Of a stretch of DNA of 46,150 nucleotides, positions 1 to 46,150 are shown in pieces. Position 1 is the first letter of the stretch; the number at the start of each line of letters is the position of its first letter. The notes under the pieces are model-generated. The model made no database searches, had not been told where the DNA came from, and was given only the letters and a program-made list of their open reading frames with translations. This DNA comes from Escherichia phage vB_EcoD_SU57. Both the position numbers and the translations under genes were made by a program. Where the stretch lies: the sequence record MT511058.1, one strand, 5' to 3'.

Positions 1-124
1 CCAATCGATGAGCCATTCTTGTGATATGCGAGTAACCCACGTATACCAAGTGTCGTCACAAAAGTTAGTGGGCACTAACCTACGTTTTTACGCGAGATAT
101 ACACACGATATACATTAAAATAGC

Positions 125-180
125 TATATATATCAACCTTTTACTTTATTATTATTATTATTATTATATATATGTATACT
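125..180. repeat. AT-rich repeat block copy 1 (TATATATATCAACCTTTTACTTTATTATTATTATTATTATATATATGTATACT); near-identical copy at 26671-26727
   Basis: direct comparison of the two long non-coding regions. Confidence 0.6.
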
Positions 181-393
181 GCGTATACCGATCATTGGTG
201 AGATAATTGATATGTTCCGCGCAGATATTCTGTCACCTGTAGGAAAAGGATGACATTGTAGGAATAGATAGGCATGCATGCGGCCTGGTGGGTAAAAAAG
301 TGTATACACGGCGTACGCGCAATATACATATAGAGATGATGCGGTGCTAGAGGCGGTTTTGCGTATTAGGTTAAAAATATACAAAGAAATACT

Positions 394-423
394 TTGACTA
401 ACGCGTAAATCTGATGCAATATA
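394..423 (+). promoter_or_regulatory. candidate sigma70-type promoter (TTGACT -35, weak CAATAT -10) upstream of first early gene
   Basis: consensus-like -35 hexamer with 17 nt spacer, about 40 nt upstream of ATG 463. Confidence 0.3.
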
Positions 424-462
424 CCAATCACTGAAACGAAGTACACAACAACGAGGTGATAT

Positions 463-1005
463 ATGAATGAAGTAACGCTTGGTGAAGTAATCAGGAATAT
501 GGTAAGTAAAGCCATGGAGTCCAGCAGTGGTGAGTTTAAGGTTCCTGTAAGGGAAATATTCAAGGTGCTTAGAGGTCGGGATTATCCTGAGCTAAAGTAT
601 GATGTTGAAACTGATGAGATCATCAACCTTAAGGAGCGGTCAATTCCAGAATTGAAGAACTCATACATTTACAATACGGTATCAAGGATGCCTCAGCTAA
701 GAGTTGCAGGAAAGCATGCTAAGCACAAGATAATCTGGATTGATGATGATGGTGAGCAGACGAGTGCAAAGCAATTCGACGGTGACGGTGCAGATAAGTA
801 TCTTGTAATCCAGATCTGCGATGGTGAACATAAGAAGAGCGAGAGCGCCAGGCGAAAGAGAGATAGCGACGCTGCTGTTATTGAATCATTCAAGTCAAGA
901 CTAATGAAGGTAGTACCTAGCGTTATGGACTTAGATGGTGAGCAGAAGGTTGGCGCAGAGATTGCTATCGGTAGATTTTATGATTTGATTAAGGATGCTA
1001 AATAA
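463..1005 (+). CDS. hypothetical early protein (180 aa)
   Basis: ORF with GAGGTGA RBS; no recognisable motif. Confidence 0.6.
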   Translation: MNEVTLGEVIRNMVSKAMESSSGEFKVPVREIFKVLRGRDYPELKYDVETDEIINLKERSIPELKNSYIYNTVSRMPQLRVAGKHAKHKIIWIDDDGEQTSAKQFDGDGADKYLVIQICDGEHKKSESARRKRDSDAAVIESFKSRLMKVVPSVMDLDGEQKVGAEIAIGRFYDLIKDAK

Positions 1006-1529
1006 TGTTTGATTTCAACGAAGACAAATTGACGGATGAACAGATTATGAGTATTGCAAAGCAGGATGGAATTCCACCGCTACGGATTGCAATCAATGCA
1101 AATGGGTATCGGCATGTTCAGCACCTCTGGGGCCAGCCTGATGCATCTGGAGTCTACATAGATGAAGAGCTGGGAGTTCTGATTAAGTTGATTAGGAAAA
1201 TGGCAAGGAACGGGAGGGGAGTGGTGGGTGTCAAGTCTGTACACGAGGGCGCTCGCAAGATTAAGCCGTTCGTAGGACGCTTTGATGTCATGCGCATAAT
1301 CAAGGATGAACTAATCCCAGCACTTGATAAGATGAATCTCACATGCCTCATTGGCGATAAGATTTATGTTCATCCGGCAATCATTGATGAGTACTGGCAG
1401 CCTAACTTCAAAACTTACGAAGGTGAACATGCTAGTAGACTACCATACCACTTGCGGTACAGCGAGGAAGAGGTTGAGGTGGCCATTGAGTTCTATAGGA
1501 AAGCTAAATCACTACTGAATGGTAAATAG
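1005..1529 (+). CDS. truncated paralog of the DUF3987-like protein at 42454-44037 (shares N-terminal about 40 aa and C-terminal about 85 aa, lacks the central P-loop domain)
   Basis: N-term MFDFNEDKL...LRIAINANGYR and C-term GVVG..ARK.KPF...TCLIGDK.Y match both ends of the 527 aa protein. Confidence 0.6.
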   Translation: MFDFNEDKLTDEQIMSIAKQDGIPPLRIAINANGYRHVQHLWGQPDASGVYIDEELGVLIKLIRKMARNGRGVVGVKSVHEGARKIKPFVGRFDVMRIIKDELIPALDKMNLTCLIGDKIYVHPAIIDEYWQPNFKTYEGEHASRLPYHLRYSEEEVEVAIEFYRKAKSLLNGK

Positions 1530-1569
1530 CACTTTTTGCCTAACGCGGTAATGCCATGGATGGCATAAT
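1526..1569 (+). promoter_or_regulatory. box variant ATAGCACTTTTTGCCTAAC plus CATAAT hexamer 22 nt after TTGCCT
   Basis: box overlaps stop codon of upstream gene; fixed 22 nt phasing. Confidence 0.5.
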
Positions 1570-1608
1570 AGCCTCATCGAAACGAGATACGTAAATTAGG
1601 GATTTAAA

Positions 1609-1827
1609 ATGAGCAAGACAATCACGCTGCAATGCCTTAAGACAAATAATCCAGAGTTCTTAAAAGGTCACAAATATGTAGCAACTCTGGTAGACGGTAA
1701 AACATGGGCAGTTAAGGGGGGATTCCAGGATTACAAATTCCCACTCGAGCACATTCCTGGTGGAAATCTTGGTTTTGTTAGTAGCTGCCGCTCGGTTAAG
1801 TTCGTGTTTGAAGTGGTAATGAAATAG
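1609..1827 (+). CDS. hypothetical protein (72 aa)
   Basis: ORF with RBS, between two box elements. Confidence 0.55.
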   Translation: MSKTITLQCLKTNNPEFLKGHKYVATLVDGKTWAVKGGFQDYKFPLEHIPGGNLGFVSSCRSVKFVFEVVMK

Positions 1828-1867
1828 CACGAATTGCTAAACAATGGATCGGGTAGTCGGCTACGAT
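1824..1867 (+). promoter_or_regulatory. box ATAGCACGAATTGCTAAAC plus TACGAT hexamer at 22 nt
   Basis: consensus box overlapping TAG stop of upstream gene. Confidence 0.5.
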
Positions 1868-1897
1868 TACCCCATCGACAACAACGAGGAAATGAAG

Positions 1898-2131
1898 ATG
1901 GAAAACAATTACGAAATGAAAACAGATCGCAAGCTCTTTAAAGACATGGAAGGCGACGACTGCTGGATTGACACGATGACAAATTTCGGAGATGTCACTG
2001 TCGAGATTGTAATTGACGATGACTCTGGAACCTTTCCCGTGCAAGATGCGGATACCGTACGCGCAATGGGTGAGCACTTAATCAAGATGGCTGACTACAT
2101 GGAGAGCCAGGGGAAATTATCTGTAAATTAA
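1898..2131 (+). CDS. hypothetical protein (77 aa); tandem paralog of 2170-2373
   Basis: start moved to second ATG (RBS GAGG spacing 8); same leader and first codons as next gene. Confidence 0.5.
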   Translation: MENNYEMKTDRKLFKDMEGDDCWIDTMTNFGDVTVEIVIDDDSGTFPVQDADTVRAMGEHLIKMADYMESQGKLSVN

Positions 2132-2169
2132 TCAAGATTCGCATTATCAATAACAACGAGGAAATGAAG

Positions 2170-2373
2170 ATGGAAAATATTCGTATTGAAGATGTTCACT
2201 TTGACCAAGCTGAGGTCGGAATCACAAAAAGCGTTCAAGGATACGTTGTTTATCTAGACTTCAATCCTGATGACTACGGGGACGGGCAGATGCTGATGCA
2301 CTACAGTCCTGATCAGGCGCGCAATCTGGCGGCGGCATTAATCCTGGCGGCGGACGAGATGGAGAAGCAATGA
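2170..2373 (+). CDS. hypothetical protein (67 aa); tandem paralog of 1898-2131
   Basis: identical leader AACAACGAGGAAATGAAGATGGAAAA; C-terminal A..L...AD.ME pattern shared. Confidence 0.5.
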   Translation: MENIRIEDVHFDQAEVGITKSVQGYVVYLDFNPDDYGDGQMLMHYSPDQARNLAAALILAADEMEKQ

Positions 2374-2633
2374 AACGTTTAATGACATGCATGACCATTA
2401 TTGCGGCAATGATTGTTCTTACTGGTTGCGAGAAGGCACCAGAGGTTCAGATTCAGTCAGGTGAATTCAATGTGGAGCGTCTATTCACAGTGGATGGATG
2501 TACCGCCTACAGATTCCGAGATAGCGATAGAGCCATCTACTACACAAATTGCCATGGCAGTACGCAGAGTGAGTACAGGTCCGGCAAGGTCATGAAGAAA
2601 GAAACAGTTCAGACAGATCGCACGAATTGGTAA
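2370..2633 (+). CDS. putative lipoprotein (87 aa)
   Basis: hydrophobic signal peptide followed by lipobox LTGC; 3 prime end lies inside a box variant. Confidence 0.6.
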   Translation: MKRLMTCMTIIAAMIVLTGCEKAPEVQIQSGEFNVERLFTVDGCTAYRFRDSDRAIYYTNCHGSTQSEYRSGKVMKKETVQTDRTNW

Positions 2634-2660
2634 AAGGGGATTCATCATGACTGGTATAAT
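2617..2660 (+). promoter_or_regulatory. box variant ATCGCACGAATTGGTAAAAG plus extended -10 TGGTATAAT at 22 nt
   Basis: box lies at the 3 prime end of the lipoprotein gene; TATAAT at 2655-2660. Confidence 0.5.
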
Positions 2661-2813
2661 CCCCAGCATCAACCACATGAATGGAAGTTAAGTGACGATA
2701 TACGAACATAAATTCAGTAGCAGGGGTATTGATATGCTACTGCACTATATAGACGAAAAATACGCAAAGCTCATGCTTAAGACGCATGGCGGCACAATAA
2801 CTAGGGTTGAGAT

Positions 2814-3074
2814 ATGAGTAAGTACGATCGTGAAATTATTGGAATTGATGGCACGGTAACAACAGTGGATGTTTATCGCGTACTTGATGCATTTGGTGTA
2901 TCTGACCCAGCCACGCAGCATGCGATAAAGAAGATGCTCTGCGCAGGCTTGCGTGGCCACAAGGATTACCTTACCGACCTCAATGACTCGATTGATTCGT
3001 TACAGAAAGCTAAGGAGCTTTACGGGCAGAAGATGATTCATGAATCGTCTAAATCAATTCGGGTTGTTAAATAG
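2814..3074 (+). CDS. hypothetical protein (86 aa)
   Basis: ORF; stop TAG inside next box. Confidence 0.55.
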   Translation: MSKYDREIIGIDGTVTTVDVYRVLDAFGVSDPATQHAIKKMLCAGLRGHKDYLTDLNDSIDSLQKAKELYGQKMIHESSKSIRVVK

Positions 3075-3114
3075 CACTAATTGCTAAGCCCGCTCCGGCT
3101 GGTTTTGTTATAGT
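3071..3114 (+). promoter_or_regulatory. box ATAGCACTAATTGCTAA plus TGTTATAGT at 22 nt
   Basis: fixed phasing, extended -10 like. Confidence 0.5.
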
Positions 3115-3148
3115 TAGTCAACACCAAGCGAGAGGAAAGGAAGTAAAG

Positions 3149-3334
3149 ATGATTTATCTAACAAAAGAAGAGCTTAAGGCGATAATTATGATTCGTGAGC
3201 TGCTTAGCAAGGAGATGAAAACACCAAAGTCAAAGATTTACGTATGGGAGTTGTTTGATGACTATGTAAACCTTGATGATTTCACATCTGCCGTTCAGAA
3301 AATTAAAGAAGGTATTTTCGATGATTACAATTAA
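3149..3334 (+). CDS. hypothetical protein (61 aa)
   Basis: ORF with GAGGAAAGGAAG RBS. Confidence 0.55.
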   Translation: MIYLTKEELKAIIMIRELLSKEMKTPKSKIYVWELFDDYVNLDDFTSAVQKIKEGIFDDYN

Positions 3335-3539
3335 CCTGTCAGAAAAGCAAGCAGCAGAGCTGAAGTACATGCTATCAATCTTTGAGAAGCCAAATGAAAG
3401 AGTAATTTCCAAAGAGGTTATTACTCAAATCAACAACCAGCAGTTCGACGTCAGCGACTTCGAGAGTTCAAGGCAATACGAGACAATGAGCGTCAATGCT
3501 GCATACCTGGCTAATTTGGATAGGGCGACTAATAAATGA
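3321..3539 (+). CDS. hypothetical protein (72 aa)
   Basis: start moved to ATG 3321 overlapping upstream stop; track ORF 3273 overlaps previous gene. Confidence 0.45.
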   Translation: MITINLSEKQAAELKYMLSIFEKPNERVISKEVITQINNQQFDVSDFESSRQYETMSVNAAYLANLDRATNK

Positions 3540-3679
3540 TTTACATCCATACGTACTACACTGGCAAGTTCAACAGCGTTAAGCATGTTCGAGTTCACGA
3601 TAGCTACGAGAGCGCAAAGGCCCAATGGTTGGTTCTTGGTGGTGATATTAATTCATATAGAGTAGCCGAGCGGCACTAA
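3536..3679 (+). CDS. small hypothetical protein (47 aa)
   Basis: ATGA start-stop overlap with upstream gene; stop TAA inside box at 3671. Confidence 0.3.
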   Translation: MIYIHTYYTGKFNSVKHVRVHDSYESAKAQWLVLGGDINSYRVAERH

Positions 3680-3713
3680 TTGCTAAAACAGTACCGGGGT
3701 AATTTGTTATAGT
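3671..3713 (+). promoter_or_regulatory. box variant CGGCACTAATTGCTAAAAC plus TGTTATAGT at 22 nt
   Basis: fixed phasing. Confidence 0.5.
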
Positions 3714-3744
3714 TACCCCATCTAAAAGAGATGAGGGATTACAG

Positions 3745-3927
3745 ATGGCACGATTTGCCCAATCAGAACCAAAGCTGCAAGCCAACCACTTCGACGGTTA
3801 TGCGACATTCATCATCGCCCAGGCATGCGGGATGCGTGAGGAGCCTCAGGTTCACACCATCCATTTAACAGAAGAGCAAGCTCGAGAGTTGGCTTACGAA
3901 ATTCTAGAGCAATTGAACCGAATTTAA
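3745..3927 (+). CDS. hypothetical protein (60 aa)
   Basis: ORF with RBS. Confidence 0.5.
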   Translation: MARFAQSEPKLQANHFDGYATFIIAQACGMREEPQVHTIHLTEEQARELAYEILEQLNRI

Positions 3928-3976
3928 CTAGCCTAAAACGCATTCTAACGAGCTATAATTTAAGTAAGGTGATTCT

Positions 3977-4138
3977 ATGATTAAGGTTATTTATGTTGGC
4001 GATAGTGATTATGTGGCGCTCATTCAACGTGGTGATGTGTTCTTCGCGGAGTTGAGTAAAGACGGCAATTGCTACATTGTAAAGAATAAGAATGGCGAGG
4101 ATATTTACCTCTCAAAAGATGAGGTAATCATTTACTAA
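3977..4138 (+). CDS. small hypothetical protein (53 aa)
   Basis: ORF with AAGGTGA RBS; below track size cutoff. Confidence 0.3.
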   Translation: MIKVIYVGDSDYVALIQRGDVFFAELSKDGNCYIVKNKNGEDIYLSKDEVIIY

Positions 4139-4269
4139 TGGATAACTACGAATCACCAAGCCAGTGGTGCAAACGAATGCAGGACGAAGCCAAAGCGGGC
4201 GAAGATGCTATGGCTTACTACGAGCTGGCGCAAATTTGGATGGAGAGGGAGGACAAAAGCAATGGTTAA
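4138..4269 (+). CDS. small hypothetical protein (43 aa)
   Basis: TAATG overlap with upstream ORF. Confidence 0.25.
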   Translation: MDNYESPSQWCKRMQDEAKAGEDAMAYYELAQIWMEREDKSNG

Positions 4270-4414
4270 CACTTGCATTTATTTTTATTGCCATGAATTT
4301 ATTGATGACTTAATGTACTTTCACGAAAAGTATGGCGACACATTCGAATGCGATGGTGACAATCTTGAGGTTCTAGCGACATTCAATAGGGGTGGCAAAA
4401 ATGAGTTTCACTGA
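4262..4414 (+). CDS. small hypothetical Cys/His-containing protein (50 aa)
   Basis: internal ATG of track ORF 4205 with GAGGGAGG RBS. Confidence 0.3.
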   Translation: MVNTCIYFYCHEFIDDLMYFHEKYGDTFECDGDNLEVLATFNRGGKNEFH

Positions 4415-4553
4415 ATATGTTATCGCATGTGAACGACTGGTCTTTGATATGAAGACTTTTCACTGGTTCATAATTAAGGATTTAATAAAGCCTTACAAGA
4501 AAGGTGTGACACCTGAGGTATTTATCAAGAACTTCTATAGCAATAAAAGCTAA
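4401..4553 (+). CDS. small hypothetical protein (50 aa)
   Basis: ORF ending at TAA inside degenerate box. Confidence 0.25.
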   Translation: MSFTEYVIACERLVFDMKTFHWFIIKDLIKPYKKGVTPEVFIKNFYSNKS

Positions 4554-4580
4554 ACGCAGTCGCCACGGATGGCATATAAT
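4537..4580 (+). promoter_or_regulatory. degenerate box ATAGCAATAAAAGCTAAAC plus TATAAT at 22 nt
   Basis: fixed phasing; TATAAT at 4575-4580. Confidence 0.45.
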
Positions 4581-4613
4581 TAACGCATCAACACAACGAG
4601 AGAGATAAAGCAA

Positions 4614-4811
4614 ATGAACAAAAAATCAAATGAAGCGACTAAAGTTAAATCACATATCGCAGAAAATAATTATGAGGAGTCTTTGGATTTGGGTTTCAAT
4701 TCAAGAAAAGTGATTGTTAACGGAATCATGGGTTTTCATTCTCGCTGCGTTATAGCTAAACCAGTTATTGGCTTTGAGTCTCGATGCGTCTTTGTTGGTG
4801 GAGTCTTATAA
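4614..4811 (+). CDS. hypothetical protein (65 aa) with internal tandem repeat GFHSRCVIAKPVIGFESRCVF
   Basis: ORF with RBS; internal direct repeat visible in protein. Confidence 0.5.
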   Translation: MNKKSNEATKVKSHIAENNYEESLDLGFNSRKVIVNGIMGFHSRCVIAKPVIGFESRCVFVGGVL

Positions 4812-5050
4812 TGTTCGGATTATCAGAAGCGCACTTCAACGCAGTTAAACGTCAGGCCGCAAAGTTGAACGAAGAGTACAGCAAGCTATCGCCAAATCAG
4901 CGTAAGGACGATAAGCATGTTGCGACGTTGATTTCTAAGATGTGGGAGCCAGTTTTTACAATCATTAGTCGAGATCGATTTGTGTGGGTAGCTGGTTATT
5001 TGCGTGGTCGAGTGGGTCACGACGAGAATGGGAATAGCCTTTATGAGTAA
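4811..5050 (+). CDS. hypothetical protein (79 aa)
   Basis: start at ATG 4811 overlapping upstream stop (TAATG). Confidence 0.45.
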   Translation: MFGLSEAHFNAVKRQAAKLNEEYSKLSPNQRKDDKHVATLISKMWEPVFTIISRDRFVWVAGYLRGRVGHDENGNSLYE

Positions 5051-5225
5051 TTGCAATAAGCATAGGTATAAGTACGCATTTAGCACAAGACTTACAGCAA
5101 ATGACATAAAGCAACTTAAGCTGGGTTACTTTAAATCAAGAAAAAAGAACAATCGCGTCGGTGACTCTAGATCATTTTATGAATGCGTTAATTGCGGCGA
5201 TATGATTGCAATGGAGTTATTATGA
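5043..5225 (+). CDS. hypothetical protein (60 aa) with C-terminal CxxC
   Basis: internal ATG of track ORF 5004. Confidence 0.35.
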   Translation: MSNCNKHRYKYAFSTRLTANDIKQLKLGYFKSRKKNNRVGDSRSFYECVNCGDMIAMELL

Positions 5226-5503
5226 GTGAATTAACAATCTGGTTTATCGCAGGGCTGATTACTTGGGCTTACTTTTTAATCGTTTAGATTGAGCTTGTTA
5301 AAAATAGCTTGCATCACTGACTGGAAGCGCATAACATTAACCACGTAGGCAAACGAGCCATCCAAGATGGAACGGCGCACGGAGCGCAACTACTAAGTCC
5401 GTTGCTCATTAAGTAGCGTATGCGGCATTAAGACCTAGCGCAAATAGGCAGATTAATCGGCTGTATCAGGCAGCCCCGGAGCCGTAACCGGGACTCATTC
5501 AAG

Positions 5504-5581
5504 GCTCTGCTAGCTCAATTGGACAGAAGCAACGACCTTCTAAGTCGTAGGTTACTGGTTCGAATCCAGTGCGGAGCGCCA
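5504..5581 (+). tRNA. tRNA-Arg (anticodon UCU, reads AGA)
   Basis: hand-folded cloverleaf: 7 bp acceptor stem with one G-U pair, D-loop with GG, anticodon loop CTTCTAA, T-arm ACTGG/TTCGAAT/CCAGT, encoded CCA. Confidence 0.75.
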
Positions 5582-5596
5582 ATAAAGGAGTTCATT

Positions 5597-5779
5597 ATGT
5601 GGGATGTGAAGTTGTCCATTCGCTTAATGGGCCGCTCGTGCAAGAATTGCACTCAAGAATACATCGCGTCAGTTGCCGCAATCAGCGCTGAGGATGCGGT
5701 AGCGAAAGTTAAGGAGATGTCAGGTGCTGACCCTGACACCCACAAATTCCTAGTAGCTTACGTTCGTGAGCGAAAGTAA
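5597..5779 (+). CDS. hypothetical protein (60 aa)
   Basis: AAGGAG RBS 6 nt upstream; the track N-terminal extension overlaps the tRNA. Confidence 0.5.
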   Translation: MWDVKLSIRLMGRSCKNCTQEYIASVAAISAEDAVAKVKEMSGADPDTHKFLVAYVRERK

Positions 5780-5821
5780 AAAGTGTTATACCCTCGTTAA
5801 GTTTCGTTTCTCTCGTTGTTT

Positions 5822-5845
5822 AGCCCTCGCTTGAGGGCTTTTTTT
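5822..5845 (+). terminator. rho-independent terminator (AGCCCTC GCTT GAGGGCT plus T-run)
   Basis: GC-rich hairpin followed by T-run. Confidence 0.65.
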
Positions 5846-5856
5846 CGTCTGTAATA

Positions 5857-5865
5857 TGGTATAAT
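5857..5865 (+). promoter_or_regulatory. extended -10 promoter TGGTATAAT upstream of terS
   Basis: TGnTATAAT 23 nt upstream of ATG 5889; no box. Confidence 0.45.
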
Positions 5866-5888
5866 CTGACCTCAACAAAGGAGGATTT

Positions 5889-6395
5889 ATGAGCAAAGCA
5901 GCATTAAAGATGGGCGAGGGAAATTTCAAGGCGCTCTACAACAAGAAGTATGGCGATATTGCTATGGTGGCAATCAACCGTAAGTACACGCCTGAGGAAG
6001 TTTTCGATTTCGCTGTTCGATACTTTTCATGGGCTGAATCTGAAGCAATTAAGGCTATTGAGACGGCTGCTTTCCAGGGTGTGGTTAGCGAAAGTCTGGT
6101 GCATAAACCTCGAGTGTTCACCTTAACCGGCCTGGCGCTCTTCATGGGTGTTAATATCAACAGGTTCGCTCGCTGGCGTACTGAGGCTGGATACTCTGAT
6201 GTGATGGAATTCATTGACAACGTAATCTACGAGCAGAAGTATCAGCTTGGCGTTGCAGGTATTATAAACTCTACAATCGTTGGTAAAGAACTTGGCATTG
6301 ATAAGCCGCAGGAGATTAAGATTAGCAACAACTCCACAGCTAACGACGTTGATAGCATGAAGGAAGCGCTGGAGTCCGTGATTAGTAAGCTATAA
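5889..6395 (+). CDS. terS: terminase small subunit (putative)
   Basis: 168 aa gene immediately upstream of terL with own promoter and RBS; call is positional. Confidence 0.55.
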   Translation: MSKAALKMGEGNFKALYNKKYGDIAMVAINRKYTPEEVFDFAVRYFSWAESEAIKAIETAAFQGVVSESLVHKPRVFTLTGLALFMGVNINRFARWRTEAGYSDVMEFIDNVIYEQKYQLGVAGIINSTIVGKELGIDKPQEIKISNNSTANDVDSMKEALESVISKL

Positions 6396-6411
6396 AAACG
6401 AGGGTATAACA

Positions 6412-7983
6412 ATGAGTGACTTAATCGTATGGGATGAACTGACATACGCAGAAAAGATGGCTATCAAGGCCATCTCTGAGCATAGTTTCGAGGGGTTCTT
6501 GCGGTGTTTCTTCCAGATAACTCAGGGCGAGAGATTCAAAATGAATTGGCATGCTAAGTACCTTTGCCGCGTCATTGATGAGATTCTTGAGGGTAAGAGA
6601 AAGGATACCATCATAAACGTAGCTCCTGGATCAGCCAAAACCGAACTGTTTAGCATCCACTTCCCTGTATATAGCATGATTAAGATTAAGAAGGTCAGGA
6701 ATCTTAGTTTGTCATTCTCTGACTCATTGGTTAAGCGCAACTCCAAGCGCGTCCGTGACCTGATTAAGTCAAAGGAGTTCCAGGAGCTTTGGCCTTGCAC
6801 CTTTGGAACGTGCAGGGATGACGAGATTCAGGTGCTGGATGAGAGTGGCAAAGTTAGGTTTGAGTCTATATCTAAGGCGATGGCAGGACAGGTGACTGGA
6901 AGCAGGGGCGGCTACATGACTGACGATTATAGTGGTTGCATAATGCTGGATGACCCACTAAAGCCTGATGACGCGTTAAGTAATGTAAGAAGAGAGGCTG
7001 TCAATATGCTTCTCAAGAACACAATTCGTTCACGTCGAGCTAGCTCAGTAAATGGAAAGGAAACGCCAATACTTTCCGTGCAGCAAAGACTTCATGTTCT
7101 GGACACTAGCCACTTCATGGAGTCAGGGCAAATGGGCATAAAGTTCGACGTAGTGAAAGTTCCAGCCATAGTCACAGAGGATTACGCCGACACGCTTCCT
7201 GATTGGATCAAACAACAATTTATTGATGATGTTCTTTCATCACCATTTGTAGAGCGGGATGGAGTTAAGTATTACAGCTACTTTCCGGCAAAGGAGTCAA
7301 TAGAAGACCTGATGGCTATGTGGGATGCTGACCCGTACACGTTCCTTAGTCAGTACCAGCAGGAACCTGTAGCTCTGGGCGGCAATCTTATTAATGTTGA
7401 TTGGTTCCAGCATCTTAGTGATACGTTCAGACCTCCAGCTAAGTACGACTATCGATTCATCACATGCGATACCGCAATGACCACTAAAAGTTACAGCGAC
7501 TTCTCTGTTCTTCAGTTGTGGGGCTATAAAGATGCTAAGATTTACCTTATTGATCAGCGCAGGGGTAAATGGGAGGCCCCAGAGTTGGAGGCTGAACTGC
7601 TGGACTTCGAGAAGAAATCAAGGGCAACCAGTCAGTCAGATGGTATCCTCAGAAAGATTATTATCGAGAAGAAAGCGTCTGGTATCGGCCTGATTCAATC
7701 AGCTGGCAGGGTTATGCGAACACCGATAGAGCCATACGTACCGGATAATGACAAGCTAACCAGGGTGATGAGTGCACTACCACAGATTAAGGCTGGTAAC
7801 GTAGTTCTTCCAGAGTCATCGCCGTGGCTAAACGGTTTGCTCACTGAGGTTGCGGCTTTTACGGCAGATGACTCGCATAAGCACGACGACCAAATTGACT
7901 GTCTAACAATGGCGGCAAACCTTGTACTTAACATCGCGGATGATCCTAAGGCGAGACTGATGCGCATAGCGGGAATGAAATAG
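6412..7983 (+). CDS. terL: terminase large subunit
   Basis: P-loop like VAPGSAKT, Walker B IMLDDP, C-terminal nuclease-type acidic residues; 523 aa. Confidence 0.85.
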   Translation: MSDLIVWDELTYAEKMAIKAISEHSFEGFLRCFFQITQGERFKMNWHAKYLCRVIDEILEGKRKDTIINVAPGSAKTELFSIHFPVYSMIKIKKVRNLSLSFSDSLVKRNSKRVRDLIKSKEFQELWPCTFGTCRDDEIQVLDESGKVRFESISKAMAGQVTGSRGGYMTDDYSGCIMLDDPLKPDDALSNVRREAVNMLLKNTIRSRRASSVNGKETPILSVQQRLHVLDTSHFMESGQMGIKFDVVKVPAIVTEDYADTLPDWIKQQFIDDVLSSPFVERDGVKYYSYFPAKESIEDLMAMWDADPYTFLSQYQQEPVALGGNLINVDWFQHLSDTFRPPAKYDYRFITCDTAMTTKSYSDFSVLQLWGYKDAKIYLIDQRRGKWEAPELEAELLDFEKKSRATSQSDGILRKIIIEKKASGIGLIQSAGRVMRTPIEPYVPDNDKLTRVMSALPQIKAGNVVLPESSPWLNGLLTEVAAFTADDSHKHDDQIDCLTMAANLVLNIADDPKARLMRIAGMK

Positions 7984-8023
7984 CACAAATTGCTAAACAC
8001 TAAAGCTACGGATGGCGTATAGT
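7980..8023 (+). promoter_or_regulatory. box ATAGCACAAATTGCTAAAC plus TATAGT at 22 nt
   Basis: box overlaps terL stop; leader GTATAGTTACTTCACACAAACGAGAGGAG identical to copy at 20020. Confidence 0.55.
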
Positions 8024-8052
8024 TACTTCACACAAACGAGAGGAGAAGAAAG

Positions 8053-8385
8053 ATGAAGGCAGTATTTAAAGGTTATAAAAAAGCTGGTCGTTTGGAATTT
8101 ACTATTGGTAAGATTTATGAGTTATCAGAAACACGCGGAGTGGGTGGATATATGGGGGTGACTGATGACAGTGGCTTTCGGGCAATATTTATCCCAGACA
8201 ACATCTATGATTTCGAGGTGTTGATCCCAGATGAATTTATCGGTAAAGAAAAGCAATTCAAATACTACATCAATGGTGAAGCTGTTTCTAAAGTCAAGTT
8301 CGATGATACGCTGTTATGCGTCAAGGAATTTAAATCTGATGGCATTGATACATCATCAATCAAGTTCGAAGTAAAATTCGAGTAA
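8053..8385 (+). CDS. hypothetical accessory protein (110 aa), paralog of 20054-20407
   Basis: shared FKGYKK N-terminus, KY.NG..V.K..FDD.LL and FEV.FE C-terminus; own box promoter and terminator. Confidence 0.6.
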   Translation: MKAVFKGYKKAGRLEFTIGKIYELSETRGVGGYMGVTDDSGFRAIFIPDNIYDFEVLIPDEFIGKEKQFKYYINGEAVSKVKFDDTLLCVKEFKSDGIDTSSIKFEVKFE

Positions 8386-8406
8386 CCACAAAAGCTATGA
8401 TAAACT

Positions 8407-8429
8407 AGCCCCTACATGGGGCTTTTTTT
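8407..8429 (+). terminator. rho-independent terminator (AGCCCC TACAT GGGGCT plus T-run)
   Basis: hairpin plus T-run, immediately followed by portal RBS. Confidence 0.65.
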
Positions 8430-8442
8430 ATTGGAGAAAAAC

Positions 8443-9705
8443 ATGGTCAAGACAGACAGCTACGCCAATATCTTTCTCGGCGGCAGTGATGGTAGTGAGA
8501 TTTACGGAAGTTTACAGAATCAAGCGCCTACAATTCTGGCTTCTCTTTATGCTGATAATGCGCTGGTTCGTAGAATTATCGACACAATCCCGGAGACGGC
8601 ATTGGCGGCAGGATTCCACATTGATGGCATTGATGATGAACCTGAATTCTGGTCTCGCTGGGACTACCTAGAGCTAACAAAACACATCAATGAAGCCTGG
8701 TCTTGGGCTAGATTGTTCGGAGGCTCTGCAATTGTTGCTATCGTTAAGGACAATAGAGCGTTAACAAGCCCGGTCAGAGAAGGTGCAGAACTTGAAACTG
8801 TACGCGTTTACGACCGCACACAAGTAAAAGTACAAACTCGAGAGGAGAATCCGCGCAACGCACGTTTTGGTAAGCCACTGACATATCGAATTACCACTAA
8901 CGAAAGCGATATGTTCTACGACGTGCACTACAGCCGCATTCACATTATTGATGGCGAGCGCTTGCCCAACGTAATGCGTCGGCAAAATGATGGCTGGGGC
9001 CGAAGTGTTCTGTCCAGTGACATTCTTGACTCAATCAAGGATTACACCAACTGCGAAAGGCTGGCGACTCAACTGCTCAAGCGTAAACAGCAAGCGGTCT
9101 GGAAAGTCAAGGACCTGGCATTGCTTTGTGATGATAGTGAAGGAGTTGGCGCGGCTCGTTTACGTCTCGCTCAAGTTGATAACAACAGCGGAGTTGGTCA
9201 GGCTATTGGGATTGACGCGGAATCTGAAGAATACAGCGTTCTAAACTCTGACATTGGCGGGATTGATGCGTTCCTGGATAAGAAGTTTGACAGAATCGTT
9301 GCTCTGAGCGGCATCCATGAAATAATCCTGAAGAACAAGAACGTCGGCGGCTTATCATCAAGCCAGAATACAGCGCTTGAGACATTCCATAAGCTAGTCG
9401 ATCGAAAGCGTAACGCTGAACTACTGCCGATTCTCGGGTTCATAATTCCGTTCATTTCAGACGAGCAAGAATGGTCTGTAGAGTTTAATCCTCTAGCTCA
9501 GGAATCAAGCAAGGATAAGGCGGAGATTCTGGAGAAGAACGTAAACAGCATTGCGGCACTAATTGCATCTGGCGCTATGGATACTAACGAAGCCCGTGAT
9601 ACACTACGCACTATCGCACCAGAAATTAAGATTGGTGATGGCGATATTGAACCTAAAGAACCAGTCCAGGAAGCAATGGCGCCGACAGAGGAACCTAATG
9701 AATGA
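8443..9705 (+). CDS. portal protein (putative)
   Basis: 420 aa gene directly after terL region; start moved to ATG 8443 after terminator and GGAG RBS. Confidence 0.65.
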   Translation: MVKTDSYANIFLGGSDGSEIYGSLQNQAPTILASLYADNALVRRIIDTIPETALAAGFHIDGIDDEPEFWSRWDYLELTKHINEAWSWARLFGGSAIVAIVKDNRALTSPVREGAELETVRVYDRTQVKVQTREENPRNARFGKPLTYRITTNESDMFYDVHYSRIHIIDGERLPNVMRRQNDGWGRSVLSSDILDSIKDYTNCERLATQLLKRKQQAVWKVKDLALLCDDSEGVGAARLRLAQVDNNSGVGQAIGIDAESEEYSVLNSDIGGIDAFLDKKFDRIVALSGIHEIILKNKNVGGLSSSQNTALETFHKLVDRKRNAELLPILGFIIPFISDEQEWSVEFNPLAQESSKDKAEILEKNVNSIAALIASGAMDTNEARDTLRTIAPEIKIGDGDIEPKEPVQEAMAPTEEPNE

Positions 9706-9738
9706 TGAATTTGATGGCTTTTAGTGAGGAGAATTGGG

Positions 9739-10827
9739 ATGTGTAAAATCCGCTATGACAGCGCAAAGTTTAAGGCAACAATCGACGAGAATGGATTCTT
9801 AGTCGACACGCCAGTGGTGGCGCGTCTAGGCGTGCAAGTCTACTACATGGAGGACGGTCGAACGGTTCGGGAGTTTCGCCCAGCGGAGGAGGTTTTCAAG
9901 GATGAATCTCTAGCCAGCTACCAGGGTAAGCCAATGACTCTTGACCATGTTTTCGTTAACTCAGAGAACGCTAAAGAGGTAGTAGTTGGCTCAGTTGCTG
10001 GAAAGGCAGAGCCATTAGGCAGCTCCGTGGTTGCTCCAATTGTTATTTACGATAACACAGCAATTAAGGAAGCTATGGCAGGTAATGCCAAAGAGTTATC
10101 CGTTGGGTACTCATCGGTTATTGATTACACTCCCGGCTGGGGCGACCCTGTTACTGGCGAGTACTTCCTTAATTCTGAAAGTGAGTTATTCGACGTACCA
10201 GAAGGATGGCAGGAGTTCGACGCAATTCAGCGTGACATTAAAGTGAACCATCTGGCAATGGTGTATCGAGGTCGTGCAGGTATTGCCAAATTGAATATGG
10301 ACGGTGAGCAGGAAAACCCGTATACTACTGACGTTGATATCAATAAAGAGGATAAACAGGAAATGACAGTTAAAATTAAACTCGACGGCGCGCAGGAATT
10401 CGAAGTCGCCCCGGAAATCGCTTCTCACATCGAATCACTGAACGCAAAGGCTGACACTGCAATCGCAGAGCGCGATGCACTGAAAGCTAAAGTAGATGCA
10501 ATTCCTGCTGAAATCGAGGCCGCAGTTGCTAAAGCGAAAGCTGACGCTGATGCCCTGGCCGCTCTGGTTGCTGCTGCTGCTGAAGCTGGTGTAAAGGCTG
10601 ATGGTCTGGATGCTAAAGGTATTAAAGTTGCCTACGTTAAAGAAATCTCCGGCCTTGATGTTTCCGAGAGGTCTGACGCATACATCGACGCAGCGTTCGA
10701 CATTGCCAAAGAATCTGATAAAATGGCTGAAGTGCGTAAAGCGACTACCGCTTCCGAAAAATCTGACAGCGCCGATGAGCCTAAGAAATTAGACCCGCGC
10801 GCTCGTTTAGCTAAAATTAAGAAATAA
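9739..10827 (+). CDS. head morphogenesis protein with Ala/Lys/Glu-rich scaffold-like C-terminal half (possible protease-scaffold fusion)
   Basis: position between portal and capsid genes; coiled-coil-like C-terminus; start at ATG 9739 after GAGGAG. Confidence 0.45.
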   Translation: MCKIRYDSAKFKATIDENGFLVDTPVVARLGVQVYYMEDGRTVREFRPAEEVFKDESLASYQGKPMTLDHVFVNSENAKEVVVGSVAGKAEPLGSSVVAPIVIYDNTAIKEAMAGNAKELSVGYSSVIDYTPGWGDPVTGEYFLNSESELFDVPEGWQEFDAIQRDIKVNHLAMVYRGRAGIAKLNMDGEQENPYTTDVDINKEDKQEMTVKIKLDGAQEFEVAPEIASHIESLNAKADTAIAERDALKAKVDAIPAEIEAAVAKAKADADALAALVAAAAEAGVKADGLDAKGIKVAYVKEISGLDVSERSDAYIDAAFDIAKESDKMAEVRKATTASEKSDSADEPKKLDPRARLAKIKK

Positions 10828-10839
10828 GGAGTTATAAAC

Positions 10840-11361
10840 ATGGCAATTCGTTCCGTAGCACTGGCTGGTATGGTTTCTGATACTTCTCTGTATAACATCG
10901 ACGGCGCTTGTGTAGTTGGTGGTGCAGCAGCAATTCCGGTTGGCACTGTTGTTGGTGTTACATCCGCTCAGCCTGTAGATGGTCACAAGGTTGTTGGCCT
11001 CCCTGCTGTAACTGGTACACCAGTTAAACCCTATGGTGTTGTTGTTAAATCTCATTACGAGACTCCAGATGGCACAGCTCGCGTAAATGAAGCGGTTAAC
11101 GTAATGACTCATGGTCGAATCTGGGTTCGTACAACTCTAGCGGCTGCGCCAGTTTTTGGTAGTAAGGTTTACGTAAACGCGAGTGGCGTTGTTGCTGCTG
11201 AGGCTGCTACCACTACCTGGGAAACTGGTTTTACATTTGCTGGTGGCTATGTGTCGGCTTACGCTGGCGGCGCTGACCCAATTAAGCAAGGTGAAAGCGT
11301 TGATGGTGCAATGGTTGAGGTTCAGTTGATTCAATCAGCAGACTCAACTGTCGCTGCTTAA
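10840..11361 (+). CDS. head-associated structural protein (decoration or accessory), 173 aa
   Basis: position immediately upstream of major capsid gene; Gly/Val/Ala-rich. Confidence 0.35.
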   Translation: MAIRSVALAGMVSDTSLYNIDGACVVGGAAAIPVGTVVGVTSAQPVDGHKVVGLPAVTGTPVKPYGVVVKSHYETPDGTARVNEAVNVMTHGRIWVRTTLAAAPVFGSKVYVNASGVVAAEAATTTWETGFTFAGGYVSAYAGGADPIKQGESVDGAMVEVQLIQSADSTVAA

Positions 11362-11376
11362 TAATTAAGATATATA

Positions 11377-11399
11377 AAGCCTCCTTCGGGAGGTTTTTT
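11377..11399 (+). terminator. rho-independent terminator (AAGCCTCC TTCG GGAGGTTT plus T-run)
   Basis: hairpin plus T-run. Confidence 0.65.
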
Positions 11400-11438
11400 A
11401 TTGCCCGTCATCCCACCATTGCGTGGGCTAAAAACTCG

Positions 11439-11446
11439 TGTATAAT
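11439..11446 (+). promoter_or_regulatory. TATAAT -10 element upstream of major capsid gene
   Basis: TGTATAAT about 39 nt upstream of ATG 11485. Confidence 0.4.
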
Positions 11447-11484
11447 GAACCCGTAGACACCTAACTGAAAAGGAACAATAAAGA

Positions 11485-12432
11485 ATGGCTATTAAATTTG
11501 ATGCAGAACAAGCAAAAATCACCGCTCACCTCGAGCAAATGGGCGTAGATAAGGCAGATGCCGCTGGCATCTGGACCGTTAAGCAGTTGACTGCTACTCT
11601 GAATCGCGCTTACGAGAAAGAATACCCGGATAACTCCGTTGTTAATATCTTCCCTGTAAGTAACGAAATTCCAAGTCACGCAAAATACTTTGAGTACCCG
11701 GAGTTCGATGGTGTAGGTATTGCTCAGATTATCGCTGATTACTCTGATGACCTGCCGCTGGTTGATGCTTTCATGACTGAGAAACAGGGTAAAGTTTTCC
11801 GCTTCGGTAACGCGTTCCTCGTTTCTGTTGACGAAATCAAAGCTGGTGCAGCAACAGGTCAGCCACTATCAACTCGCAAGCAAGCCCTGGCTTTTGAAGC
11901 GCACGACAACCTGCTGGATAAACTGGTTTGGTCAGGTTCAGTTCCGCACGGTATTACTAGTGTATTTAACGCTCCTAACGTTAACCAGGTAACAGCATCT
12001 GCTGGTGGTTGGCAGTCAGCAGCAGTAGCGGTGGCAGATATCACAAACATGATTGACGCTATCGAGACGACAACTCAGGGTGTTCACAGTGCAACCGATA
12101 TTATTCTGCCAGCATCCGCTCGTCGACTGATGCAGCAGCTGGTTCAGAATACTACTATCAGCTACGGCGAGTTGTTTACTCGTAACAACCCAGGCGTAAC
12201 ACTGCGTTACCTTCAGTTCCTGGATAACTATGATGGCGCAGGTGGTAAAGCGGCTCTTGCATTTGAGAAAGACCCTCTGAACCTCAGCATTGAGATTCCG
12301 GAAGCAACTAACGTACTTCCTGGTCAGCCAAAGGATTTGCACTTCAAGTACCCTGTTACCTCGAAGTCTACCGGGTTGATTATCTACCGTCCGCTGACTG
12401 TTTCGGTACTGAAAGGAATTACCTACCCTTAA
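11485..12432 (+). CDS. major capsid protein (putative)
   Basis: 315 aa gene in head module bracketed by terminators and own promoter, consistent with high expression. Confidence 0.65.
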   Translation: MAIKFDAEQAKITAHLEQMGVDKADAAGIWTVKQLTATLNRAYEKEYPDNSVVNIFPVSNEIPSHAKYFEYPEFDGVGIAQIIADYSDDLPLVDAFMTEKQGKVFRFGNAFLVSVDEIKAGAATGQPLSTRKQALAFEAHDNLLDKLVWSGSVPHGITSVFNAPNVNQVTASAGGWQSAAVAVADITNMIDAIETTTQGVHSATDIILPASARRLMQQLVQNTTISYGELFTRNNPGVTLRYLQFLDNYDGAGGKAALAFEKDPLNLSIEIPEATNVLPGQPKDLHFKYPVTSKSTGLIIYRPLTVSVLKGITYP

Positions 12433-12437
12433 TAAAT

Positions 12438-12461
12438 CGCCCTCTTAGGAGGGCTTTTTTT
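12438..12461 (+). terminator. rho-independent terminator (GCCCTC TTAG GAGGGC plus T-run)
   Basis: hairpin plus T-run after capsid gene. Confidence 0.65.
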
Positions 12462-12524
12462 CGCCTGTACCAAATCGTTTTGTTGAGTTATAATCACTGA
12501 ATCAGATAAACAAAGGAGATTAAA

Positions 12525-12770
12525 ATGATTCGTTTAGAACACACTGGCGCTTGCTTTATCATGATTGATGGTAAGGGTTATGTTCCAGGTGATTTTATTG
12601 AAACCGAAGTGCTTAGCGCTGGCATTAAACAGCTAATTGCAGAAGGTCGCCTAACTCTGGCTGATGACCCTAAAGAGTCAAAAAAGATTGCTGAAGAGAT
12701 TTCGAGCAAGCGTAAGCGCAAAGAACCGAAAACCATCTCCGAAGCTGAGACTGGTAACGAGTACAAATAA
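12525..12770 (+). CDS. hypothetical head-module protein (81 aa)
   Basis: ORF with AAGGAG RBS and TATAAT at 12489. Confidence 0.5.
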   Translation: MIRLEHTGACFIMIDGKGYVPGDFIETEVLSAGIKQLIAEGRLTLADDPKESKKIAEEISSKRKRKEPKTISEAETGNEYK

Positions 12771-12811
12771 CAAACAGGGCGCTTCGGCGTCCTTTATTGT
12801 ATGGAGCTAAT

Positions 12812-13213
12812 ATGAATGATGCAATTTTGGCATTTATGCGATCGCTTGTTCCTGCGCTCAAAGCGGTGGATGACGAATCAATTAATGTATGGATTGATTT
12901 GGCACGTCTATACGTATGCGAAAGCAAGTTTGGCGCAGACAAAGACAAGGCTACCGCGCTTTATGCACTACACCTGATGCTTGCTGATGGCGCATTTAAG
13001 GGTGAGAATGAGGGTCTGGAAACATACAGTCGTAGAATGGCAAGTTACGCACTGAGTGGTGAGTTCTCTATCACTTATGATAACCAATCAGCAATCCAGG
13101 GTGACTTATCATCTTCCTCATGGGGCCGCATGTACAAAGCACTCCTCCGCAAGAAAGGTGGCGGCTTTGGATTGATTACTTCCGCTGCTGGCGGTGGGTG
13201 CGGTTGCCGATGA
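12812..13213 (+). CDS. head-tail connector/adaptor protein (putative, gp6-like)
   Basis: position and size; start at ATG 12812 after GGAG. Confidence 0.4.
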   Translation: MNDAILAFMRSLVPALKAVDDESINVWIDLARLYVCESKFGADKDKATALYALHLMLADGAFKGENEGLETYSRRMASYALSGEFSITYDNQSAIQGDLSSSSWGRMYKALLRKKGGGFGLITSAAGGGCGCR

Positions 13214-13581
13214 ACTACAGCGAAATAGAATCAATCACTCGCGCTGGTATTAACTTCTTCAGCGATTCAAATGGCGTTTACGAGATGAGTACAGGCGCTG
13301 GATATGTTGAAATCGTTAACGGCGTTGAGGTAGAAGTGCCAGCAAAAACATTTCAGTTAAAGGGCTTGGTGCGAGAAATCAAGACGCGCGATATAGATGG
13401 TGAGTTTATCCAGTTTGGCGATAAGCGCGGAATCTTCACGGCCCAGGCAGAAATCAAGCAGGGTTATCAGATTAAGGTTGATGGTGAGACTTTTATTGTT
13501 GTTGACTCGAGACCTGTTAAACCGACAGGGACAGTTGTTGGGTATCGACCTATTCTTCGTAGGGTGGCTACTTATGGCTAG
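13210..13581 (+). CDS. head closure / head-tail joining protein (putative)
   Basis: ATGA overlap with upstream gene; position in neck module. Confidence 0.4.
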   Translation: MNYSEIESITRAGINFFSDSNGVYEMSTGAGYVEIVNGVEVEVPAKTFQLKGLVREIKTRDIDGEFIQFGDKRGIFTAQAEIKQGYQIKVDGETFIVVDSRPVKPTGTVVGYRPILRRVATYG

Positions 13582-14011
13582 AAATATTGGGAGCGTTGCT
13601 ACGTTTGAGAAATCTATTGCTGACTGGATTGACATGGCCGATAAGGGATTTGAGATTGTGGTGGCTAATACGGTCACTAAAACAGCTAACGCAATTGTTG
13701 ACCTTTCGCCCGTCGACACTGGTAGGTTCAAGGCTAACTGGCAAATCACCGCAAACTCACCAGCCCAACAGTCTCTTAATGAGTACGACCAGACTGGTGG
13801 CCAGACAAAAACATATCTCGCCAGACAGGCCAGGGCAGTTGCCAATTCAAAGGCCACTAGTGTTATTTATATCACTAACCGACTTGATTACGCTGCTGGG
13901 CTTGAGTATGGCGCATCAAATCAGGCTCCAGCCGGTGTTTTAGGCGTGGTGCAAGCAAGGTTGGGTAGGTATTTCCAGGAAGCAGTAGAGGAGGCGCGTC
14001 GTGCAATATGA
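13574..14011 (+). CDS. tail completion protein (HK97 gp10-like, putative)
   Basis: DTGRFKANW motif typical of gp10-like neck proteins; start at ATG 13574. Confidence 0.45.
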   Translation: MARNIGSVATFEKSIADWIDMADKGFEIVVANTVTKTANAIVDLSPVDTGRFKANWQITANSPAQQSLNEYDQTGGQTKTYLARQARAVANSKATSVIYITNRLDYAAGLEYGASNQAPAGVLGVVQARLGRYFQEAVEEARRAI

Positions 14012-14402
14012 ATTATCATTAGCGGCAAGGAAATTCGTCGACGATTTGTTGGTAAATGAATTTCCCGTCAGGTATCCAGTTGCGTGGGAGAATACTGCAT
14101 TCACTCCTCCAGCAGATGGGTCAATCTGGCTTAAGTACGACTACACAGAAGTTGATACTGTAACCTACGGATTAAGCAGGAAGTGCAAATACTACGTAGG
14201 CATGGTGCAGGTTTCTGTTTTCTTCAGCCCTGGCATTGGAATTGATAAGCCGAGACGGATTGCTAATCAATTGGCAGAATCTATCGTTGATGGTACAATG
14301 CTTGACAGCGGGACCATTTATGAGTCTGGAGTTGTTAACCCGGTTATCAAATCCAAGTCTGGGTGGTTTATCCCGGTTCGTTTTTATGTTCGTCTAGACT
14401 AA
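14001..14402 (+). CDS. tail terminator / neck protein (putative)
   Basis: GTG start with GAGGAGG RBS; position before major tail gene. Confidence 0.4.
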   Translation: MQYELSLAARKFVDDLLVNEFPVRYPVAWENTAFTPPADGSIWLKYDYTEVDTVTYGLSRKCKYYVGMVQVSVFFSPGIGIDKPRRIANQLAESIVDGTMLDSGTIYESGVVNPVIKSKSGWFIPVRFYVRLD

Positions 14403-14417
14403 CAAAAGGAAAAATAC

Positions 14418-15074
14418 ATGGCTCATCTCAGCAATGGCACGCAGGTCTTCGTAGAAGGCTCTCGCGGTGACGCAATTGACGTAACTGCAATTTCTAACGC
14501 AGTTACCCCTGTTTTAACTGTATCTGACGCATCTGGTTTGGTTGTTGGTGATTACCTGCTTTTCACCTCATCGGCCTATACACTTCTGGCCGACAAGCAA
14601 GTACGAATTACTGCAATTTCTGGCACTTCGGTAACAGTTGAAGGTATTGATACCTCCAGCACTACCAAGTTCCCAGCTGGTTTAACTGGTGAAGTTGTTA
14701 AGATCACTTCATGGTTCGAAGTTCCTTGTGTTCAGGATGTATCTACTGATGGTGGCGAACAGCAATTCGTTAACTTCCAGTGTCTTTCTGATGACCGTGA
14801 ACAGCAGATTCCTACTTATAAGTCTGCGGTAACGAACACCTTCACCTTCGCTCACGAGTACACCAACCCGGTCTATCCGGTTCTGCGTAACTATGATGAG
14901 TCAGGACAGGTTGTTGCGATTCGTCTGTTTGTTCCTCGCGCCAGTGAAATGCGCTTGCAGTCCGGCACTATCGCTTTCAACGACACGCCAACTATCGGCG
15001 TAAACGAAATCGAAACGGTATCCATCGCTGTATCCATTCGTGGTCGGCTGTCCTCAGTGGCAGCGGAAGTTTAA
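14418..15074 (+). CDS. major tail protein (putative)
   Basis: 218 aa gene followed by strong terminator and preceding chaperone/tape measure genes. Confidence 0.6.
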   Translation: MAHLSNGTQVFVEGSRGDAIDVTAISNAVTPVLTVSDASGLVVGDYLLFTSSAYTLLADKQVRITAISGTSVTVEGIDTSSTTKFPAGLTGEVVKITSWFEVPCVQDVSTDGGEQQFVNFQCLSDDREQQIPTYKSAVTNTFTFAHEYTNPVYPVLRNYDESGQVVAIRLFVPRASEMRLQSGTIAFNDTPTIGVNEIETVSIAVSIRGRLSSVAAEV

Positions 15075-15082
15075 AACACAAA

Positions 15083-15102
15083 CCCTCTTCGGAGGGTTTT
15101 TT
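15083..15102 (+). terminator. rho-independent terminator (CCCTC TTCG GAGGG plus T-run)
   Basis: hairpin plus T-run; TATAAT at 15119-15124 follows. Confidence 0.65.
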
Positions 15103-15156
15103 ATTGCTACCAACCTGCTATAATGCAATCTCACAAACAATAAGAGGATTAAAAAA

Positions 15157-15471
15157 ATGGCAAAGTTCAAACTTTCACTGGCGGCACTTCCTGACTTTAA
15201 GTTGCCTGTAAAATTCAAGTTGGCTAATGACCAGGATGTAGAGGTTATCTTTACAGTCAAGCACAAGAAAACATCTGAGTTGCAGGAATTACTTAGCAAG
15301 GAAGATTTAAGCACCAAAGAACTTATTATGGCAATTGCCTCTGATTGGGATTTGGAAGAGGAATACAACGAAGATAACGTTAATGAGTTCGCCGACCTGT
15401 TCCCAGCCTCAACAGTTGCATTAACTACCGCTTATATGCAAGCACTTGCTGGTCAGCGAGTAAAAAACTAA
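15157..15471 (+). CDS. tail assembly chaperone G
   Basis: 104 aa acidic protein directly upstream of tape measure; ends just after slippery heptamer. Confidence 0.6.
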   Translation: MAKFKLSLAALPDFKLPVKFKLANDQDVEVIFTVKHKKTSELQELLSKEDLSTKELIMAIASDWDLEEEYNEDNVNEFADLFPASTVALTTAYMQALAGQRVKN

Positions 15472-15791
15472 AACGAGCGGTGTATCTACAGTACCAGTCA
15501 GAGCCAACTGATGCAGAACTGGAAGCTATTGGGATGCGCCGCTCTGATTACGAAGATGAAGAGCCTGAGGCTTTGCACTTCGACGATAACATGATGAAGG
15601 CGTGGGACATTTACTGTTCAATGGCGACGCAGTGGAGAGTTGGAGCTAATGGGGCTACAGGACTTGATTACAACGTGCTAAATTTCCTCTTTAGAGTGTA
15701 TAATGTCTCAGAAGAAGAATTGGTGCTCAGCGATTTACGCATCCTTGAAGCTAAGGCTCTAGAGATGATGGATAACCTGAGAAAAAAATAA
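15157..15791 (+). CDS. tail assembly chaperone GT fusion via programmed -1 frameshift at A AAA AAC (15462-15468)
   Basis: canonical slippery heptamer 1 nt before the G stop; -1 frame stays open to 15791. Confidence 0.5.
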
Positions 15792-15814
15792 CCCGCTTCG
15801 GCGGGTTTTCTATT
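15792..15814 (+). terminator. hairpin (CCCGC TTCG GCGGG) with interrupted T-run
   Basis: stem-loop directly before tape measure RBS. Confidence 0.45.
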
Positions 15815-15826
15815 ATGGAGGCTTAG

Positions 15827-18805
15827 ATGGCAACAAATGAATTAGCCGGAATCACACTAGCCGTAGACGTATCGCAAGTAGACAGGGGAACGCAATCCCT
15901 GCAAAAGTTCAGACAGGCAAACCAGCAAGCCGCTTCCGGCATTAGTGAGTTCGTCAATGCAGAGCGGGTCGCAAAGACCCAGGCAAAAGACACGGCTCGC
16001 GCACTGGCTGAACAGCAAGCATCTTTAGCTAAATTGCAAACGGCCATTGACCCAACAGCGGCAAAGTTCCGTAAGCTGCAAGAGGCTGCTGTAGGTCTGG
16101 ATAAGGCATTCGCGGCTGGCGTAGTTCCTGATGAGGAGTTTTTCCGCTTAGGTGAGGCCCTTGAAACGCAGAACGCAAAGCTCGCTCGTTCACGTGCGGC
16201 GCTAACTGAAGAAGGTAGAGCAGCTGCTCAGGCTGCAAAAGATAAAGCAAAGGCAAAGGCTGAAGCTGACAGGTTCATTGCTTCACTTGAGCGCCAGGCT
16301 CAAGCGGCAACATTGACGCGCGAGGAGTACTTAAAGTTACAGGCTGCTCAGCTTGGCGTAAGTTCCCAGGCAGCACCAATCATTGACAGAATCGCCGACG
16401 CATCACAGAAGGCAAACACCCAATTAATTGCTCAGAGCAAGGCTTTTCAACGCTCTGGCTTAAGCGCAGGTCAATACAAGGCTGCAATCTCTCAATTGCC
16501 AGCGCAGATTACAGATATTGGAACATCACTTGCTGGCGGCATTCCGATTTGGCTTATTGCAATTCAGCAAGGTGGGCAGATCAAGGATGCATTTGGCGGT
16601 ATTGGCAACACCTTTAGATTCGCGCTTGCAGCCTTAAATCCATTCAATGTTGCTGTTGGTGTTTTGGGTGGGGCACTTGTAGCTCTTGGTGTTGGTGCGG
16701 CTCAGGCTGAAAGTGAATTCAGAGCATTAAACTCTGCTATTGCGTTCTCCAACAACTCTACAATCACATCAATCTCTCAGGTTAGAGAGTTGGTTAGCTC
16801 TGTTTCTGATGCAACAGGTGCCACCAGAGGGCTTGTGACTAGCATCGCAACAAGCCTTGTTGAGCAAGGAAACCTCACTCTAACGCAGATTGATAAGATT
16901 ACTAAATCAACCGCAAGATGGGCGCAGTTGACAGGTAAAGATGCAAAGGAGATTACTGGTTATTATAACCAGATTGCAAGCGACCCAATACAGGGCTTGG
17001 TTGATTTGGATAAGCGCTTTAACTTCCTCACGCAGGGGCAGTTGACAACAATCGAAAACCTGAGAAAGACAAAGGGGGAAGTAGAGGCCGTTACCGCCGC
17101 AATTGACATTTTCAGCAAGTCGCAGGAAGCCAACCTTAACGACATAGCGGAGCAGTTAACTCCACTTGAGTTAGCCTGGAATGATTTTAGAAATTACATC
17201 TCTGATATCTGGGATGCAATTAGTCGTAGAACGGTTGGGTCGCTAAACCTGTTTGTTGATGTAATCGCAGGAACAATTGAGCAAATCAGGGTGTTCATTA
17301 ACCAGGGTGATGCTCTGATTGGTGAATTCGTAATTAGCGCAACTCAGGCATTGCAGAATATCCCCGGCCTTGATGATGTCGGTGATGATGTAATCAAGAG
17401 TCAGCAGAAGATTATCGATGCCGCCAAGAAGCAAAACCTTGAGCTAGAAAAGTCTATCAAGGAGAGAGATGCCAGAATCAGAGAAGGGGAACTTGGTTAC
17501 GTTACTCGCAGAGAAAATCAGAATACCAATGAGCAATCTGGCACGGATGAGGGGTTTGCAAAAAGGAAGAAAGCACTTCAGGATGAACTTGATGCGATCA
17601 AGAAGAACAGGAAAGAAGAAAATGGTAGGGTTAAAGAGCAAAAAGACCTTACAATTGGTTATGAATCTGGCGTTCTAGCGCTTCAGGCTCAACTCAAGGT
17701 TCTTCAGGAAAATAGGGATATTGGCGCAGTAATAAGCAATGAGCGCAAGCAGTATCTTCAGGAAGAGGCCAAATTCAGGATTCTTGAGCAGAGACAACTT
17801 GATGGCTCAATTACCAAAGAGCAAGCAAGACTTCTCATTGAAAAGGATAAAGTTCTTGAGTTGGCAAGACAGAAGGCTGAGTTAGGTGACCAGATTGTTT
17901 TGCAGGAGCGCGCAAATAAGTTAGCTGAAGATAACCGCAAGAAGATTCTTCAGATTAACAATGAATCAAGTAACATCGACTTGGGTGCTGGGTTATCATC
18001 TCGTGAGCAGCAGAGGGCAAGAGAGATTCAGGCTCTTAAGTCCAATCAGGTTAATGCTGGCGGTTCTCTTGATGATGTTGATTTCCAGCAATTGCTAGAA
18101 GCAAGGAAGGAATACTACAAGCAGGAGGATAATCTTAGGTCAGACTGGCAGTCCGGTGTAACATCCACTCTCGCCGACTTGACAGAGAAGTACACTGACT
18201 ACAACCAGATCGCTAAGGACTTGACAGTTGCGGCATTCGACGGGATCACAGATCAAATCACTAACCTTGTAACCACTGGTGAGACCAATTTTAGGGAGTT
18301 CACATCAAACATCCTCAAAATGATTGCGAAGATTGCAACTCAGTTACTTTTGGTTAAGGCTATTGAATCTACAATCAAGAGCTTTGGTGGTGGGGGAGGT
18401 GATGCGTTTGGCTCTTTTGCGTCTGCTATAGGTTTCGCTGGTGGCGGATACACTGGTGACGGCGGGAAGTATCAGCCAGCAGGAACGGTACACCGCGGTG
18501 AGTTTGTATTCACAAAAGAAGCAACAAGCCGAATTGGTGTTAAGAACCTATACGCACTAATGAAGGGTTACGCAAACGGCGGCGCTGTAGGCGGTCCATC
18601 TGGTTATGCTAATGGCGGATTGGTTTCTGGTGGAACTGATGTTAATGTTAGCGGCATCACTGTTAACGTGAACTCTGGTGTTGGAAGTGATCCAGAACAA
18701 GCTAAGGCACTGCAAAATGGAGTTAAGGCAATCGTAGCTGAAGAGATTGCTCAGTCCTTCCAGCAGGGTGGCAGGGCGTATGCTTACCTTCGCGGATTCA
18801 ACTAA
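15827..18805 (+). CDS. tail tape measure protein
   Basis: 992 aa, Ala/Gln-rich coiled-coil N-half, Gly-rich C-terminus, between chaperone and gpM-like gene. Confidence 0.85.
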   Translation: MATNELAGITLAVDVSQVDRGTQSLQKFRQANQQAASGISEFVNAERVAKTQAKDTARALAEQQASLAKLQTAIDPTAAKFRKLQEAAVGLDKAFAAGVVPDEEFFRLGEALETQNAKLARSRAALTEEGRAAAQAAKDKAKAKAEADRFIASLERQAQAATLTREEYLKLQAAQLGVSSQAAPIIDRIADASQKANTQLIAQSKAFQRSGLSAGQYKAAISQLPAQITDIGTSLAGGIPIWLIAIQQGGQIKDAFGGIGNTFRFALAALNPFNVAVGVLGGALVALGVGAAQAESEFRALNSAIAFSNNSTITSISQVRELVSSVSDATGATRGLVTSIATSLVEQGNLTLTQIDKITKSTARWAQLTGKDAKEITGYYNQIASDPIQGLVDLDKRFNFLTQGQLTTIENLRKTKGEVEAVTAAIDIFSKSQEANLNDIAEQLTPLELAWNDFRNYISDIWDAISRRTVGSLNLFVDVIAGTIEQIRVFINQGDALIGEFVISATQALQNIPGLDDVGDDVIKSQQKIIDAAKKQNLELEKSIKERDARIREGELGYVTRRENQNTNEQSGTDEGFAKRKKALQDELDAIKKNRKEENGRVKEQKDLTIGYESGVLALQAQLKVLQENRDIGAVISNERKQYLQEEAKFRILEQRQLDGSITKEQARLLIEKDKVLELARQKAELGDQIVLQERANKLAEDNRKKILQINNESSNIDLGAGLSSREQQRAREIQALKSNQVNAGGSLDDVDFQQLLEARKEYYKQEDNLRSDWQSGVTSTLADLTEKYTDYNQIAKDLTVAAFDGITDQITNLVTTGETNFREFTSNILKMIAKIATQLLLVKAIESTIKSFGGGGGDAFGSFASAIGFAGGGYTGDGGKYQPAGTVHRGEFVFTKEATSRIGVKNLYALMKGYANGGAVGGPSGYANGGLVSGGTDVNVSGITVNVNSGVGSDPEQAKALQNGVKAIVAEEIAQSFQQGGRAYAYLRGFN

Positions 18806-18835
18806 TTAACGGGGCTTCGGCACCTAAGGATTTTT

Positions 18836-19186
18836 ATGGCTATTGATACATTTAATTACTGCACTCAAGTCCAAAATGGAGGCGGCTCATTCTCTAACAC
18901 AAACAATGTGAGAATTGTTAGTTTTGGCAATGGTTACGAGCAGCGTGGAACGGGTGGATATCGCAGCAATAAGCGAAGCTACCAGATGACATACACCAAC
19001 AAGGACTGGCGCGAGGTGATGGACTTTTGCTTCAAACACATCATTACCCCTTTCTTCTGGACAACGCCGCAGGGCGATACATCCATGTTCGTTATTCAGC
19101 AGGATAGCATTAGCGTCACACCACTCAGCAAGGAAGTTCAGACTGTAAACATGCAATTCGTGGAAGTATTCAGCTCAATGCGTTAA
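18836..19186 (+). CDS. minor tail protein (lambda gpM-like)
   Basis: 116 aa, first gene after tape measure. Confidence 0.65.
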   Translation: MAIDTFNYCTQVQNGGGSFSNTNNVRIVSFGNGYEQRGTGGYRSNKRSYQMTYTNKDWREVMDFCFKHIITPFFWTTPQGDTSMFVIQQDSISVTPLSKEVQTVNMQFVEVFSSMR

Positions 19187-19190
19187 ACTA

Positions 19191-19212
19191 AGCCCCTATA
19201 TGGGGCTTTTTT
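19191..19212 (+). terminator. rho-independent terminator (AGCCCC TATAT GGGGCT plus T-run)
   Basis: near-identical to the terminator at 8407. Confidence 0.6.
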
Positions 19213-19225
19213 ATTGGAGAAATAT

Positions 19226-19981
19226 ATGTTAAGTCCAAAGTTTGAAAATCAGTTGCAAAGTCTTTTCCCAGGCGAGATTGTGACTCTAATCCAGGTTGAC
19301 GGAACCTCCTTTGGCTCTCTCGTTTATTCGTTCCATAATGAGAACATCTCTTACACACCAGAAGAGATCATGCTAGCCCAAATGAATGGCGAGCCACTAC
19401 CAGAGAAAACAATCACCTTTCGTGGTGAGGAGTATGGCCCAAGACCATTTGGAATCTCTGGAATCAATATGACGTCTGACGGCAAGGCAAACAAGGTTAC
19501 TCTGACAGTATCAAACGTAGACCAGCGCATTAGCGCACTGATTCGTACTTACAATGGATTGGTTAAGGCTAAGGTTACTATCTGGATTACTACTCGAGAT
19601 AATATCAATGAAGACGGAAGCATTGCTAATGGGGACTATCGCAGATTCGTTTACTTCATTGAGAGGCCTAAGCAGGTAGACTACAAAACGGCGTCATTTG
19701 AGCTTAGCTCACCGATGGATATGGATGGTATTTACATCCCCGCGAGACTTGTTCAGTCTGTTTGCTATTGGGCTTCTAGGGGTTGGTATCGTAGCGGTAA
19801 TGGTTGCGACTATGCTGGAAACGGATACTTCAATAAGGATGATGAGCCAGTATCAGACCCTTCATTAGACTTCTGCGCCGGAACGGTAAATAGCTGCAAG
19901 ATTAGATTTGGAGAGAATAATCAGCTTTCATTTGGCGGTTGTGCGGCGGCAAGCCTTCAGGCCAAAGCGAATCAGAGCTAA
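19226..19981 (+). CDS. minor tail protein (lambda gpL-like) with C-terminal Cys cluster
   Basis: start at ATG 19226 after TTGGAGA RBS; four C-terminal cysteines. Confidence 0.65.
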   Translation: MLSPKFENQLQSLFPGEIVTLIQVDGTSFGSLVYSFHNENISYTPEEIMLAQMNGEPLPEKTITFRGEEYGPRPFGISGINMTSDGKANKVTLTVSNVDQRISALIRTYNGLVKAKVTIWITTRDNINEDGSIANGDYRRFVYFIERPKQVDYKTASFELSSPMDMDGIYIPARLVQSVCYWASRGWYRSGNGCDYAGNGYFNKDDEPVSDPSLDFCAGTVNSCKIRFGENNQLSFGGCAAASLQAKANQS

Positions 19982-20025
19982 ACAGCACGAATTGCTAAAG
20001 GAGATTTAAAAAGATGGGGTATAGT
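19982..20025 (+). promoter_or_regulatory. box ACAGCACGAATTGCTAAAG plus TATAGT at 22 nt
   Basis: same leader as copy at 7980. Confidence 0.55.
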
Positions 20026-20053
20026 TACTTCACACAAACGAGAGGAGGTAAAA

Positions 20054-20407
20054 ATGTTCTACATTAAATTCAAAGGATACAAAAAAGAAAAAGAAAAGTG
20101 CACTGGTTTGTTTTTTGTTGGCCGCATTTACACCTGCGGTGTTGTTGACTCAAACATGTACTATCAGACGCAGGATGAGAATGGCAATATTGTAAAGTTT
20201 CAAAGTATTTTTCATGATGATTGTTACGACTTTTCAAGAATTGATACTCAGAGCAAGGTATTAGATGAGCATGATAACAAGATGAAATATCGAATGAATG
20301 GTGTTGATGTCACTAAGTCATTCTTTGATGATAAGCTACTGGAAGTTGAGCTGCTTAAATCAAGAGGTGTTTCAGTATTTATAGATTTTGAGGTTTATTT
20401 TGAATAA
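20054..20407 (+). CDS. hypothetical accessory protein (117 aa), paralog of 8053-8385
   Basis: shared FKGYKK, DD.YDF, KY..NG..V.K.FFDDKLL and FEV.FE blocks. Confidence 0.6.
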   Translation: MFYIKFKGYKKEKEKCTGLFFVGRIYTCGVVDSNMYYQTQDENGNIVKFQSIFHDDCYDFSRIDTQSKVLDEHDNKMKYRMNGVDVTKSFFDDKLLEVELLKSRGVSVFIDFEVYFE

Positions 20408-20427
20408 ACAAAATTAGTGTTAAACTA

Positions 20428-20453
20428 GGTCAATCGAAAGATTGGCCTTTTTT
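20428..20453 (+). terminator. rho-independent terminator (GGTCAATC GAAA GATTGGCC plus T-run)
   Basis: hairpin plus T-run followed by ATTGGAGA RBS of next gene. Confidence 0.6.
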
Positions 20454-20465
20454 ATTGGAGATAAA

Positions 20466-21224
20466 ATGTTAACACCAAAAGTTAAACTGGAAATCTTCCA
20501 GCACGCAAAGGAAGTTTATCCTCACGAATGCTGCGGAGTTGTTACGCAGAAGGGCAGGTCGCAGAAGTATCACAGAATCACAAACGCAAGCAAAGACCCT
20601 GAAAATGAATTTATTCTTGATTCAAATGAGTATGCAGATGTTCTCTTTGAGTTGGCTCACAATGAATCTATTGTTTACGTTGTTCACTCTCATACTGGCG
20701 ACGGTGCAACAACAAGACCAAGTCCTGCGGATATTTGTAGCTGCAATGAGTGCGAGATTCCTTATGTTATTGTAAGCATCCCAGAGGGAGACATGCGGAT
20801 TCTTGAGCCATCAAATATGCCACTGATTGGTCGACCGTGGGGTCTTGGTAGCTTCGATTGTTGGGAGTTGGTTATGGCATTTCACAAGAAATACGGCGTA
20901 AAGCTGAACGACTATCGCGTTAATTACCCATGGTGGGAGAAGAAGTACAGCGAAAATATCTATGACGACAATTGGGCTAAAGAAGGTTTTGAGCTAGTAA
21001 AAAACTCAGATATTCCCATTGGATCAATGATTATGATGCAGGTGCAAAGTGAGGTGACAAACCACGCCGGAATCTATATTGGCAACAACAGATTCATCCA
21101 CCATCTCTATGGTAAAATGAGTTCTGTAGATATCTACTCCGATTACTGGCGCGAGCGCACGGTGCGAATCGTTCGCCATAAGGATTTACCAGAGGATGTA
21201 ATTTATGACCCAGAAACTGATTGA
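20466..21224 (+). CDS. tail assembly protein (lambda gpK-like: MPN/JAMM plus NlpC/P60-like)
   Basis: HSH..D JAMM-like motif N-terminally, Cys/His peptidase-like C-half; start at ATG 20466. Confidence 0.7.
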   Translation: MLTPKVKLEIFQHAKEVYPHECCGVVTQKGRSQKYHRITNASKDPENEFILDSNEYADVLFELAHNESIVYVVHSHTGDGATTRPSPADICSCNECEIPYVIVSIPEGDMRILEPSNMPLIGRPWGLGSFDCWELVMAFHKKYGVKLNDYRVNYPWWEKKYSENIYDDNWAKEGFELVKNSDIPIGSMIMMQVQSEVTNHAGIYIGNNRFIHHLYGKMSSVDIYSDYWRERTVRIVRHKDLPEDVIYDPETD

Positions 21225-21777
21225 TATTAAGTTAGGCCTGTCGCTAGGCCGTAAGTTTGGCAAGATTCACCAAATGGCAGTGAGTAGCGTTCCCGAGGCA
21301 ATGAGAGCGCTTTGCTCTCAGATTCCCGCCCTCAAGGAGTTCATGAACAGTCATGTTGGTCAAAACACAAGGTACGCCGTGTTCGTTGATGGCAAAAATG
21401 TGAGCGAGCATCGAATCTCTGATTTTAGCGCCGTTCAGGAGATACGCATCTTACCAATCCCTCAAGGCCGCAAGTCAGGTGGGTTATTTCAGACAATCCT
21501 AGGTGCCGCGCTTATCACGGTTGGTATCTTTACTGGTCAGATTTATCTTGTTGGTGCTGGTGTGTCTTTGGCGGCGGGTGGTATTGCTCAGCTACTTTCA
21601 CCACAAGCAACTGGATTAAAGACCCAGAACAACCAAACGAGCAACCGTGCATCATATGCATTTGGCTCAGCAGTAAACACGGTAGCAGCTGGTTATCCGG
21701 TTTGTCTTCCATATGGCTACAGAACGGTTGGCGGCTCGGTATTTAGTGCCGGCAGCTACGCCGAAGACAATGCTTAA
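21205..21777 (+). CDS. tail assembly protein (lambda gpI-like)
   Basis: 190 aa with hydrophobic Gly-rich segment, between gpK-like and gpJ-like genes. Confidence 0.6.
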   Translation: MTQKLIDIKLGLSLGRKFGKIHQMAVSSVPEAMRALCSQIPALKEFMNSHVGQNTRYAVFVDGKNVSEHRISDFSAVQEIRILPIPQGRKSGGLFQTILGAALITVGIFTGQIYLVGAGVSLAAGGIAQLLSPQATGLKTQNNQTSNRASYAFGSAVNTVAAGYPVCLPYGYRTVGGSVFSAGSYAEDNA

Positions 21778-21785
21778 ATATCATA

Positions 21786-21806
21786 CCCGCCTAGTGCGGG
21801 TTTTTT
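21786..21806 (+). terminator. hairpin (CCCGC CTAGT GCGGG) plus T-run
   Basis: stem-loop and T-run before gpJ-like gene. Confidence 0.5.
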
Positions 21807-21857
21807 ATTTAGTGTAGAATGGCACAAATGATCAAAACAAACATGAGGCTTTGTGAT

Positions 21858-24800
21858 ATGGCTGAAGAGATTAAGATTTATGGTGCTAAGGGTGGTAGCC
21901 AGAAGCAGCACCAACCAGTGGAACAAGAAGACAACCTGATTTCATTAAACAAGGTTAAGGTATTACTTGCGGTTGCTGACGGCGAGGTGGATCCAAACTT
22001 CTCAATGAAGGATTTATACCTTGCTGACGTTCCGGTACAAAACCAGGACGGCAGCTACAACTACGATGGTGTTCGAGCTGAGTTTCGCGCTGGCACGCAG
22101 TATCAGGACTATATCGCTGGCCTTGATGGTGCAAACTCAGAGATTCAGGCCTCCAGAGAAATCACAAACGACACCCCGTACATCATTGCGGTTAACAATA
22201 CTCAGCTATCAGCAATTAGAGTTAAGCTGTTTTGGCCTAGACTGGTTAAGCAAGAGAGTAATGGCGACCTGAACGGAACTACATGCGAGTATGCAATTGA
22301 TCTTTCTGTTAATGGTGGCGCTTATCAGGAATATACTCGCGGAGTTGCTAACGGCAAGACCACTACAGGTTACGACCGCAGCATTCGCGTGAACCTTCCG
22401 GCAGAGTTCGATAGCGCCCTGGTTCGAATTCGTAAAATTACGCCAGATTCGACAAGTAGCACGCTGGTGAATGGTATGCAGATTACCACCTATCAGGAAG
22501 TAATCGATGCTAAGTTCCGCTATCCGCTTACAGCACTTGTTTACGTTGAGTTTAGCTCTGACTTGTTCCCTAACGGAATCCCGACAATCTCAATCAAGAA
22601 GCGATGGAAATTGATTCAGGTTCCTACAAACTACGACCCGGAGACAAGAACTTACAGTGGGACATGGAATGGCCTTTTCAAAATGGCGTGGTCAAATAAC
22701 CCGGCATGGGTTTTATATGACTTAGTAACAAACCGACGTTACGGACTTGACCAAAGAGAATTGGGTGTAGAGATTGATAAGTGGGGTCTTTACGAAGCTG
22801 CGCAATTTTGTGACCAGATGGTGCCGGATGGTAAGGGGGGCTTAGAGCCTCGTTATCTTTGCGATATGGTTGTGCAGAACAAGGTTGAGGCATACACGCT
22901 AATTCGTGATATCTGTTCAATCTTTCGTGGCCTGACTTTCTATGACGGCGAAAAGATTGGCATCGTGGTTGATAAGCCTCGTAACCCATCTTACATCTTC
23001 ACCAATGATAACGTTGTAAACGGATTGTTCAGTCGCACCTTTGCCAGTGATAAAAGCCTTTACACCACGGCAAACGTTCAGTTTGATGATGTAGAGAACA
23101 ACTATCAGCAGGATGTTGAGCCAGTTTTTGAACTCGAGGCTACTCGCAGATTTGGCTTTAACCCTGTTGACCTCACGGCTATTGGCTGTACTCGCAGAAG
23201 TGAGGCAAACAGACGTGGCAGATGGCTCCTGAAAACCAACCTGAGAAGCGAAACCATTAGCTTTACTACCGGGCTGGAAGGCATGATTCCTATGATTGGC
23301 GAGGTGATTGCGGTTAATGACGCGGCATGGTCTAGCAACTATCAGTTAAACCTTTCCGGCCGTATTGAATCAGCTCAGGGGTTGCAGGTTTTCACCCCGT
23401 TTAAAGTTGACGCAGCGCCTGGTGACAGAATTCTTCTGAACAAGCCTGACGGAAGCCCAGAGGCAAGAACTATTGCCAGCGTTTCGGAAGATGGTAGAAC
23501 AATCAACCTTAATACTGCCTTTAGTTTTGTAGCTCAGACAGACACGGTATTTGCAATCGACAAGGATAATCTTGCTCTTCAGCAATACGTTGTGACCGGG
23601 ATTCAAAAAGCAGATTCTGACGGTTCGGATTCATTCCAGTACACAATTACTGCTGTAGAGTATGACCCGAACAAGTATGACGAGATTGACTACGGCGTAA
23701 ACATTGTTGACCGTCCAACTTCAATTGTTGAGCCTGACAGATTGTCGCCGCCTGAGAACTTAACAGTGTCAAGCTACAGTAAGGTTGTTCAGGGATTGTC
23801 AGTTGAGACAATGGTTATCGGATGGGATAAAGCGCCATACGCCAAAACCTACAATGTTCAGTGGAGGAAAGAAAATGGTAACTGGATTAACGTACCCAGA
23901 ACAGCTAGCACAGAGGTTGATATCGAAGGTATTTACGCAGGAATCTATGACGTTAGGGTTCGTAGCGTATCAGATACTGAAAACGTGTCTGCCTGGTCTG
24001 ACATTGTAACGGTATCGCTAACTGGCAAGATTGGTAGGCCATCTGCACCTACGGTTGTCACGGCTTCAACTGATGAGGTATTTGGCATCCGTGTTAAGTG
24101 GGGTTTCCCTGATGGATCCGGTGACACTGCTTACACTGAACTTCAGCAGGTTCCTGATAATGGTGACGGTACTTACAATCCTGATAACGCAAGTCTGTTG
24201 ACCTTACTTCCGTACCCAGCTTATGAATACTGGCACACGCCTATTCAGCCAGGCAAGGTTATCTGGTATCGCGCAAGATTGATTGACAGAATCGGCAACA
24301 CTTCTGACTGGTCTGATTTTGCTAGAGGCATGAGTACTGACGATGCCAATATTATCAACGAATACATCAAGGTTGATATTGAGGGTTCGGAAGGATTTAA
24401 ATACCTTGAGCAGAATGCGATTCAAAAGAATCAGGACATTCAGAATCAGGCAGAGTCAATTCTTGAGAACGCACTGGCGAATGACACTGATGTTCGTCGC
24501 ATGACCAAGGAGAACGGTAAGCGTAAGGCTGAATATGTTCAGGCTGTTAATCTCATAGCTGATGAAACTCAGGCGCGTGTAGAGGCTCTTACGCAGCTTA
24601 AAGCGCAGATTGATGATGAGGTTGTGTCATCGATTACAGAAGTTCAGACTGCATTAGCAACAGAGACAGAAGCAAGAACTACTGCCGACACTCAGCTATC
24701 AGCAAGACTTGGTGAAAACGAGGCTGCACTAAACCAGAAGCTGGACGCTTTTTCTAACGCCACATCGACTGGTGTACAGTATGGGATTAGTCTTGGCCTG

Positions 24801-25244
24801 AAATACAACGGACAGACTTATTCATCCGGCATGAGTATGGAGCTTGTTGGCACTGGTGGAAATGTTCGCAGTCAGTTCATATTTGACGCAAACAGGTTCG
24901 CAATCAGTAACGGAATTGGTTCTGGTTCCGGTCAGTGGCAACTCCCCTTTGTTGTCGAGAACGGAAACGTAATCATCCAAAGCGCAGTAATCGGCGACGG
25001 ATCAATTACTAACGCGAAGATTGGTAATATAATTTCATCAAATGATTATGTGGCGGGCTCTCAGGGATGGGCGATACTGAAAAGTGGTGCGTCAGAGTTC
25101 AATAACACAACTGTAAGGGGCAATCTTTACGCTAACAATGGTAACTTTGCTTTTAACGGAACCAATAACACGGTTCAGATTAACAATAACGGAATAACTG
25201 TAAACTTACCGAACGGAGGGAGAGTTGTAGTTGGAGTGTGGTAA
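21858..25244 (+). CDS. tail tip / host specificity protein (lambda gpJ-like)
   Basis: 1128 aa after gpI-like gene; start at ATG 21858 after GAGG RBS. Confidence 0.8.
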   Translation: MAEEIKIYGAKGGSQKQHQPVEQEDNLISLNKVKVLLAVADGEVDPNFSMKDLYLADVPVQNQDGSYNYDGVRAEFRAGTQYQDYIAGLDGANSEIQASREITNDTPYIIAVNNTQLSAIRVKLFWPRLVKQESNGDLNGTTCEYAIDLSVNGGAYQEYTRGVANGKTTTGYDRSIRVNLPAEFDSALVRIRKITPDSTSSTLVNGMQITTYQEVIDAKFRYPLTALVYVEFSSDLFPNGIPTISIKKRWKLIQVPTNYDPETRTYSGTWNGLFKMAWSNNPAWVLYDLVTNRRYGLDQRELGVEIDKWGLYEAAQFCDQMVPDGKGGLEPRYLCDMVVQNKVEAYTLIRDICSIFRGLTFYDGEKIGIVVDKPRNPSYIFTNDNVVNGLFSRTFASDKSLYTTANVQFDDVENNYQQDVEPVFELEATRRFGFNPVDLTAIGCTRRSEANRRGRWLLKTNLRSETISFTTGLEGMIPMIGEVIAVNDAAWSSNYQLNLSGRIESAQGLQVFTPFKVDAAPGDRILLNKPDGSPEARTIASVSEDGRTINLNTAFSFVAQTDTVFAIDKDNLALQQYVVTGIQKADSDGSDSFQYTITAVEYDPNKYDEIDYGVNIVDRPTSIVEPDRLSPPENLTVSSYSKVVQGLSVETMVIGWDKAPYAKTYNVQWRKENGNWINVPRTASTEVDIEGIYAGIYDVRVRSVSDTENVSAWSDIVTVSLTGKIGRPSAPTVVTASTDEVFGIRVKWGFPDGSGDTAYTELQQVPDNGDGTYNPDNASLLTLLPYPAYEYWHTPIQPGKVIWYRARLIDRIGNTSDWSDFARGMSTDDANIINEYIKVDIEGSEGFKYLEQNAIQKNQDIQNQAESILENALANDTDVRRMTKENGKRKAEYVQAVNLIADETQARVEALTQLKAQIDDEVVSSITEVQTALATETEARTTADTQLSARLGENEAALNQKLDAFSNATSTGVQYGISLGLKYNGQTYSSGMSMELVGTGGNVRSQFIFDANRFAISNGIGSGSGQWQLPFVVENGNVIIQSAVIGDGSITNAKIGNIISSNDYVAGSQGWAILKSGASEFNNTTVRGNLYANNGNFAFNGTNNTVQINNNGITVNLPNGGRVVVGVW

Positions 25245-25245
25245 T

Positions 25246-25275
25246 AAATAAAGCCCCTTAATTGGGGCTTTTCTT
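25246..25275. terminator. bidirectional terminator (AGCCCC TTAATT GGGGCT flanked by A-run and T-run)
   Basis: hairpin between convergent gpJ-like and reverse-strand genes. Confidence 0.6.
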
Positions 25276-26238
25276 TTAGTAGAAGTTTGGGATAAATGGA
25301 AGTGCCATTGATATGTTCGTGTCGAAAGGGAACTGAGCGCCAGTCTGGGTTGAATAGTTGCCTATTACAGAACCAGGAGCAGCCCTAACTGAGCCTCCAT
25401 ACATGCAAACCCCCTTGTATCGTAAGTTGTTATACCCTCCTGTAACTCTAGTCACAGCGCCGCATCTAAGCAGCGGGAAGAATCCACCATTTATTGACTG
25501 GTATCCATTATTGATCTGAATGAATCCACCAAGAACAAATGGTCGCCTAACGCTCGAAAAAACAATCTGACCAGAGCTGTTTGACATTGTAAGTCCGGGT
25601 CCAGCTAGTGGTGGTTCATTCCTGAATATCACCAACTGAACGTAAGTACTTGCCGCAACATCATCTGTACCTCCGTAGGTTATATCCCTACACCATATTG
25701 TTGATCCATCTGATTCAAGTGATACGTTTGGATTATCCCACTTGCCGAATGGTATTCCGCTAACTGGTAGCGATGCTGCACCGTTAACCTGTATGCCCCC
25801 AACCCAGGCCGCAGACATTAGCCGCGAGTTGCTTGATATAGCAAGGAAATCAGTTGAGTTCTCAACAAGTATTCCAGGACTTGATGAGGATGAAGCCGGT
25901 AGTATCTCAAAGCAATTACCTGCAAAGTCAATTATTCGACCATTAGCACCATTGAAGTTACTGAGCGTTATCCTACCAGTGCCGTCATTTACCTTTTGAA
26001 ACCCGTTCATGTAATAAACTTCGGGTATAACATCGTAAGCGTCAACGTGGACTGCTTTCGTTGGTAGGCAGAAAGCCGTAGAGCCAGGAGACATTGTCAA
26101 TCCAAAATCCCACGAACTTGCTGGTGTTGAAAGTCCATTGGTATTTATTGATCCAGTCACAGCGGGGGCCCTTAATCCTGCCGTGATTTCCATCGCTGGC
26201 CTTCCGTCATTCAGGTCTATTAGAATACCCTGCGGCAT
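25276..26238 (-). CDS. putative receptor-binding protein (320 aa, Gly/Ser/Asn-rich)
   Basis: reverse-strand gene directly downstream of gpJ-like gene, translationally coupled to lipoprotein gene (TAATG overlap); start at ATG 26238. Confidence 0.4.
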   Translation of the reverse strand: MPQGILIDLNDGRPAMEITAGLRAPAVTGSINTNGLSTPASSWDFGLTMSPGSTAFCLPTKAVHVDAYDVIPEVYYMNGFQKVNDGTGRITLSNFNGANGRIIDFAGNCFEILPASSSSSPGILVENSTDFLAISSNSRLMSAAWVGGIQVNGAASLPVSGIPFGKWDNPNVSLESDGSTIWCRDITYGGTDDVAASTYVQLVIFRNEPPLAGPGLTMSNSSGQIVFSSVRRPFVLGGFIQINNGYQSINGGFFPLLRCGAVTRVTGGYNNLRYKGVCMYGGSVRAAPGSVIGNYSTQTGAQFPFDTNISMALPFIPNFY

Positions 26239-26483
26239 TATTTCCACTCCTTACTTCCGTGATCAGCTACTGACCCACCGTAACCGCCACCGACCTTGCT
26301 TTCAATTCCAGCGTAGCGAATATCAACCTCACCCGCCGGAACAACTACACCGCCTTTCCACTTAGACACGCACACGCCGTTTGCTTGCGTTGCACACCAA
26401 CCATCCGGGCGAGGACCTGAAGAACAGCCCACAATCATGATTGCTGCTGCTGCGATGATTGCTGATTTGATTAATTTATTCAT
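26238..26483 (-). CDS. small lipoprotein, putative superinfection-exclusion protein (Cor/Llp-like role)
   Basis: signal peptide plus lipobox IVGC, two Cys in the mature part, paired with putative RBP gene. Confidence 0.5.
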
Positions 26484-26523
26484 TTTGTATTCCTTAGTAA
26501 TTTCGTTTCGTTTCGATGGAGTA

Positions 26524-26569
26524 ATAATACAACCGTCAGTGAGGAATGTCTTTAGCTATTCGTGCTATT
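26524..26569 (-). promoter_or_regulatory. box (reverse orientation, AATAGCACGAATAGCTAAAG) with TATTAT hexamer at 23 nt
   Basis: upstream of the lipoprotein gene. Confidence 0.45.
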
Positions 26570-26670
26570 GTATACACGTAACCGATGTAACTCGATGTAT
26601 GCAATCTCATCCGCGGAAAATGATATACGCGCTGTTACGCAAATTTACGCATTGGTTACACTATAATATC

Positions 26671-26727
26671 TATATATATCAATCCTTTACTCTTATTATT
26701 ATTATTATATATATTACTATGTATATC
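26671..26727. repeat. AT-rich repeat block copy 2 (matches 125-180)
   Basis: direct sequence comparison. Confidence 0.6.
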
Positions 26728-27030
26728 ATGTAACTACTTATATAGAGTGTTCCGGTTATAATTTTAATATCATGTGGATTTATACAGTATTGCGCGGCAG
26801 CTATACCAATGCACCCTCAGCAATAAATGATATACACGATATACACACTAGTTACATTGAGCTATAGCTGGTCTGGGGTGCCAGAAAACGTAACTAGTGG
26901 CAATGCCTACACGGAATTACAAGGATTCACGCGTAAACTTGAATCAACGATTGGCGAAACCAATTGGACTGGCTACACTGCCGAATATATAGTTAACTCA
27001 TCGAAAGCAATCAACCAGAGAGATACAGAA

Positions 27031-27225
27031 ATGACCTACTACATTATCAAAGAGAAAAACAACGCACTGTTCGGCGACTGCTACTTTGGTGGCCCTGCTG
27101 GATACACCACAGATAAGAGCGAGGCCGACAGATTCGAGACTAAAGAAGAGGCCCGTGATGTACTGACCGGTTACTTCACTGAAGAAGATTTGAAGTCTGT
27201 TAAAGTAGTTAAGGTTAAGGAATAA
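27031..27225 (+). CDS. hypothetical protein (64 aa)
   Basis: internal ATG with AGAGAGA RBS and conserved TATAGTTAACTCATCGAAAG leader; upstream part of track ORF 26827 is promoter region. Confidence 0.45.
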   Translation: MTYYIIKEKNNALFGDCYFGGPAGYTTDKSEADRFETKEEARDVLTGYFTEEDLKSVKVVKVKE

Positions 27226-27228
27226 AAT

Positions 27229-27426
27229 ATGAAGGCTTTTATAGACATAAATAAGTCACCATACAACGACGAATCAGATCCAGAGGTAAGAATAAGGATA
27301 AAATTCGAAACTGGAAGAGAGATAAACATAACAACAACATGCTCTGGTATATCAAAAGCTATTATGGGATGCAGTGAAATCCCTGTAGATGTATCACTTA
27401 GAAACGTAGAGGTTAAGATAAAATGA
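27229..27426 (+). CDS. hypothetical protein (65 aa)
   Basis: ORF with AAGGAA RBS. Confidence 0.5.
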   Translation: MKAFIDINKSPYNDESDPEVRIRIKFETGREINITTTCSGISKAIMGCSEIPVDVSLRNVEVKIK

Positions 27427-28388
27427 CTTTCAGAGTTTACACACGAGAGGAACTAAGCAATGAGTCTTACCACTCCGAGACTGAACACATCTCCGGTAGC
27501 TCACTTGTTGAGATTATCCAGGGTTCTCCTGCGAAGTGGAAATTTAAGCAGCGAAATAATGATAGCAAGGCGCTTAAATTCGGAACGCTTAGTCACACGT
27601 ACATCCTGGAAGGTGACATGTTTGATAAAGAATACCTTCGAGCTACAGACCTTGACGCGATTGAAGGCTTAATTACAAGCCAGACAGGTTTAGCTTCAGC
27701 ACTTAAAAAAGTTGGTGTAGCTGGAACGTCAGGGAAGGGCTATAGCGAGCTTGTAGAGATGATGTATCGCTCCAGTGAGGATTGGCCTGTTAAATGGTTA
27801 ATTGAGCAACAAGATAGCTCTCAGGCGCTTGTGGAGGGCAAGGAGCTAGTTAGCGCATCAGATTACGACAAGGTTGTCTCGATGCGCGAGGTTCTTTGCA
27901 ACATTCCGGCATACAACGCAATAGTGAATAGTGAGACGGCGCAGAAAGAGTTATCAATCTTCGGTGAGATTCTTGGTATCGGAGTGAAGATTCGAATCGA
28001 CCACGTTGATGTTGTTGATGGTGTTGTCAAGATGACAGATTACAAAACGACCGCCGACGCAAGCCCGGAAGGATTCGGTAAGTCTGCATTCAATCACGGC
28101 TACCTTGCAAAAATGGCACTTCAGCGCGATCTGTTTGTGAAAGCATTTAACGAGAAGCGCAAGGTTGTTGTAGGATTGCTGGCGCAGGAGAAGGTGGAGC
28201 CATACCTACCAATGCTGTACACCTTGACGGATGAGCAGCTTCGAATCGGTCGCTTGCAGTATCTTGAGGCGTTGGCTACTTACAAGAAGTGCAAAGAGTT
28301 GGATATCTGGCCTGGCTACTCGAACGGCATTGCAGAGCAAGAATTGATGATTCCTGAGTGGGCTATTAAGCAGTACAAGGAAATCTAA
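27423..28388 (+). CDS. PD-(D/E)xK family exonuclease (recombination exonuclease, putative)
   Basis: RIDHVDVVDG...DYKT nuclease-like motifs; adjacent to Erf-like and SSB genes. Confidence 0.6.
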   Translation: MTFRVYTREELSNESYHSETEHISGSSLVEIIQGSPAKWKFKQRNNDSKALKFGTLSHTYILEGDMFDKEYLRATDLDAIEGLITSQTGLASALKKVGVAGTSGKGYSELVEMMYRSSEDWPVKWLIEQQDSSQALVEGKELVSASDYDKVVSMREVLCNIPAYNAIVNSETAQKELSIFGEILGIGVKIRIDHVDVVDGVVKMTDYKTTADASPEGFGKSAFNHGYLAKMALQRDLFVKAFNEKRKVVVGLLAQEKVEPYLPMLYTLTDEQLRIGRLQYLEALATYKKCKELDIWPGYSNGIAEQELMIPEWAIKQYKEI

Positions 28389-28432
28389 ATAGCACTAATC
28401 GATAAAGGCAAAATTAAAAGGTGGGGTATGAT
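28389..28432 (+). promoter_or_regulatory. box variant ATAGCACTAATCGATAAAG plus TATGAT at 22 nt
   Basis: fixed phasing; box directly follows stop of the exonuclease gene. Confidence 0.5.
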
Positions 28433-28461
28433 TACCCAATCAACAACGAACGAGGTTAAAG

Positions 28462-29112
28462 ATGAAAATTTCAGAATCATGCAAGTCAATTTTAAACGCT
28501 CTACACACCGCCAAATCGCTATTTGCGAAGGCTGAAAAATCAAAACAGAACTCACACCTCAAGAACAGATACAGCACCCTTGATGATGTTCTTGCCGCTG
28601 TAGAACCAGGCCTTGAAGAATGTGGTCTTGTAATGTTTCAGAGCGTAATTGATAGCGAAGCTACTGGACTGCTGAAGGTTGAAACGAAGTTGTTCCATGC
28701 GGAGTCAGGCGAATGGGTTAGCTTCTTAATGATTGTACCTATCAGCAAGAATGATGCTCAAGGTTACGGATCTGCGCTTACATATGCTCGACGGTATGGC
28801 ATCACAGCAGCTTTAGGACTTAGTCAGGCAGATGATGATGGCAATCTCGCAGCGAAAGGTGTTAAAGACTTTAAGCGCGAGCTTGAGAAGTGCAGCACTC
28901 TTGATGAGCTTCGTAACGTATGGAAAGAGGCTAAGCAATCACTCGACGCGGCAGGATGGAAGGTTTTCGAACCACATATCATCGAGCGTAAGGCAGAGAT
29001 TGAAGCAAATGCAGCAACTGGCTTCAACCCTGCCGCGCCTAAGAAAGTTGCAGAAAAAAGTAGTGATAAAGAAAAAATTGAAGTAGAATCACAACAAATC
29101 GACACATTCTAA
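28462..29112 (+). CDS. erf: Erf-like single-strand annealing protein
   Basis: LTYARRYG motif region typical of ERF-family recombinases; position with exonuclease and SSB. Confidence 0.65.
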   Translation: MKISESCKSILNALHTAKSLFAKAEKSKQNSHLKNRYSTLDDVLAAVEPGLEECGLVMFQSVIDSEATGLLKVETKLFHAESGEWVSFLMIVPISKNDAQGYGSALTYARRYGITAALGLSQADDDGNLAAKGVKDFKRELEKCSTLDELRNVWKEAKQSLDAAGWKVFEPHIIERKAEIEANAATGFNPAAPKKVAEKSSDKEKIEVESQQIDTF

Positions 29113-29153
29113 ACTTAACGGGGCTGCGGCCCCAGCCAATAGAGAGATGAAAC

Positions 29154-29591
29154 ATGCACGTAATTACTGGTCAGATTCGACGCGCTCCATTCACTAAAGA
29201 AGGTCAGAATGCTAATGGTACCTGGAAAATGTTTGCGGTTGATTTGAGTGAGCGATACAAAGATAAAGATGGTCAGACTCAGTATAGTAACTATCGCGCA
29301 GTCTTCTTCGCGAAAGAGTCAATGTTAGATTGGTATAATGAGGCATTTCAAGAAGGTAAAGTTGTTAGCGTTAGCGCAGAAAGCTTGTCTGTTGATGTTA
29401 GAGATAAAGATGGAAAGACTTACGTAACGGTTAACATGAACAACCCTCGACTTGAGTTTAGTCAGCGTGGTGACAATGTAGGTCAGCAACAGAATCAACA
29501 GAAGCCACAACAACAGCAACAACAGCAACAACAACAACAACAGCAACAACCGAAGCAACAACAGAACTTTGAGGATGACATCCCGTTCTGA
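29154..29591 (+). CDS. ssb: single-stranded DNA-binding protein with poly-Gln linker
   Basis: OB-fold-like N-terminus, Gln-rich linker, acidic C-terminal tail EDDIPF. Confidence 0.85.
   Translation: MHVITGQIRRAPFTKEGQNANGTWKMFAVDLSERYKDKDGQTQYSNYRAVFFAKESMLDWYNEAFQEGKVVSVSAESLSVDVRDKDGKTYVTVNMNNPRLEFSQRGDNVGQQQNQQKPQQQQQQQQQQQQQQPKQQQNFEDDIPF
29484..29565 (+). repeat. CAA/CAG simple-sequence tract encoding poly-Q in SSB
   Basis: 14 consecutive Gln codons plus flanking Gln-rich codons. Confidence 0.8.
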
Positions 29592-29595
29592 TAAA

Positions 29596-29623
29596 AGATA
29601 AGGCCCCTTTCGGGGCCTTTTTT
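29596..29623. terminator. bidirectional terminator (AGGCCCC TTTC GGGGCCT flanked by A and T runs)
   Basis: hairpin between convergent SSB and tail fiber genes. Confidence 0.65.
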
Positions 29624-29624
29624 A

Positions 29625-31958
29625 TTAACCTATTTTAGTGTAAGTCCATTGGTATGTTGCAGTGCCCTGGGCAGTTATCCCGACAGTTCTTCCACTTACA
29701 TCCATTGAAGTGAAGGCGCCAGTTTTTGTAATTGTTATTGATGATGACGTACCATCAAAAAGAACATCAGCAATTACACTATAGTTAGGCCCTGCACCAG
29801 TAACCCAGGTCGAAACCTTGTATAAACCTGCGTTGTTTGGCAACTCAAAAAGACCAGCTGAAACATTAGCCTGAACAGCCATAGCACCCTTTCCGGTGTA
29901 TACGCCGTCAGTTTTAAGTCCTAATGATGAATATGTTTGCTTATAACCGCCAACAATTATTCCACCCATTGGTTCAGTAAACCAGTTCACATTACCCTGG
30001 CTAACAACCGATACCGCAGGAGCACCACCCTTAGCTGACTGGAACCTGCCGCTTAAAATGTCAATTCTAGATGCTGAGTCCTGGGCGTAGATAGTTACAG
30101 GGTATCCACCAGTTCCAGTGTAAACCAAGCCGTCATTTCCAATGTCATCTTCTGAAGAGTCAATAATGACATGAGAAGTTCCAGATGCCTTGATGTACGA
30201 AACAACTCCACCAGAACCGCCTCCTGTTGTTCTAACTTCGTTCTTCCATGATGTTAGACCTGAAATTCTGCCGTTTGAGTTATTAAACCTAATTAGGCAA
30301 CAGTCTTGCGAACCGTTGGTGTTAATGATGTTACCCTCAACATCCATGCCTAAAATGTTTACGCTATGACTGTTAATGAAGTCAATCCCAGCCCCGCCGT
30401 AAGAGCCTGATGTTGATGATATATCACTTGCATCCATTGCACAGTTAATCATCGTAACGCTCATTACCGAACCAAACTCATAAGGTGAAACGCAACCTGA
30501 TGCATAACAAGTCTCAAGCAATATCGTAGTTCCGGTCGCCTTGATGAATCCAGTTTTGCAATTCCTGGCCCAAACATTCTGCAACTTTGTCTGGTATGTT
30601 CCAGTGGTGTCAGTGTAGCAACCCCATGCGCCATGTACCGTGCAATCCTTGATGCATGAATTTTCTAGCCCTGTAGATGATCCAACATTAGAAACGAAGT
30701 TAAATGCTATCTTTTGATCATTACCTGATGCTAGGGTAGGCGTGTCTCCTGGATTATAAAAAATGTAAAGACCTTCAATAAATATTTGATACATTCTTAT
30801 GTTTTGTGCATCACCCTGAACCAGTGCAAAAAGGTTAATGTTCCCATCAACTGAGATGAATGTTTGCGCCCTGTTTATTTGGCTTGTCCCCTCACCAATA
30901 ATTCTCGTGCTGTTGCCAATCCTTACAGTCCTGTTAATAAACATAAATCCTTTTGGTATGTATACCGTTTTGCCAGTATTAACCGCCGCCTGAAGCGCAA
31001 CTGCGTCAAGTGACTCGTTAAGGTTTGATGCAAACGGATAAACAAACCGTGCAGCCTCAATTGTCGAGAATTTAGATGATAGCGGAACTAAAGTGCCATT
31101 GTTTGTAGCACCAAAATCCATGACGTTAACAAAGTCACCAAGTTTTGATTCCACACTTCTAACTACTGATGATATATTATTCAGCTTGAAGTTAATCATT
31201 GATGAGCCGTTATCATTCTCAAGATTTTTTAGAACCCTTCCGCTGGAAAGGAGCCTCCAGCCAGTATCATCATCTATACCGCCGGTTCCTTCTGGAGTTG
31301 ATCCTTGCGGGACAACCTTAGGGAATGCTCCAGACCACACATAAACAGAAGAGTTCTCAATGTCTATGATTTGCTGAGAATCACCCTGAAGAGTAACGCC
31401 ACCTTGAAAGCTACCAACTAAAGCTCCTGAAACTGATGCTGCTGCACTCTGAGCAGTGCTTGCAGAGTTGCTTGCAGACAATGCGGAACTAGAAGCGGAA
31501 TCCTTGTCACTCGCAACCTGGGCGGCATCATTTGAAACCTGCGCACCAATTGAAATTACTTCACCATACTGCGTGTTAACCTGCGAAACCTTTGTGCTAA
31601 AGTCATTTGCATCAAAGTTTTTGAAAGCATCAACAGCATCTGAAACCTCAGTTTCACGTGACTGATAGTAACGAAGAGTTTCCGCAACATCCTGAGCTAG
31701 CCCCTGAACGGTAATTCCATCATGCGCAAGGATGGCGTAACCAGTTCCAGCAGGAACAGTTTCGGAGTTAGGGTTGTAAACATTAATCTGCGTATCGCTG
31801 ATAATTTCTGAGATGGTGTAAATCTGTACTGGTTCAGTTTTAAATACAATGGTTGCACCTACACGAATCAGTGTAAGAGGTGCTTTCCATGTTGTCCCGA
31901 CGCCAGTCACCTCACCACTTGCTGCTAGAGAAGCTGTTCCTGAGTCATAAATTGCCAT
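29625..31958 (-). CDS. lateral tail fiber / tailspike-like protein (777 aa)
   Basis: N-terminal fiber-anchor-like region and Ser/Ala-rich linker, long beta-rich C-terminal domain; start at ATG 31958 after GGAG. Confidence 0.6.
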   Translation of the reverse strand: MAIYDSGTASLAASGEVTGVGTTWKAPLTLIRVGATIVFKTEPVQIYTISEIISDTQINVYNPNSETVPAGTGYAILAHDGITVQGLAQDVAETLRYYQSRETEVSDAVDAFKNFDANDFSTKVSQVNTQYGEVISIGAQVSNDAAQVASDKDSASSSALSASNSASTAQSAAASVSGALVGSFQGGVTLQGDSQQIIDIENSSVYVWSGAFPKVVPQGSTPEGTGGIDDDTGWRLLSSGRVLKNLENDNGSSMINFKLNNISSVVRSVESKLGDFVNVMDFGATNNGTLVPLSSKFSTIEAARFVYPFASNLNESLDAVALQAAVNTGKTVYIPKGFMFINRTVRIGNSTRIIGEGTSQINRAQTFISVDGNINLFALVQGDAQNIRMYQIFIEGLYIFYNPGDTPTLASGNDQKIAFNFVSNVGSSTGLENSCIKDCTVHGAWGCYTDTTGTYQTKLQNVWARNCKTGFIKATGTTILLETCYASGCVSPYEFGSVMSVTMINCAMDASDISSTSGSYGGAGIDFINSHSVNILGMDVEGNIINTNGSQDCCLIRFNNSNGRISGLTSWKNEVRTTGGGSGGVVSYIKASGTSHVIIDSSEDDIGNDGLVYTGTGGYPVTIYAQDSASRIDILSGRFQSAKGGAPAVSVVSQGNVNWFTEPMGGIIVGGYKQTYSSLGLKTDGVYTGKGAMAVQANVSAGLFELPNNAGLYKVSTWVTGAGPNYSVIADVLFDGTSSSITITKTGAFTSMDVSGRTVGITAQGTATYQWTYTKIG

Positions 31959-31981
31959 TGTGTAGAGTCTCCATTTGTAAA

Positions 31982-32025
31982 ATAGCACGAATTGCTAAAG
32001 TGGATTGTAGCATCTTTGAGTCATA
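31982..32025 (+). promoter_or_regulatory. perfect consensus box ATAGCACGAATTGCTAAAG on + strand, pointing away from adjacent reverse-strand tail fiber gene; weak hexamer GTCATA at 22 nt
   Basis: only copy oriented against its neighbouring gene. Confidence 0.4.
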
Positions 32026-32045
32026 AAAAAACCTCCCGTAGGAGG
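32024..32045 (-). terminator. rho-independent terminator for reverse-strand primase gene (CCTCC CGTA GGAGG, T-run on - strand)
   Basis: hairpin adjacent to primase stop codon. Confidence 0.55.
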
Positions 32046-32969
32046 TTAGTCTAGCAATTCGCTTGCCTTGTATATTCGCTTTCTTATGCCTGACTTGAAA
32101 AAATTATCATCATTTGGCACTACCACATCAAGATCGCGATCGTCAGCAACGGCGAGTAAATCAAAAGCGTGGCGAGTGCAAGCGATGCGTAACTTGTATT
32201 TTCTAAGCGAGTAAGCAACCATTTCCATGTTGTAGCTGGAGTAGCAAACAAGCACGCAGCGGTTGCCAGTAGCAAGATGAACGCGAACACCATCAATCCA
32301 ATTATCGACAAGATAAGCGTACTCATCATTTTTAAAGGTGCCAATAACAGCAACAGACTGGCGAGTATAATCTTTTGCAGCATAACTAACATCTCCCTCC
32401 TCATTGATAAACATTACATTGCACATCTCTTCTGATATTCCGTCACTATAAGCCATAAAGCACGGAACGGCGTGGATTAATTCACCTGATTTCGTCCTGC
32501 CAACATCAAAACCGAACTCGCTATAGATACCCTCGTATGTACTGAGAGGAGTTGATTCTACTCTTTCCGTCCTTTCCATTATCTCTAAGCATCTTTCGTG
32601 GTCAATCTGAGCGCCCATTTTGTATAGCTTGGTTCTTGATGCTTGCTTGTTTGCCTTATTAACAACTTCTACTGGAATAAGGTTTAGCCACTCACCGAGA
32701 ACGTCGATACATTCACTGAATGACTCTCCTCGCATCTTCTGTAACCACAAAATTCCATCGCCTGAGCCGCACTGGTTGCAGATAATTCCACCATCACCTT
32801 CCTCGCTAACCTTGTTGGTCCACCTAGCCCTGTCGTTGCCACCGCAATAAATGCATGGTTGATGCTTCTTAGTCTGGAAGAACTTTGGGTCAGCGCCGCA
32901 GATGTTGATAAGCGCCTTATCCCACAAGCCGCGCATTCTTGGTAAAACCTCTTTCTTATCGTAGTGCAT
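32046..32969 (-). CDS. DNA primase (putative; Zn-ribbon CxxC..CxxC plus Toprim-like region)
   Basis: CIYCGGNDRARW...CNQCGSG zinc-binding motif; position next to helicase. Confidence 0.5.
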   Translation of the reverse strand: MHYDKKEVLPRMRGLWDKALINICGADPKFFQTKKHQPCIYCGGNDRARWTNKVSEEGDGGIICNQCGSGDGILWLQKMRGESFSECIDVLGEWLNLIPVEVVNKANKQASRTKLYKMGAQIDHERCLEIMERTERVESTPLSTYEGIYSEFGFDVGRTKSGELIHAVPCFMAYSDGISEEMCNVMFINEEGDVSYAAKDYTRQSVAVIGTFKNDEYAYLVDNWIDGVRVHLATGNRCVLVCYSSYNMEMVAYSLRKYKLRIACTRHAFDLLAVADDRDLDVVVPNDDNFFKSGIRKRIYKASELLD

Positions 32970-33026
32970 ATCAATCTATCTCTTAACAAATAAAAAGGAT
33001 GTACCGATTATGGCACATCCAATTCT

Positions 33027-33500
33027 TTACTCTTTAGCTTTTCGTGCTGCTTCGTTAGCGGCCTTAATCTTGCGCCATGATCGACACTCTGGCTTGGTGG
33101 CTAATTCAGCCTCAGTTACCACACGCAGCATGTGACGCTTTTTGCAACGCAGCGTAAGAGGCTTGCCATTACCGTCGAATTGCAGATCTGGTCGGCAGAA
33201 TGTTGCGCGAAAACCTTCTCCAGTTCGTTTGTAGTAGTTGTGCGAAAGCTGAGCACCACGTGCAGAAATCATACCACGATTAAACCATTCTTCTACAGTC
33301 TGGGGCGTTACCTTTAACTGCTTTGCGATATTCGCCTTTGTACCGAAGAAATCAAGGACAATCTCCAGCCGTGCGCGTAATCCAGCCCTTACTTCATCCT
33401 TTAAAACGTAGTAGCCTGAAGGTCGTTTACGTTGTTTTTTGTCTTTAGTGCGGATGGTTCCATTGTTCCCGTTGATTGTTCTCTTGTCGACTGTATTCAT
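33027..33500 (-). CDS. HTH DNA-binding protein (putative transcription regulator), basic
   Basis: helix-turn-helix-like segment IAKQLKVTPQTVEEWFNRG; Lys/Arg-rich termini. Confidence 0.5.
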   Translation of the reverse strand: MNTVDKRTINGNNGTIRTKDKKQRKRPSGYYVLKDEVRAGLRARLEIVLDFFGTKANIAKQLKVTPQTVEEWFNRGMISARGAQLSHNYYKRTGEGFRATFCRPDLQFDGNGKPLTLRCKKRHMLRVVTEAELATKPECRSWRKIKAANEAARKAKE

Positions 33501-33511
33501 TTAATTACCTC

Positions 33512-33556
33512 AATAGCATTTTTTGTTAAAAGTCATTCCGATTTGATGGTAGTATT
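33512..33556 (+). promoter_or_regulatory. box variant AATAGCATTTTTTGTTAAAAG upstream of helicase gene (weak hexamer)
   Basis: same variant as the reverse copy at 42428; divergent region with regulator gene. Confidence 0.4.
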
Positions 33557-33601
33557 GTACTCAATTAAACGCTACAAGACAATTTTTATAGGAATTTAGA
33601 T

Positions 33602-35596
33602 ATGTTGCCTATCGAGAAGCTGGTTGCCAACTTCGATAAAGAAAGAATTAAACAGATTCAAAAATATTATCAGTTTGGAGAGATAACCCCTTACGAGTTC
33701 CAGTGCGTTACATTTGATGCAATTGGAAAGGCCATTGGAAAGTACGAGGCTCCATTTATCGCGGACCTTTCCGTGTCTGCGGGTAAGACAATCATTCTGG
33801 CTATGATTGGTAAGCGCATGGAGCAGCTTGGGCTTCCTTACATGGTTCTTTCTCGCCAGTCAGAAATTATCAGCCAGAACTCGGAGGAACTTCGCAATTT
33901 CGGCATCCGTAACAGCGTCTATTGCGCTGGCCTTAACGTTAAATCAGTTTACTACCCAACCATAGTTGCCAGTGAGGGTACGGCAGCTAACGGCTTATTT
34001 AAGGGTCTTGGTGACTATGTTCCGGCAGTTATCGCTATCGATGAATGTCACATGCTTGATGCTATGGATATCGTTGAAGCCGAGGAGAACGAAGAAACAT
34101 TTGAGCAAATGAGCACAAAGAAAGGTGAGATGGTATTTAAGGATGGTGTTAATACCGGGTTGCTTGGCACTGGTCGCGCGCAGTACACGCTAATCATTAC
34201 CGAGATGAAACGTCGTTGTCGTGAGAAGTACGGGCGAGAGCTTCGTATATTCGGTCTTACTGGCAGCCCATATCGCAACAACGACCACATAGTCGTTAGT
34301 AATCCTAATATCCGTGGTTTCTGGCGCAAAACAATTATTCAGGTACCGACCAATTACCTGGTTGATTTGGGGTTCGTTGTACCAACAGTTTACGGTGAAG
34401 TTGGTGATTTGGGCTATGACCTTGCTGAGTTTACGCCAGATGGCTCTGACGGGATTAAAGACTTCACGAAGAAAGACTTAAACGCAATGGAGGAGAAGAT
34501 TCACCAAAACCAATCTATGACACAAAAGATTATGCAATTTGCAGCCAAGTTCATGGAGACAAGGAACGCGGCACTTGTTACCTGTTCTGGTAAGCGTCAT
34601 TGCGAGGAAGCAGCAGCAGCGCTTCCTGAGGGTGTGACCTGGGCTATAGTAACTGACTCTACAGGTGAGAAAAAGCGCCGTGAGATTCTAGCCGATGCAT
34701 ATGAGGGTAAGTATAAATTCATATTTCAGATCGGCTGCCTCACAACCGGCGTGAACGTCCCACCCTGGGATACATCAATCATTCTGCGTAAAGTTGGTAG
34801 TATCACTCTTCTTATTCAGCTTTTGGGGCGAGGCATGCGAATTCTTAAGAAGAAGCATAAAGAAATGGGAATGATTAAGGAAGATCACGTGGTACTAGAC
34901 TTCGCTGGCACCCTTGATGATATGGCGGAATTGTACTTTGACCCAATCATAGAGGAGGTGCAGGACCAGAAGTTTAAATCATCCCGCAAAGGCGGCGATG
35001 AGCCGAGGGTTTGTCCAGCATGCAGCTATGAGAACTCTCCGTTCGCCCGTCGATGCAATAACGTAATTAATGGGAAGCGTTGCGAGCATTTTTTTACATT
35101 TCGCTTGTGTGAAGATATAGAGGACCCGCAGACAAAAGTTATTATTAAGAAAGGTTGTAGTGAGAAGAATGATATTGCTGCTAAAAACTGTCGATGCTGC
35201 GGCGAGATGCTAATAGACCCGAACGCAAAGCTATCTGGGAAAATGTATCGTAAAGGCGACTGGTTGCGAGTCTATGACTTTAAGATTGGATTAACAAAGA
35301 ATCAAACAGGGATTGTTGCCTCATACGAGGTCATGGCTCATAGTGGAGATAGGTTCCGAGCCTATGAGTCGTTTTTCCCAGAGTCAGACCATCGCGTTTG
35401 CTCTGTAAAATGGAAAGCATTTTGCTCGGCTCACATAGAGAACAGGACTGAGGCTTTTAGAATTGGCAGGTTGCGTAATGCTAAGATGATTATGACTAAT
35501 GCTCACCTTTTCCGTGCGCCATTAAGGATTACACACCGTAAGAACCAGAAGTCTCAAGATATTATCGCAAACAAATCTTTTACTATGGAGGATTGA
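33602..35596 (+). CDS. superfamily 2 helicase with C-terminal Cys-rich zinc-finger region
   Basis: Walker A SAGKT, DECH box, QLLGRGMR motif VI, multiple CxxC pairs. Confidence 0.8.
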   Translation: MLPIEKLVANFDKERIKQIQKYYQFGEITPYEFQCVTFDAIGKAIGKYEAPFIADLSVSAGKTIILAMIGKRMEQLGLPYMVLSRQSEIISQNSEELRNFGIRNSVYCAGLNVKSVYYPTIVASEGTAANGLFKGLGDYVPAVIAIDECHMLDAMDIVEAEENEETFEQMSTKKGEMVFKDGVNTGLLGTGRAQYTLIITEMKRRCREKYGRELRIFGLTGSPYRNNDHIVVSNPNIRGFWRKTIIQVPTNYLVDLGFVVPTVYGEVGDLGYDLAEFTPDGSDGIKDFTKKDLNAMEEKIHQNQSMTQKIMQFAAKFMETRNAALVTCSGKRHCEEAAAALPEGVTWAIVTDSTGEKKRREILADAYEGKYKFIFQIGCLTTGVNVPPWDTSIILRKVGSITLLIQLLGRGMRILKKKHKEMGMIKEDHVVLDFAGTLDDMAELYFDPIIEEVQDQKFKSSRKGGDEPRVCPACSYENSPFARRCNNVINGKRCEHFFTFRLCEDIEDPQTKVIIKKGCSEKNDIAAKNCRCCGEMLIDPNAKLSGKMYRKGDWLRVYDFKIGLTKNQTGIVASYEVMAHSGDRFRAYESFFPESDHRVCSVKWKAFCSAHIENRTEAFRIGRLRNAKMIMTNAHLFRAPLRITHRKNQKSQDIIANKSFTMED

Positions 35597-35597
35597 T

Positions 35598-36017
35598 ATG
35601 AATATTACAGATAAGGTCGATTACATTGAATTTTACCCTGGCCCGGTTAAGTCATGCCCTAAGGAGGATGACGAACAAATCTTTTGCTCTGATTGGGTTA
35701 AGTATAACTACCCAGATATGGTATTTTTCCATTGCGTGAATGAGGGAAAGAAAACCATTGGTCAAGCAAGAAAAGACCAGGCTAAGGGGCTTCTAAAAGG
35801 CGTATCAGACTGTATGTTTCTTATTCCTGAATCACTTCGAGGTAAGTATCCTTTCGGGGCTATAGAGCTAAAGAGGGCTGGCAAAACTCAAGCAAGTCCA
35901 GTCAGCGAAGAACAGAAAGCATTTCTGAAAAGTGTAGTGGAATCAGGCGGTTTCTCGGCAGTCGCCTACGGACGTGAGGGTTTTCTTGCAGCATTCAAAG
36001 AAATGATTTCAAAATAG
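35598..36017 (+). CDS. VRR-NUC domain nuclease
   Basis: D...ELK PD-(D/E)xK-like core in about 140 aa protein directly after helicase. Confidence 0.65.
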   Translation: MNITDKVDYIEFYPGPVKSCPKEDDEQIFCSDWVKYNYPDMVFFHCVNEGKKTIGQARKDQAKGLLKGVSDCMFLIPESLRGKYPFGAIELKRAGKTQASPVSEEQKAFLKSVVESGGFSAVAYGREGFLAAFKEMISK

Positions 36018-36057
36018 CACGAATTGCTAAAGACGATTTTAAAATATGGGGTATAGT
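36014..36057 (+). promoter_or_regulatory. box ATAGCACGAATTGCTAAAG plus TATAGT at 22 nt
   Basis: perfect consensus; overlaps VRR-NUC stop. Confidence 0.55.
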
Positions 36058-36093
36058 TACTACATCGAAACGAAACACAAAGAGAGAAATAAA

Positions 36094-36288
36094 ATGGCTA
36101 CTATCTACACTGGAAAATTCTACGAATCACGCAAAACTGGTTATAAATACCAACTTGTTATCACTGAAGATGGTTATGTACTTGATGATGAAGAGGGTTA
36201 CGCATTAGAGGTTAGCCCAACATACAAAGATGATTTAGAGACAGTTAAAAATATATTTGGCGAAAAATTTGATGAGGTATCAGAATGA
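36094..36288 (+). CDS. hypothetical protein (64 aa)
   Basis: ATG 36094 after conserved CATCGAAACGAAAC leader; track start lies in promoter. Confidence 0.5.
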   Translation: MATIYTGKFYESRKTGYKYQLVITEDGYVLDDEEGYALEVSPTYKDDLETVKNIFGEKFDEVSE

Positions 36289-36443
36289 GAGAGGCAATCG
36301 TAAACTTTAAAACCGGAGAGGATTCAAAATTCTTCTTCAATACATTCTCACAATACATTGACAAGTTTGTTTTCGTAATTGATGGTGGATGCGAGGTTGT
36401 TGTTCCTATTAAGCTAATTGATGGGTTGGGAGTATCAGAATAA
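36285..36443 (+). CDS. small hypothetical protein (52 aa)
   Basis: start-stop overlap with neighbours; below track cutoff. Confidence 0.3.
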   Translation: MREAIVNFKTGEDSKFFFNTFSQYIDKFVFVIDGGCEVVVPIKLIDGLGVSE

Positions 36444-36664
36444 TGGCAACCTTTACATTTGAGCACCAATGGGAAGTATTTAAGTTAATGACGTTGCAGG
36501 AATTGCTTAAGGCTGGTTATAAAAAGCATGCTCCATCACTAGCTGAATGCCTGGATATGAGCTTTGAAGAAGACTATCTGAACACCAATATCGAAACATG
36601 GCGAGACCGAATGGTTGCTGATATCGAAGAAATGAAAAAAGATTGCCCGGAGGATTTCTTATGA
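36443..36664 (+). CDS. hypothetical protein (73 aa)
   Basis: ORF, TAATG overlap. Confidence 0.45.
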   Translation: MATFTFEHQWEVFKLMTLQELLKAGYKKHAPSLAECLDMSFEEDYLNTNIETWRDRMVADIEEMKKDCPEDFL

Positions 36665-36858
36665 TTAACGAAAGGCCTTTTGTTGTTACATTTAAGCCAA
36701 GAAACAAACCCAGAATGGAGATTGACGAATACTTACTAAAATACGGAAATAGCTATTTTGTTCTTGAGATCTCAGCCTACTCGGATAGGTATATTGTTCG
36801 CAACGATGCTGGTATGGTTGTTAGTGTTTCAAAATTGGATGTTGAGATTGTGAGATGA
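36661..36858 (+). CDS. hypothetical protein (65 aa)
   Basis: ATGA overlap with upstream gene. Confidence 0.45.
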   Translation: MINERPFVVTFKPRNKPRMEIDEYLLKYGNSYFVLEISAYSDRYIVRNDAGMVVSVSKLDVEIVR

Positions 36859-37046
36859 TTACTGCGACTTGCGTGCGTGCAAACGGCTCGTTTACTTTAT
36901 TTGAGGATTACGAATTCAACTTTCATTCAGATGAGGTAACAGTATTGAGCGATGATGGGTGCTATTGGTTCGTTAGTTATCAAGGTGATGGTTATTACGG
37001 TTGCAGAGACGCGGAAGGAAAAGAAGTTAGTTTCTTAGTCGAGTAG
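36855..37046 (+). CDS. hypothetical protein (63 aa)
   Basis: ORF ending at TAG inside box. Confidence 0.45.
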   Translation: MITATCVRANGSFTLFEDYEFNFHSDEVTVLSDDGCYWFVSYQGDGYYGCRDAEGKEVSFLVE

Positions 37047-37086
37047 CACTTTTTGTTAAAGCTCAAATCCAGGGATGGATTATATT
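37043..37086 (+). promoter_or_regulatory. box variant GTAGCACTTTTTGTTAAAG plus TATATT at 22 nt
   Basis: fixed phasing. Confidence 0.5.
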
Positions 37087-37116
37087 AAACACATCAACAA
37101 CACAGAGGGTTAAGAG

Positions 37117-37242
37117 ATGAAAATTGCAGACAAAGAGATGTTCGAAATTGCACAGACTTATGCAAATGACGCAGTTAAAAACGGTTCAGAATGGTCATGG
37201 ATGTGCGCAAAAGAATACCTAAAAATGGCTTACGGATTATGA
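37117..37242 (+). CDS. small hypothetical protein (41 aa)
   Basis: ATG after AGAGGG RBS downstream of box promoter. Confidence 0.3.
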   Translation: MKIADKEMFEIAQTYANDAVKNGSEWSWMCAKEYLKMAYGL

Positions 37243-37487
37243 TAGTAGAAACAGGACGAGCAGCCGTATGGGCGCATTGTGGTGAAGCTGGATTGCAAGA
37301 TGACATTAAGCAGATATCTAGATTCTTTGATATAAAAGATATCAGCGTCGTGTTCAATGGCAAATTCTCTTACATGGATGAGCGCCCAAGAAAATACGTA
37401 AGAGTTAAGCCAGGCGTCAGGATTGATGTTAACGAGTTCCTTAAATCTGAGGGATTCAAGTTTAAGATAACGAAGCCTAAGGATTGA
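37239..37487 (+). CDS. hypothetical protein (82 aa)
   Basis: ATGA overlap with upstream small ORF. Confidence 0.4.
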   Translation: MIVETGRAAVWAHCGEAGLQDDIKQISRFFDIKDISVVFNGKFSYMDERPRKYVRVKPGVRIDVNEFLKSEGFKFKITKPKD

Positions 37488-37489
37488 GT

Positions 37490-37741
37490 ATGTTTGGTTT
37501 AGATTTTCAGCCAGAGCATTACGATTTAGTATATGGTCAAAGTGGTGCAAAGTTTAGAGCGATACCTATTGCTGATTGGTTCCCTCCTGATTATGTGGAT
37601 GTGAACGCAAAAACTAAAGACGGGAAGTGGGTTCAGATTTACTACTCCCCAGCATGCGGAAACCTTTGTATGACTGACCTTGATCAGAAATTAGCAATTA
37701 GTGCGGAAGTTATCGACTACTGGTTGAAAGAAGTTGAATGA
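37490..37741 (+). CDS. hypothetical protein (83 aa)
   Basis: ATG 37490 after GGATTGAG. Confidence 0.45.
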   Translation: MFGLDFQPEHYDLVYGQSGAKFRAIPIADWFPPDYVDVNAKTKDGKWVQIYYSPACGNLCMTDLDQKLAISAEVIDYWLKEVE

Positions 37742-37824
37742 AGAGCCTGATACTAGTAGCATTAGTCCAACTATTTAGCTTTACTATCTTATATTTTATC
37801 GTAATGAATTAAGGAACTTATATA

Positions 37825-38955
37825 ATGGCAACTGCAAAAATCACTAACGAACAATTGCGCGAAGAACTGGCTAATGGCATGACCAACAAGGCAATAGCAG
37901 AGAAGTATGGAATGAACATTCGCAACGTTGAATTGCGTCGCAGTAAGCTGGCAAAATCAGGCGAGCTTCATGGAAACCCTGGTATCAAGAAGTTAGTCCC
38001 TGACGGTTATATGGTCAAAGGAACTTCAACGATGATTGACGCGGCGGGTAATGAAAAGCTTCGCTGGGTTAAAACCTCTGTAGATAATGAGCGCCTTGAG
38101 GTTTTAATGGAGCAAGCTAGAGAGGCATTTTGTTCTGAGTTGCCAAAAGCAGATGCGGTCAGCCACTCAGGCAACGAAGTTAACTCTGAATTAATGACTC
38201 TTTACCCTATTTTCGATATCCATATCGGCATGATGGCGCATCGCCATGAATCTGGTGAGAATTATGACACTAACACGGCAGAGAAATTAATGGAATCATA
38301 TTTCGACCATGCAATTTCTGTATCACCTGCGTCAGAGAAAGCCGTTGTTTTAGTTGGCGGCGACTTCCTTCACTCTGACGGATTGGAAGCTGTAACCCCA
38401 GCGAGCGGACACTGCCTTGATCAGGATAGCCGGTATGCTAAGTTAGTTTATGTTGCGATTCGATCGATTCGTGCCGCGGTAGAGAAGATGCTTAAGAAGC
38501 ATAAGAATGTCGAGATTCAGATTATAGAGGGAAATCATGACCAAAGCGGCATGATCTGGCTTCGCGCTGCAATGGCTGCATTTTATGAAAACGAGAATCG
38601 CGTGTTTGTTGATACCAGTCCAGCAATCATGCACAAGACGCGATTTGGCTCAACATTACTTGGTTACACGCATGGTCACACAATGAAGAAAGCCGAGGGT
38701 CGACTCGCAGCAATGGCGACCGACTACCGCAAAGACTTTGGTGAGTGTGAGTTTGTTTACTGCCACTCCGGGCATTTTCACCATGCAACTGTTACAGAGT
38801 GCACACTTGGTATTGACGAGGTTCACCCAGCACTGGCCAGTAAGGACGCATATGCCGCACGTGGAGGTTGGCGCTCATACCGTCAAGCGGCTGCGATAGT
38901 TTACCACAAGAATTTTGGCGAGGTTGGTCGCCATATTTACCGCCCAGGCATGTAA
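37825..38955 (+). CDS. metallophosphoesterase (calcineurin-like) with N-terminal HTH domain
   Basis: D.H, GGDFLH, GNHD, GHTH metal-binding motifs; N-terminal HTH-like segment. Confidence 0.65.
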   Translation: MATAKITNEQLREELANGMTNKAIAEKYGMNIRNVELRRSKLAKSGELHGNPGIKKLVPDGYMVKGTSTMIDAAGNEKLRWVKTSVDNERLEVLMEQAREAFCSELPKADAVSHSGNEVNSELMTLYPIFDIHIGMMAHRHESGENYDTNTAEKLMESYFDHAISVSPASEKAVVLVGGDFLHSDGLEAVTPASGHCLDQDSRYAKLVYVAIRSIRAAVEKMLKKHKNVEIQIIEGNHDQSGMIWLRAAMAAFYENENRVFVDTSPAIMHKTRFGSTLLGYTHGHTMKKAEGRLAAMATDYRKDFGECEFVYCHSGHFHHATVTECTLGIDEVHPALASKDAYAARGGWRSYRQAAAIVYHKNFGEVGRHIYRPGM

Positions 38956-38999
38956 ATAGCACATTTTGTTAATAAAGCCTCAAAGGATTGAGGCAAAAT
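38956..38999 (+). promoter_or_regulatory. box variant ATAGCACATTTTGTTAATAAAG (weak hexamer)
   Basis: box overlaps stop codon region. Confidence 0.35.
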
Positions 39000-39029
39000 G
39001 AATAAACGATAACGAGATGAGGAGTTATA

Positions 39030-39503
39030 ATGATTTACGTATTTGATATTGACGGAACTATAGCTAATAATGAGCATAGAAATCACCTTTTACCATCCAG
39101 TGACCTTCACTTGACTTCAAGTTGGAAGTATTACAATAAAGCCTGTTCTGGAGACTCACCAATAATCCCAATGATAAACATGATGAACAAACTTGCGGAA
39201 TTATGTCCTGTTTACATAATGACATCCAGAAGTGATGAAGTTGAATGGAGAACCCTTGAGTGGCTTCAGGATAATGAGGTTGAGTATGATTCTATATACA
39301 TGAGAAGTCGATATGACAACCGAAAAGATTACAAAATAAAAGAGGAATGGCTTAATGAAATCAGTGGTGGCGATAAAGGAAGTGTGGTTATTTTTGAAGA
39401 TAACCCACAAGTAATTAAGCACCTAAGAAGTTGCGGATACACCGTTATGGCTGTATGTGAATATGAAGAACTACCTAAAGATTGCGAATCTCACGGAGAA
39501 TGA
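39030..39503 (+). CDS. HAD-superfamily phosphatase (polynucleotide 3-prime-phosphatase-like)
   Basis: N-terminal DIDGT motif. Confidence 0.55.
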   Translation: MIYVFDIDGTIANNEHRNHLLPSSDLHLTSSWKYYNKACSGDSPIIPMINMMNKLAELCPVYIMTSRSDEVEWRTLEWLQDNEVEYDSIYMRSRYDNRKDYKIKEEWLNEISGGDKGSVVIFEDNPQVIKHLRSCGYTVMAVCEYEELPKDCESHGE

Positions 39504-39505
39504 AA

Positions 39506-40060
39506 ATGACTAAATTATTTATCCTTAATGGCCCCGCTGGAGTTGGAAAGGACACTATAGCGGATATCATGGTTGAGACTGGTGTAGCCAAAGAAAAGGT
39601 ATCATTCAAGTCACCAATGTTTAACGTTGCAAAAGGAATGCTATCAAGCGATGAATTTGATGGATTCATCAAGAATTACGACAATAGAGACTATAAGGAA
39701 TCGCCTCATGGATTTCTTGGCGGTATGACAGTTCGTGAATTTATGATTTGGATTAGCGAGTCTGTAATGAAGCCAGTCTTTGGTGATGATATTTTCGGTA
39801 AAAGGCTAGCCAAGTCACTTGGTGATGGTTGCTACATTTGCGCTGATGGTGGATTTGCTAGCGAGATTAAGCCACTGATCGACGCTGGTGTTGAGGTCAC
39901 GTTAATCAGATTGCATAGGGCAGGGTACACATTTGATGGCGATAGTCGCTCATACATTCACGGGGTGTGCGCAAGAGAAATTGATGTTCGTGTTGTTGAT
40001 TGTGATATTGATGGAACATCAGCATTGGTAAGGCACGTAATAAATAGCACGAATTGCTAA
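39506..40060 (+). CDS. P-loop kinase (nucleotide or polynucleotide kinase-like)
   Basis: Walker A GPAGVGKDT; start at ATG 39506 after GGAG; C-terminus NSTNC encoded by box. Confidence 0.55.
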   Translation: MTKLFILNGPAGVGKDTIADIMVETGVAKEKVSFKSPMFNVAKGMLSSDEFDGFIKNYDNRDYKESPHGFLGGMTVREFMIWISESVMKPVFGDDIFGKRLAKSLGDGCYICADGGFASEIKPLIDAGVEVTLIRLHRAGYTFDGDSRSYIHGVCAREIDVRVVDCDIDGTSALVRHVINSTNC

Positions 40061-40087
40061 AGATAATAATAAAAACTGAGTTATCAT
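40044..40087 (+). promoter_or_regulatory. box ATAGCACGAATTGCTAAAG plus TATCAT at 22 nt
   Basis: perfect consensus, embedded in kinase gene 3 prime end. Confidence 0.5.
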
Positions 40088-40128
40088 TAACACATCGAAA
40101 CGAGATGAAACAAAAGAGGAAGCACAAA

Positions 40129-40305
40129 ATGACTAAAATGATTTATTGCACCAAAAACAACTCCAAGACGCTGCCATTTACAGTTAACCAGCCGTACAAT
40201 GCAGAGTATCAAGGTGACGGATACTACAAGATTTATGGCGACGATATGACGTGGATTTTAGCGCCGATTGATGGTTCGCTGGTTGAATTTATTATCGCAG
40301 ACTAG
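40129..40305 (+). CDS. hypothetical protein (58 aa)
   Basis: ATG after conserved CATCGAAACGAGA leader and AGAGGAAG RBS. Confidence 0.45.
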   Translation: MTKMIYCTKNNSKTLPFTVNQPYNAEYQGDGYYKIYGDDMTWILAPIDGSLVEFIIAD

Positions 40306-40331
40306 CGCATCTAAAACATAGCTTTACAAGT

Positions 40332-40357
40332 GGGGGGCCTTTTGGCTCCCCTTTTTT
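40332..40357 (+). terminator. rho-independent terminator (GGGGGGCC TTTT GGCTCCCC plus T-run)
   Basis: hairpin plus T-run. Confidence 0.6.
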
Positions 40358-40436
40358 ATGCTTCTTTTCCGAGCGGGGCTGCTGTATCATTCTTTTACTA
40401 ACTTAAACATTGACAGATAGACAAATGGAGGATCAC

Positions 40437-40652
40437 ATGAGGGAAGTAATCAACGCCGCTACGGCGTCAACTGGAGGGGCAGCGGTAACTGGAGCGGCAA
40501 CTGGTCAGATGACTATAGCAATAATCAGCCTTATCGCTTTAATCATTTTTGGTGCGTGGGGTGCTTACTGGAAGTTTAAGGATAGCCAGGCGATTCGGCG
40601 CGCTCTTGAATCAGGAGACTTAAAAACAGCAATCAAGATAAGGAGTAAGTAA
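40437..40652 (+). CDS. holin (single TMD, putative pinholin-type)
   Basis: 71 aa, one hydrophobic helix, charged C-terminus, directly upstream of endolysin; GGAGG RBS. Confidence 0.6.
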   Translation: MREVINAATASTGGAAVTGAATGQMTIAIISLIALIIFGAWGAYWKFKDSQAIRRALESGDLKTAIKIRSK

Positions 40653-41138
40653 ATGAAGCAGAGGCTGCTAATTAGCGCGGCTACGGCTGCGGCAATATAC
40701 ATCGCAGCACCGCTTATTGAGCTCGTAGAGGGTGTGGAAAACAAGCCTTACATGGACATTGCTGGAATCCCTACTGTTTGCTCTGGCGTTACTGGCCCTG
40801 ACGTTGTTTGGGGTAAGACCTACAGCAACAGGGAATGCCGGAACTTACTGGAGAAGCACATTCAGATTCATGCCAGGCATGTTCAGAATGCAGTTACCTA
40901 CCCAATCGCACCTCAGACAAGAGCGGCTTTAATCAGCTTTAGCTACAACGTTGGTGGAAATGCGATGAGGAATTCAACGGCAGTTCGACTTATTAATCAG
41001 GGTAAAGTTGAGCAGGGTTGCAATGCTCTCGGGATGTGGAATAAGGCTCGGGTTAACGGAAAGCTAAAGGTAGTTAAAGGCCTAGTTAACAGGAGAAACG
41101 AGGAGATTAAGTTATGCTTAAGTGGATTGCAGCGTTAG
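40653..41138 (+). CDS. endolysin, lysozyme-type with N-terminal signal-anchor-release (SAR) domain
   Basis: weakly hydrophobic Ala-rich N-terminus followed by lysozyme-like E..D..T catalytic region. Confidence 0.7.
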   Translation: MKQRLLISAATAAAIYIAAPLIELVEGVENKPYMDIAGIPTVCSGVTGPDVVWGKTYSNRECRNLLEKHIQIHARHVQNAVTYPIAPQTRAALISFSYNVGGNAMRNSTAVRLINQGKVEQGCNALGMWNKARVNGKLKVVKGLVNRRNEEIKLCLSGLQR

Positions 41139-41503
41139 TAGTGTGCGTAGCTTTATCTGGATGCTCAGCAACAGATGCGCTGACTGGTTTGATTGGAAGT
41201 AAGCCGGAAATTAGCGCTCAGGCCGGAGCGGAAAACAATAAGGTTGGTGTTGGGTTAACGAACAAGGTTGACTCCAGCAGCTCCAGTGAAGCAACTGTTA
41301 AAGATTCTAAGGTTGGGTCACTGGATAGCTCGAGCGGGAAAAAGACTGCTGACAACTCGATTAAGGCATCTACAATCACCGCAGAAAAGATTGAGATTAC
41401 CAACAACGACTCATCCGCACTTCCATGGATTGGAACAGGAGCTATGGGGTTACTTGTTTTTATCCTCCTGACTGTAATCTTAAGACGTAAAAAAGCCTCC
41501 TGA
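41114..41503 (+). CDS. unimolecular spanin (N-terminal lipoprotein signal, C-terminal TMD)
   Basis: lipobox LSGC, Ser-rich periplasmic segment, C-terminal transmembrane helix; start embedded in endolysin gene. Confidence 0.65.
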   Translation: MLKWIAALVVCVALSGCSATDALTGLIGSKPEISAQAGAENNKVGVGLTNKVDSSSSSEATVKDSKVGSLDSSSGKKTADNSIKASTITAEKIEITNNDSSALPWIGTGAMGLLVFILLTVILRRKKAS

Positions 41504-41520
41504 TGGAGGCTATATTTTTA
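41488..41520. terminator. bidirectional terminator (GCCTCC TGAT GGAGGC)
   Basis: hairpin spanning spanin stop, between convergent genes. Confidence 0.55.
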
Positions 41521-41853
41521 GCTAAATAACTCGTCGTCAGCCATTGTTCCTATATTCATCATCTCTTTTATGTACTTGCTTTCATAACCGTTAAGTGCCT
41601 CGAAGTTAAACCCAAATGGCCTATTCAAACTCCCCTTGCTAACAAACTCCCCGCACTTACCATCAATGTAACCCATACTAAGCATCTTCGCGCAGAACTC
41701 TTTTGAAGCCGCGCTGCAAAACTCTCGATGTGATAAACCCGCTGCCTTGCTGAACCTCTCAGAGTCCTTATGCTGGTATATGAATCTCGCCAAATGCTGG
41801 CGAGTGAAGTATGAATATGACTCGCAGAACTTAAATATATCGAGAAGAAACAA
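41518..41853 (-). CDS. hypothetical protein (111 aa)
   Basis: ORF; possible TTG start after GGGAGG. Confidence 0.45.
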   Translation of the reverse strand: MFLLDIFKFCESYSYFTRQHLARFIYQHKDSERFSKAAGLSHREFCSAASKEFCAKMLSMGYIDGKCGEFVSKGSLNRPFGFNFEALNGYESKYIKEMMNIGTMADDELFS

Positions 41854-41855
41854 AG

Positions 41856-42386
41856 CTACCTCCCGTGATTATCATGGTAAGAAAGCGAGATCTCAGCAGA
41901 TTTTCTTGCGCATGCTGCATCAAAAATATTATCGTAATAACCAAGACTGGTAGTTTTCCCATTGACCCCTATCTGCGAAAAGTATTTTCCACTCTTATTT
42001 ATTGTTACGCCAGATATTCCAGTCTTATTCCTCTTATTCATTGATAGGTTCTTCTGGTTGCATTGCCTTGACACCAGCCTTAGATTTTCAACTCTGTTGT
42101 CATTTCTTATGTGATTAATGTGATCAACTTGCATTCCTTCCGGTATACTTCCATTAATCATCTCCCATATAACCCTATGAGCCATATATCTTTCCCCATA
42201 TATACCAAGAAGTATATAACCACAACCTTTATCATCAAGGCATCCAGCTACCTTGCCAGCGTATTGGGTGTTGCACTTATTCATTGTTCTAACCTGAGAG
42301 AAGTGACTTAAAGGCCTTATTTTCCATATCAGTTTTCCATTTTTGTAATAAAAATATTCATGCCAGTTCATTTCCGCTAACTCCAT
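41856..42386 (-). CDS. HNH homing endonuclease with AP2-like DNA-binding domain
   Basis: HNH motif VDHINHIRNDNRVENLR followed by AP2-like ISGV...GYY..AA.AR; start ambiguous (42386 or 42371). Confidence 0.8.
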   Translation of the reverse strand: MELAEMNWHEYFYYKNGKLIWKIRPLSHFSQVRTMNKCNTQYAGKVAGCLDDKGCGYILLGIYGERYMAHRVIWEMINGSIPEGMQVDHINHIRNDNRVENLRLVSRQCNQKNLSMNKRNKTGISGVTINKSGKYFSQIGVNGKTTSLGYYDNIFDAACARKSAEISLSYHDNHGR

Positions 42387-42400
42387 CGTGTTTGCCTATG

Positions 42401-42448
42401 CAAACAATAACAAAAGCCCACTAGGGGCTTTTAACAAAAAATGCTATT
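42401..42448 (-). promoter_or_regulatory. box variant (ATAGCATTTTTTGTTAAAAG, reverse) fused to a hairpin terminator, between DUF3987-like and HNH genes
   Basis: box directly after stop at 42454; stem AGCCC/GGGCT follows; no clear -10. Confidence 0.4.
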
Positions 42449-42453
42449 TATCA

Positions 42454-44037
42454 TCACCCAAGCAATCTCGGATTAATGTAAACTTTATCACCAATCAGGC
42501 ACGTGTAGTTTTTCTCGTCAAGCATTGGCAGCAAGTGATCTTTAATCTTCGTCATTACCCCCGCCTGGGCTTCGAAAGGTTTAACCTTGCGCGCCGCCTC
42601 GTATAGGGAGCGAATACCTACTACGCCCTTCCCATTTTTGCCTTGCTTGATCAGTATGTCAATCAGCTTGTTCATCTCTGCACTGTCACCAGCGTGACCA
42701 GCGGCGTTAGCAGATGAAAGGTAAGTTTTGCTCAGTTCATTAAATATAATTACAGCCTCCTGCATGGTATCAAGCTCAATCTCCCTGGACTTCCGCGGAC
42801 TCCCGCCGTTAGGGTTGAACCAGTTACGAACAGTATGAAGAACAGCCGCAATCCTGATGGCCTGTTTATCAAACTTACCCAGCGCGCCTCGCAACATTGT
42901 ATGTGAATACTTCCCGCCATCAGCAAGGTGAGGTTCCATCTCCTGACGTGCTCGGTTGAGATACTTCATCGCTGAGTTGCTTACTGTCAGCTTAACATCT
43001 TGCTCATTCATTATTTCGTGAACCAGGCGGAAGTAGTCAGCCTTTAGCCCACCATCAATAGGTTCGTAAGTTGAGTCTCCATTTTCATCAACGAATACAC
43101 GCTCGCCCAGGAATGACTTTTCACGCACCAGCAGAAAACGTTCCGATACACCGATACCTCGCGCACCAGCATTCATGATTGCGTTTATTGTCTCATCTTG
43201 CGCAATTACAGAGATGCATCCCATAGCGACGAAACTCATGTTGTTTTCTGCGTTCGCACGCGCAATGGACACGTTACCAGCATCCCATGCTTTCAGCACA
43301 AGCTCGCTGTTCGTTTTCTTCGAGCCATCACCATAGGTCATACCTAGCAGAGAGTTCACGCTCGTTGCTTCATCAGAGATAACTGCGAAGTTGCCCTGGC
43401 GGTTGTTTATTCGCGCAAGACCTTCAGGCGTCGTATCTGATACTGGAAATACGATATCGCAAAGTTTCTCGAGTTTTTCCTCTAGTTCCTCTTTCTCTTC
43501 GAAGAGAGAAGCCATTTCTGAAGGTGATTTCTCCTGCTTCATCTCTTTGGATAATGCAGATAGTTTAGCCATGATCTTTTTGCGCTCACGCTTCCGCAAC
43601 TCATTCAGTCGCTCAGTCTCAGCAATCATTGGAGCAATTGAAAGTGAGTTGATTGCTGATTTACCTGTCGATGGCGGCTGACTGGTTACGACGTATAGAG
43701 AGGTCGGTTGCTGGGTTCCGTGATACTCAACAGTAAATCGCCCCAGCATGGAGGCAGAAATACACCCCAGAAAGTGCATATAAGCTGAAGACTCTGGAAA
43801 TTGAACCGAACGAGCAATATTGGCTGACAGTTTACCAACAACGTCAATATCATTGCCGAGTGAGATTACCGGGTATTTGTCATTTGCTGCATCAATCTCG
43901 ACCGGAGCCTTCCAGAATGATTGGGACTGGCGATAGCCATTGGCATTAATGGCGACTCGCAGTGGCGGGAGGTTGTCTGCGGCAGCAATGGCCATAACCT
44001 GTTCAACAGATAGTTTATCTTCGTTGAAATCGAACAT
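42454..44037 (-). CDS. DUF3987-like P-loop NTPase (putative replication or primase-associated protein)
   Basis: Walker A-like QPPSTGKS and Walker B-like FAVISDEA; 527 aa; termini shared with 1005-1529. Confidence 0.55.
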   Translation of the reverse strand: MFDFNEDKLSVEQVMAIAAADNLPPLRVAINANGYRQSQSFWKAPVEIDAANDKYPVISLGNDIDVVGKLSANIARSVQFPESSAYMHFLGCISASMLGRFTVEYHGTQQPTSLYVVTSQPPSTGKSAINSLSIAPMIAETERLNELRKRERKKIMAKLSALSKEMKQEKSPSEMASLFEEKEELEEKLEKLCDIVFPVSDTTPEGLARINNRQGNFAVISDEATSVNSLLGMTYGDGSKKTNSELVLKAWDAGNVSIARANAENNMSFVAMGCISVIAQDETINAIMNAGARGIGVSERFLLVREKSFLGERVFVDENGDSTYEPIDGGLKADYFRLVHEIMNEQDVKLTVSNSAMKYLNRARQEMEPHLADGGKYSHTMLRGALGKFDKQAIRIAAVLHTVRNWFNPNGGSPRKSREIELDTMQEAVIIFNELSKTYLSSANAAGHAGDSAEMNKLIDILIKQGKNGKGVVGIRSLYEAARKVKPFEAQAGVMTKIKDHLLPMLDEKNYTCLIGDKVYINPRLLG

Positions 44038-44067
44038 TACTTCTCTCCGTATTGTTTCTGAGCGGCC

Positions 44068-44112
44068 ATTATATCAACGACCTCTTATAATTCATTATCA
44101 ATTTGTGCTATT
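44068..44112 (-). promoter_or_regulatory. box variant (ATAGCACAAATTGATAA, reverse) plus TATAAT at 22 nt
   Basis: fixed phasing upstream of DUF3987-like gene. Confidence 0.5.
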
Positions 44113-44227
44113 AGTTGTTCTTAATCCAATTTAGACACATCCACAATCCAGCGCCATAAAATGCAATCTTAAGAATTTCAGCCAACAAAAGGATAATAAA
44201 GTAACCTCCACCAAGTAAATCAATCAT
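44111..44227 (-). CDS. small hydrophobic peptide (38 aa), possible membrane protein
   Basis: ATGA overlap with upstream gene; stop directly before box. Confidence 0.25.
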   Translation of the reverse strand: MIDLLGGGYFIILLLAEILKIAFYGAGLWMCLNWIKNN

Positions 44228-44463
44228 TTTTTAATCTCCATTTCCACAATTTCATAACTTATGTAATTATTTATCATTCCAATAAGTGATTTTGGGTATG
44301 CCTTCATGTGCTTCCTGGCTGAATCTTCATCAAGATGCGCTGATATGTTGTGAAAATTGTATTCATAATCCATGCCCATTAGTATGTATATCTTATGGTG
44401 CGCCTTAATGATGTTATTTGATTTTAATTCCCCAAGCGACCAGCCCTTTCCTTTTCTAATCAT
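44224..44463 (-). CDS. hypothetical protein (79 aa)
   Basis: ORF overlapping neighbours by 4 nt. Confidence 0.5.
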   Translation of the reverse strand: MIRKGKGWSLGELKSNNIIKAHHKIYILMGMDYEYNFHNISAHLDEDSARKHMKAYPKSLIGMINNYISYEIVEMEIKK

Positions 44464-44813
44464 TTGTATTGAGCCTCGAAGTGATAAGTTTCACATAATG
44501 TGTAAAAACCCACATCCTCACTGCGGTATAGCTGCCAGGCATTACCATCCTCATCATAAATGTAACCAGCAGATTGACCAAGTCCAGCATGAAGATTAAC
44601 TTGATAACGCTTTTTCTCTTTAAAGTCTTTTTTAACTCCTGACTTGTGATTAACCTTAGTTACATAAAGCGTTTTGGTCTTAATGTACTTGCCTCGCTCT
44701 TCAAGGTTAATCCATTTGCCATCTTTCTTGATTTGCTCCACACCATCTTTAACGCGAGCTTTATAGAGTACGTTTTCGTTGCTAATGAAGTTCTTGGTAA
44801 TCGTAGTAGTCAT
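44460..44813 (-). CDS. hypothetical protein (117 aa)
   Basis: start moved to internal ATG 44813 after conserved leader. Confidence 0.5.
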   Translation of the reverse strand: MTTTITKNFISNENVLYKARVKDGVEQIKKDGKWINLEERGKYIKTKTLYVTKVNHKSGVKKDFKEKKRYQVNLHAGLGQSAGYIYDEDGNAWQLYRSEDVGFYTLCETYHFEAQYK

Positions 44814-44876
44814 TTTGTTTGCCTCTGTCTGTTTCGTTTCTATATAAAGAAAATGCCGCATCCTTGCGACTCTGCT

Positions 44877-45068
44877 TTAACATAAAATGTTATTTTCTAC
44901 AATAAGATCAAACTCCTCAATCTGATAATAATCAGGACCATAACCATTATCTATATCGATACCTAAGAGTCTATTCTTTTCAAGTTCAGCTAGTTCCTCT
45001 GTATCAAAAACACCACAAATTTCAAAGCCGTCATAGTTAGTGTAAGCATTAAGTATGTAAACTTTCAT
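44877..45068 (-). CDS. hypothetical acidic protein (63 aa)
   Basis: ORF with TGGAGAT RBS downstream of box promoter. Confidence 0.5.
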   Translation of the reverse strand: MKVYILNAYTNYDGFEICGVFDTEELAELEKNRLLGIDIDNGYGPDYYQIEEFDLIVENNILC

Positions 45069-45094
45069 TTTCTATCTCCAGTTTCGATGAAGTA

Positions 45095-45139
45095 ACTATA
45101 CAACAAAAGCCCCGATTGGCTTTAGCAATTCGTGCTATT
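45095..45139 (-). promoter_or_regulatory. box (reverse, AATAGCACGAATTGCTAAAG) plus TATAGT at 22 nt
   Basis: perfect consensus, fixed phasing. Confidence 0.55.
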
Positions 45140-45286
45140 GCGCGCCTTTTCTATCGCCTTAAGCATAATCTCGTGACTTTCGAGCAAGTCCTCTCGAAAC
45201 CAGTCACCGCAAGGCCAGCCCTTTCCGCTGTATGAGCTGATGACCTCAAGATCGAAATAATTTATCTCAGATGGCAGGAGCATCAT
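45122..45286 (-). CDS. small hypothetical protein (54 aa) ending NSTNC
   Basis: GAGGTGAA RBS; C-terminal five residues encoded by the box. Confidence 0.3.
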   Translation of the reverse strand: MMLLPSEINYFDLEVISSYSGKGWPCGDWFREDLLESHEIMLKAIEKARNSTNC

Positions 45287-45522
45287 TTCACCTCATCAAA
45301 AGTTGCAATCCCAGGAATAAACATCCCAACCTTCCATCCAGCGATAGCAATCCATCCAGAATCGTGCTTGTGCGGTCGCTCAGCGCCATTAATCACCCAT
45401 TCGTTCGGGATTGTCTTACCGTTAATGATTAGCGGCTCAGAGTCGTATACAGAGCCTTTTACGAATGGCGTTAATACTTTCTTGTCGGTGCTTGTAATGC
45501 AATTGGTGCAGCGAATTTTCAT
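45283..45522 (-). CDS. hypothetical protein (79 aa), tandem paralog of 45524-45724
   Basis: shared IA..G......IPG..TF pattern. Confidence 0.5.
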   Translation of the reverse strand: MKIRCTNCITSTDKKVLTPFVKGSVYDSEPLIINGKTIPNEWVINGAERPHKHDSGWIAIAGWKVGMFIPGIATFDEVK

Positions 45523-45523
45523 A

Positions 45524-45724
45524 CTAATCCCTCACTGCCTGAAAAGTTAAACCACCTGGAATTGCTGCTACGATAAGTCCGTCATGAGCAATAAAACAGA
45601 ATACAGGAACGTAATTATCACTCACTACCGCGCGATTATATTCATCGTAATAATACTCATTGCCCTTAGTAAACTTCCACGTCCCATTATCGAAATTATT
45701 AAGGCACTTAACTTTAACTTTCAT
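45524..45724 (-). CDS. hypothetical protein (66 aa), tandem paralog of 45283-45522
   Basis: ORF with GAGGATTGAG RBS. Confidence 0.5.
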   Translation of the reverse strand: MKVKVKCLNNFDNGTWKFTKGNEYYYDEYNRAVVSDNYVPVFCFIAHDGLIVAAIPGGLTFQAVRD

Positions 45725-45734
45725 ATCTCAATCC

Positions 45735-45911
45735 TCAAAATGGAATGCAGTGATTACAACCTTCACCATTGCAACAGAAATCTTCATCTTCTGACTGGAA
45801 TTGCTTAGCCAAATCAATGTCTAACTTTCCGCGCAACACAAGTTCAGTGTAATCTTCGTTCAGCCCAATCAGTGCGCATTCGTGGCGTAATTCATCTTTG
45901 TCAATCTTCAT
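45735..45911 (-). CDS. small Cys-rich protein (58 aa, CCNGEGCNHC)
   Basis: ORF after GAGGGTATAG RBS downstream of box promoter; below track cutoff. Confidence 0.35.
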   Translation of the reverse strand: MKIDKDELRHECALIGLNEDYTELVLRGKLDIDLAKQFQSEDEDFCCNGEGCNHCIPF

Positions 45912-45938
45912 ATCTATACCCTCGCTGTTGATGAGTTA

Positions 45939-45984
45939 ACTATATCCTCACCAGATAGATATGTCTTTAGCAAAAAGTGCTATT
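45939..45984 (-). promoter_or_regulatory. box variant (AATAGCACTTTTTGCTAAAG, reverse) plus TATAGT at 23 nt
   Basis: outermost promoter of the reverse-strand block. Confidence 0.5.
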
Positions 45985-45990
45985 CGTTAG

Positions 45991-46110
45991 ATTTATGTAT
46001 TGTTGCAGATATTGCAATGATTCACATGATTATTGCACATATAGCAATATTGCTTCAGATGCAATGATGTTTTTTATTGTTGCGGATTGAGTAATTAAGC
46101 AATGAGTGAG
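45991..46110. repeat. array of palindromic elements (TTGCAGATATTGCAA, GCAATATTGC) and three GCAATGA words
   Basis: inverted repeats read directly; GCAATGA at 46014, 46061, 46099. Confidence 0.55.
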
Positions 46111-46150
46111 TGAATGAAAGATGGATGGACTACCATACAAGTTGATTTTA

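Follow-up and report, generated by a model that had tools for sequence, protein, structure and literature searches.

Comparison of the complete genome of Escherichia phage vB_EcoD_SU57 with those of related phages indicates that its two long AT-rich intergenic regions, here called A and B, carry two ancient copies of a single conserved DNA module that acts in cis and occurs across the Drexlerviridae. These modules most likely serve as replication origins, as control regions of early genes, or both; they are neither DnaA-box nor packaging sites. Coordinates refer to the window, meaning the whole 46,150-nt stretch of DNA that was analyzed.

Entire window (about 46 kb): complete genome of a T1-like (Drexlerviridae) coliphage.
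About 20-330, plus strand: module A, a paralogous non-coding module that aligns collinearly with module B and A-type loci.
45913-46150 joined to 1-462 on the circular map: intergenic region holding module A.
About 26565-26860, plus strand: module B, a paralogous non-coding module between a cor-like lipoprotein gene (minus strand) and the recE operon (plus strand).
125-145, plus strand: conserved core of A, TATATATATCAACCTTTTACT, containing an IHF consensus and the -35-like TTTACT (140-145).
26671-26691, plus strand: conserved core of B, TATATATATCAATCCTTTACT, containing an IHF consensus and TTTACT (26686-26691).

Pairwise alignment revealed collinear paralogy of A and B across about 350 nt, in which 300-329 of A pairs with 26829-26857 of B and TGTTCCG is aligned in both modules; the few shared blocks listed in a first-pass annotation of this genome had understated this extent. 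The AT-rich block that the annotation had recognized as common to 125-180 and 26671-26727 was recovered in a repeat search, which matched 111-145 to 26657-26691 (86% over 35 nt) and 137-178 to 26684-26725 (76% over 42 nt). The near-identical core common to both modules is TATATATATCAAYCYTTTACT plus (TTA)n(TA)n; the core proper differs at two positions between A and B and is followed by (TTA)7 at 146-166 in A versus C(TTA)5 at 26692-26707 in B. This similarity is far beyond chance: positions 111-187 of A alone match the B-type locus of Rtp, IME253, ESCO41 and other phages at 84-88% identity, with E values of 1e-13 to 1e-17 in a 2.3-Gb database. Both regions also separate divergent transcription units, as had been proposed.

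Regions A and B are non-coding and lack conserved RNA structure. The 68-codon upstream extension of ORF 26827-27225 into region B was rejected because it is interrupted by stops in four relatives (L003, L010, L011 and L014), and a search for small ORFs in both regions gave none that was convincing. An Rfam scan of the whole window matched only tRNA-Arg, folding z-scores of both leaders on both strands ranged from +0.6 to -2.0, indicating no stable structure, and RNAalifold analysis of the leaders of 10 B-type relatives detected neither compensatory pairs nor covariation. A 10-bp inverted repeat, CACTAGTTAC/GTAACTAGTG (26845-26898), is not kept by compensation; only the TTAC/GTAA boxes are invariant.

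The B-type module was found at 78-94% identity in 135 phage records, loci alignable with module A are present in BEK6, Sd1, 12210I, JeanPiccard and IME542, and 16 module copies from related phages contain the core without a change. Its layout is family-wide, occurring in T1 at both loci and at the B locus of TLS, P818 and Klebsiella, Salmonella and Citrobacter phages. The first-pass annotation had named a lack of conservation of the blocks in relatives as a ground for giving up its proposals; the blocks proved to be strongly conserved. A search of 5,426 E. coli genomes and 72,556 plasmids gave no matches to the module, and searches for related loci returned nothing with the DUF7174 protein and only close relatives with RecE.

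We consider it very improbable that the blocks are low-complexity AT-rich DNA of no specific function that was recently duplicated, or spread by gene conversion, between intergenic regions. Although (TTA)n and (TA)n are slippage-prone simple repeats whose unit numbers differ between phages, the total tract length is constant. Moreover, the A and B flanks have diverged nearly to randomness, yet a 35-nt core is 86-100% identical in both copies across many phages, and the architecture is retained in subfamilies whose sequences can no longer be aligned.

Each module contains about 60 bp of almost pure A+T, which in this lineage includes predicted sites for IHF.

146-173, no strand: (TTA)7(TA)n tract of A.
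26692-26715, no strand: C(TTA)5(TA)n tract of B.
131-143, plus strand: IHF consensus WATCAANNNNTTR in A, reading TATCAACCTTTTA, with TATATA just before it.
26677-26689, plus strand: IHF consensus WATCAANNNNTTR in B, reading TATCAATCCTTTA, with TATATA just before it.

The two tracts are the least stable 30-, 50- and 80-bp duplex stretches of the genome (z of 4.5-5.3 versus 3.4 for the next). The tract and core of A (124-174) rank first at 30 and 50 bp (z = 4.9), and the B tract ranks second at those lengths and first at 80 bp (26664-26744, z = 5.3). A perfect IHF consensus with an upstream A/T tract is present in both modules of this lineage but is absent from the A and B modules of T1, the B module of TLS and the A modules of TR1 and P818. 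The predicted IHF site is lineage-specific rather than conserved wherever the module is. Genome-wide, the consensus showed no enrichment (4 occurrences versus 3.2 expected).

On either side of the AT block lie short repeated boxes in a common arrangement.

88-115, plus strand: upstream phased box array of A (TTACGC at 88, ATACAC at 99, ATACAT at 110; spacing 11 and 11).
116-121, plus strand: -10-like hexamer of A, TAAAAT, abutting the last box.
172-186, minus strand: inverted boxes of A just past the AT block, ATGTAT and GCGTAT (spacing 9), which read ATACAT and ATACGC as reverse complements.
300-329, plus strand: distal box cluster of A, GTGTATACAC-GG-CGTACGC-GCAA-TATACAT, the positional homologue of 26829-26857 in B.
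26625-26661, plus strand: upstream phased box array of B (ATACGC at 26625, TTACGC at 26635, TTACGC at 26645, TTACAC at 26656; spacing 10, 10 and 11).
26662-26667, plus strand: -10-like hexamer of B, TATAAT, abutting the last box.
26719-26733, minus strand: inverted boxes of B, ATGTAT and ATGTAA, spacing 9, just past the AT block.
26829-26857, plus strand: distal box cluster of B, GATATACAC GATATACAC ... TTACAT.

The order in both modules is three to four WTACRY boxes in 10-11-bp phase, then a -10-like hexamer, the AT block and two inverted boxes. The hexamer position of A reads TATAAT in the copies of Sd1, 12210I, BEK6 and JeanPiccard, and the boxes of the distal B cluster are invariant in 10 relatives. 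Across the 46 kb, phased runs of at least three WTACRY boxes occur in regions A and B only (P = 0.002 and P = 0.0003, respectively, from 3000 dinucleotide shuffles of the region), and at least three phased boxes followed 40-90 nt later by at least two inverted boxes arose in 0 of 3000 shuffles of either region, figures that apply to a motif and layout defined post hoc, after inspection of the data, and to boxes that are only 6 bp long and degenerate. Plain box counts are weakly enriched over local composition (5 versus 3.2 in A, P = 0.2; 8 versus 3.8 in B, P = 0.025). The phased TTAC boxes may resemble the tandem sites of winged-helix regulators of the OmpR/CpxR/KdpE type, a likeness of which the readings below make no use.

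The identity of the inverted words varies among relatives: ATACA is inverted across the AT block here and in TR1, ACAAA in TLS and a Salmonella phage, and AAAC in a Klebsiella phage. In P818, module A has GTAGAT boxes and module B has TATAC boxes, so a single factor recognizing both is not obvious; the box types of the two modules were not found to co-vary within this genome. The sequence GATATACAC occurs three times in the genome, always in regions A or B, versus 0.2 expected. Direct repeats had been described for both regions and are indeed present in both, but they consist of GATATACACAC-GATATACAT at 96-115 with period 11 in A and of GATATACAC-GATATACAC at 26829-26846 with period 9 in B. 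The palindrome GTGTATACAC described for A was likewise found, although at 300-309 rather than 303-312, and B contains only the 8-nt TGTATACA at 26569-26576.

The first-pass annotation had read the ATATACACA repeats as DnaA-box iterons, implying an oriC-like origin dependent on host DnaA, which we consider scarcely credible. The match of ATATACACA to the DnaA box TTATNCACA at 8 of 9 positions is arithmetically correct, and an AT-rich stretch lies nearby, but the likeness is meaningless: the 46-kb genome has no exact TTATNCACA box (2.1 expected), and boxes with at most one mismatch, of which each region has one, are at or below chance (40 versus 51 expected). Further points against this reading are that there is no cluster of GATC (Dam) sites, with one site in region A and none in region B, and that the phage encodes its own primase and helicases. 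GATC is under-represented in the genome as a whole (61 versus about 171 expected). T1 growth is not known to require host dnaA.

The best explanation of the two modules, which we put forward tentatively and at somewhat under an even chance, is that they are paired replication origins. The origins suggested by the first-pass annotation are in this sense the best-supported reading, though not by way of DnaA boxes; its support comes from the phased 6-bp boxes, the two least stable AT stretches and a helicase of MCM-like and winged-helix type. No iteron array was found inside the replication genes.

42454-44037, minus strand: candidate initiator, a DUF3987 helicase whose AAA+ core is MCM-like and whose C-terminal domain is winged-helix-like.
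1005-1529, plus strand: ATPase-less paralogue of the helicase, 174 aa, the second gene downstream of module A.

The Rep proteins of SaPIs are self-loading helicases (SF3 or MCM-like SF6) whose C-terminal winged helix recognizes iterons of 5-6 nt, and the SaPI ori has an AT-rich center with at least two iterons per side in opposite orientations (PMC9371898). The helicase at 42454-44037 has the corresponding SF3/SF6 AAA+ core and C-terminal winged-helix-like domain, and both modules have an AT-rich center able to serve as a melting site. Three plus-strand boxes lie upstream and two minus-strand boxes downstream of this center in A, and four and two, respectively, in B, not counting the distal clusters, with the motif defined post hoc and the inverted symmetry seen in only some relatives. 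Several features differ from the SaPI system. The SaPI ori is immediately downstream of rep, whereas here the modules are at least 2.2 kb from the helicase gene (about 2.2 kb for module A), and the intergenic DNA beside that gene contains only DR elements. In addition, this genome has two modules, helically phased upstream boxes and a lineage-specific IHF consensus, the phage is virulent with a Gram-negative host, and initiator binding is putative.

The paired arrangement resembles that of Bacillus phage SPP1, which has two origins about 13 kb apart, each having direct repeats together with an AT-rich unwinding element; oriR sits in a long intergenic region with transcription signals and oriL inside gene 38 (PMC6316719). 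As in SPP1, two loci here share the same organization, in which direct repeats accompany an AT-rich unwinding element. The SPP1 system has no sequence or protein homology to the one here, and its initiator, gp38, is an origin-binding protein in its own right that acts with a loader and a DnaB-type helicase, unlike the arrangement proposed here. The primary origin of T7 and oriF and oriG of T4 consist of a promoter followed by an AT-rich unwinding element, and in the SU57 modules a promoter-like hexamer (TAAAAT or TATAAT) similarly lies directly upstream of about 60 bp of A+T. The T7 and T4 origins, however, depend on promoters or activators specific to the phage and lack flanking box arrays, whereas the hexamers here are putative promoters.

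The paralogue at 1005-1529 comprises an N-terminal part of 50 aa and a C-terminal winged-helix-like part of 73 aa, with 48-51% identity to both helicase ends (BLASTP). Its AF2 model (pLDDT 77) has an H-b-H-H-b-b topology, and its Foldseek hits, although weak (E of at least 0.08), are all winged-helix proteins. This protein is a candidate box-binding regulator.

We propose that the two modules could form an origin pair resembling oriL and oriR of SPP1. Binding to the boxes on either side of the AT block would be the task of the MCM-like self-loading helicase (42454-44037), of its paralogue (1005-1529), or of both, by way of the winged-helix domain. Bending by IHF, together with negative supercoiling from the flanking divergent promoters, might aid melting of (TTA)n(TA)n, after which the phage primase and host Pol III would start synthesis. 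Promoter-like hexamers inside the block may yield activating or priming transcripts, so the origin and early-promoter roles would not be exclusive. A more specific version, in which the origins cooperate in the manner of SPP1 oriL/oriR or P4 ori/crr and are opened by the MCM-like self-loading helicase, with the paralogue competing for the boxes and thereby timing or limiting initiation, seems to us unlikely.

The main rival to replication origins is a purely transcriptional role as early control modules, which explains much of the same evidence and which we regard as possible though doubtful. The features that bear on it include proximal promoters and DR elements outside the shared blocks.

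394-425, plus strand: proximal promoter-like site of the A operon, TTGACTAACGCGTAAAT..., with a weak -10.
26965-26993, plus strand: proximal sigma-70-like promoter of the B operon, TGGACT-17-TATAGT.
26551-26568, minus strand: leftward DR element, ATAGCACGAATAGCTAAA, serving the lipoprotein gene, outside the shared block.
45966-45983, minus strand: leftward DR element serving the minus-strand genes left of region A, outside the shared block.

According to this rival, the block is a distal immediate-early promoter for host sigma-70 RNAP, in which an AT-rich UP-like/IHF region is combined with arrays of operator boxes that a phage regulator would occupy, and the module was duplicated because the early operons 463-1529 and 27031-28388 are co-regulated. 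The candidate promoter would be TTTACT-16/18-TATTAT/TATATT or the TAAAAT/TATAAT hexamer past the last box. The duplicated early control regions of the first-pass annotation are viable in this form, with weak sigma-70-like hexamers co-oriented with two DR-less operons. Consistent with such a role, both blocks face rightward operons without an upstream DR, whereas most other units are preceded by DR elements, 22 in all; both copies have the same predicted -35/-10 pair; in B-type copies the distance from TTTACT to a conserved downstream GTATA stays at 22-23 nt despite variation in (TTA) and (TA) units; and predicted promoters are annotated on the block in the ETEP102 and CEB_EC3a records. The strong early promoters of T5 are well known to be AT-rich. 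An IHF-assisted early control region is also found in the operator/Pe region of phage Mu and at lambda pL, and the modules likewise combine an IHF consensus beside promoter-like hexamers, flanking arrays of (here putative) protein sites and a divergent early region. Unlike those systems, the IHF site here is lineage-specific and overlaps the putative -35, and we know of no repressor in T1-like phages.

By a simple sigma-70 PWM, however, the block hexamers do not stand out. TTTACT-16-TATTAT of A and TTTACT-18-TATATT of B have 9/12 matches and score 8.6 and 9.3 bits, where 432 genome sites reach 7 bits, and a sigma-70 consensus scan yielded no surplus of sites over shuffles. TR1, module A of P818, T1 and TLS have lost the -35-like TTTACT but retain the AT block and boxes, and conserved structure in the leader RNA, as noted above, is lacking. 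Furthermore, the B proximal promoter is equivalent to a near-consensus TTGACT-16-TATAAT/TATAGT adjoining recE in T1, TLS, P818 and phages of Klebsiella, Salmonella and Citrobacter. In six of these B loci and in that of the window, the AT block lies 275-314 nt upstream of a promoter of this type; the block is therefore not needed as the operon promoter.

A re-annotation of TLS predicted sigma-70 promoters P01 and P51 as well as the 21-nt DR repeats of T1-like phages (PMC11447400). P01 and P51, the only rightward sigma-70 promoters of TLS, occupy the same two loci as the modules, namely the leader at the left end and the stretch before recE, which favors the transcriptional role; P51, however, is the proximal promoter, lying 287 nt past the AT block, and not the block itself. 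Each region here also has one minus-strand DR element. PMC11447400 contains no description of the AT block or the box arrays. We rejected the shared blocks as copies of the 21-nt DR repeat (aaATAGCACnnnTTGnTAAAA), whose matches at 26551-26568 and 45966-45983 fall outside them. TR1 and P818 conserve the TTGAYnAACRCGTARAT motif of the A proximal site.

Phage T1 belongs to the classical set of seven T phages, and Drexlerviridae are frequent both in collections for phage therapy and as contaminants of fermentations. Recent re-annotations list the regulatory logic of T1-like phages among the open questions, and no replication origin has been found in these phages (PMC11447400, PMC7718038). Our literature search found no transcript-mapping or origin-mapping study of T1-like phages. 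What had been two long AT-rich gaps can now be described as a family-wide module whose coordinates are exact and for which there is a candidate binding protein, making the questions of origin and immediate-early transcription testable by a few standard experiments. If the modules are origins, the MCM-like self-loading initiator of SaPI/SCCmec type would extend to a large group of virulent enterobacterial phages, and the modules would offer a handle for engineering or blocking these phages; a cooperating pair would place a helicase-initiator logic of eukaryotic or archaeal style in T1-like phages. If the modules are purely transcriptional, they would be a co-regulated early promoter/operator pair, which is ordinary but useful for annotation.

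Finally, packaging (pac) or terminal-repeat signals, also suggested by the first-pass annotation, find no support in the shared blocks and are a highly implausible explanation of them. Some 100-200 nt separate region A from the probable pac region, and the window begins inside the same intergenic region, but the pac-like element differs in sequence, being made up of eight clustered TTGC/GCAA words at 45995-46095 (1.5 expected). Module B is internal, at mid-genome, without such a cluster, and the window has no terminal direct repeat. The TTGC/GCAA (TTGCA) cluster upstream of module A is the probable pac region: it underlies the 'initial packaging site' note in the record of phage TR1 and is homologous to T1 genome positions 1-60, the start of a 2.8-kb terminal repeat, so that the physical left end of T1 matches 45995-46095 and not the shared block.

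The AT-rich similarity that the first-pass annotation had noticed between two non-coding stretches, regions A (1-462) and B (26484-27030), proved real (111-178 matches 26657-26725), but what it had listed as several blocks is collinear paralogy over about 350 nt in a multiple alignment. The GATATACAC repeats were likewise recovered, with three occurrences genome-wide (0.2 expected), all inside A and B, and TGTTCCG and several TAC-containing words also align between the regions. The palindromes fared less well: GTGTATACAC is present in A but at 300-309, B has just TGTATACA (26569-26576), and by position the supposed palindrome of A (300-329) is homologous to the GATATACAC repeat of B (26829-26857). 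Beyond a core of ~35 nt, A and B have diverged almost completely, so the core is maintained by selection rather than being the product of a recent duplication. This core, TATATATATCAAYCYTTTACT, recurs without change in 16 more module copies from relatives (11 from IMG/VR and five from GenBank), including A-type loci, the counterparts of region A, in Sd1, 12210I, IME542, BEK6 and JeanPiccard, and B-type loci in Rtp, IME253, ESCO41, CEB_EC3a, ETEP102 and others. As a query, 111-187 of region A retrieved B-type loci in other phages (E 1e-13 to 1e-17), and the module was unmatched in E. coli genomes and plasmids. The exact 21-nt core pattern, lacking both the (TTA)n tract and the boxes, also occurs in an unrelated 140-kb IMG/VR contig (L009, 3084-3104), probably by chance.

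The 46,150-bp sequence represents the complete genome of a T1-like siphophage (Drexlerviridae) with family-typical gene content; its nearest records are Escherichia phages BEK6, Veterinaerplatzvirus T145P1 and vB_EcoS-12210I. Region A is the right-hand half of a ~700-bp intergenic region, the remainder of which lies at 45913-46150 on the circular map; region B is the second large non-coding gap, and divergent genes flank both. The landmarks, including DR elements (the 21-nt repeat of T1-like phages), are:

5889-7983, small and large terminase
up to about 25.2 kb, tail genes
26238-26483, minus strand, cor-like lipoprotein gene
26551-26568, minus strand, DR element for the leftward genes beside B
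27423-29112, RecE exonuclease and Erf
between 32 and 44 kb, primase, HTH regulator and two helicases
45966-45983, minus strand, DR element for the leftward genes beside A

GATC is scarce across the whole genome (61 sites against about 171 expected from dinucleotide shuffles). Among the GenBank records that share about 87% identity with it (MG065688.1 and others) are some named Campylobacter phage A110b, together with a Pseudomonas and a Klebsiella phage; their host labels are probably wrong, or the phages contaminants.

Each module contains an AT block (the core plus its simple-repeat tract) flanked by WTACRY hexanucleotides, here called boxes:

88, 99 and 110 (A), three boxes in helical phase
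26625, 26635, 26645 and 26656 (B), four boxes in helical phase
116-121 (A), -10-like hexamer TAAAAT abutting the last box
26662-26667 (B), -10-like hexamer TATAAT abutting the last box
131-143 (A) and 26677-26689 (B), perfect IHF consensus WATCAANNNNTTR within the core
within the conserved core of both modules, -35-like TTTACT
3' of the core in both modules, (TTA)n(TA)n tract
172 and 181 (A), 26719 and 26728 (B), two boxes per module in opposite orientation
300-329 (A) and 26829-26857 (B), distal phased cluster about 120 nt beyond the inverted boxes
394 (A), TTGACT of a proximal promoter-like site
26965-26993 (B), proximal promoter-like site TGGACT-17-TATAGT

Nearest-neighbour energies calculated over the whole genome identified the two AT blocks as its two least stable stretches at windows of 30, 50 and 80 bp (z 4.5-5.3; next best 3.4). 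Runs of at least three phased boxes occur genome-wide only in regions A and B, and not one of 3000 dinucleotide shuffles of either region reproduced the convergent layout, the box motif having been derived from the same A and B sequences on which it was scored. Plain box counts were just mildly higher than local composition predicts. Two further features of region A were seen. Its leader carries GACAyyTGTAGGAA twice, about 20 nt apart (225-262); homologues of the pair are found in TR1, 12210I and P818, and in relatives it is a perfect palindrome, CTGACACTTGTCAG, that looks like an operator. Directly upstream of the box array, the hairpin GTTAGTGGGCACTAAC followed by a T run (66-92), kept in A-type relatives, is terminator-like toward rightward transcripts from the pac region.

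We tentatively regard A and B as replication origins of the phage, the most likely of the readings considered. A candidate box-binding protein is the MCM-like DUF3987 helicase (527 aa; 42454-44037, minus strand), which has a confident predicted model (pLDDT 88), and/or its paralogue encoded by the second gene after module A (1005-1529, plus strand), which retains 50 N-terminal residues of the helicase and its winged-helix-like C-terminal 73 residues at 48-51% identity and lacks the ATPase core. The paralogue model has the topology H-b-H-H-b-b, and its Foldseek matches, although weak, are all winged-helix proteins. The two genes are also 79% identical in DNA sequence over their first 58 nt (inverted repeat I1). 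The Rep proteins of SaPIs, self-loading helicases of the SF3 or an MCM-like type, recognise iterons of 5-6 nt through a C-terminal winged helix, and the AT-rich centre of the SaPI ori is flanked on each side by at least two iterons, those on one side pointing opposite to those on the other (PMC9371898). SPP1 has two origins, each combining direct repeats with an AT-rich unwinding element (PMC6316719). By analogy, we infer that the winged helix of the helicase and/or paralogue would bind the boxes, that melting would begin in the (TTA)n(TA)n block, assisted by IHF and by supercoiling from the flanking divergent promoters, and that initiation would follow. No iteron array was found within the replication genes of this genome. 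Recent papers on TLS (PMC11447400) and SU57 (PMC7718038) report that the origin of T1-like phages was not found; if A and B are origins, they would be of the iteron plus AT-rich type that a self-loading helicase serves, and the phage family concerned is a classical one with an unmapped origin.

Comparison across the family showed that the exact core with its IHF consensus is restricted to one large lineage. The ATCAA core is absent from TR1, the Nouzillyvirus A locus, T1 (both loci) and TLS, all of which retain TTACGC-type boxes in phase and/or a stretch of 20-78 nt that is almost entirely A+T. In six relatives compared at the recE locus (T1, TLS, P818, a Klebsiella phage, a Salmonella Tlsvirus and a Citrobacter Sertoctavirus), a TTGACT-16-TATAAT/TATAGT promoter is preceded by the AT block, whose start lies 275-314 nt upstream of it; the equivalent here, TGGACT-17-TATAGT, lies 303 nt downstream of the block. 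This distance is kept and the sequence between is not, which argues that the AT block is an element separate from the main promoter of the recE operon.

The main rival explanation, which we consider somewhat less likely, is a purely transcriptional module, in which a distal immediate-early promoter and operator arrays were duplicated for two early operons. Consistent with this, the two operons concerned are without DR elements; however, the promoter hexamers in the block are mediocre, relatives have near-consensus proximal promoters, and the -35-like TTTACT is lost in lineages that retain the AT block. T7 and T4 have origins that combine a promoter with an unwinding element and, by analogy, origin and transcriptional functions could both be true of A and B. 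The element itself is conserved and clearly real. The short words that flank the AT block in inverted orientation vary by lineage (ATACA in this genome and TR1, ACAAA in TLS as well as the Salmonella phage, and AAAC in the Klebsiella phage), and some modules depart from this arrangement. P818 has GTAGAT boxes at A and TATAC boxes at B, a difference that argues against a single factor strictly co-evolving with both copies. In the accessible literature, the only earlier record of the blocks is automatic promoter predictions in a few GenBank records; the A/B paralogy, box architecture and link to an MCM-like helicase are undescribed there.

A DnaA-dependent origin, a pac or terminal signal, and simple repeats without function are each very improbable readings. 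The DnaA-box origin suggested by the first-pass annotation was rejected: the genome has no exact TTATNCACA where 2.1 would be expected, boxes with one mismatch total 40 (51 expected), and there is no GATC cluster. Its packaging proposal failed for the shared blocks, as the pac-like TTGC/GCAA cluster is separate from the block and missing in B. This cluster (45995-46095; eight words in 111 nt, 1.5 expected), just past which lies coordinate 1, is a probable pac region; its homologue in the T1 record is bases 1-60, at which the annotated terminal repeat of 2.8 kb begins, and in TR1 it is covered by the annotation 'initial packaging site of the headful packaging mechanism'. The shared block is also not the known DR repeat, no structured RNA was found in either region, and neither contains a credible small ORF. 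A coding role for region B was rejected, since in four relatives stop codons disrupt the 68-codon extension of ORF 26827-27225; we place its real start at 27031. The 132-aa long form matches PHROG 35664 end to end, and its ATG is not conserved; that profile seems to derive from an annotation that is too long.

Elsewhere, ATAGCACnnnTTGCTAAA elements have 22 matches in the genome (2.15 expected), each situated some 20 nt upstream of a -10 of the TATAGT type and containing the inverted repeat TAGCA-N5-TGCTA; they are the 21-nt DR repeats known from TLS, T1 and Rtp, whose function is among the open questions listed in PMC11447400. Examples are:

1824-1841, 7980-7997, 19982-19999, 36014-36031 and 40044-40061, plus strand
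26551-26568, 45121-45138 and 45966-45983, minus strand

A perfect DR on the plus strand (31982-31999) lies between the minus-strand tail fibre (29625-31988) and primase (32046-32969) genes and, from this position, would drive antisense or orphan transcription.

Follow-up and report, generated by a model that had tools for sequence, protein, structure and literature searches.

The closest described counterparts of the elements analysed here are the MarA/SoxS/Rob(RamA)-dependent class II promoters of enterobacteria, such as micF, fumC, ybjC-nfsA, lpxC P2, and lpxL P1. Their activator site, the marbox, has been published as GCAHWWWWTGYYAAA, and its consensus as gcactaattgctaaa; according to the literature, class II sites are forward-oriented and clustered near -41, and class II promoters lack a -35 element. 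In micF, 20 nt separate the core GCACTGAATGTCAAA from the hexamer TAGAAT; ybjC has a gap of 21 nt between core and -10, and fumC one of 18-20 nt. Two phage systems are related in their layout. At the PRM promoter of lambda, cI is bound at OR2 to a site near -42 which overlaps the -35 position; the Cro/cI fold protein is phage-encoded, and divergent promoters are interlocked at the regulator gene. The middle promoters of T4 (MotA box and AsiA sigma appropriation) have no -35 element and a TGCT-containing box upstream of a normal -10, the centre of the MotA box lying at -30, about 12 nt from the -10.

The window, a stretch of 46,150 nucleotides from Escherichia phage vB_EcoD_SU57 (MT511058.1), is an Rtp-like T1-family phage (Drexlerviridae). 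About 20 predicted promoters of this T1-like E. coli phage carry, at the position expected for the -35 element, a consensus site for MarA/SoxS/Rob, host activators of the antibiotic and stress response. The phage has probably borrowed a host stress regulator, by which its non-structural genes would be switched on. The repeat itself is not a new observation, because the Rtp genome paper reportedly described 10 conserved inverted repeats upstream of genes; these were reportedly assigned to Rtp52, with no link made to the marbox, and are almost certainly the same element as the box described here.

Copies, spacing and core promoter

In the window, 20 co-oriented copies of ATAGCAC-N4-TTGCTAAA were found, each with a -10-like hexamer downstream; one further copy is reversed. 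A preceding sequence-only reading had listed 19 copies and a deviating one at 31982; all of these were located within 1 nt of where they had been placed, and the copy missing from that list lies at 33032-33050 (-), within the 3' end of a regulator gene. A scan for the 19-mer with at most three mismatches gave 13 matches, as compared to 0 in 100 dinucleotide shuffles, and a scan for the box with a phased -10 gave 18 sites, the mean of 200 shuffles being 0.40 and the maximum 3; box density was not reproduced by the shuffled controls (0 to 0.4 sites per shuffle). No enrichment was seen for canonical -35/-10 promoters (23, 32, and 16 found in the window versus 31.5, 40.1, and 13.1 expected).

The distance from TTGCTA to the hexamer had been given as 22 nt in 14 copies and 23 nt in two. 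The fixed spacing proved right and the counts had to be revised: of the 20 co-oriented copies, 17 have the hexamer at 22 nt, two (26551 and 45966) at 23 nt, and one (33516) at 21 nt. For 77 such promoters in four phages, the corresponding numbers are 65, 7, and 5; in IMG/VR, the exact pattern with 22-nt spacing was detected in at least 120 stretches and the pattern one base shorter in 17. This spacing exceeds, as had been argued, that of a sigma-70 -35/-10 pair. The partial palindrome was found as TAGCA-N5-TGCTA, and its centre near -42 agrees with the class II activator position proposed for it.

Counted from the end of the box, the gap to the -10 is 20 nt, rarely 19 or 21, and the -10 is a good hexamer (TATAGT or TATAAT). 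No -35 element was found in the phage box promoters, the best -35 match averaging 2.9 of 6 positions. TG precedes the -10 in 30 of 77 promoters, and an A is placed 7 nt 3' of the hexamer in 62 of 77; the short leader behind it is rich in A and C and contains a ribosome-binding site. The conserved leader suspected previously was recovered 3' of the units as the semi-conserved ATCGAAACGAGAGGA. The classification of the copies as promoter-like units is supported.

Box promoters along the genome

On the plus strand, the promoter at 1526..1569 combines the degenerate box ATAGCACTTTTTGCCTAA, 20 nt, and CATAAT (predicted +1 at 1576) and feeds the ORF 1609-1827. Further units are located at 1824..1867 (ATAGCACGAATTGCTAAA, 20 nt, TACGAT; predicted +1 at 1874; 17 bits on the marbox matrix introduced below), 2617..2660 (ATCGCACGAATTGGTAAA, 20 nt, extended -10 TGgTATAAT; predicted +1 at 2667), and 3071..3114 (ATAGCACTAATTGCTAAG, 20 nt, TATAGT; predicted +1 at 3121), the last one with a hairpin and then a T-run in its spacer. 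The core GCACTAATTGCTAAA of the promoter at 3670..3713 (+) equals the published consensus marbox (20 nt, TATAGT; predicted +1 at 3720; 17.9 bits), and 4537..4580 (+; ATAGCAATAAAAGCTAAA, 20 nt, TATAAT) is the final box promoter ahead of the tRNA and the terminase/virion operon. This operon is devoid of the box except for 7980 and 19982, as had been noticed. The promoter at 7980..8023 (+) belongs to the inserted cassette 8053-8385 (phrog_14592), and its core GCACAAATTGCTAAA is identical to the top-scoring site of the Salmonella ChIP-seq table; the one at 19982..20025 (+) belongs to the inserted cassette 20054-20407, which is paralogous to the former.

The promoter at 26524..26568 (-; 21-nt gap, TATTAT) feeds the lipoprotein and DUF6453 genes (26483-25276), and the one at 28389..28432 (+; ATAGCACTAATCGATAAA, 20 nt, TATGAT) the Erf recombinase and SSB genes. 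The Cro/cI-type gene at 33027..33500 (-; phrog_2856) encodes a protein with a single HTH, a homologue of Rtp52 and T1 gp23, and is preceded by a canonical sigma-70 promoter (33554..33582, -; TTGTCT-17 nt-TACAAT). The -10 of the latter overlaps, on the opposite strand, the -10 of the helicase gene promoter (33513..33555, +; ATAGCATTTTTTGTTAAA, 19 nt, TAGTAT), whose box lies in the 5' UTR of the divergent regulator gene. At the other end, the primase gene promoter (33007..33050, -; 14.4 bits) has its box in the last codons of the regulator gene and its -10 CATAAT in the loop of the terminator hairpin of this gene (33020-32997).

Further to the right, perfect boxes are found at 36014..36057 (+; 20 nt, TATAGT; predicted +1 at 36064), at 40044..40087 (+; 20 nt, TATCAT), with the lysis cassette downstream, and at 45095..45138 (-; spacer hairpin, TATAGT). 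The promoter at 37043..37086 (+) consists of GTAGCACTTTTTGTTAAA, 20 nt, and TATATT; a weak one at 38956..38999 (+; ATAGCACATTTTGTTAAT, spacer hairpin, CAAAAT) serves the genes for the PNKP-phosphatase and the dNMP-kinase. In the HNH endonuclease gene promoter (42404..42447, -; gene 42386-41856), the spacer is occupied by a terminator hairpin (42433-42411), the T-tail of which enters the -10 TATTGT. The promoter of the DUF3987 gene (44037-42454) is located at 44068..44111 (-; ATAGCACAAATTGATAAT, 20 nt, TATAAT), and the one at 45939..45983 (-; 21-nt gap, TATAGT) leads the leftward small-gene cluster.

All boxes are co-oriented with the downstream gene, the sole exception being, in agreement with the sequence-only reading, the copy at 31982. 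This perfect box (31982..32000, +) is reversed relative to the neighbouring genes. Read on the minus strand, it sits between an extended -10 promoter (TGCTACAAT, 32012-32004) and the RBS and ATG (31958) of the tail-fibre gene, and therefore overlaps the predicted start site. It is likely to be an operator or repressing site for the lateral tail-fibre gene, and the reversed box is kept in Rtp, ACG-M12, and T1.

In related phages, the phased units recur with 11-19 per Drexlerviridae genome: the same architecture was found in Rtp (18 phased copies), ACG-M12, T1, Klebsiella phage TSK1, and phage Vc1. No phased sites were found in T7 or in the outgroup HK578, and one in lambda.

Likeness of the box to the marbox

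The 15-nt core of the box matches the consensus marbox bound by E. coli MarA, SoxS, and Rob. The exact 15-mer consensus is present at 3673-3687, and the commonest phage form is off by one degenerate position. A marbox matrix was derived solely from published MarA/SoxS/Rob/RamA sites, 87 in number, which had been obtained by ChIP-seq in Salmonella. The phage boxes score 12-18 bits on it, at the upper end of its scale; the training sites themselves reach 17.8 at most, their median being 11.2. Sites of at least 15 bits number 11 in the window versus 0.28 in shuffles. The per-position conservation of 65 phage promoters correlates with that of the ChIP sites (r = 0.68), and both profiles share the weak C14 and the strong AAA outside the palindrome. 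Conservation of the box is asymmetric: G4 is invariant and its mirror C14 weak, and the non-symmetric C7, T11, A17, and A18 are conserved. The unit corresponds to a near-consensus asymmetric marbox, ATA-GCAC-N4-TTGYTAAA, oriented as in micF. The idea of a phage-specific regulon is not supported, as the core is the published consensus marbox of host regulators, and orientation and -10 distance are those of micF class II.

With the enterobacterial class II promoters the phage units share the 15-nt core consensus and its orientation, the distance of 20 +/- 1 nt between core and -10, the lack of a -35 element, and a sigma-70-type -10. However, host class II sites are degenerate, single, and scattered in a 4.6-Mb genome, whereas about 20 near-optimal copies are packed into the 46 kb of the phage. 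In addition, the phage units have a conserved ATA prefix and a leader in common, and a terminator hairpin is often nested in their spacer; their host dependence is what we infer.

Candidate host and phage readers of the box

On balance, we lean towards the view that the units are sigma-70 promoters of class II type which depend on host MarA/SoxS/Rob. This view is based on marbox identity, matrix scores, conservation profile, and micF geometry, on the lack of a -35 element and of a phage AraC-type protein, on a box that is invariant as opposed to the variable regulator HTH, and on the specificity of the phased sites for Drexlerviridae versus T7, lambda, and HK578. A monomer of a host AraC-family activator would cover the box from about -49 to -30; candidates are Rob, which is made constitutively, and, when induced, MarA, SoxS, or RamA (Klebsiella, Salmonella). 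Taking the place of the -35 contact, the activator would recruit host RNA polymerase by touching both sigma region 4 and the C-terminal domain of alpha, in the manner of the micF complexes. About 20 transcription units would be turned on in this way, comprising small early, replication, recombination, and lysis genes and the inserted cassettes. On the reversed box over the tail-fibre start site, the same factor would act as a repressor of a late gene, and the Cro-like phage protein would probably modulate the circuit rather than read the box. Consensus marboxes should be bound by Rob, MarA, or SoxS wherever these proteins are present; as 20 of them have been kept, the phage is unlikely to be harmed by such binding.

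Several observations count against host activation. Class II promoters gain only a modest 2- to 4-fold from RamA and MarA, most Rob is sequestered unless inducers are present, and MarA and SoxS require induction. The box is stricter than a marbox requires, both in its ATA prefix and in the TT at positions 11-12; the recorded host of Vc1 is Vibrio cholerae; and lambda cI at PRM likewise has the geometry of a dimer centred at -42. T1 multiplies rapidly in plain broth, and the classical T1-resistant mutants map to fhuA and tonB and are not known to map to rob, marA, or soxS. Consequently, no single activator can be essential, which calls for redundancy or some basal activity. Moreover, the regulator gene has a canonical promoter of its own that interlocks with a box promoter, an arrangement resembling an immediate-early activator circuit.

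As the main alternative, it is conceivable, though less likely, that the box is read by the phage Cro/cI-type protein (33027-33500), a candidate of the sequence-only reading; the Rtp genome paper is said to have proposed a phage regulator as reader of the repeat. Expressed first, with its canonical sigma-70 promoter as the source, the protein would bind as a dimer to TAGCA-N5-TGCTA near -42 and activate about 20 middle promoters via sigma region 4 contact, in the way cI acts on lambda PRM. It would repress its own gene through the leader box and by competing with the promoter of the helicase gene, and the tail-fibre gene through the reversed box; the resemblance to the marbox would reflect convergence or deliberate mimicry. 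The 5-bp symmetric arms of the box fit such a dimer. In addition, the regulator gene is the sole gene here with an identified conserved -35/-10 promoter; equivalents exist in Rtp, ACG-M12, T1, and TSK1 (in Vc1, no clear -35/-10 was seen at the regulator), and interlocking with a box promoter was found in five of the six phages examined. Regulator family and box-promoter class are both limited to T1-like phages and both missing from HK578. However, variation within the family alignment is greatest in the putative recognition helix (QTVEEWF, QTVQGWK, AVVSEWC, VRLTNAYR, QVVQQWR), whereas the box consensus is identical across six phages of six genera. The earlier candidate is indeed a Cro/cI-type HTH protein, but its varying helix speaks against it as the reader. 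The asymmetric conservation does not suit a dimer either; a chance match up to the maximum of the marbox matrix, in correct orientation and at correct distance, is very unlikely, and Rob, MarA, and SoxS of the host would compete for consensus sites anyway. From lambda PRM, the phage system differs in the asymmetry of the box, the varying recognition helix, and about 20 targets instead of one.

The second protein that had been suggested as a regulator, 37825-38955, was rejected as box reader, as it matches an SbcD-like DNA repair exonuclease (phrog_704, E 5e-152). No AraC-type protein was found among the phage-encoded proteins; the units differ from T4 middle promoters in this lack of an evident phage-encoded reader and in the spacing of 22 nt.

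We consider it improbable that no activator is needed and that host RNA polymerase uses the good -10, often with TG, the box being a UP-like or anchoring element read by polymerase itself or by polymerase altered by a small phage protein. The -10 hexamers are indeed near consensus, TG occurs at -15/-14 in the 30 promoters mentioned, and T1 grows well in unstressed cells. A UP element is nevertheless inadequate to explain why an 18-nt motif should be near-invariant from genus to genus and rigidly phased at 20 nt; UP elements consist of A/T tracts, unlike GCAC...TGCTAAA, TTGCTA at 22 nt from the -10 is beyond the reach of sigma region 4, and TG is lacking in 47 of the 77 promoters.

A mainly non-transcriptional box, i.e. 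a boundary for recombination or cassette exchange or an RNA-level element (processing or terminator) at gene ends, is very improbable. In its favour, the HNH endonuclease gene and the two paralogous inserts, which look like mobile cassettes, have copies at their flanks, some units contain hairpins and terminators, and the stop codon of the upstream gene often adjoins the box. Strict orientation, exact -10 phasing, a leader with RBS, and identity to a known protein site nevertheless point to a promoter. Shared promoters could still act secondarily as recombination points.

Occurrence of the box promoters

The window can be assigned, as a complete or nearly complete genome, to the Rtp-like siphophages of the T1 family (Drexlerviridae, Braunvirinae): positions 28000-40000 were 84-88% identical by megablast to RobRod40, JeanPiccard, Rtp, ACG-M12 and others, and the gene order is that of the annotated ACG-M12 and Rtp records. 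The 19-mer ATAGCACGAATTGCTAAAG has 13 matches with at most three mismatches in the window, compared with none in 100 shuffled sequences. When more mismatches were allowed, all copies of the box listed in the sequence-only reading were recovered, together with a copy absent from it (33032-33050, minus strand). Twenty copies are oriented toward the next gene, and in each of them a -10-like hexamer follows at constant spacing; this hexamer begins 22 nt after the TTGCTA of the box in 17 copies, 23 nt after it in two and 21 nt after it in one. A matrix scan for the box plus a phased -10 gave 18 sites in the window and a mean of 0.40 in the shuffles, which confirms both the box and the phasing that had been noticed by eye. 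The predicted transcription starts are at positions 1576, 1874, 2667, 3121, 3720, 4587, 8030, 20032, 28439, 33562, 36064, 37093, 39006, and 40094 on the plus strand and at 26517, 33000, 42397, 44061, 45088, and 45932 on the minus strand. In no part of the window are canonical promoters of the type TTGACA-N16-18-TATAAT enriched, and neither the box nor the leader following it matched a known RNA family, the sole Rfam match being a tRNA.

The same consensus, ATAGCAC-N4-TTGCTAAA, is common to Rtp, ACG-M12, T1, Klebsiella phage TSK1, and phage Vc1, which contain 18, 19, 18, 16, and 11 phased sites, respectively. Outside the family, T7 and the outgroup Dhillonvirus HK578 have none and lambda has one. 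On the genomes compared, the promoter architecture is family-wide. A BLAST search with one 68-nt unit matched 1172 phage records, most of them phages of Klebsiella, Escherichia, Salmonella, and Shigella of 44-52 kb in size. The exact pattern with a 20-nt gap was present in at least 120 IMG/VR stretches, and among the matches listed all were in contigs of 21-53 kb; with a spacer shortened by one base, which served as phasing control, 17 stretches were found. T1-like genomes matching the box are also filed under Pseudomonas phage PsgS01F (PP134917), Campylobacter phage A110b (MG065688), Streptococcus phage MBBL140 (OR786094), and Vibrio phage Vc1. Some of these are nearly identical, or close, to phages of E. 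coli, and the host labels look doubtful; full box promoters were confirmed in Vc1 only among them. Vc1 is thus uninformative as a non-enterobacterial test case, although it has the same boxes. In T1, a good box (ATAGCACTAAATGTTAAA) lies at 8365-8396 directly before the ATG of the small terminase gene, without a phased -10.

Likeness to class II marbox promoters

The core of the box, GCAC-N4-TTGCTAAA, has the sequence of the marbox, which is bound by MarA, SoxS, and Rob (in Klebsiella and Salmonella also by RamA), activators of the AraC family. The marbox is given as GCAHWWWWTGYYAAA by Kettles et al. (PMC6900184) and the consensus marbox as gcactaattgctaaa by Sharma et al. (PMC5684230). Positions 3673-3687 of the window are an exact copy of the latter 15-mer; the commonest phage form, GCACGAATTGCTAAA, departs from it at one degenerate position only, and the box at 7983 reads GCACAAATTGCTAAA, exactly as the top-scoring site of a Salmonella ChIP-seq table does. 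A position weight matrix trained solely on the 87 published sites of this table assigned 12-18 bits to the phage boxes; the median of the training sites themselves was 11.2 and their maximum 17.8. In the window, 11 sites reached at least 15 bits, compared with 0.28 in 200 dinucleotide shuffles. The boxes had been read as a phage-specific regulon; this reading is not supported, as the core matches the consensus marbox of host MarA/SoxS/Rob.

The conservation profiles point in the same direction: position by position, conservation in 65 phage promoters correlates with that in the ChIP sites (r = 0.68), and the phage box has the marbox-like combination of a weak C14 and a strong AAA, the latter lying outside the palindrome. 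The arms of the box, TAGCA and TGCTA, are symmetric over 5 bp, whereas their conservation is not (2.0 bits for G4 versus 0.6 for C14), and the conserved C7, T11, A17, and A18 break the symmetry. The partial palindrome pointed out in the sequence-only reading is, on this comparison, a property of the marbox consensus itself.

The geometry was compared with that of known promoters. In class II promoters of MarA/SoxS/Rob, a forward marbox lies over the -35 position, near -41, and a -35 hexamer is lacking (PMC12052159, PMC8811837, PMC10268841). In all 20 promoter copies of the window, GCAC is upstream and AAA downstream, which is the orientation seen in micF. E. coli micF consists of GCACTGAATGTCAAA, a gap of exactly 20 nt, and TAGAAT, with the annotated RNA start 8 nt beyond; ybjC has GCATTAATTGCTAAA, 21 nt, and TACAGT, and the gap of fumC fits at 18-20 nt. 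For inaA and nfo as further class II references, the matrix gave no good site in the stretches fetched. Among 77 phage promoters from four genomes, the gap between core and hexamer is 20 nt in 65, 21 nt in seven, and 19 nt in five. The -10 is TATAGT, TATAAT or TATATT in 41 of the 77, a TG precedes it in 30, and an A follows at 7 nt past the hexamer in 62. The best match to TTGACA at spacers of 16-18 nt averages 2.9 of six positions in these promoters and never exceeds four. The phage box promoters thus share with class II marbox promoters such as micF the core, its orientation, the 20-nt gap, and the absent -35.

That the spacing is unlike that of a canonical sigma-70 -35/-10 pair, as remarked from the sequence alone, was borne out: TTGCTA is ruled out as a true -35 because its distance to the hexamer, 22 nt, is too long for the required 17 +/- 1, and no better -35 was found at 16-18 nt. 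In the middle promoters of T4, which depend on MotA, the centre of the box lies at about -30, some 12 nt before the -10; the 22 nt of the phage box promoters differ from this spacing.

Candidate readers of the box

We prefer, if by a modest degree of belief, the reading that host MarA, SoxS or Rob recognizes the box promoters, because the motif lies at the maximum of an independent marbox matrix and has class II orientation and distance, a coincidence that is very unlikely to arise by chance. Rob, MarA, and SoxS would occupy such sites whenever present. Class II activation by proteins of this type is modest, Rob is largely sequestered without inducers, and the classical T1-resistant mutants are fhuA or tonB; for these reasons, redundancy among the three activators or an appreciable basal activity must be assumed.

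Alternatively, the box could be read by the phage's own regulator, a Cro/cI-type HTH protein encoded at 33027-33500 (minus strand), which we regard as less likely. The protein is 53% identical to T1 gp23, and its family is found in T1-like phages only; its confident model has a single Cro/cI-type HTH domain (pLDDT 86), a disordered N-terminus, and a C-terminal part without match. Within 33501-33601, the regulator gene has a canonical sigma-70 promoter on the minus strand (33582-33554, TTGTCT-17 nt-TACAAT). The -10 of this promoter and that of the box-dependent helicase promoter on the plus strand overlap, and the box of the latter sits in the 5' leader of the regulator gene. This layout is kept in five of six phages; in Vc1, no clear -35/-10 was seen. 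The overlapping -10s look like a mutually exclusive switch, and the layout would fit an autoregulated immediate-early activator. The geometry of lambda cI at PRM, too, is that of a dimer centred at -42. As in that system, the phage has a regulator of Cro/cI fold and a site centred near -42, but helix and operator are not conserved together: among 24 aligned family members, the putative recognition helix shows the least conservation, whereas the six phages, Vc1 with its helix VRLTNAYR included, have one and the same box consensus. A helix that varies while the box stays constant argues against the regulator's HTH as reader. The protein had been named earlier as a candidate, and its HTH fold stands.

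Residues 1-30 of the regulator (33411-33500, minus strand) contain the pattern DKRxxNGNNGTxRxxDKKxRKR, which is invariant across the family and predicted to be disordered. As this N-terminus is invariant despite the predicted disorder, what it suggests is a conserved partner, either nucleic acid or a protein of the host, and not a sequence-specific HTH contact. With its variable HTH, the regulator might act on the host factor or the polymerase and not on the box. The second protein suggested earlier, encoded at 37825-38955, is an SbcD-like exonuclease and was rejected as a regulator; a Pfam scan of 10 ORFs gave no AraC-type HTH, and a tblastn search for a phage-encoded homologue of MarA, SoxS or the Rob N-terminus, a screen with approximate query sequences only, gave a best E-value of 2.

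The genome paper on Rtp from 2006 reportedly described 10 conserved inverted repeats located in front of genes and suggested Rtp52 as their regulator. Later papers on T1-like genomes searched only for TTGACA-N15-17-TATAAT and listed 5-10 promoters per genome. In the literature on T1 and the Drexlerviridae, we found no link between the repeats or the box sequence and marbox, MarA, SoxS or Rob. The repeat was already known; the marbox identity, the class II geometry, and the family-wide distribution appear to be new. To our knowledge, it has never been worked out how phages of the T1 family steer host RNA polymerase. It is conceivable, and we put this forward tentatively, that the Drexlerviridae, a family of virulent phages, ceded promoter recognition for early, replication, and lysis genes to host MarA/SoxS/Rob/RamA, and that their gene expression is tied to the antibiotic, bile-salt, and oxidative-stress state of the cell. 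Should the boxes prove to be promoters of the class II marbox type, a family of phages widely considered for therapy against E. coli and Klebsiella would rely on regulators that drive clinical multidrug resistance. Mutations in marR, soxR or ramR, or salicylate, bile salts, and some antibiotics, could then alter phage productivity, and the 20 or so natural promoters, close to optimal for the class II marbox type, would be usable as tools. It would also show plainly that a lytic phage can rely on a stress activator of its host as the main factor for promoter specificity.

Reversed box, hairpins and inserted genes

A perfect box in reversed orientation (31982-32000) covers the predicted start site from which the lateral tail-fibre gene would be transcribed on the minus strand. 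On the coding strand of this gene, the primase terminator is followed by TGCTACAAT, an extended -10, the reversed box, a ribosome-binding site, and the ATG at 31958; box and extended -10 lie within 31982-32012. Rtp, ACG-M12, and T1 have kept this order. The GTG start at 31988 of the ORF list is probably wrong, and the ATG at 31958 agrees with the annotation of ACG-M12. Because the reversed box covers the predicted start site, the factor binding it is predicted to repress this late gene. The early-to-late switch might then be set by the reversed tail-fibre box together with a limited host factor, which would be titrated by the replicating genomes.

Hairpins surround most -10 hexamers, for example at 3682-3719 and 28405-28441. 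The 36-nt segments that run from the box to the start site have a mean folding energy of -8.2 kcal/mol, compared with -4.4 kcal/mol for random genomic 36-mers (p = 2e-12), and 49% of them, versus 10% of the random ones, reach -8 or below. Many of the hairpins lie within the promoter spacer as terminators of the preceding unit, and their T-tail also serves as the -10 (42433-42411, 45123-45106, 38977-38994); in the terminator of the regulator gene (33020-32997), the loop contains the -10 of the primase promoter. Several are annotated as terminators in the T1 record. Other hairpins enclose the -10 and have no T-tail, their stems being GGGGTA/TACCCC, AAGGCC/GGCCTT, and GGGGAAT/ATTCCCC.

Both boxes of the virion operon drive paralogous inserts (8053-8385 and 20054-20407), each of which has one box promoter, a near-identical leader (TACTTCACACAAACGAGAGGAG), and an assignment to phrog_14592, 'virion structural protein'. 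A box promoter of its own also precedes the HNH endonuclease gene at 41856-42386 (minus strand; HNH_3 followed by a weak AP2-like tail), which resembles a mobile cassette. A tRNA-Arg gene (anticodon TCT, 5504-5581) is located just before the small terminase gene, as in ACG-M12.

Follow-up and report, generated by a model that had tools for sequence, protein, structure and literature searches.

Lambdoid morons, in work attributed to Juhala et al. and Hendrix et al. in 2000, are reportedly extra genes that bring their own promoter and terminator and have an atypical base composition. The T4-type phages contain PeSLs, short repeated motifs that extend from the stop codon of an upstream gene to the SD and ATG of the downstream gene and lie at the boundaries of indels and replacements (PMC2839356, PMC4122927). 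PeSLs have been proposed to act as homology arms for modular shuffling, and their terminators to prevent accessory transcription from spilling over into the virion genes (PMC2839356, PMC4122927).

In the T1 family, the late region is pictured as a series of 'transcriptons' punctuated by rho-independent terminators (Roberts et al. 2004, as given in the TLS reannotation, PMC11447400), and 18-21 terminators per genome have been annotated in the T1-like Rogunaviruses (PMC4070988). A 21-nt direct repeat, aaATAGCACnnnTTGnTAAAA, has already been described for TLS, T1, Rtp and Rogue1 at ~76 nt upstream of start codons, and its function is left open there (PMC11447400).

Escherichia phage vB_EcoD_SU57 (MT511058.1) is a T1-like virulent coliphage of the Drexlerviridae, subfamily Braunvirinae. 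The window analysed here is its complete genome of 46,150 nt. Its closest relatives are Drexlerviridae/Braunvirinae phages such as ACG-M12, EC3a, BEK6, G8 and Rtp, with ~85-95% nucleotide identity. Eight terminators are listed in the SU57 genome paper, which says nothing of the junctions and slots described below (PMC7718038).

Results

Anatomy of the junctions

A sequence-only reading of the window had proposed that the boundaries ahead of the portal, gpL and gpK genes reuse one hairpin, T-run and RBS junction. The sequences and coordinates of all three were confirmed, and they follow a common plan, i.e., TAAACTA, GC hairpin, T6-7, ATTGGAGA, 4-5 nt and ATG. That reading had missed the common upstream TAAACTA as well as the conserved promoter-like repeat before both cassettes, and the uniform (A/T)AAA tail that it gave after GGAGA has to be corrected to AAAAC, AATAT and TAAA.

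Junction 1 leads from terL and cassette 1 to the portal gene (+ strand, 8401-8445), with TAAACTA at 8401-8407, the hairpin AGCCCCTACATGGGGCT at 8407-8423, T7 at 8423-8429, GGAGA at 8433-8437 (ATTGGAGA) and ATG at 8443. Junction 2, from gpM to gpL (+ strand, 19184-19228), has TAAACTA at 19184-19190, the hairpin AAGCCCCTATATGGGGCTT at 19190-19208, T6, GGAGA at 19216-19220 (ATTGGAGA) and ATG at 19226; here the first three bases of TAAACTA are the gpM stop codon TAA, and SU57 carries no cassette at this site. Junction 3, from cassette 2 to gpK (+ strand, 20421-20468), has TAAACTA at 20421-20427, the 9-bp hairpin AGGTCAATCGAAAGATTGGCCT at 20427-20448, T6, GGAGA at 20457-20461 (ATTGGAGA) and ATG at 20466. 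It is surrounded by a lambda-like tail module (19 SU57 proteins were scanned against Pfam), with the genes for the tape measure (15827-18805), gpM (18836-19186; PF05939, a core gene), gpL (19226-19981; PF05100), the 117-aa ORF of cassette 2 (20054-20407), gpK (20466-21224; JAB and NlpC/P60), gpI (21205-21777) and gpJ (21819-25244).

All three junctions are intergenic, lie on the + strand co-oriented with the genes and are found 0-35 nt past a stop codon. Their stems of 6-9 bp contain 4-5 GC pairs and close loops of 4-5 nt, and the T6-T7 run follows directly after the stem. The stem-loops alone reach -11.8 to -12.6 kcal/mol, and folding with the flanks gives -14 to -15 kcal/mol (z -2.7 to -3.8). 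Two of the hairpins had been called nearly identical, and indeed junctions 1 and 2 have the same stem, differ in a single loop base and agree in ~40 of 45 nt; the 9-bp stem of junction 3 is unrelated in sequence to both. There are exactly three copies of the 13-mer TTTTTATTGGAGA in the SU57 genome, and the pattern TAAACTA-N(15-26)-TTTTTATTGGAGA has three matches there vs. 0.00 in 100 dinucleotide-preserving shuffles. The occurrence of three look-alike junctions is non-random and not due to chance. An Rfam scan of the whole SU57 genome returned only a tRNA at 5504-5578, and the junctions belong to no known RNA family.

Cassettes and the 21-nt repeat

As the sequence-only reading held, two of the three junctions follow paralogous cassettes, whose ORFs share 38% amino acid identity (E 5e-11) and both belong to phrog_14592 in PHROGs. 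The 5' boundary of each cassette is a copy of the 21-nt T1-family direct repeat (DR). In cassette 1 this is AAATAGCACAAATTGCTAAAC (+ strand, 7978-7998), within which the terL stop codon TAG (7981-7983) falls; it is followed by the -10-like box TATAGT (+ strand, 8018-8023), a conserved leader with the SD (8024-8052) and an ORF of 110 aa (+ strand, 8053-8385; GC 36.9%). In cassette 2 it is AAACAGCACGAATTGCTAAAG (+ strand, 19980-20000), the bases 19980-19981 of which are the final two of the gpL stop codon TAA (19979-19981), and then come the -10-like box TATAGT (+ strand, 20020-20025) and an ORF of 117 aa (+ strand, 20054-20407; GC 33.1%). The -10 box and leader are 97% identical between the cassettes. 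Both ORFs are GC outliers, below the 5th percentile of same-size (340-nt) windows of the structural region (45.8 +/- 3.2%).

The phrog_14592 family is mosaic, with a conserved C-terminal stretch of 45 aa, variable N-terminal halves and hybrids between them. Searches of Pfam, NCBIfam and PADLOC gave no significant match to the cassette proteins and no nuclease domain. The SU57 record labels the product of cassette 2 'putative tail fiber protein', and RefSeq relatives have 'virion structural protein' for it, which are names only; the latter label, given to phrog_14592 in PHROGs, could not be traced to proteomic evidence in the literature searched, and the proteins identified in the Rogue1 proteomics paper are others.

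The conserved element ahead of each cassette is ~62 nt long and consists of AAATAGCAC(G/A)AATTGCTAAA(G/C), 19 nt, TATAGT and a leader with GAGGAG at its end. The SU57 genome has about 17 copies, and in every one of them 22-23 nt separate TTGCTA from the -10-like box. Only two copies fall within the structural region (5.9-25.2 kb), one before each cassette, and copies outside it precede the genes for the ERF recombinase (an annealing protein of the ERF family), a helicase and a DUF3987 primase-like protein. The combination of DR and -10 box is promoter-like and may drive transcription of the cassettes, and no -35 box at sigma-70 spacing was found in it. A role of the repeat as a promoter for a phage RNA polymerase was rejected, as the papers on SU57 (PMC7718038) and on TLS (PMC11447400) report no RNA polymerase gene.

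Occupancy of the three sites in relatives

The presence or absence of cassettes and junctions was compared among the sampled relatives, and the patterns may reflect either insertion into an old terminator site or deletion that left the terminator behind. The junction had been interpreted as the seam of cassette insertion, a view that holds at the L-K site and fails at terL-portal and M-L: relatives without the cassette keep the same junction at the latter two sites and lack it at the former.

The L-K site is empty in six genomes (EC3a, L010-L012, L017 and L018), where L and K are 10-13 nt apart, e.g., TAA-GGGGAAATAA-ATG, and the hairpin is absent. In SU57, ACG-M12 and BEK6, the whole spacer between the L stop codon and the K ATG gives way, to the base, to the repeat, ORF, hairpin, T-run and ATTGGAGATAAA. 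The comparison indicates that the cassette brings the hairpin, T-run and ATTGGAGA to L-K. Rtp, DTL and L014 have an HNH endonuclease gene at this site and IME253 has a reverse-strand gene for a 180-aa protein, and since the empty state, the paralogue cassette, HNH and the reverse-strand gene alternate there, L-K is a general insertion hotspot.

At terL-portal, the cassette-less phages BEK6, DTL and MM01 have TAAACTA-AGCCCC..GGGGC-T5-6-ATTGGAGAAA-ATG directly past the terL stop codon, and so do the IMG/VR genomes L031 and L042 with their cassette-less junctions, which means that the junction downstream of the cassette also exists in its absence. Cassettes are present independently at the two sites, EC3a carrying one only at terL-portal and BEK6 only at L-K. 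Divergent or stacked units occur at terL-portal in Rtp and AugustePiccard, the stack of the latter reading repeat-HNH-repeat-ORF before the same junction. The sliding identity between SU57 and Rtp is 0.77-0.97 over 7940-8044, which comprises the end of terL, the repeat, the -10 box and the leader, drops to 0.23-0.67 in the ORF body (8045-8363) and rises to 0.97-1.00 over 8364-8468, a stretch that takes in the final ~20 nt of the ORF, the hairpin and the beginning of the portal gene. This is the profile to be expected if ORF bodies were exchanged by recombination in the conserved regulatory arms. More generally, the variable units are bounded by DR on the left and the TAAACTA-hairpin on the right, with an identity of ~0.4 inside and mostly 0.9-1.0 in the flanks.

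The M-L junction is present in all Braunvirinae and Rogunavirinae genomes sampled, and in the Braunvirinae loci and Rogunavirus AKS96 it stands without a cassette and with no trace of a repeat or ORF; it occurs in 14 distinct variants, in which TAAACT, T5ATTGGAGA and ATG are invariant. In the more distant L017 and L018, two unrelated small ORFs (phrog_24631 and phrog_29402), each behind the 21-nt repeat, are inserted between the M stop codon and the same junction. In Webervirus KPN N141, the M-L boundary is occupied by a different terminator, unrelated in sequence.

Altogether 17 distinct junction variants were compared, in which TAAACT, TTTTTATTGGAGA and ATG are invariant and the stem and loop vary. 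The stems vary in a compensatory manner (GCCCC/GGGGC, GACCC/GGGTC, GGCCC/GGGCC and GGTCAATC/GATTGGCC), the third pair being C:G, A:T or G:C depending on the lineage; the compensation was judged by folding each variant, as stems of different length were out of register in the MAFFT alignment. Folding energies of -10 to -13 kcal/mol, i.e., -10 or better, are kept by 15 of the 17. The stem is weakened in two natural variants, L014 (-4.7 kcal/mol) and ACG-M12 (-3.4 kcal/mol), so that a strong hairpin is not indispensable. The distance from the T-run to ATG is 12-14 nt in 17/17.

Predicted termination and read-through

The junctions have the sequence of canonical intrinsic terminators, from which we infer that they terminate transcription. 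Terminators have been annotated at the homologous positions of EC3a, AKS96 and MM01, with calls by ARNold, TransTermHP and WebGeSTer in relatives. Because the T-run ends only 12-14 nt before ATG, no promoter fits behind the terminator, and the portal, L and K genes would therefore need read-through transcripts, which in turn suggests that the element attenuates transcription or is overridden late in infection rather than blocking it. The proposal, made from the sequence before, of intrinsic terminators inside the late operon with read-through or attenuation is thus supported by the logic of hairpin, U-tract and spacing. A literature search for T1-like transcriptomes or antitermination returned nothing relevant. 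The terminators of the cassettes would keep transcripts started at the repeat out of the virion genes, and the same role has been proposed for the PeSL stem-loops of T4-type phages (PMC2839356, PMC4122927).

Terminator junctions of two classes occur in the SU57 genome. Class A, with hairpin, T-run, SD and ATG, is represented at 8407, 12776, 15790, 19190 and 20427, and it includes two weaker junctions on the + strand, one after the DUF7444 gene (12776-12815; hairpin, TTTATTGTATGGAG, ATG) and one before the tape-measure gene (15790-15829; hairpin, TTTTCTATTATGGAGG, ATG). Class B, in which the hairpin and T-run are followed by a TATAAT box, is found before terS (5822), before and after the major capsid gene (11380 and 12439) and after the tail tube gene (15080), and the boxes at 5822 and 15080 carry canonical TGn extended -10 motifs. 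The two-class layout matches the T1 'transcripton' picture (PMC11447400) and the 18-21 terminators of Rogunaviruses (PMC4070988).

Discussion

We propose, with a probability of roughly 0.7, that the junctions are resident terminator/RBS punctuation bounding accessory-gene slots, and that the L-K copy arrived with its cassette. Each junction would be a rho-independent terminator (A-tract, GC stem-loop and U6-7) fused to the SD and start of the next essential virion gene, and would belong to the standard punctuation of the late region in T1-like phages. The terL-portal and M-L junctions would be old resident features of the Braunvirinae and Rogunavirinae genomes, and the gap between the upstream stop codon and the terminator would form a short permissive slot, in which accessory units, each led by the 21-nt repeat, the -10 box and a leader, could be inserted, stacked and exchanged. 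In this arrangement the resident junction would play a triple role as the transcription stop of the unit, the conserved 3' homology arm and the RBS of the downstream gene. At L-K, the paralogous cassette would have been placed together with its terminator/RBS module, replacing the 10-13-nt spacer exactly from the L stop to the K start. The ~20 nt of shared flanks suggest a common origin of the L-K junction with the other two. The portal protein, L and K would be made from transcripts that pass the terminator, which would act as an attenuator.

A more ambitious extension, which we consider possible but rather doubtful, is a PeSL-like two-part exchange system in Drexlerviridae, with the repeat, -10 box and leader as the 5' arm and TAAACTA-hairpin-T6-ATTGGAGA as the 3' arm, where ERF would use these arms to exchange, stack and duplicate accessory genes, homing endonucleases among them, in a few fixed slots of the virion operon. 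It would come with a mechanism of late read-through or antitermination, which is needed in such a scheme given the five promoter-less terminators in series ahead of essential tail genes.

It is unlikely that the terminator/RBS module is always borne by a cassette, so that every junction is a seam and the cassette-less sites, including M-L of SU57, are deletion scars that keep the 3' end of a former cassette. The L-K junction demonstrably arrives with its cassette, most relatives, including the distant phiEB49 and Sd1, have an occupied terL-portal slot, and L017 and L018 an occupied M-L slot, all of which would suit such a history. However, a resident site accounts better than a cargo-borne one for the sharing of one junction by unrelated ORFs, the M-L boundary of Braunvirinae and AKS96 has the M stop codon within TAAACTA and no remains of a repeat or ORF, and the unrelated terminator of Webervirus makes termination at M-L look older than any cassette. 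The AAATAGC found at empty terL-portal sites was considered as a remnant of a deleted repeat and rejected, because it is the terL codon AAA with the stop codon TAG in filled and empty sites alike and hence no evidence of a scar.

Convergence is more improbable still as an account of the junctions as a whole. Any efficient terminator located just ahead of a gene must have an A-tract, a GC hairpin, a U-tract and an SD, and the resemblance would then call for neither shared descent nor a role in exchange. Convergence on the flank sequence is possible, judging from unrelated marine phage contigs (the L020 group, L023, L027 and L029) that carry the same 20 specified bases, TAAACTA-hairpin-TTTTTATTGGAGA, around unrelated hairpins; moreover, seven SU57 terminators have TTTTTTATT after the stem in common, and the stem at L-K resembles neither of the others. 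Nevertheless, junctions 1 and 2 also share the sequence and length of the stem and ~40 of 45 nt, the flanks remain invariant across the 17 variants while the stems drift, and in several phages the cassette boundaries fall exactly at the repeat and TAAACTA, where the identity jumps from ~0.4 to ~1.0.

That the hairpins are instead stabilizers or processing sites of mRNA 3' ends and the U-rich tract a translational enhancer of the downstream gene that binds ribosomal protein S1, setting protein ratios post-transcriptionally, is highly improbable, even though all variants have the U-tract 3-4 nt ahead of the SD with rigid spacing to ATG, weak-stem variants survive in nature and the essential genes immediately downstream argue against efficient termination, because the junctions bear every sequence hallmark of intrinsic terminators, are called as such by three programs in relatives, and show neither an RNase site nor an Rfam family. 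The two roles are not mutually exclusive.

The resident punctuation that we favour gives a base-level account of how accessory genes are accommodated in the structural operon of a virulent T1-like phage while the neighbouring essential genes stay undisturbed, with the insert beginning at the upstream stop codon and finishing at a terminator that bears the RBS of the next gene. The terL-portal, M-L and L-K sites are natural, tolerated insertion sites with ready regulatory arms, which could aid the engineering of Drexlerviridae, and the junctions can serve as markers for locating variable accessory or counter-defence genes. They also sharpen the question of how T1-like late transcription passes through about ten terminators, for which the three junctions offer clean read-through test cases, as no promoter can hide behind them.

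Among the known systems, the transcriptons of the T1 family stand nearest to the SU57 locus: they come from the same phage family, with the repeat ~72-76 nt upstream of starts in the direction of transcription (PMC11447400), and both SU57 cassettes are repeat-to-terminator units. What distinguishes our observations is the terminator-RBS junction itself, its conservation at terL-portal and M-L and its role as a fixed boundary, which do not appear in the accessible part of that article.

The SU57 cassettes appear to share most of the characteristics of morons, i.e., insertion between genes that are adjacent in relatives, flanking signals, of which the promoter is putative, and an odd, AT-rich composition. 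Unlike morons, they belong to a virulent phage and so have no prophage expression, their putative promoter is the phage's own repeat-type element rather than a generic sigma-70 one, and only one of the three sites has a terminator that came with the insert, those at the other two being resident. The terL-portal terminator is present without the gene, and the L-K terminator came with it.

The likeness to PeSLs lies in repeated regulatory motifs at the boundaries of indels and replacements between close relatives. However, a PeSL is a compact composite of a consensus sigma-70 promoter and a stem-loop, whereas in SU57 the promoter-like element, which has no -35 box at normal spacing, and the terminator stand at opposite ends of the ORF. 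The SU57 hairpins precede only an SD and ATG, with the promoter-like element 400 nt upstream, and are not single composite motifs. The SU57 slots are located in the core structural operon, whereas PeSLs occupy hyperplastic regions, and mini-circles and terminator activity have been shown for PeSLs, whereas termination and exchange in SU57 are predictions from the sequence. Free-standing HNH homing endonucleases use comparable places, being found at L-K (Rtp and DTL), terL-portal (AugustePiccard) and TMP-M (ACG-M12), but the SU57 cassettes contain no nuclease domain, and the HNH inserts at L-K lack a terminator and reach the K start codon directly.

Taken together, the junctions and cassettes are an ordinary example of known phage genome organization and not a new kind of element. 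What they add is modest: two subfamilies have conserved one terminator/RBS module at a pair of core gene boundaries, this module forms the constant 3' end of slots whose cargo varies, and a third copy of it has travelled with a duplicated cassette.

Gene ends and putative promoters

About 17 sites of the 21-nt direct repeat of the T1 family are distributed over the SU57 window, on the plus strand (for example at 1824, 3071, 7980, 19982, 28389, 33513, 36014 and 40044) and on the minus strand (for example at 45983, 45138, 44111, 42447 and 26568). The repeat contains the inverted repeat TAGCA-N5-TGCTA, its SU57 copies are always followed 22-23 nt downstream by a TATAGT/TATAAT-like box, and a conserved leader, TTAC..CAYCGAAACGAGAGGAG, lies downstream of both elements. 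The repeat is centred near -43, and its TTGCTA stands at a spacing from the box excessive for a sigma-70 -35 box. Because of this repeat-to-box geometry, the arrangement suggests a promoter that would need a dimeric activator. At 1527-1529, 3072-3074, 7981-7983, 19979-19981, 28386-28388, 36015-36017 and 38953-38955, the upstream gene's stop codon (TAA or TAG) falls within or abuts the repeat's first bases, (T)AAATAGCAC; gene ends and putative promoter elements are thus fused.

A perfect plus-strand copy at 31982-31998 is flanked by two minus-strand genes (region 31970-32070); it extends over the beginning of the 787-aa tailspike ORF and adjoins a minus-strand hairpin with a T-run that lies upstream of the tailspike gene. 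The authors of the SU57 genome (PMC7718038) raised the question of whether this gene has any transcription. The window also holds two copies, 26.5 kb apart, of an AT-rich repeat of 35-70 nt, TACA.TA.AATA.CTATATATATCAA.C.TTTACT...TTATTATTATTATT, one near the genome end (111-178) and the other at the boundary of divergent gene blocks (26657-26725); the pair might serve as an origin, as a pac site or in regulation. The ORF at 29154-29591 contains a CAA/CAG (poly-Gln) repeat tract at 29484-29573.

Accessory genes in the virion operon

The intergenic slots used by the cassettes are filled in related phages by free-standing HNH endonuclease genes, found between the L and K genes (L009, L014 and L016), between terL and the portal gene (L054:780-1325) and between the tape measure and M genes (L002:1378-1875). 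A variant of the 21-nt repeat precedes every one of these HNH genes, and in AugustePiccard the next repeat contains the HNH stop codon. The family of the cassette proteins, phrog_14592, which includes the SU57 ORFs at 8053-8385 and 20054-20407, is mosaic in our alignment, with conserved C-terminal 45 aa and variable N-terminal SH3-like halves and central inserts. Hybrids (P0039 and P0042-P0045) join a terL-portal-like N-terminus to an L-K-like C-terminus.

Terminator junctions

A second class of junction in SU57 consists of a hairpin and T-run followed 10-50 nt on by a perfect TATAAT box (5822-5870, 11380-11450, 12439-12500 and 15080-15125), and these junctions flank the genes for terS, the major capsid protein and the tail tube. 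The boxes of the 5822 and 15080 junctions carry a canonical TGn extended -10 motif, and the copies at 5823 and 12439 share 84% identity across a 31-nt stretch (repeat family D20). The terS terminator-promoter junction is closely preceded by a tRNA gene (5504-5578; Rfam RF00005, 57.8 bits), reported as tRNA-Arg in the SU57 genome paper (PMC7718038).

The hairpin and Shine-Dalgarno junctions of SU57 have look-alikes in unrelated environmental phages, where TAAACTAAATAGGGTGTCTCATGACACCCTTTTTTATTGGAGAA..ATG is present in contigs L020, L033, L034, L036, L039, L043 and L048. In these contigs the flanking bases match those of the SU57 junctions and the enclosed hairpin differs; the likeness is probably convergence on a common terminator and Shine-Dalgarno design.

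Follow-up and report, generated by a model that had tools for sequence, protein, structure and literature searches.

What is the function of two small genes on the reverse strand that lie directly behind the tail-tip gene of a siphovirus? The question arises from Escherichia phage vB_EcoD_SU57 (sequence record MT511058.1), from which a stretch of 46,150 nt was analyzed at its full length (from here: the window). The window is an essentially complete genome of an Rtp-like phage of the family Drexlerviridae. It encodes a single tRNA-Arg; its tail operon is T1/lambda-like, and exonuclease VIII, Erf and SSB make up its recombination module. Its first 25 kb share ~86% DNA identity with a set of E. 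coli siphoviruses.

A previous sequence-only reading of the window had proposed that the longer of the two genes encodes a divergent receptor-binding protein (RBP) and the shorter one a lipoprotein serving as its cognate superinfection-exclusion factor. Here we followed up this proposal by profile and structure searches, by structure prediction and by comparison with related phages. The pair is very probably a host-recognition module of the LptD type, consisting of an RBP and an exclusion lipoprotein, as found in small Rtp-like siphoviruses. Such a module has already been published for close relatives, along with its receptor and both binding modes (Maffei 2021; Black 2025; Dunbar 2025). Hence, the module in the window brings no new biology, and its value lies mainly in confident annotation.

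Gene anatomy and protein families of the pair

The two genes run antisense to the tail operon and follow directly after the gpJ-like gene, as had been stated before. They are convergent with the latter, and the RBP gene ends 31 nt from the gpJ stop codon. The TAA stop codon of the lipoprotein gene and the ATG of the RBP gene overlap in the sequence TAATG at 26236-26240, which bears out the overlap described in the sequence-only reading. The order of gpJ, convergent RBP gene and lipoprotein gene is the same in the phages Rtp, OzMSK, vB_Ec-G8 (G8) and Oekolampad, and the overlap by 1 nt is also annotated in Rtp, OzMSK and G8. The coordinates of the individual features are given in Table 1.

Table 1. 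Positions of genes and sequence elements at the RBP/lipoprotein locus, numbered along the window
Feature	Position	Strand	Basis
gpJ-like tail-tip protein gene, 1141 aa	21819..25244	+	PHROG 31 'central tail fiber J'; Pfam FNIII-A_GpJ, Phage-tail_3, Phage_Tail_Tip
Hairpin resembling a bidirectional intrinsic terminator, between the convergent gpJ and RBP genes	25250..25271	both	8 pairs, 5 of them G-C; T-runs on both strands
Gene of putative LptD-type RBP, DUF6453, 320 aa (end coordinate includes the stop codon)	25276..26238	-	Pfam PF20051, PDB 9rpt_C, AlphaFold2 model
Shine-Dalgarno sequence AAGGAG of the RBP gene, within the 3'-terminal part of the lipoprotein gene	26247..26252	-	sequence reading; 8 nt before ATG
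Gene of putative superinfection-exclusion lipoprotein, Rtp45 family, 81 aa	26238..26483	-	Pfam PF24052, PDB 9rps_D, identities
Shine-Dalgarno sequence AAGGA of the lipoprotein gene	26491..26495	-	sequence reading; 7 nt before ATG

In the mechanical open reading frame call the RBP gene started with a GTG at 26247, yielding a protein of 323 aa. The start at the ATG at 26238, yielding 320 aa, is also the one annotated in Rtp, OzMSK and G8, none of which uses the in-frame GTG three codons upstream. A scan of positions 25000-27000 for the sigma-70 consensus gave 5 sites versus 5.6 expected from shuffled sequences, thus no promoter above chance. Within the gpJ-like protein, the Phage_Tail_Tip domain extends over aa 971-1109.

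The 320-aa protein had been considered to be without recognisable motifs. This was wrong, as it matches the Pfam family DUF6453 (PF20051) in full length with an E-value of 2.4e-138 (460.8 bits compared to a cut-off of 25), residues 4-297 covering the profile positions 1-291 of 291. A PDB sequence search yielded one match, chain C of the entries 9RPT, 9RPW and 9RQI, the 'Tail fiber protein' of phage Oekolampad with LptDE of Shigella flexneri (from here: RBPOeko). The alignment to 9rpt_C reaches from end to end, with query residues 2-320 on chain residues 2-321 (E 4.2e-67). The protein is 96.6% identical to OzMSK_038, 94.4% to its G8 homologue, 43.2% to RBPOeko and 40.0% to Rtp44, and homologues were found by tblastn in 422 phage records. 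The previous proposal was therefore right in assigning the protein to an RBP family, with the OzMSK and Oekolampad RBPs among its relatives, and not in calling it divergent, because its family is large and annotated and the protein is a typical member of it rather than an orphan. The enrichment in Gly, Ser and Asn noted earlier is present but mild (G 12.2%, S 10.3% and N 7.5%).

The earlier reading had also called for a structure prediction of this protein. For AlphaFold2, the window protein was aligned with 54 homologues from a protein search, and the resulting model was all-beta with a pLDDT of 87.2 and a pTM of 0.87. In a Foldseek search of this model against the PDB, 9rpt_C was the sole significant match (<1e-3), with an E-value of 2.6e-21, a probability of 1.00 and TM-scores of 0.89 and 0.71 when normalised to target and query length, respectively; the runner-up had an E-value of 0.066. 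Thus, the model matches the double beta-sandwich fold of RBPOeko.

For the 81-aa protein, the signal peptide, the lipobox IVGC and the two mature cysteines listed in the sequence-only reading were all found. The signal peptide consists of an n-region with two Lys and a hydrophobic core. The lipobox I-V-G-C provides Cys20, and the mature part contains exactly two further cysteines, Cys30 and Cys38. The residue at position +2 is Ser (C20-S-S), hence the Asp inner-membrane retention signal is lacking and, by the +2 rule, the lipoprotein would be sorted to the outer membrane. The protein matches the Pfam family PF24052 (Phage_lipoprotein, 'Phage lipoprotein family') with an E-value of 2.6e-38 (130.3 bits, cut-off 27), residues 1-80 spanning the profile positions 1-80 of 80. 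In the PDB sequence search it matched 9rps_D, which is Rtp45 in the LptDE-LptM complex (E 1.2e-34). Pairwise identities were 79% (78.9%) to Rtp45, 91.4% to OzMSK_039, 90.1% to the vB_Ec-G8 homologue (G8_003) and 38.4% to the superinfection-exclusion (SE) protein of Oekolampad, and tblastn recovered homologues from 365 phage records. In the pairwise alignment with Rtp45, Cys20, Cys30 and Cys38 line up in both proteins, and residues 30-35 read CATQAN in the window protein and CATQAS in Rtp45. In the published structure of Rtp45, Cys30 and Cys38 form a disulfide, and the segment 30-35 joins a beta-sheet with LptD residues 318-323 (PMC12685063).

Judging from E-values of 2.4e-138 and 2.6e-38 and from the 422 and 365 phage records with homologues, both genes are real and not chance open reading frames.

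Receptor and exclusion mechanism predicted from close homologues

While gene anatomy, family membership, fold, synteny and the conservation of cysteines and contact strand were determined here, the receptor, the binding modes and the mechanism of exclusion would be transferred from published work on close homologues. In small siphoviruses, 'bona fide RBP loci' were reported immediately behind gpJ, accompanied by cognate genes for superinfection exclusion (Maffei 2021, PMC8594841). Allelic variants of these loci track the terminal receptor, and the Rtp/AugustePiccard-type variant goes with LptD, an assignment that was based on spontaneous resistant mutants with lptD deletions (PMC8594841). That the RBP is mounted on gpJ is a model from this literature (PMC8594841).

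Phage OzMSK is unable to infect strains with the lptD deletions Δ(Y658-Y678) or Δ(L394-V396), and an engineered deletion of lptD loop 11 protects BL21(DE3) (Black 2025, PMC13035648). In the same study OzMSK_038 was modelled as an LptD-binding double beta-sandwich, and three groupings of RBP tip loops were described, which possibly bind in somewhat different ways (PMC13035648). Moreover, a preprint on 255 phages found the RBP family (>30% identity) specifically associated with LptD, and identified the GpJ C-terminus as a specificity-associated feature (bioRxiv 10.64898/2026.04.02.716166).

In the structural work (Dunbar 2025, PMC12685063), binding of RBPOeko to LptDE was demonstrated in vitro and by cryo-EM; the protein was solved deep in the extracellular mouth of LptDE in the open-gate conformation, with contacts mainly to the extracellular loops EL3-5 and EL11. 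The single LptD substitutions Y671N and D352Y led to the loss of both binding and infection. The solved Rtp45 occupies the periplasmic face of LptDE, with LptE and LptM on either side (PDB 9RPS). Its hairpin climbs up the barrel lumen and shifts EL4 by as much as 20 Å, a displacement not compatible with binding of the RBP. The exclusion function of Rtp45 was inferred from the structure of this complex, and in the sections of that paper that were consulted, no assay of Rtp45 exclusion in vivo was found. AlphaFold3 models of Rtp45 and of the Rtp45-LptDE complex were reported there to be wrong.

LptD was among the candidate receptors named in the sequence-only reading, and homology to the RBPs of OzMSK and Oekolampad supports this choice. 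The assignment rests on the 96.6%-identical RBP of OzMSK, for which LptD dependence was established at the level of the phage rather than of the isolated protein; with RBPOeko, for which a structure was solved, the identity amounts to only 43%. The proposed role of the lipoprotein as cognate exclusion factor gains support from its 79% identity to Rtp45 as solved in 9RPS.

Based on these homologies, the following mechanism can be proposed. The 320-aa protein would be the terminal receptor-binding protein, a soluble all-beta double-sandwich, whose conserved N-terminal base may attach without a covalent bond to the C-terminal tip of the gpJ-like protein, as in the literature model. Its distal loops would enter the mouth of LptD, the LPS translocon, from the extracellular side and probably contact the loops EL3-5 and EL11 in the open-gate conformation. 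This binding is predicted to make adsorption irreversible and to trigger DNA ejection. In the infected cell the 81-aa lipoprotein would be made, exported and lipidated at Cys20, and its Ser at +2 would place it in the outer membrane, on the inner leaflet. By homology to Rtp45, it would bind LptDE from the periplasm between LptE and LptM, pushing a beta-hairpin up the LptD lumen and displacing EL4 by up to ~20 Å. The RBPs of the same and of related phages would then be unable to bind LptD, and the progeny would thereby be spared adsorption to infected cells and debris.

Among the alternatives, an RBP allele of the same fold could recognise an outer-membrane protein other than LptD, or one in addition to it, and the lipoprotein would block that receptor. 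The identity of only 40-43% to Rtp44 and RBPOeko is compatible with this, as are the horizontal swapping and fast evolution of RBP loci (PMC8594841) and the dual-receptor phenotypes in the group, where Bas01 requires NupG and LptD, via a GpJ domain (bioRxiv 10.64898/2026.04.02.716166). However, the protein shares 96.6% of its residues with the RBP of OzMSK, a phage unable to infect two different lptD loop mutants (PMC13035648), and every protein of the family with >30% identity was associated with LptD (bioRxiv 10.64898/2026.04.02.716166). The lipoprotein, too, points to LptD, being 79% identical to a protein solved on LptDE. We therefore consider a different receptor improbable.

Some annotations suggest a function away from adsorption altogether. 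PHROG 1265, which the RBP matches with an E-value of 7.3e-129, stands in the category 'moron, auxiliary metabolic gene and host takeover; membrane protein', and many records, also in RefSeq, label the RBP homologue 'membrane protein'. Accordingly, the pair might be a moron or membrane-protein cassette, or the lipoprotein a component of the lysis machinery such as an o-spanin, as phage outer-membrane lipoproteins can be. Yet the RBP has no hydrophobic segment (19-aa Kyte-Doolittle means reach 0.97 at most), it was modelled as a soluble all-beta protein matching a solved RBP, and Rtp45, the homologue of the lipoprotein, was solved bound to LptDE. Moreover, genes for an i-spanin, a holin or an endolysin are absent among the open reading frames adjoining the pair, which is located at the tail-tip locus. 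We rejected the annotation as membrane protein or moron because of the missing hydrophobic segment and the soluble beta-fold model; a cassette unrelated to adsorption, or a lysis component, is very unlikely.

It is hardly credible that the lipoprotein is a FhuA blocker of the Cor type (T1/phi80) or the Llp type (T5), a reading that draws on the name 'Cor superinfection exclusion protein' for the 90%-identical G8_003 in the vB_Ec-G8 record and on the same logic of a small outer-membrane lipoprotein encoded beside an RBP, whereas the Pfam scan of the lipoprotein gave PF24052 only, the PDB sequence search (E up to 1) gave Rtp45 as the sole meaningful match and no Llp, and OzMSK infected FhuA-disrupted production strains (PMC13035648). 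Membership of the lipoprotein in the Cor or Llp families was rejected, as neither Pfam nor the PDB sequence search gave a sequence match to them. The label 'Cor' on the G8 homologue is an analogy only. The original Rtp genome paper, by Wietzorrek et al. in 2006, is said to have proposed a Cor-like exclusion role for Rtp45 rather than demonstrated it.

Mosaic structure at the tail tip and relatives in podoviruses

The DNA of the window and of Rtp was compared in sliding windows. In the gpJ body the identity is ~85-92%. It drops to ~45% from ~24985 to ~26230, a segment comprising the last ~85 gpJ codons and the whole RBP gene, then rises again inside the lipoprotein gene and is back at 92-96% in the upstream intergenic region 26482-26780. 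The protein sequences of gpJ and Rtp43 agree in 92-100% of the residues as far as residue ~1037, and in 88% and 71% in the last two alignment windows. From this drop in DNA and protein identity compared to Rtp, the exchanged cassette is the gpJ tip plus the RBP, with the last ~85 gpJ codons (from ~24985) co-varying with the RBP allele. The position of the breakpoint fits an RBP that would be docked on the gpJ C-terminus. It also fits the horizontal exchange of RBP loci described by Maffei et al. (PMC8594841) and agrees with the GpJ C-terminus as a specificity-associated feature (bioRxiv 10.64898/2026.04.02.716166). Over the RBP/lipoprotein locus, the window DNA shares 94% identity with Veterinaerplatzvirus T145P1 and with phage 2725-N35, and 90% with MSK/OzMSK.

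Weak but significant tblastn matches of both proteins were also obtained in podoviruses of the Gordonclarkvirinae with genomes of ~76 kb. In phage EP335, gp019 falls into DUF6453 (Pfam 2.1e-23, 83.5 bits compared to a cut-off of 25) and matches 9rpt_C at 1.5e-10. Its gene lies directly after that of gp018 and before a transglycosylase gene. The 336-aa protein gp018 has a C-terminal half that belongs to Phage_Tail_Tip (PF09327, 1e-24), the domain that also ends gpJ, and from its gene order it appears to be a homologue of the SU10 tail needle. The lipoprotein family is represented in EP335 by gp105 (PF24052, 3.5e-36), with a lipobox and the motifs RPDGWC...GVCV...KEW. The gene of gp105 is located ~44 kb from that of gp019, among small, presumably early genes; hence, the two families are unlinked in this phage. 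Altogether, the DUF6453 gene was present in 99 records of the Gordonclarkvirinae type, including SU10 and phiEco32. In the SU10 structure paper gp19 is not mentioned, and a literature search for a link between Kuravirus or Gordonclarkvirinae and LptD found none in the papers covered. The matches suggest that kuravirus-like podophages may use LptD as terminal receptor via a protein at the tip of the needle.

Conservation is much stronger in the exclusion lipoprotein than in the RBP, with 79% versus 40% identity to the respective Rtp proteins. Therefore, one type of lipoprotein might exclude a broad range of LptD-binding phages. It is a tentative idea, which we hold to be possible but rather doubtful, that the module reaches beyond the small siphoviruses, with broad exclusion by the lipoprotein and with LptD as an unrecognised terminal receptor of kuravirus-like phages. 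If this were true, the lipoprotein in the window would be a candidate for a cross-family exclusion factor.

With regard to annotation, genes named 'hypothetical' or 'membrane protein' can be renamed as putative LptD-binding RBP and LptD-directed superinfection-exclusion lipoprotein, and LptD is the predicted terminal receptor of the phage. This may be of practical use in receptor prediction, in the design of phage cocktails and in the construction of phage-resistant production strains. The deletion of lptD loop 11 would be expected to protect against the phage of the window, as it does against OzMSK.

Comparison with known systems

The closest of the described systems is that of OzMSK/MSK (PMC13035648). 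Its putative LptD-binding RBP OzMSK_038 and the protein OzMSK_039 are 96.6% and 91.4% identical to the proteins of the window, and the position after gpJ and the TAATG coupling are the same. The dependence of OzMSK on LptD loop 11 and strand beta-10 (PMC13035648) would apply to the phage of the window by homology. The two RBPs differ by eleven substitutions. In OzMSK, a DNA methylase gene is inserted just upstream of the lipoprotein gene, whereas there is only an intergenic region in the window, and OzMSK_039 was annotated as hypothetical only.

Rtp (rtp44 and rtp45; PDB 9RPS) shares the gene order, the 1-nt overlap, a gpJ body that is 92-100% identical in protein sequence, and a 79%-identical lipoprotein with its lipobox, Cys30-Cys38 and the strand 30-35. 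In contrast, the RBP allele is only 40% identical, and the DNA identity falls from ~90% to ~45% between ~24985 and 26230. In addition, the lipoprotein of the window has a 5-residue insertion near its C-terminus, where Rtp45 reads KGSSG.

Oekolampad (Bas18; PDB 9RPT/9RPW/9RQI) has an RBP of the same family and fold, with 43% identity over the full length, in a locus of the same architecture. However, it belongs to a different genus, Dhillonvirus, its SE lipoprotein is 38% identical, and its two genes are separated by a gap of 2 nt instead of overlapping. The tip-loop sequences of the RBPs differ as well, and the detailed contacts to LptD may therefore differ.

The sequence-only reading had likened the pair to the modules of T5-like and T1-like phages. 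The likeness holds as an analogy, not as homology. In T5, with pb5 (oad) and Llp acting on FhuA, and in T1/phi80 with Cor, a tail-tip RBP is likewise accompanied by an outer-membrane lipoprotein from the adjoining gene, which inactivates the same receptor from the periplasm. No homology to pb5, Llp or Cor was detected for either protein in the Pfam scan or in the PDB sequence searches (E up to 1). The receptor of the T5, T1 and phi80 systems is a TonB-dependent transporter, whereas LptDE is predicted for the module of the window. The modes of inactivation differ as well: in the structural work, reverse (long-range) allostery on FhuA is described for Llp, in contrast to the steric displacement of EL4 through the barrel lumen by Rtp45 (PMC12685063).

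Exchange of the tail tip relative to Rtp

The receptor-binding protein (RBP) gene is separated from its counterpart in the related phage Rtp by a fall in DNA identity, from approximately 90% to approximately 45%, over a stretch that spans the final ~85 codons of the tail-tip protein gene gpJ and the entire RBP gene. Identity rises again within the lipoprotein gene, whose product is 79% identical to that of Rtp. On sequence comparison, the exchanged cassette therefore consists of the gpJ tip plus the RBP.

PHROG 1265 and many RefSeq records label this RBP family 'membrane protein', in the category moron / host takeover. This label is misleading, because no hydrophobic segment was found in the window RBP and its fold is that of a solved tail-tip RBP.

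Genes and intergenic DNA near the module

The lipoprotein gene and the rtp46-like ORF point away from each other, and the AT-rich intergenic region that separates them is 92–96% identical to Rtp, above the value of the flanking coding DNA. It probably holds divergent promoters; a promoter consensus scan covering it gave a signal no higher than chance. At the matching spot, a DNA methylase gene is inserted in OzMSK and an 'anti-repressor' gene in vB_Ec-G8.

Coordinates of the features discussed (L005 and L006, stretches of Escherichia phage EP335, NC_070979, are counted within each stretch)
Feature	Location	Strand	Remark
Low-identity stretch vs Rtp	window 24985-26230		gpJ end and RBP gene
RBP gene	window 25276-26238	-	DUF6453
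Intergenic region	window 26484-26826		343 bp
SSB-like ORF	window 29154-29591	+	position of rtp49
Lateral tail fibre or tailspike gene	window 29625-31988	-	787 aa
EP335 module-family loci	L005 2941-4984; L006 2926-3207	+	gp018/gp019; gp105

The SSB-like ORF encodes a long C-terminal glutamine tract (QQQNQQKPQQQQQQQQQQQQQQPKQQQ) followed by an acidic tail. The lateral tail fibre or tailspike gene is distinct from the LptD module. Its product is likely the primary glycan-binding fibre, judged from a Tail_spike_N domain, an N-terminal anchor common to many tail-fibre PHROGs and a weak pectate-lyase-like match.

Distribution of the module families

LptD modules of the E. coli type were also seen in records named Pseudomonas phage (PsgS01F, PP134917) and Campylobacter phage (A131, A120). 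PsgS01F has 44679 bp, equal to Escherichia phage UALMA_PCEc3, and the match profiles of both are near-identical; the host labels of the PsgS01F, A131 and A120 records look doubtful. In the protein search with the window RBP, DUF6453 homologues of 31–48% identity (rows P0025-P0058 and P0110-P0117) lie on a Pseudomonas marginalis plasmid and on contigs of megabase size from Citrobacter, Salmonella, Enterobacter and Pseudescherichia, presumably within prophages. Hence, the RBP family extends beyond virulent coliphages.

Both module families are present, as unlinked genes, in the kuravirus-like podoviruses of the Gordonclarkvirinae, and the DUF6453 gene occurs in 99 of their records, including SU10 and phiEco32. 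In EP335, gp018 (336 aa) ends C-terminally in a gpJ-type Phage_Tail_Tip domain and is directly followed by gp019, a DUF6453 protein; based on gene order, gp018 is probably a tail-needle homologue. The PF24052 lipoprotein gp105 is encoded ~44 kb away, among small genes that are apparently early genes. Our literature search found no paper tying kuravirus-like podoviruses to LptD. These observations suggest LptD as the terminal receptor of the Gordonclarkvirinae podoviruses.

Follow-up and report, generated by a model that had tools for sequence, protein, structure and literature searches.

The window analysed here is the whole 46,150-nt stretch of Escherichia phage vB_EcoD_SU57 DNA (MT511058.1). 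Within it, a P-loop kinase gene (39506-40060, plus strand; Walker A motif GPAGVGKDT), which has the same annotated length in relatives, runs into a 19-nt box, ATAGCACGAATTGCTAAAG (40044-40062, plus strand), that encodes the final five codons of the gene (NSTNC) and its stop, the TAA at box positions 15-17 (40058-40060). Behind the box come a -10-like hexamer, TATCAT (40082-40087, plus strand), which starts at box position 39, 22 nt past position 16, and a conserved leader, ACATCGAAACGAGA... (40092-40128, plus strand), which includes the ribosome-binding site. Transcription from this cassette is predicted to start near 40094. The first gene behind the cassette is a T1 gp14-like DUF7244 gene (40129-40305, plus strand), and the cassette heads this gene and the lysis genes. 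A box variant, ATAGCACATTTTGTTAATA (38956-38974, plus strand), lies directly after the TAA of an exonuclease gene (37825-38955) and bounds the PNK module (38956-40043) on the left. Five of 10 relatives lack this two-gene module, which is enclosed by boxes 38956 and 40044, and diverged homologues of it (41-48% at the amino acid level) are found in Rtp, ZL19 and DTL at another location, behind a different box. Kinase orthologues (42-52% identity) in distant T1-like phages, taken from IMG/VR loci around the kinase gene, all end at a box, in three different phases. Close relatives were few among these loci, which helped little in mapping breakpoints.

The box is a repeat. Thirteen copies of the 19-mer were found in the window at up to 3 mismatches (expected from shuffles, 0), and about 22 copies are recognisable, each with a -10-like hexamer and then a gene start behind it. 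In these 22 copies the box is oriented in the direction of the downstream gene, with the single exception of a perfect orphan box (31982-32000, plus strand) lying between two minus-strand genes. The cassette measures about 75 nt and consists of the box, 22 nt, the -10-like hexamer, the conserved leader and the start codon, with 70-90 nt between the box start and the ATG. The hexamer is of the TATAGT type, and the leader reads CATCGAAACGAGAGG, with CATCnAAACGAnAnGA as its consensus. The distance from box position 16 to the hexamer was 22 nt in 310 of 384 boxes from 29 sequences. A stem-loop is present in a few cassettes only, such as those at 38956 and 42447. The median gap between genes was 2 nt at non-box junctions; at box junctions it was 73 nt, matching the length of the cassette.

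A 21-nt direct repeat, aaATAGCACnnnTTGnTAAAA, has been reported in phage TLS and also in T1, Rtp and Rogue1 (PMC11447400, 2024). The window boxes satisfy this consensus and share with the TLS repeat its sequence, its orientation with transcription, its distance to start codons (about 76 nt; 70-90 nt to the ATG here) and its copy number (about 20 per genome; 22 here), the orphan at 31982 excepted. The window box is the TLS element, and the repeat itself has already been described. The TLS paper placed the repeats "between genes" and left their function open, suggesting a stoperator, an enhancer or a UP-like element; overlap with stop codons in three phases, coincidence with mosaic breakpoints and marbox identity are not part of that description (PMC11447400).

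Stop codons of upstream genes lie at -8 to +24 of the box start in 17 of the 18 window junctions with a co-directional upstream ORF, inside the box or within 8 nt of it, and, as the original prediction had stated, they occur in all three phases. The TAG at box positions 2-4 ends six genes, all on the plus strand: ORF 1005-1529 (box 1526-1544, TAG 1527-1529), ORF 1609-1827 (box 1824-1842, TAG 1825-1827), ORF 2814-3074 (box 3071-3089, TAG 3072-3074), the large terminase gene 6412-7983 (box 7980-7998, TAG 7981-7983), the VRR-NUC gene 35598-36017 (box 36014-36032, TAG 36015-36017) and ORF 36855-37046 (GTAGCAC... variant at 37043-37061, TAG 37044-37046). Five of these, ending at 1827, 3074, 7983, 36017 and 37046, had been cited as examples of a stop that most copies use; all five are correct, and the TAG at 1529 joins them, but six of about 22 window copies make a plurality rather than a majority. 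Within boxes lie 6 of the 11 TAG stops of the window.

The TAA at positions 15-17 ends other genes. As was noted earlier, ORF 45122-45286 (perfect box 45120-45138, minus strand; TAA 45122-45124) shares the NSTNC-TAA end of the kinase gene, and the lipoprotein-like ORF 2370-2633, with an N-terminal lipobox (LTGC), ends RTNW-TAA in a box variant, ATCGCACGAATTGGTAAAA (2617-2635, plus strand; TAA 2631-2633). ORF 44877-45068 (minus strand) ends NNILC and a stop in a weak box, ATAACATTTTATGTTAAAG (44875-44893, minus strand), and in another weak box (4537-4555, plus strand), which precedes 4614-4811, these positions would end ORF 4392-4553, an uncertain gene call. A TAA at positions 8-10 is the stop of ORF 3536-3679 in the variant GCGGCACTAATTGCTAAAA (3670-3688, plus strand). 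A TAA stands immediately before the box at 38956, at 19982 (minor tail gene 19226-19981) and at 28389 (exonuclease VIII gene 27423-28388), where the box (28389-28407, plus strand) precedes an Erf-type recombinase gene. At the box preceding the helicase gene 42454-44037 (44093-44111, both minus strand), a TAA-TAG straddles position 1 and ends 44111-44227 (minus strand). At the variant heading the HNH endonuclease gene 41856-42386 (42429-42447, both minus strand), the helicase gene ends in a TGA 6 nt upstream, behind which TGA TAA follows in frame. A regulator gene (33027-33500, minus strand) reads through the box variant inside its 3' end (33032-33050, minus strand), which precedes the primase gene, in a stop-free frame (AARKAKE, stop). 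The remaining boxes precede 26238-26483 (box 26550-26568, both minus strand), the helicase gene 33602-35596 (variant ATAGCATTTTTTGTTAAAA, 33513-33531, plus strand) and 45735-45911 (box 45965-45983, both minus strand).

Analysis of 178 non-redundant ORF-box junctions from 11 genomes and 18 further loci indicated the same arrangement family-wide, with the TAG at positions 2-4 used in 91 junctions, the TAA at positions 15-17 in 21, a stop just before the box in 20 and a TAA straddling position 1 in 19. The TAG is therefore the commonest stop at these junctions across the family, and to this extent the claim for it stood. The overlap of stop codons with the box is family-wide and far beyond chance. 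Stops in two frames of an AT-rich 19-mer are in themselves unremarkable, and the stop triplets fall on positions fixed by the binding-site consensus described below. The stop codons look like a by-product of the layout, because 96% of copies have an A at box position 3, the middle letter of the TAG, with or without use of the TAG as a stop, and because the whole genome is tightly packed (median non-box gap, 2 nt); there is no indication that the box serves as a stop supplier. The TAG frame is nevertheless used far more than the other frames across the family, and compaction alone is not a full explanation. Boxes at gene ends account for odd shared protein tails (NSTNC, terminal lysine) and for the excess of amber stops in annotations.

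The box had also been proposed to be a module boundary at which cassettes are swapped by recombination. Breakpoints were taken from blastn chains of the window against 10 relatives, and 56 of the 195 breakpoint clusters lay at -8 to +95 of a box start, a cassette zone that makes up 5% of the window (random expectation, 9.7; p = 3e-27). Short cassette-to-cassette HSPs were rejected as the source of this result, since the enrichment persisted at minimum HSP lengths of 150 and 250 nt; with HSPs of at least 250 nt only, 39 of 144 breakpoints were at boxes versus 7.1 expected. Breakpoints occurred at 19 of 21 box junctions and at 37 of 56 other gene junctions (Fisher p = 0.04), and the mean number of genomes broken per junction was 5.6 at boxes versus 2.6 elsewhere (Mann-Whitney p = 4e-4). 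About 70% of breakpoints were outside cassettes, and short duplicated ends were seen at some non-box junctions too; of all breakpoints, many fell where the leader ends or away from the cassettes. The outcome that had been named as refuting the boundary idea, mosaic breakpoints that fail to map to box copies, was not observed. The idea is partly supported, as an enrichment; most breakpoints lie elsewhere and the stops appear to be incidental to it.

Individual cassettes illustrate this pattern. The segment 7980-8389 (plus strand) consists of the box at 7980-7998, a predicted promoter and a gene (8053-8385), with a terminator downstream (8408-8429), and the cassette 19982-20457 (plus strand) consists of a box (19982-20000), a predicted promoter, a gene (20054-20407) and a terminator (20428-20453); each is missing from about half of the 10 relatives. 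In Rtp an HNH gene lies behind the latter box instead, and the minor tail gene ends NQS both ways, by AGC TAA directly before the box here and by TCA TAG-CAC in Rtp. Nine of 10 relatives lack the HNH cassette (41853-42453), and the box at 44093-44111 coincides with a breakpoint in 7 of 10. A phosphatase gene lies behind the cassette at 2617-2635 in Rtp and ZL19. Box copies flank inserted genes on both sides in relatives: the box at 26550-26568 is duplicated either side of an extra gene in PCEc3 and ACG-M12, as is the box at 28389 around an extra gene in phage FP. The breakpoint pattern fits both crossing-over within cassettes and a simpler need of imported genes for a promoter.

A scan of the cassettes for canonical -35/-10 pairs missed the box promoters, and no canonical -35 element was found in them. 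From the -10-like hexamer alone we infer that the box is the upstream part of a promoter cassette, centred near -40. Several known elements were considered and rejected for this part. TTGCTA as a sigma-70 -35 hexamer would have a spacer of 22 nt, and the cassettes were missed by the -35/-10 scan. In a UP element mere AT-richness would suffice, whereas the conserved positions of the box are specific (GCAC, TG, AAA). The 3' half of the box resembles TGCTTtA of the T4 MotA box but its distance from the -10 hexamer is too great by about 6 bp, and no MotA/AsiA-like domain was found among 50 scanned proteins. A structured RNA was rejected, the Rfam matches being tRNA alone. A literature search for transcription-start data in Drexlerviridae returned nothing relevant.

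The box matched the marbox consensus AYnGCACnnWnnRYYAAAY (PMC3709825) at 18-19 of 19 positions, and 14 copies with at most one mismatch were found versus 0.86 expected. Likewise, the ChIP-derived marbox motif gcannwwntgnnaaa (PMC12052159) had 16 exact sites versus 0.93 expected. Box positions 1, 2, 7, 14 and 15, which were unforced by the search, agree with the marbox consensus, and where the box varies, at positions 8, 9 and 14, the marbox is degenerate; position 19 deviates from the marbox Y, and conservation at positions 3 and 11 exceeds what a marbox needs. In the Rob-micF structure, GCAC is contacted at -47/-45 and sigma region 4 is displaced from the -35 region by Rob (PMC9178005). The -10 hexamer of MG1655 micF starts at marbox position 39, the same as in the phage cassettes, and the phage marbox is in the forward orientation, with its centre about -40 from the predicted transcription start; class II marboxes face forward, overlap the -35 element and have their centres between -36 and -55. 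Listed marbox centres are -41 for rfaY, which is MarA-activated, and -39 for fumC, a known MarA target. Judged by its letters and spacing, the box is a perfect marbox, a putative MarA/SoxS/Rob site, with the class II spacing of micF, a reading that is new here. Our literature searches found no link between marboxes and T1-like phages and nothing relevant on Mar/Sox/Rob effects on phage infection. Unstressed cells contain little MarA or SoxS, and Rob, though abundant, is reportedly largely inactive unless inducers are present. Reliance of a virulent phage on these proteins would be unexpected. No MarA homologue was found in the window or in the 10 relatives (tblastn, phmmer), and no AraC-type domain among 50 scanned non-structural proteins.

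The bound protein might instead be encoded by the phage. The product of 33027-33500 (minus strand), a homologue of T1 gp23/Rtp52 with a weak P22_Cro helix-turn-helix, could be a dimeric Cro/CI-like regulator with the box as its operator. It would bind TAGCA-N5-TGCTA, centred near -42, and either activate, as lambda CI does at PRM, or act as a late switch-off, and either the resemblance to the marbox would be a coincidence or host factors would use the site too. The 5+5 inverted repeat has half-sites 10 bp apart, its pairs 2/16, 3/15, 5/13 and 6/12 are complementary and each 86-100% conserved, and conservation of the A at position 3 and of the T at position 15 goes beyond the marbox demand; moreover, a recognisable DNA-binding motif was seen in no other phage protein, and the regulator, whose own gene overlaps a box, is conserved family-wide. 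The motif as a whole, however, is asymmetric, and its orientation always follows transcription. Position 4 is G throughout, although the C that would pair with it at position 14 is present in only 60% of copies, and the conserved flanks A0, A1, C7, A17 and A18 lack symmetric counterparts and are exactly marbox positions. In Pfam the regulator scores below the curated threshold, and such an operator would leave the micF-identical spacing without explanation. We consider this alternative rather unlikely.

The boundary idea also has a strong form, in which the box is kept as a recombination linker and universal gene terminator, its sequence being selected for stopping translation of any gene that becomes joined to it, and cassette exchange is its main function. 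Stops in two frames, a TAA often in front for the third, the same gene-box junction in three phases across phages, breakpoints enriched at box edges and box copies flanking inserted genes all agree with this form. It predicts poorly, however, what is conserved: the A at position 3 is kept regardless of TAG use, whereas the T that would complete a TAA before the box is not (T in 35% at position -2). The fixed distance to the -10 hexamer and the start codon points to a transcriptional role, and neither the many breakpoints at the leader end or elsewhere nor two stop-containing frames in such a 19-mer call for a linker, which makes the strong form very improbable. Least credible is a stoperator-like silencer or roadblock, where a bound protein would block polymerase elongating from upstream, as one suggestion of the TLS paper has it (PMC11447400). 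The boxes are multi-copy, oriented with transcription and located in short intergenic spaces (PMC11447400), and the one reverse-oriented orphan box overlies a putative promoter. This phage is virulent, however, with no repressor or integrase module seen in its annotations, and a fixed 22 nt to a good -10 hexamer and about 75 nt to the start codon are a promoter trait that a roadblock does not need.

The reading that we prefer, with a probability of roughly 60%, is that the box is the activator half of a promoter-leader cassette activated by host Mar/Sox/Rob proteins, that the stops are a consequence of layout and that the cassettes are preferred exchange junctions. The cassette appears to head almost every non-structural transcription unit of this Rtp/T1-like phage (Drexlerviridae, Braunvirinae). 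MarA, SoxS and Rob are monomeric AraC-family activators, and the forward-facing marbox would overlap the missing -35 element and be centred near -40, as in the class II arrangement of micF, so that a box-bound activator of this type may recruit sigma-70 RNA polymerase. Because the genome is packed, the upstream gene runs up to or into the box; its intrinsic TAG (2-4) and TAA (15-17), plus a TAA fitting directly in front, allow genes to end on the box in any phase. The cassettes, about 20 per genome and conserved between genomes, are preferred, not sole, sites of insertion, deletion, replacement and relocation of genes and small modules; morons and HNH genes travel with their own cassette, and other modules are probably exchanged by homologous crossing-over within the repeated box and leader. 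The wider proposition, that throughout Drexlerviridae about 20 near-consensus class II marboxes drive most non-structural genes while the site doubles as stop and exchange linker, is more tentative, and we place it a little below even odds.

T1-like phages are classic ubiquitous contaminants and candidates for phage therapy. For TLS, only three ordinary sigma-70-like intergenic promoters were reported, and the repeated box was left without explanation (PMC11447400). The class II marbox reading offers a concrete candidate mechanism for about 20 promoters per genome. If it is true, replication, recombination, lysis and accessory genes are plugged into MarA/SoxS/Rob activators, phage gene expression is linked to the host antibiotic and stress regulon, and phage development may respond to bile salts, salicylate, oxidants or antibiotics. 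With the breakpoint result, the idea that regulatory cassettes serve as shuffling junctions reaches beyond the T4-type myoviruses to a siphovirus family.

The stoperators of mycobacteriophage L5 are binding sites of the phage repressor with no tie to promoters. They resemble the boxes in being short, asymmetric sites present in many oriented copies in tight intergenic spaces; unlike these repressor sites of a temperate phage, the boxes have a -10 hexamer and a start codon at set distances behind them, in a virulent phage. Lambdoid morons are promoter-gene-terminator units inserted between two genes. The units at 7980-8389 and 19982-20457, each a box promoter, one gene and a terminator, are moron-like in their precise presence or absence between conserved structural genes, but differ in that their promoter is the family-wide box cassette, which also heads core replication and lysis genes. 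The PeSLs of T4-type phages are, like the box cassettes, short repeated regulatory units that flank small accessory genes (PMC2839356, PMC4122927), and both coincide with breakpoints of insertion, deletion or replacement between relatives. A PeSL is composed of a strong sigma-70 promoter and a terminator stem-loop, whereas the box cassette is headed by an activator-type box, lacks a -35 element and in most cases also a stem-loop, so that this composite is not what the cassettes show; overlap with the upstream stop codon, in turn, is not a described PeSL feature. With the class II marbox promoters (micF, fumC, rfaY and lpxL) the box has in common the consensus match, the forward orientation and a weak or absent -35 element, and its marbox-to-(-10) spacing is that of micF. 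Unlike host marboxes, it occurs in a virulent phage, in about 20 copies that are closer to the consensus than the host sites compared, and to which binding is predicted from the sequence.

The 46,150-bp genome (44% G+C) is that of a virulent Rtp/T1-like siphophage of the family Drexlerviridae, subfamily Braunvirinae. Its top database match was vB_EcoS_UALMA_PCEc3 (94.7% identity over 4 kb); many relatives matched at 75–90% identity, none with full-length collinearity. The 78 gene calls in the window were consistent with the annotations of PCEc3, ACG-M12, FP, Rtp and OzMSK. The repeat at 40044–40062, ATAGCACGAATTGCTAAAG, hereafter the box, occurred in 13 copies at ≤3 mismatches in the window, where none was expected by chance, and a weight-matrix scan together with a scan requiring a downstream −10-like hexamer recognized about 22 copies. 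All copies but one were oriented toward the following gene. Alignment of 21 copies from box to start codon gave the consensus AAATAGCACnAATTGCTAAAG, a variable stretch, TATAnTTAC, CATCnAAACGAnAnGA and then ATG, a unit of about 75 nt that we call the cassette. In 310 of the 384 boxes in all sequences examined, the −10-like hexamer began 22 nt past box position 16. Because of this spacing, TTGCTA was rejected as a −35 element, its distance from the hexamer being too great. A standard −35/−10 scan reported none of the cassette sites.

The box was already on record as a repeat found across the family. When phage TLS was re-annotated in 2024, a 21-nt direct repeat, aaATAGCACnnnTTGnTAAAA, was described; its 21 copies follow the direction of transcription and precede start codons by about 76 nt, and T1, Rtp and Rogue1 have it too. 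Stoperator-like, enhancer-binding and UP-like roles were floated without a choice among them, and no more than three intergenic promoters of the ordinary sigma-70-like type were reported in TLS (PMC11447400). That paper is silent on stop-codon overlap, a link to mosaicism and host factors. New here are the systematic overlap with stop codons in all phases and the enrichment of mosaic breakpoints; a third property, a putative identity with the class II marbox (the binding site of the E. coli activators MarA, SoxS and Rob), is read from sequence and geometry.

Boxes stood ahead of small early-type genes in both genome arms, the recombination genes, the primase, both helicases, the PNK pair (two genes, including a P-loop kinase), the lysis region and two accessory genes within the structural block; the main head and tail operons had no preceding box. 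The median intergenic gap at box junctions was 73 nt, the length of the cassette, whereas other co-directional junctions had a median gap of 2 nt and frequently a 4-nt overlap. The genome is thus packed throughout, with the cassette wedged onto the preceding gene. One perfect box, 31982–32000 (+; context 31935–32060), lay reversed between the minus-strand primase and side tail fibre genes. On the minus strand a TACAAT hexamer immediately precedes it and the fibre ATG follows about 25–40 nt downstream, a placement that would be expected for repression rather than activation, and it was kept in ACG-M12 and ZL19.

The original prediction named the box as the stop signal of upstream genes, and every stop codon that it listed was correct. 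Six ORFs ended on the TAG at box positions 2–4 (1529, 1827, 3074, 7983 [large terminase], 36017 and 37046); "most copies" was too strong for the window. The P-loop kinase (39506–40060) and the ORF at 45122–45286(−) ended NSTNC-TAA on positions 15–17; the ORF with a lipobox at 2370–2633 ended RTNW-TAA in a variant box. Beyond the listed cases, NNILC-TAA was found in a weak box at 44893, the stop fell on positions 8–10 at 3670, TAA immediately preceded the box at 19982, 28389 and 38956, and a TAA-TAG pair spanned position 1 at 44111. Box 33050 was read through by the regulator gene in the sole stop-free frame. Overall, 17 of the 18 window junctions with a co-directional upstream ORF had a stop in the interval from −8 to +24 relative to the box start. 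Among the window's 11 TAG stops, 6 fell in boxes.

We extended the count to 178 non-redundant ORF-box junctions from 11 genomes and 18 further loci. The stop was the box TAG in 91, TAA at positions 15–17 in 21 (with tails such as NSTNC, NSTNS and DSTNC), just ahead of the box in 20, and a TAA straddling position 1 in 19. Proteins stopping at the box TAG ended in lysine in 54 of 91 cases, because the A-rich bases before the box read AAA TAG. When upstream frames were tabulated, genes ended on the box in all phases, as predicted, with a window split of about 8:5:4. Across the family the TAG frame was strongly favoured (about 110 of 160 ORF-box junctions vs about 20 for each other frame, a ratio that orthologous redundancy may inflate), a bias that compaction alone does not explain. 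Supplying stops was not supported as the purpose of the box; the overlap looks instead like a by-product. At position 3, the middle base of TAG, 96% of non-redundant boxes had A, even where the TAG is unused as an upstream stop; the T needed to complete a TAA ahead of the box was not conserved; and the stop triplets occupy positions set by the binding-site consensus.

Breakpoints were mapped from chained blastn matches between the window and ten whole relatives (PCEc3, ACG-M12, FP, Rtp, OzMSK, BEK1-1, ZL19, IME542, TR2 and DTL; 75–88% identity where aligned), with gaps of at least 50 nt in either genome taken as events. The zone from −8 to +95 of box starts, 5% of the window, held 56 of 195 breakpoint clusters against 9.7 expected (p = 3e-27). 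Restricting the analysis to HSPs of at least 250 nt left 39 of 144 clusters in the zone where 7.1 were expected (p = 2e-18), so short matches between cassettes do not account for the excess. Within cassettes, breakpoints concentrated at three places, namely the 5′ border of the box, the bases right after it and the leader/start codon, and were rare in the spacer and −10 hexamer. A breakpoint was present at 19 of 21 box junctions vs 37 of 56 others (Fisher p = 0.04), with junctions broken in an average of 5.6 vs 2.6 genomes (Mann-Whitney p = 4e-4), a difference that held inside non-structural regions. The two box junctions of the structural block were both broken, in a mean of 7.5 genomes, vs 2.05 for the other 20 junctions. 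The predicted role of the box as a module boundary is partly supported by this enrichment; about 70% of breakpoints lay at other gene junctions or in gene interiors.

Among the stretches without a box, 5217–5605 was breakpoint-rich; it surrounds the single tRNA, tRNA-Arg(TCT), at 5504–5581 (+). At 29626–31660 (−), the C-terminal two-thirds of the side tail fibre gene was replaced in all ten relatives through breakpoints within the coding sequence, an ordinary exchange of receptor-binding domains unrelated to boxes. At the non-box junctions 3524–3541, 5835–5851, 36429–36444 and 37479–37492, inserts in relatives were matched on both sides by 14–18 nt of the window, and such duplicated ends would mark another class of junction, one independent of promoters.

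Individual modules illustrate the boundaries. The segments 7984–8389 and 19982–20457, each comprising box, promoter, one gene and terminator, were cleanly missing, each from about half of the relatives. In genomes lacking 19982–20457, the minor-tail gene ended AGT TAA with the next ribosome-binding site directly after; in Rtp the minor-tail protein ended NQS* as TCA TAG-CAC, its stop shifted into a box, and a different gene (HNH) came next. The two box-headed accessory genes, 8053–8385 and 20054–20407, encode paralogues (38% identity, E = 5e-11), annotated in relatives as virion structural proteins, and share the leader TATAGTTACTTCACACAAACGAGAGGAG. They look like a duplicated moron (a promoter-gene-terminator unit inserted between two genes), one after the large terminase and one after the minor tail gene. 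Extra genes in ACG-M12, PCEc3, FP and DTL had a box on each flank, and an inserted HNH gene in relatives ended AAA TAG within the next box. The window's HNH endonuclease gene (Pfam HNH_3; within the segment 41853–42453, −), between the helicase and the next gene, has its own box at 42447 and was missing in 9 of 10 relatives. HNH inserts in the relatives likewise carry a box and end in the following one; the family's homing endonuclease genes seem to move as box cassettes.

The PNK module, between boxes 38956 and 40044, was missing in Rtp, ZL19, IME542, DTL and BEK1-1. Homology ended 12–16 nt into box 38956 in four of the five and restarted 39–64 nt past the start of box 40044 in all five, leaving one hybrid cassette. 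In Rtp, ZL19 and DTL, diverged phosphatase or kinase homologues (41–48% amino acid identity) lay in the left arm behind a different box. Kinase orthologues in distant T1-like phages, including TLS, all ended at a box, as K/R-TAG, W-TAA|ATAGCAC, F-TAA-TAGCAC or NSTNC-TAA as in the window, with unrelated C-terminal tails and lengths of 184 to 205 aa. The joint between gene and box has therefore been re-made repeatedly. Both patterns were seen, the cassette travelling with its downstream gene and the cassette staying while that gene changed, and the data are compatible both with crossing-over inside the repeated cassette and with a simpler requirement, namely that imported genes come with a promoter or need one.

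As to what binds the box, it fits the marbox, AYnGCACnnWnnRYYAAAY (quoted in PMC3709825). Copies 1824 and 7980 fitted this consensus at every position and the focal box at 18 of 19, and the window held 14 sites within one mismatch against 0.86 expected. The ChIP-derived form gcannwwntgnnaaa (PMC12052159) had 16 exact matches against 0.93 expected, 13 of them boxes. Box positions 1, 2, 7, 14 and 15, left unconstrained by the pattern with which the boxes were collected, agreed with the marbox consensus, and the variable box positions 8, 9 and 14 are degenerate in the marbox; A or T at position 10, seen in almost all copies, was a requirement of that pattern. A listed marbox beside E. coli mdaB, GCACATTTTGCTAAT (S2 Table, PMC12052159), is one base off the core of box 38956, GCACATTTTGTTAAT.

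A dimeric phage regulator could instead bind the box, or be a second binder, as the inverted repeat TAGCA-N5-TGCTA and a conservation of positions 3 and 11 beyond the marbox requirement would suggest. However, the motif is asymmetric overall and always oriented with transcription. G4 never varies, yet C occurs at its paired position 14 in only 60% of copies, and the conserved A0, A1, C7, A17 and A18 have no symmetric partners. Among 50 non-structural proteins examined, no AraC-type or other activator domain was found, and the only DNA-binding candidate was a weak Cro-like regulator (33027–33500, −). Searches by tblastn and phmmer with a MarA query checked against PDB entry 1BL0 found no MarA-like protein encoded in the window or the 10 relatives, and the literature searched gave no link of marboxes or Mar/Sox/Rob to T1-like phage promoters.

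We put the odds at about even that the class II marbox, as judged from the DNA pattern, would be the physiological mechanism of the box. In class II marbox promoters the site faces forward and overlaps the −35 element, with a centre from −36 to −55 (PMC12052159). The transcription complex of Rob on micF shows contacts to GCAC at −47/−45, and sigma region 4 is moved off the −35 element by Rob (PMC9178005). The micF promoter of MG1655 has the robbox ACAGCACTGAATGTCAAAAC, and its −10 hexamer TAGAAT starts at marbox position 39, exactly where the hexamer of the phage cassettes starts. The predicted centre of the phage box, −40, compares with listed marbox centres of −41 for rfaY and −39 for fumC (S2 Table, PMC12052159).
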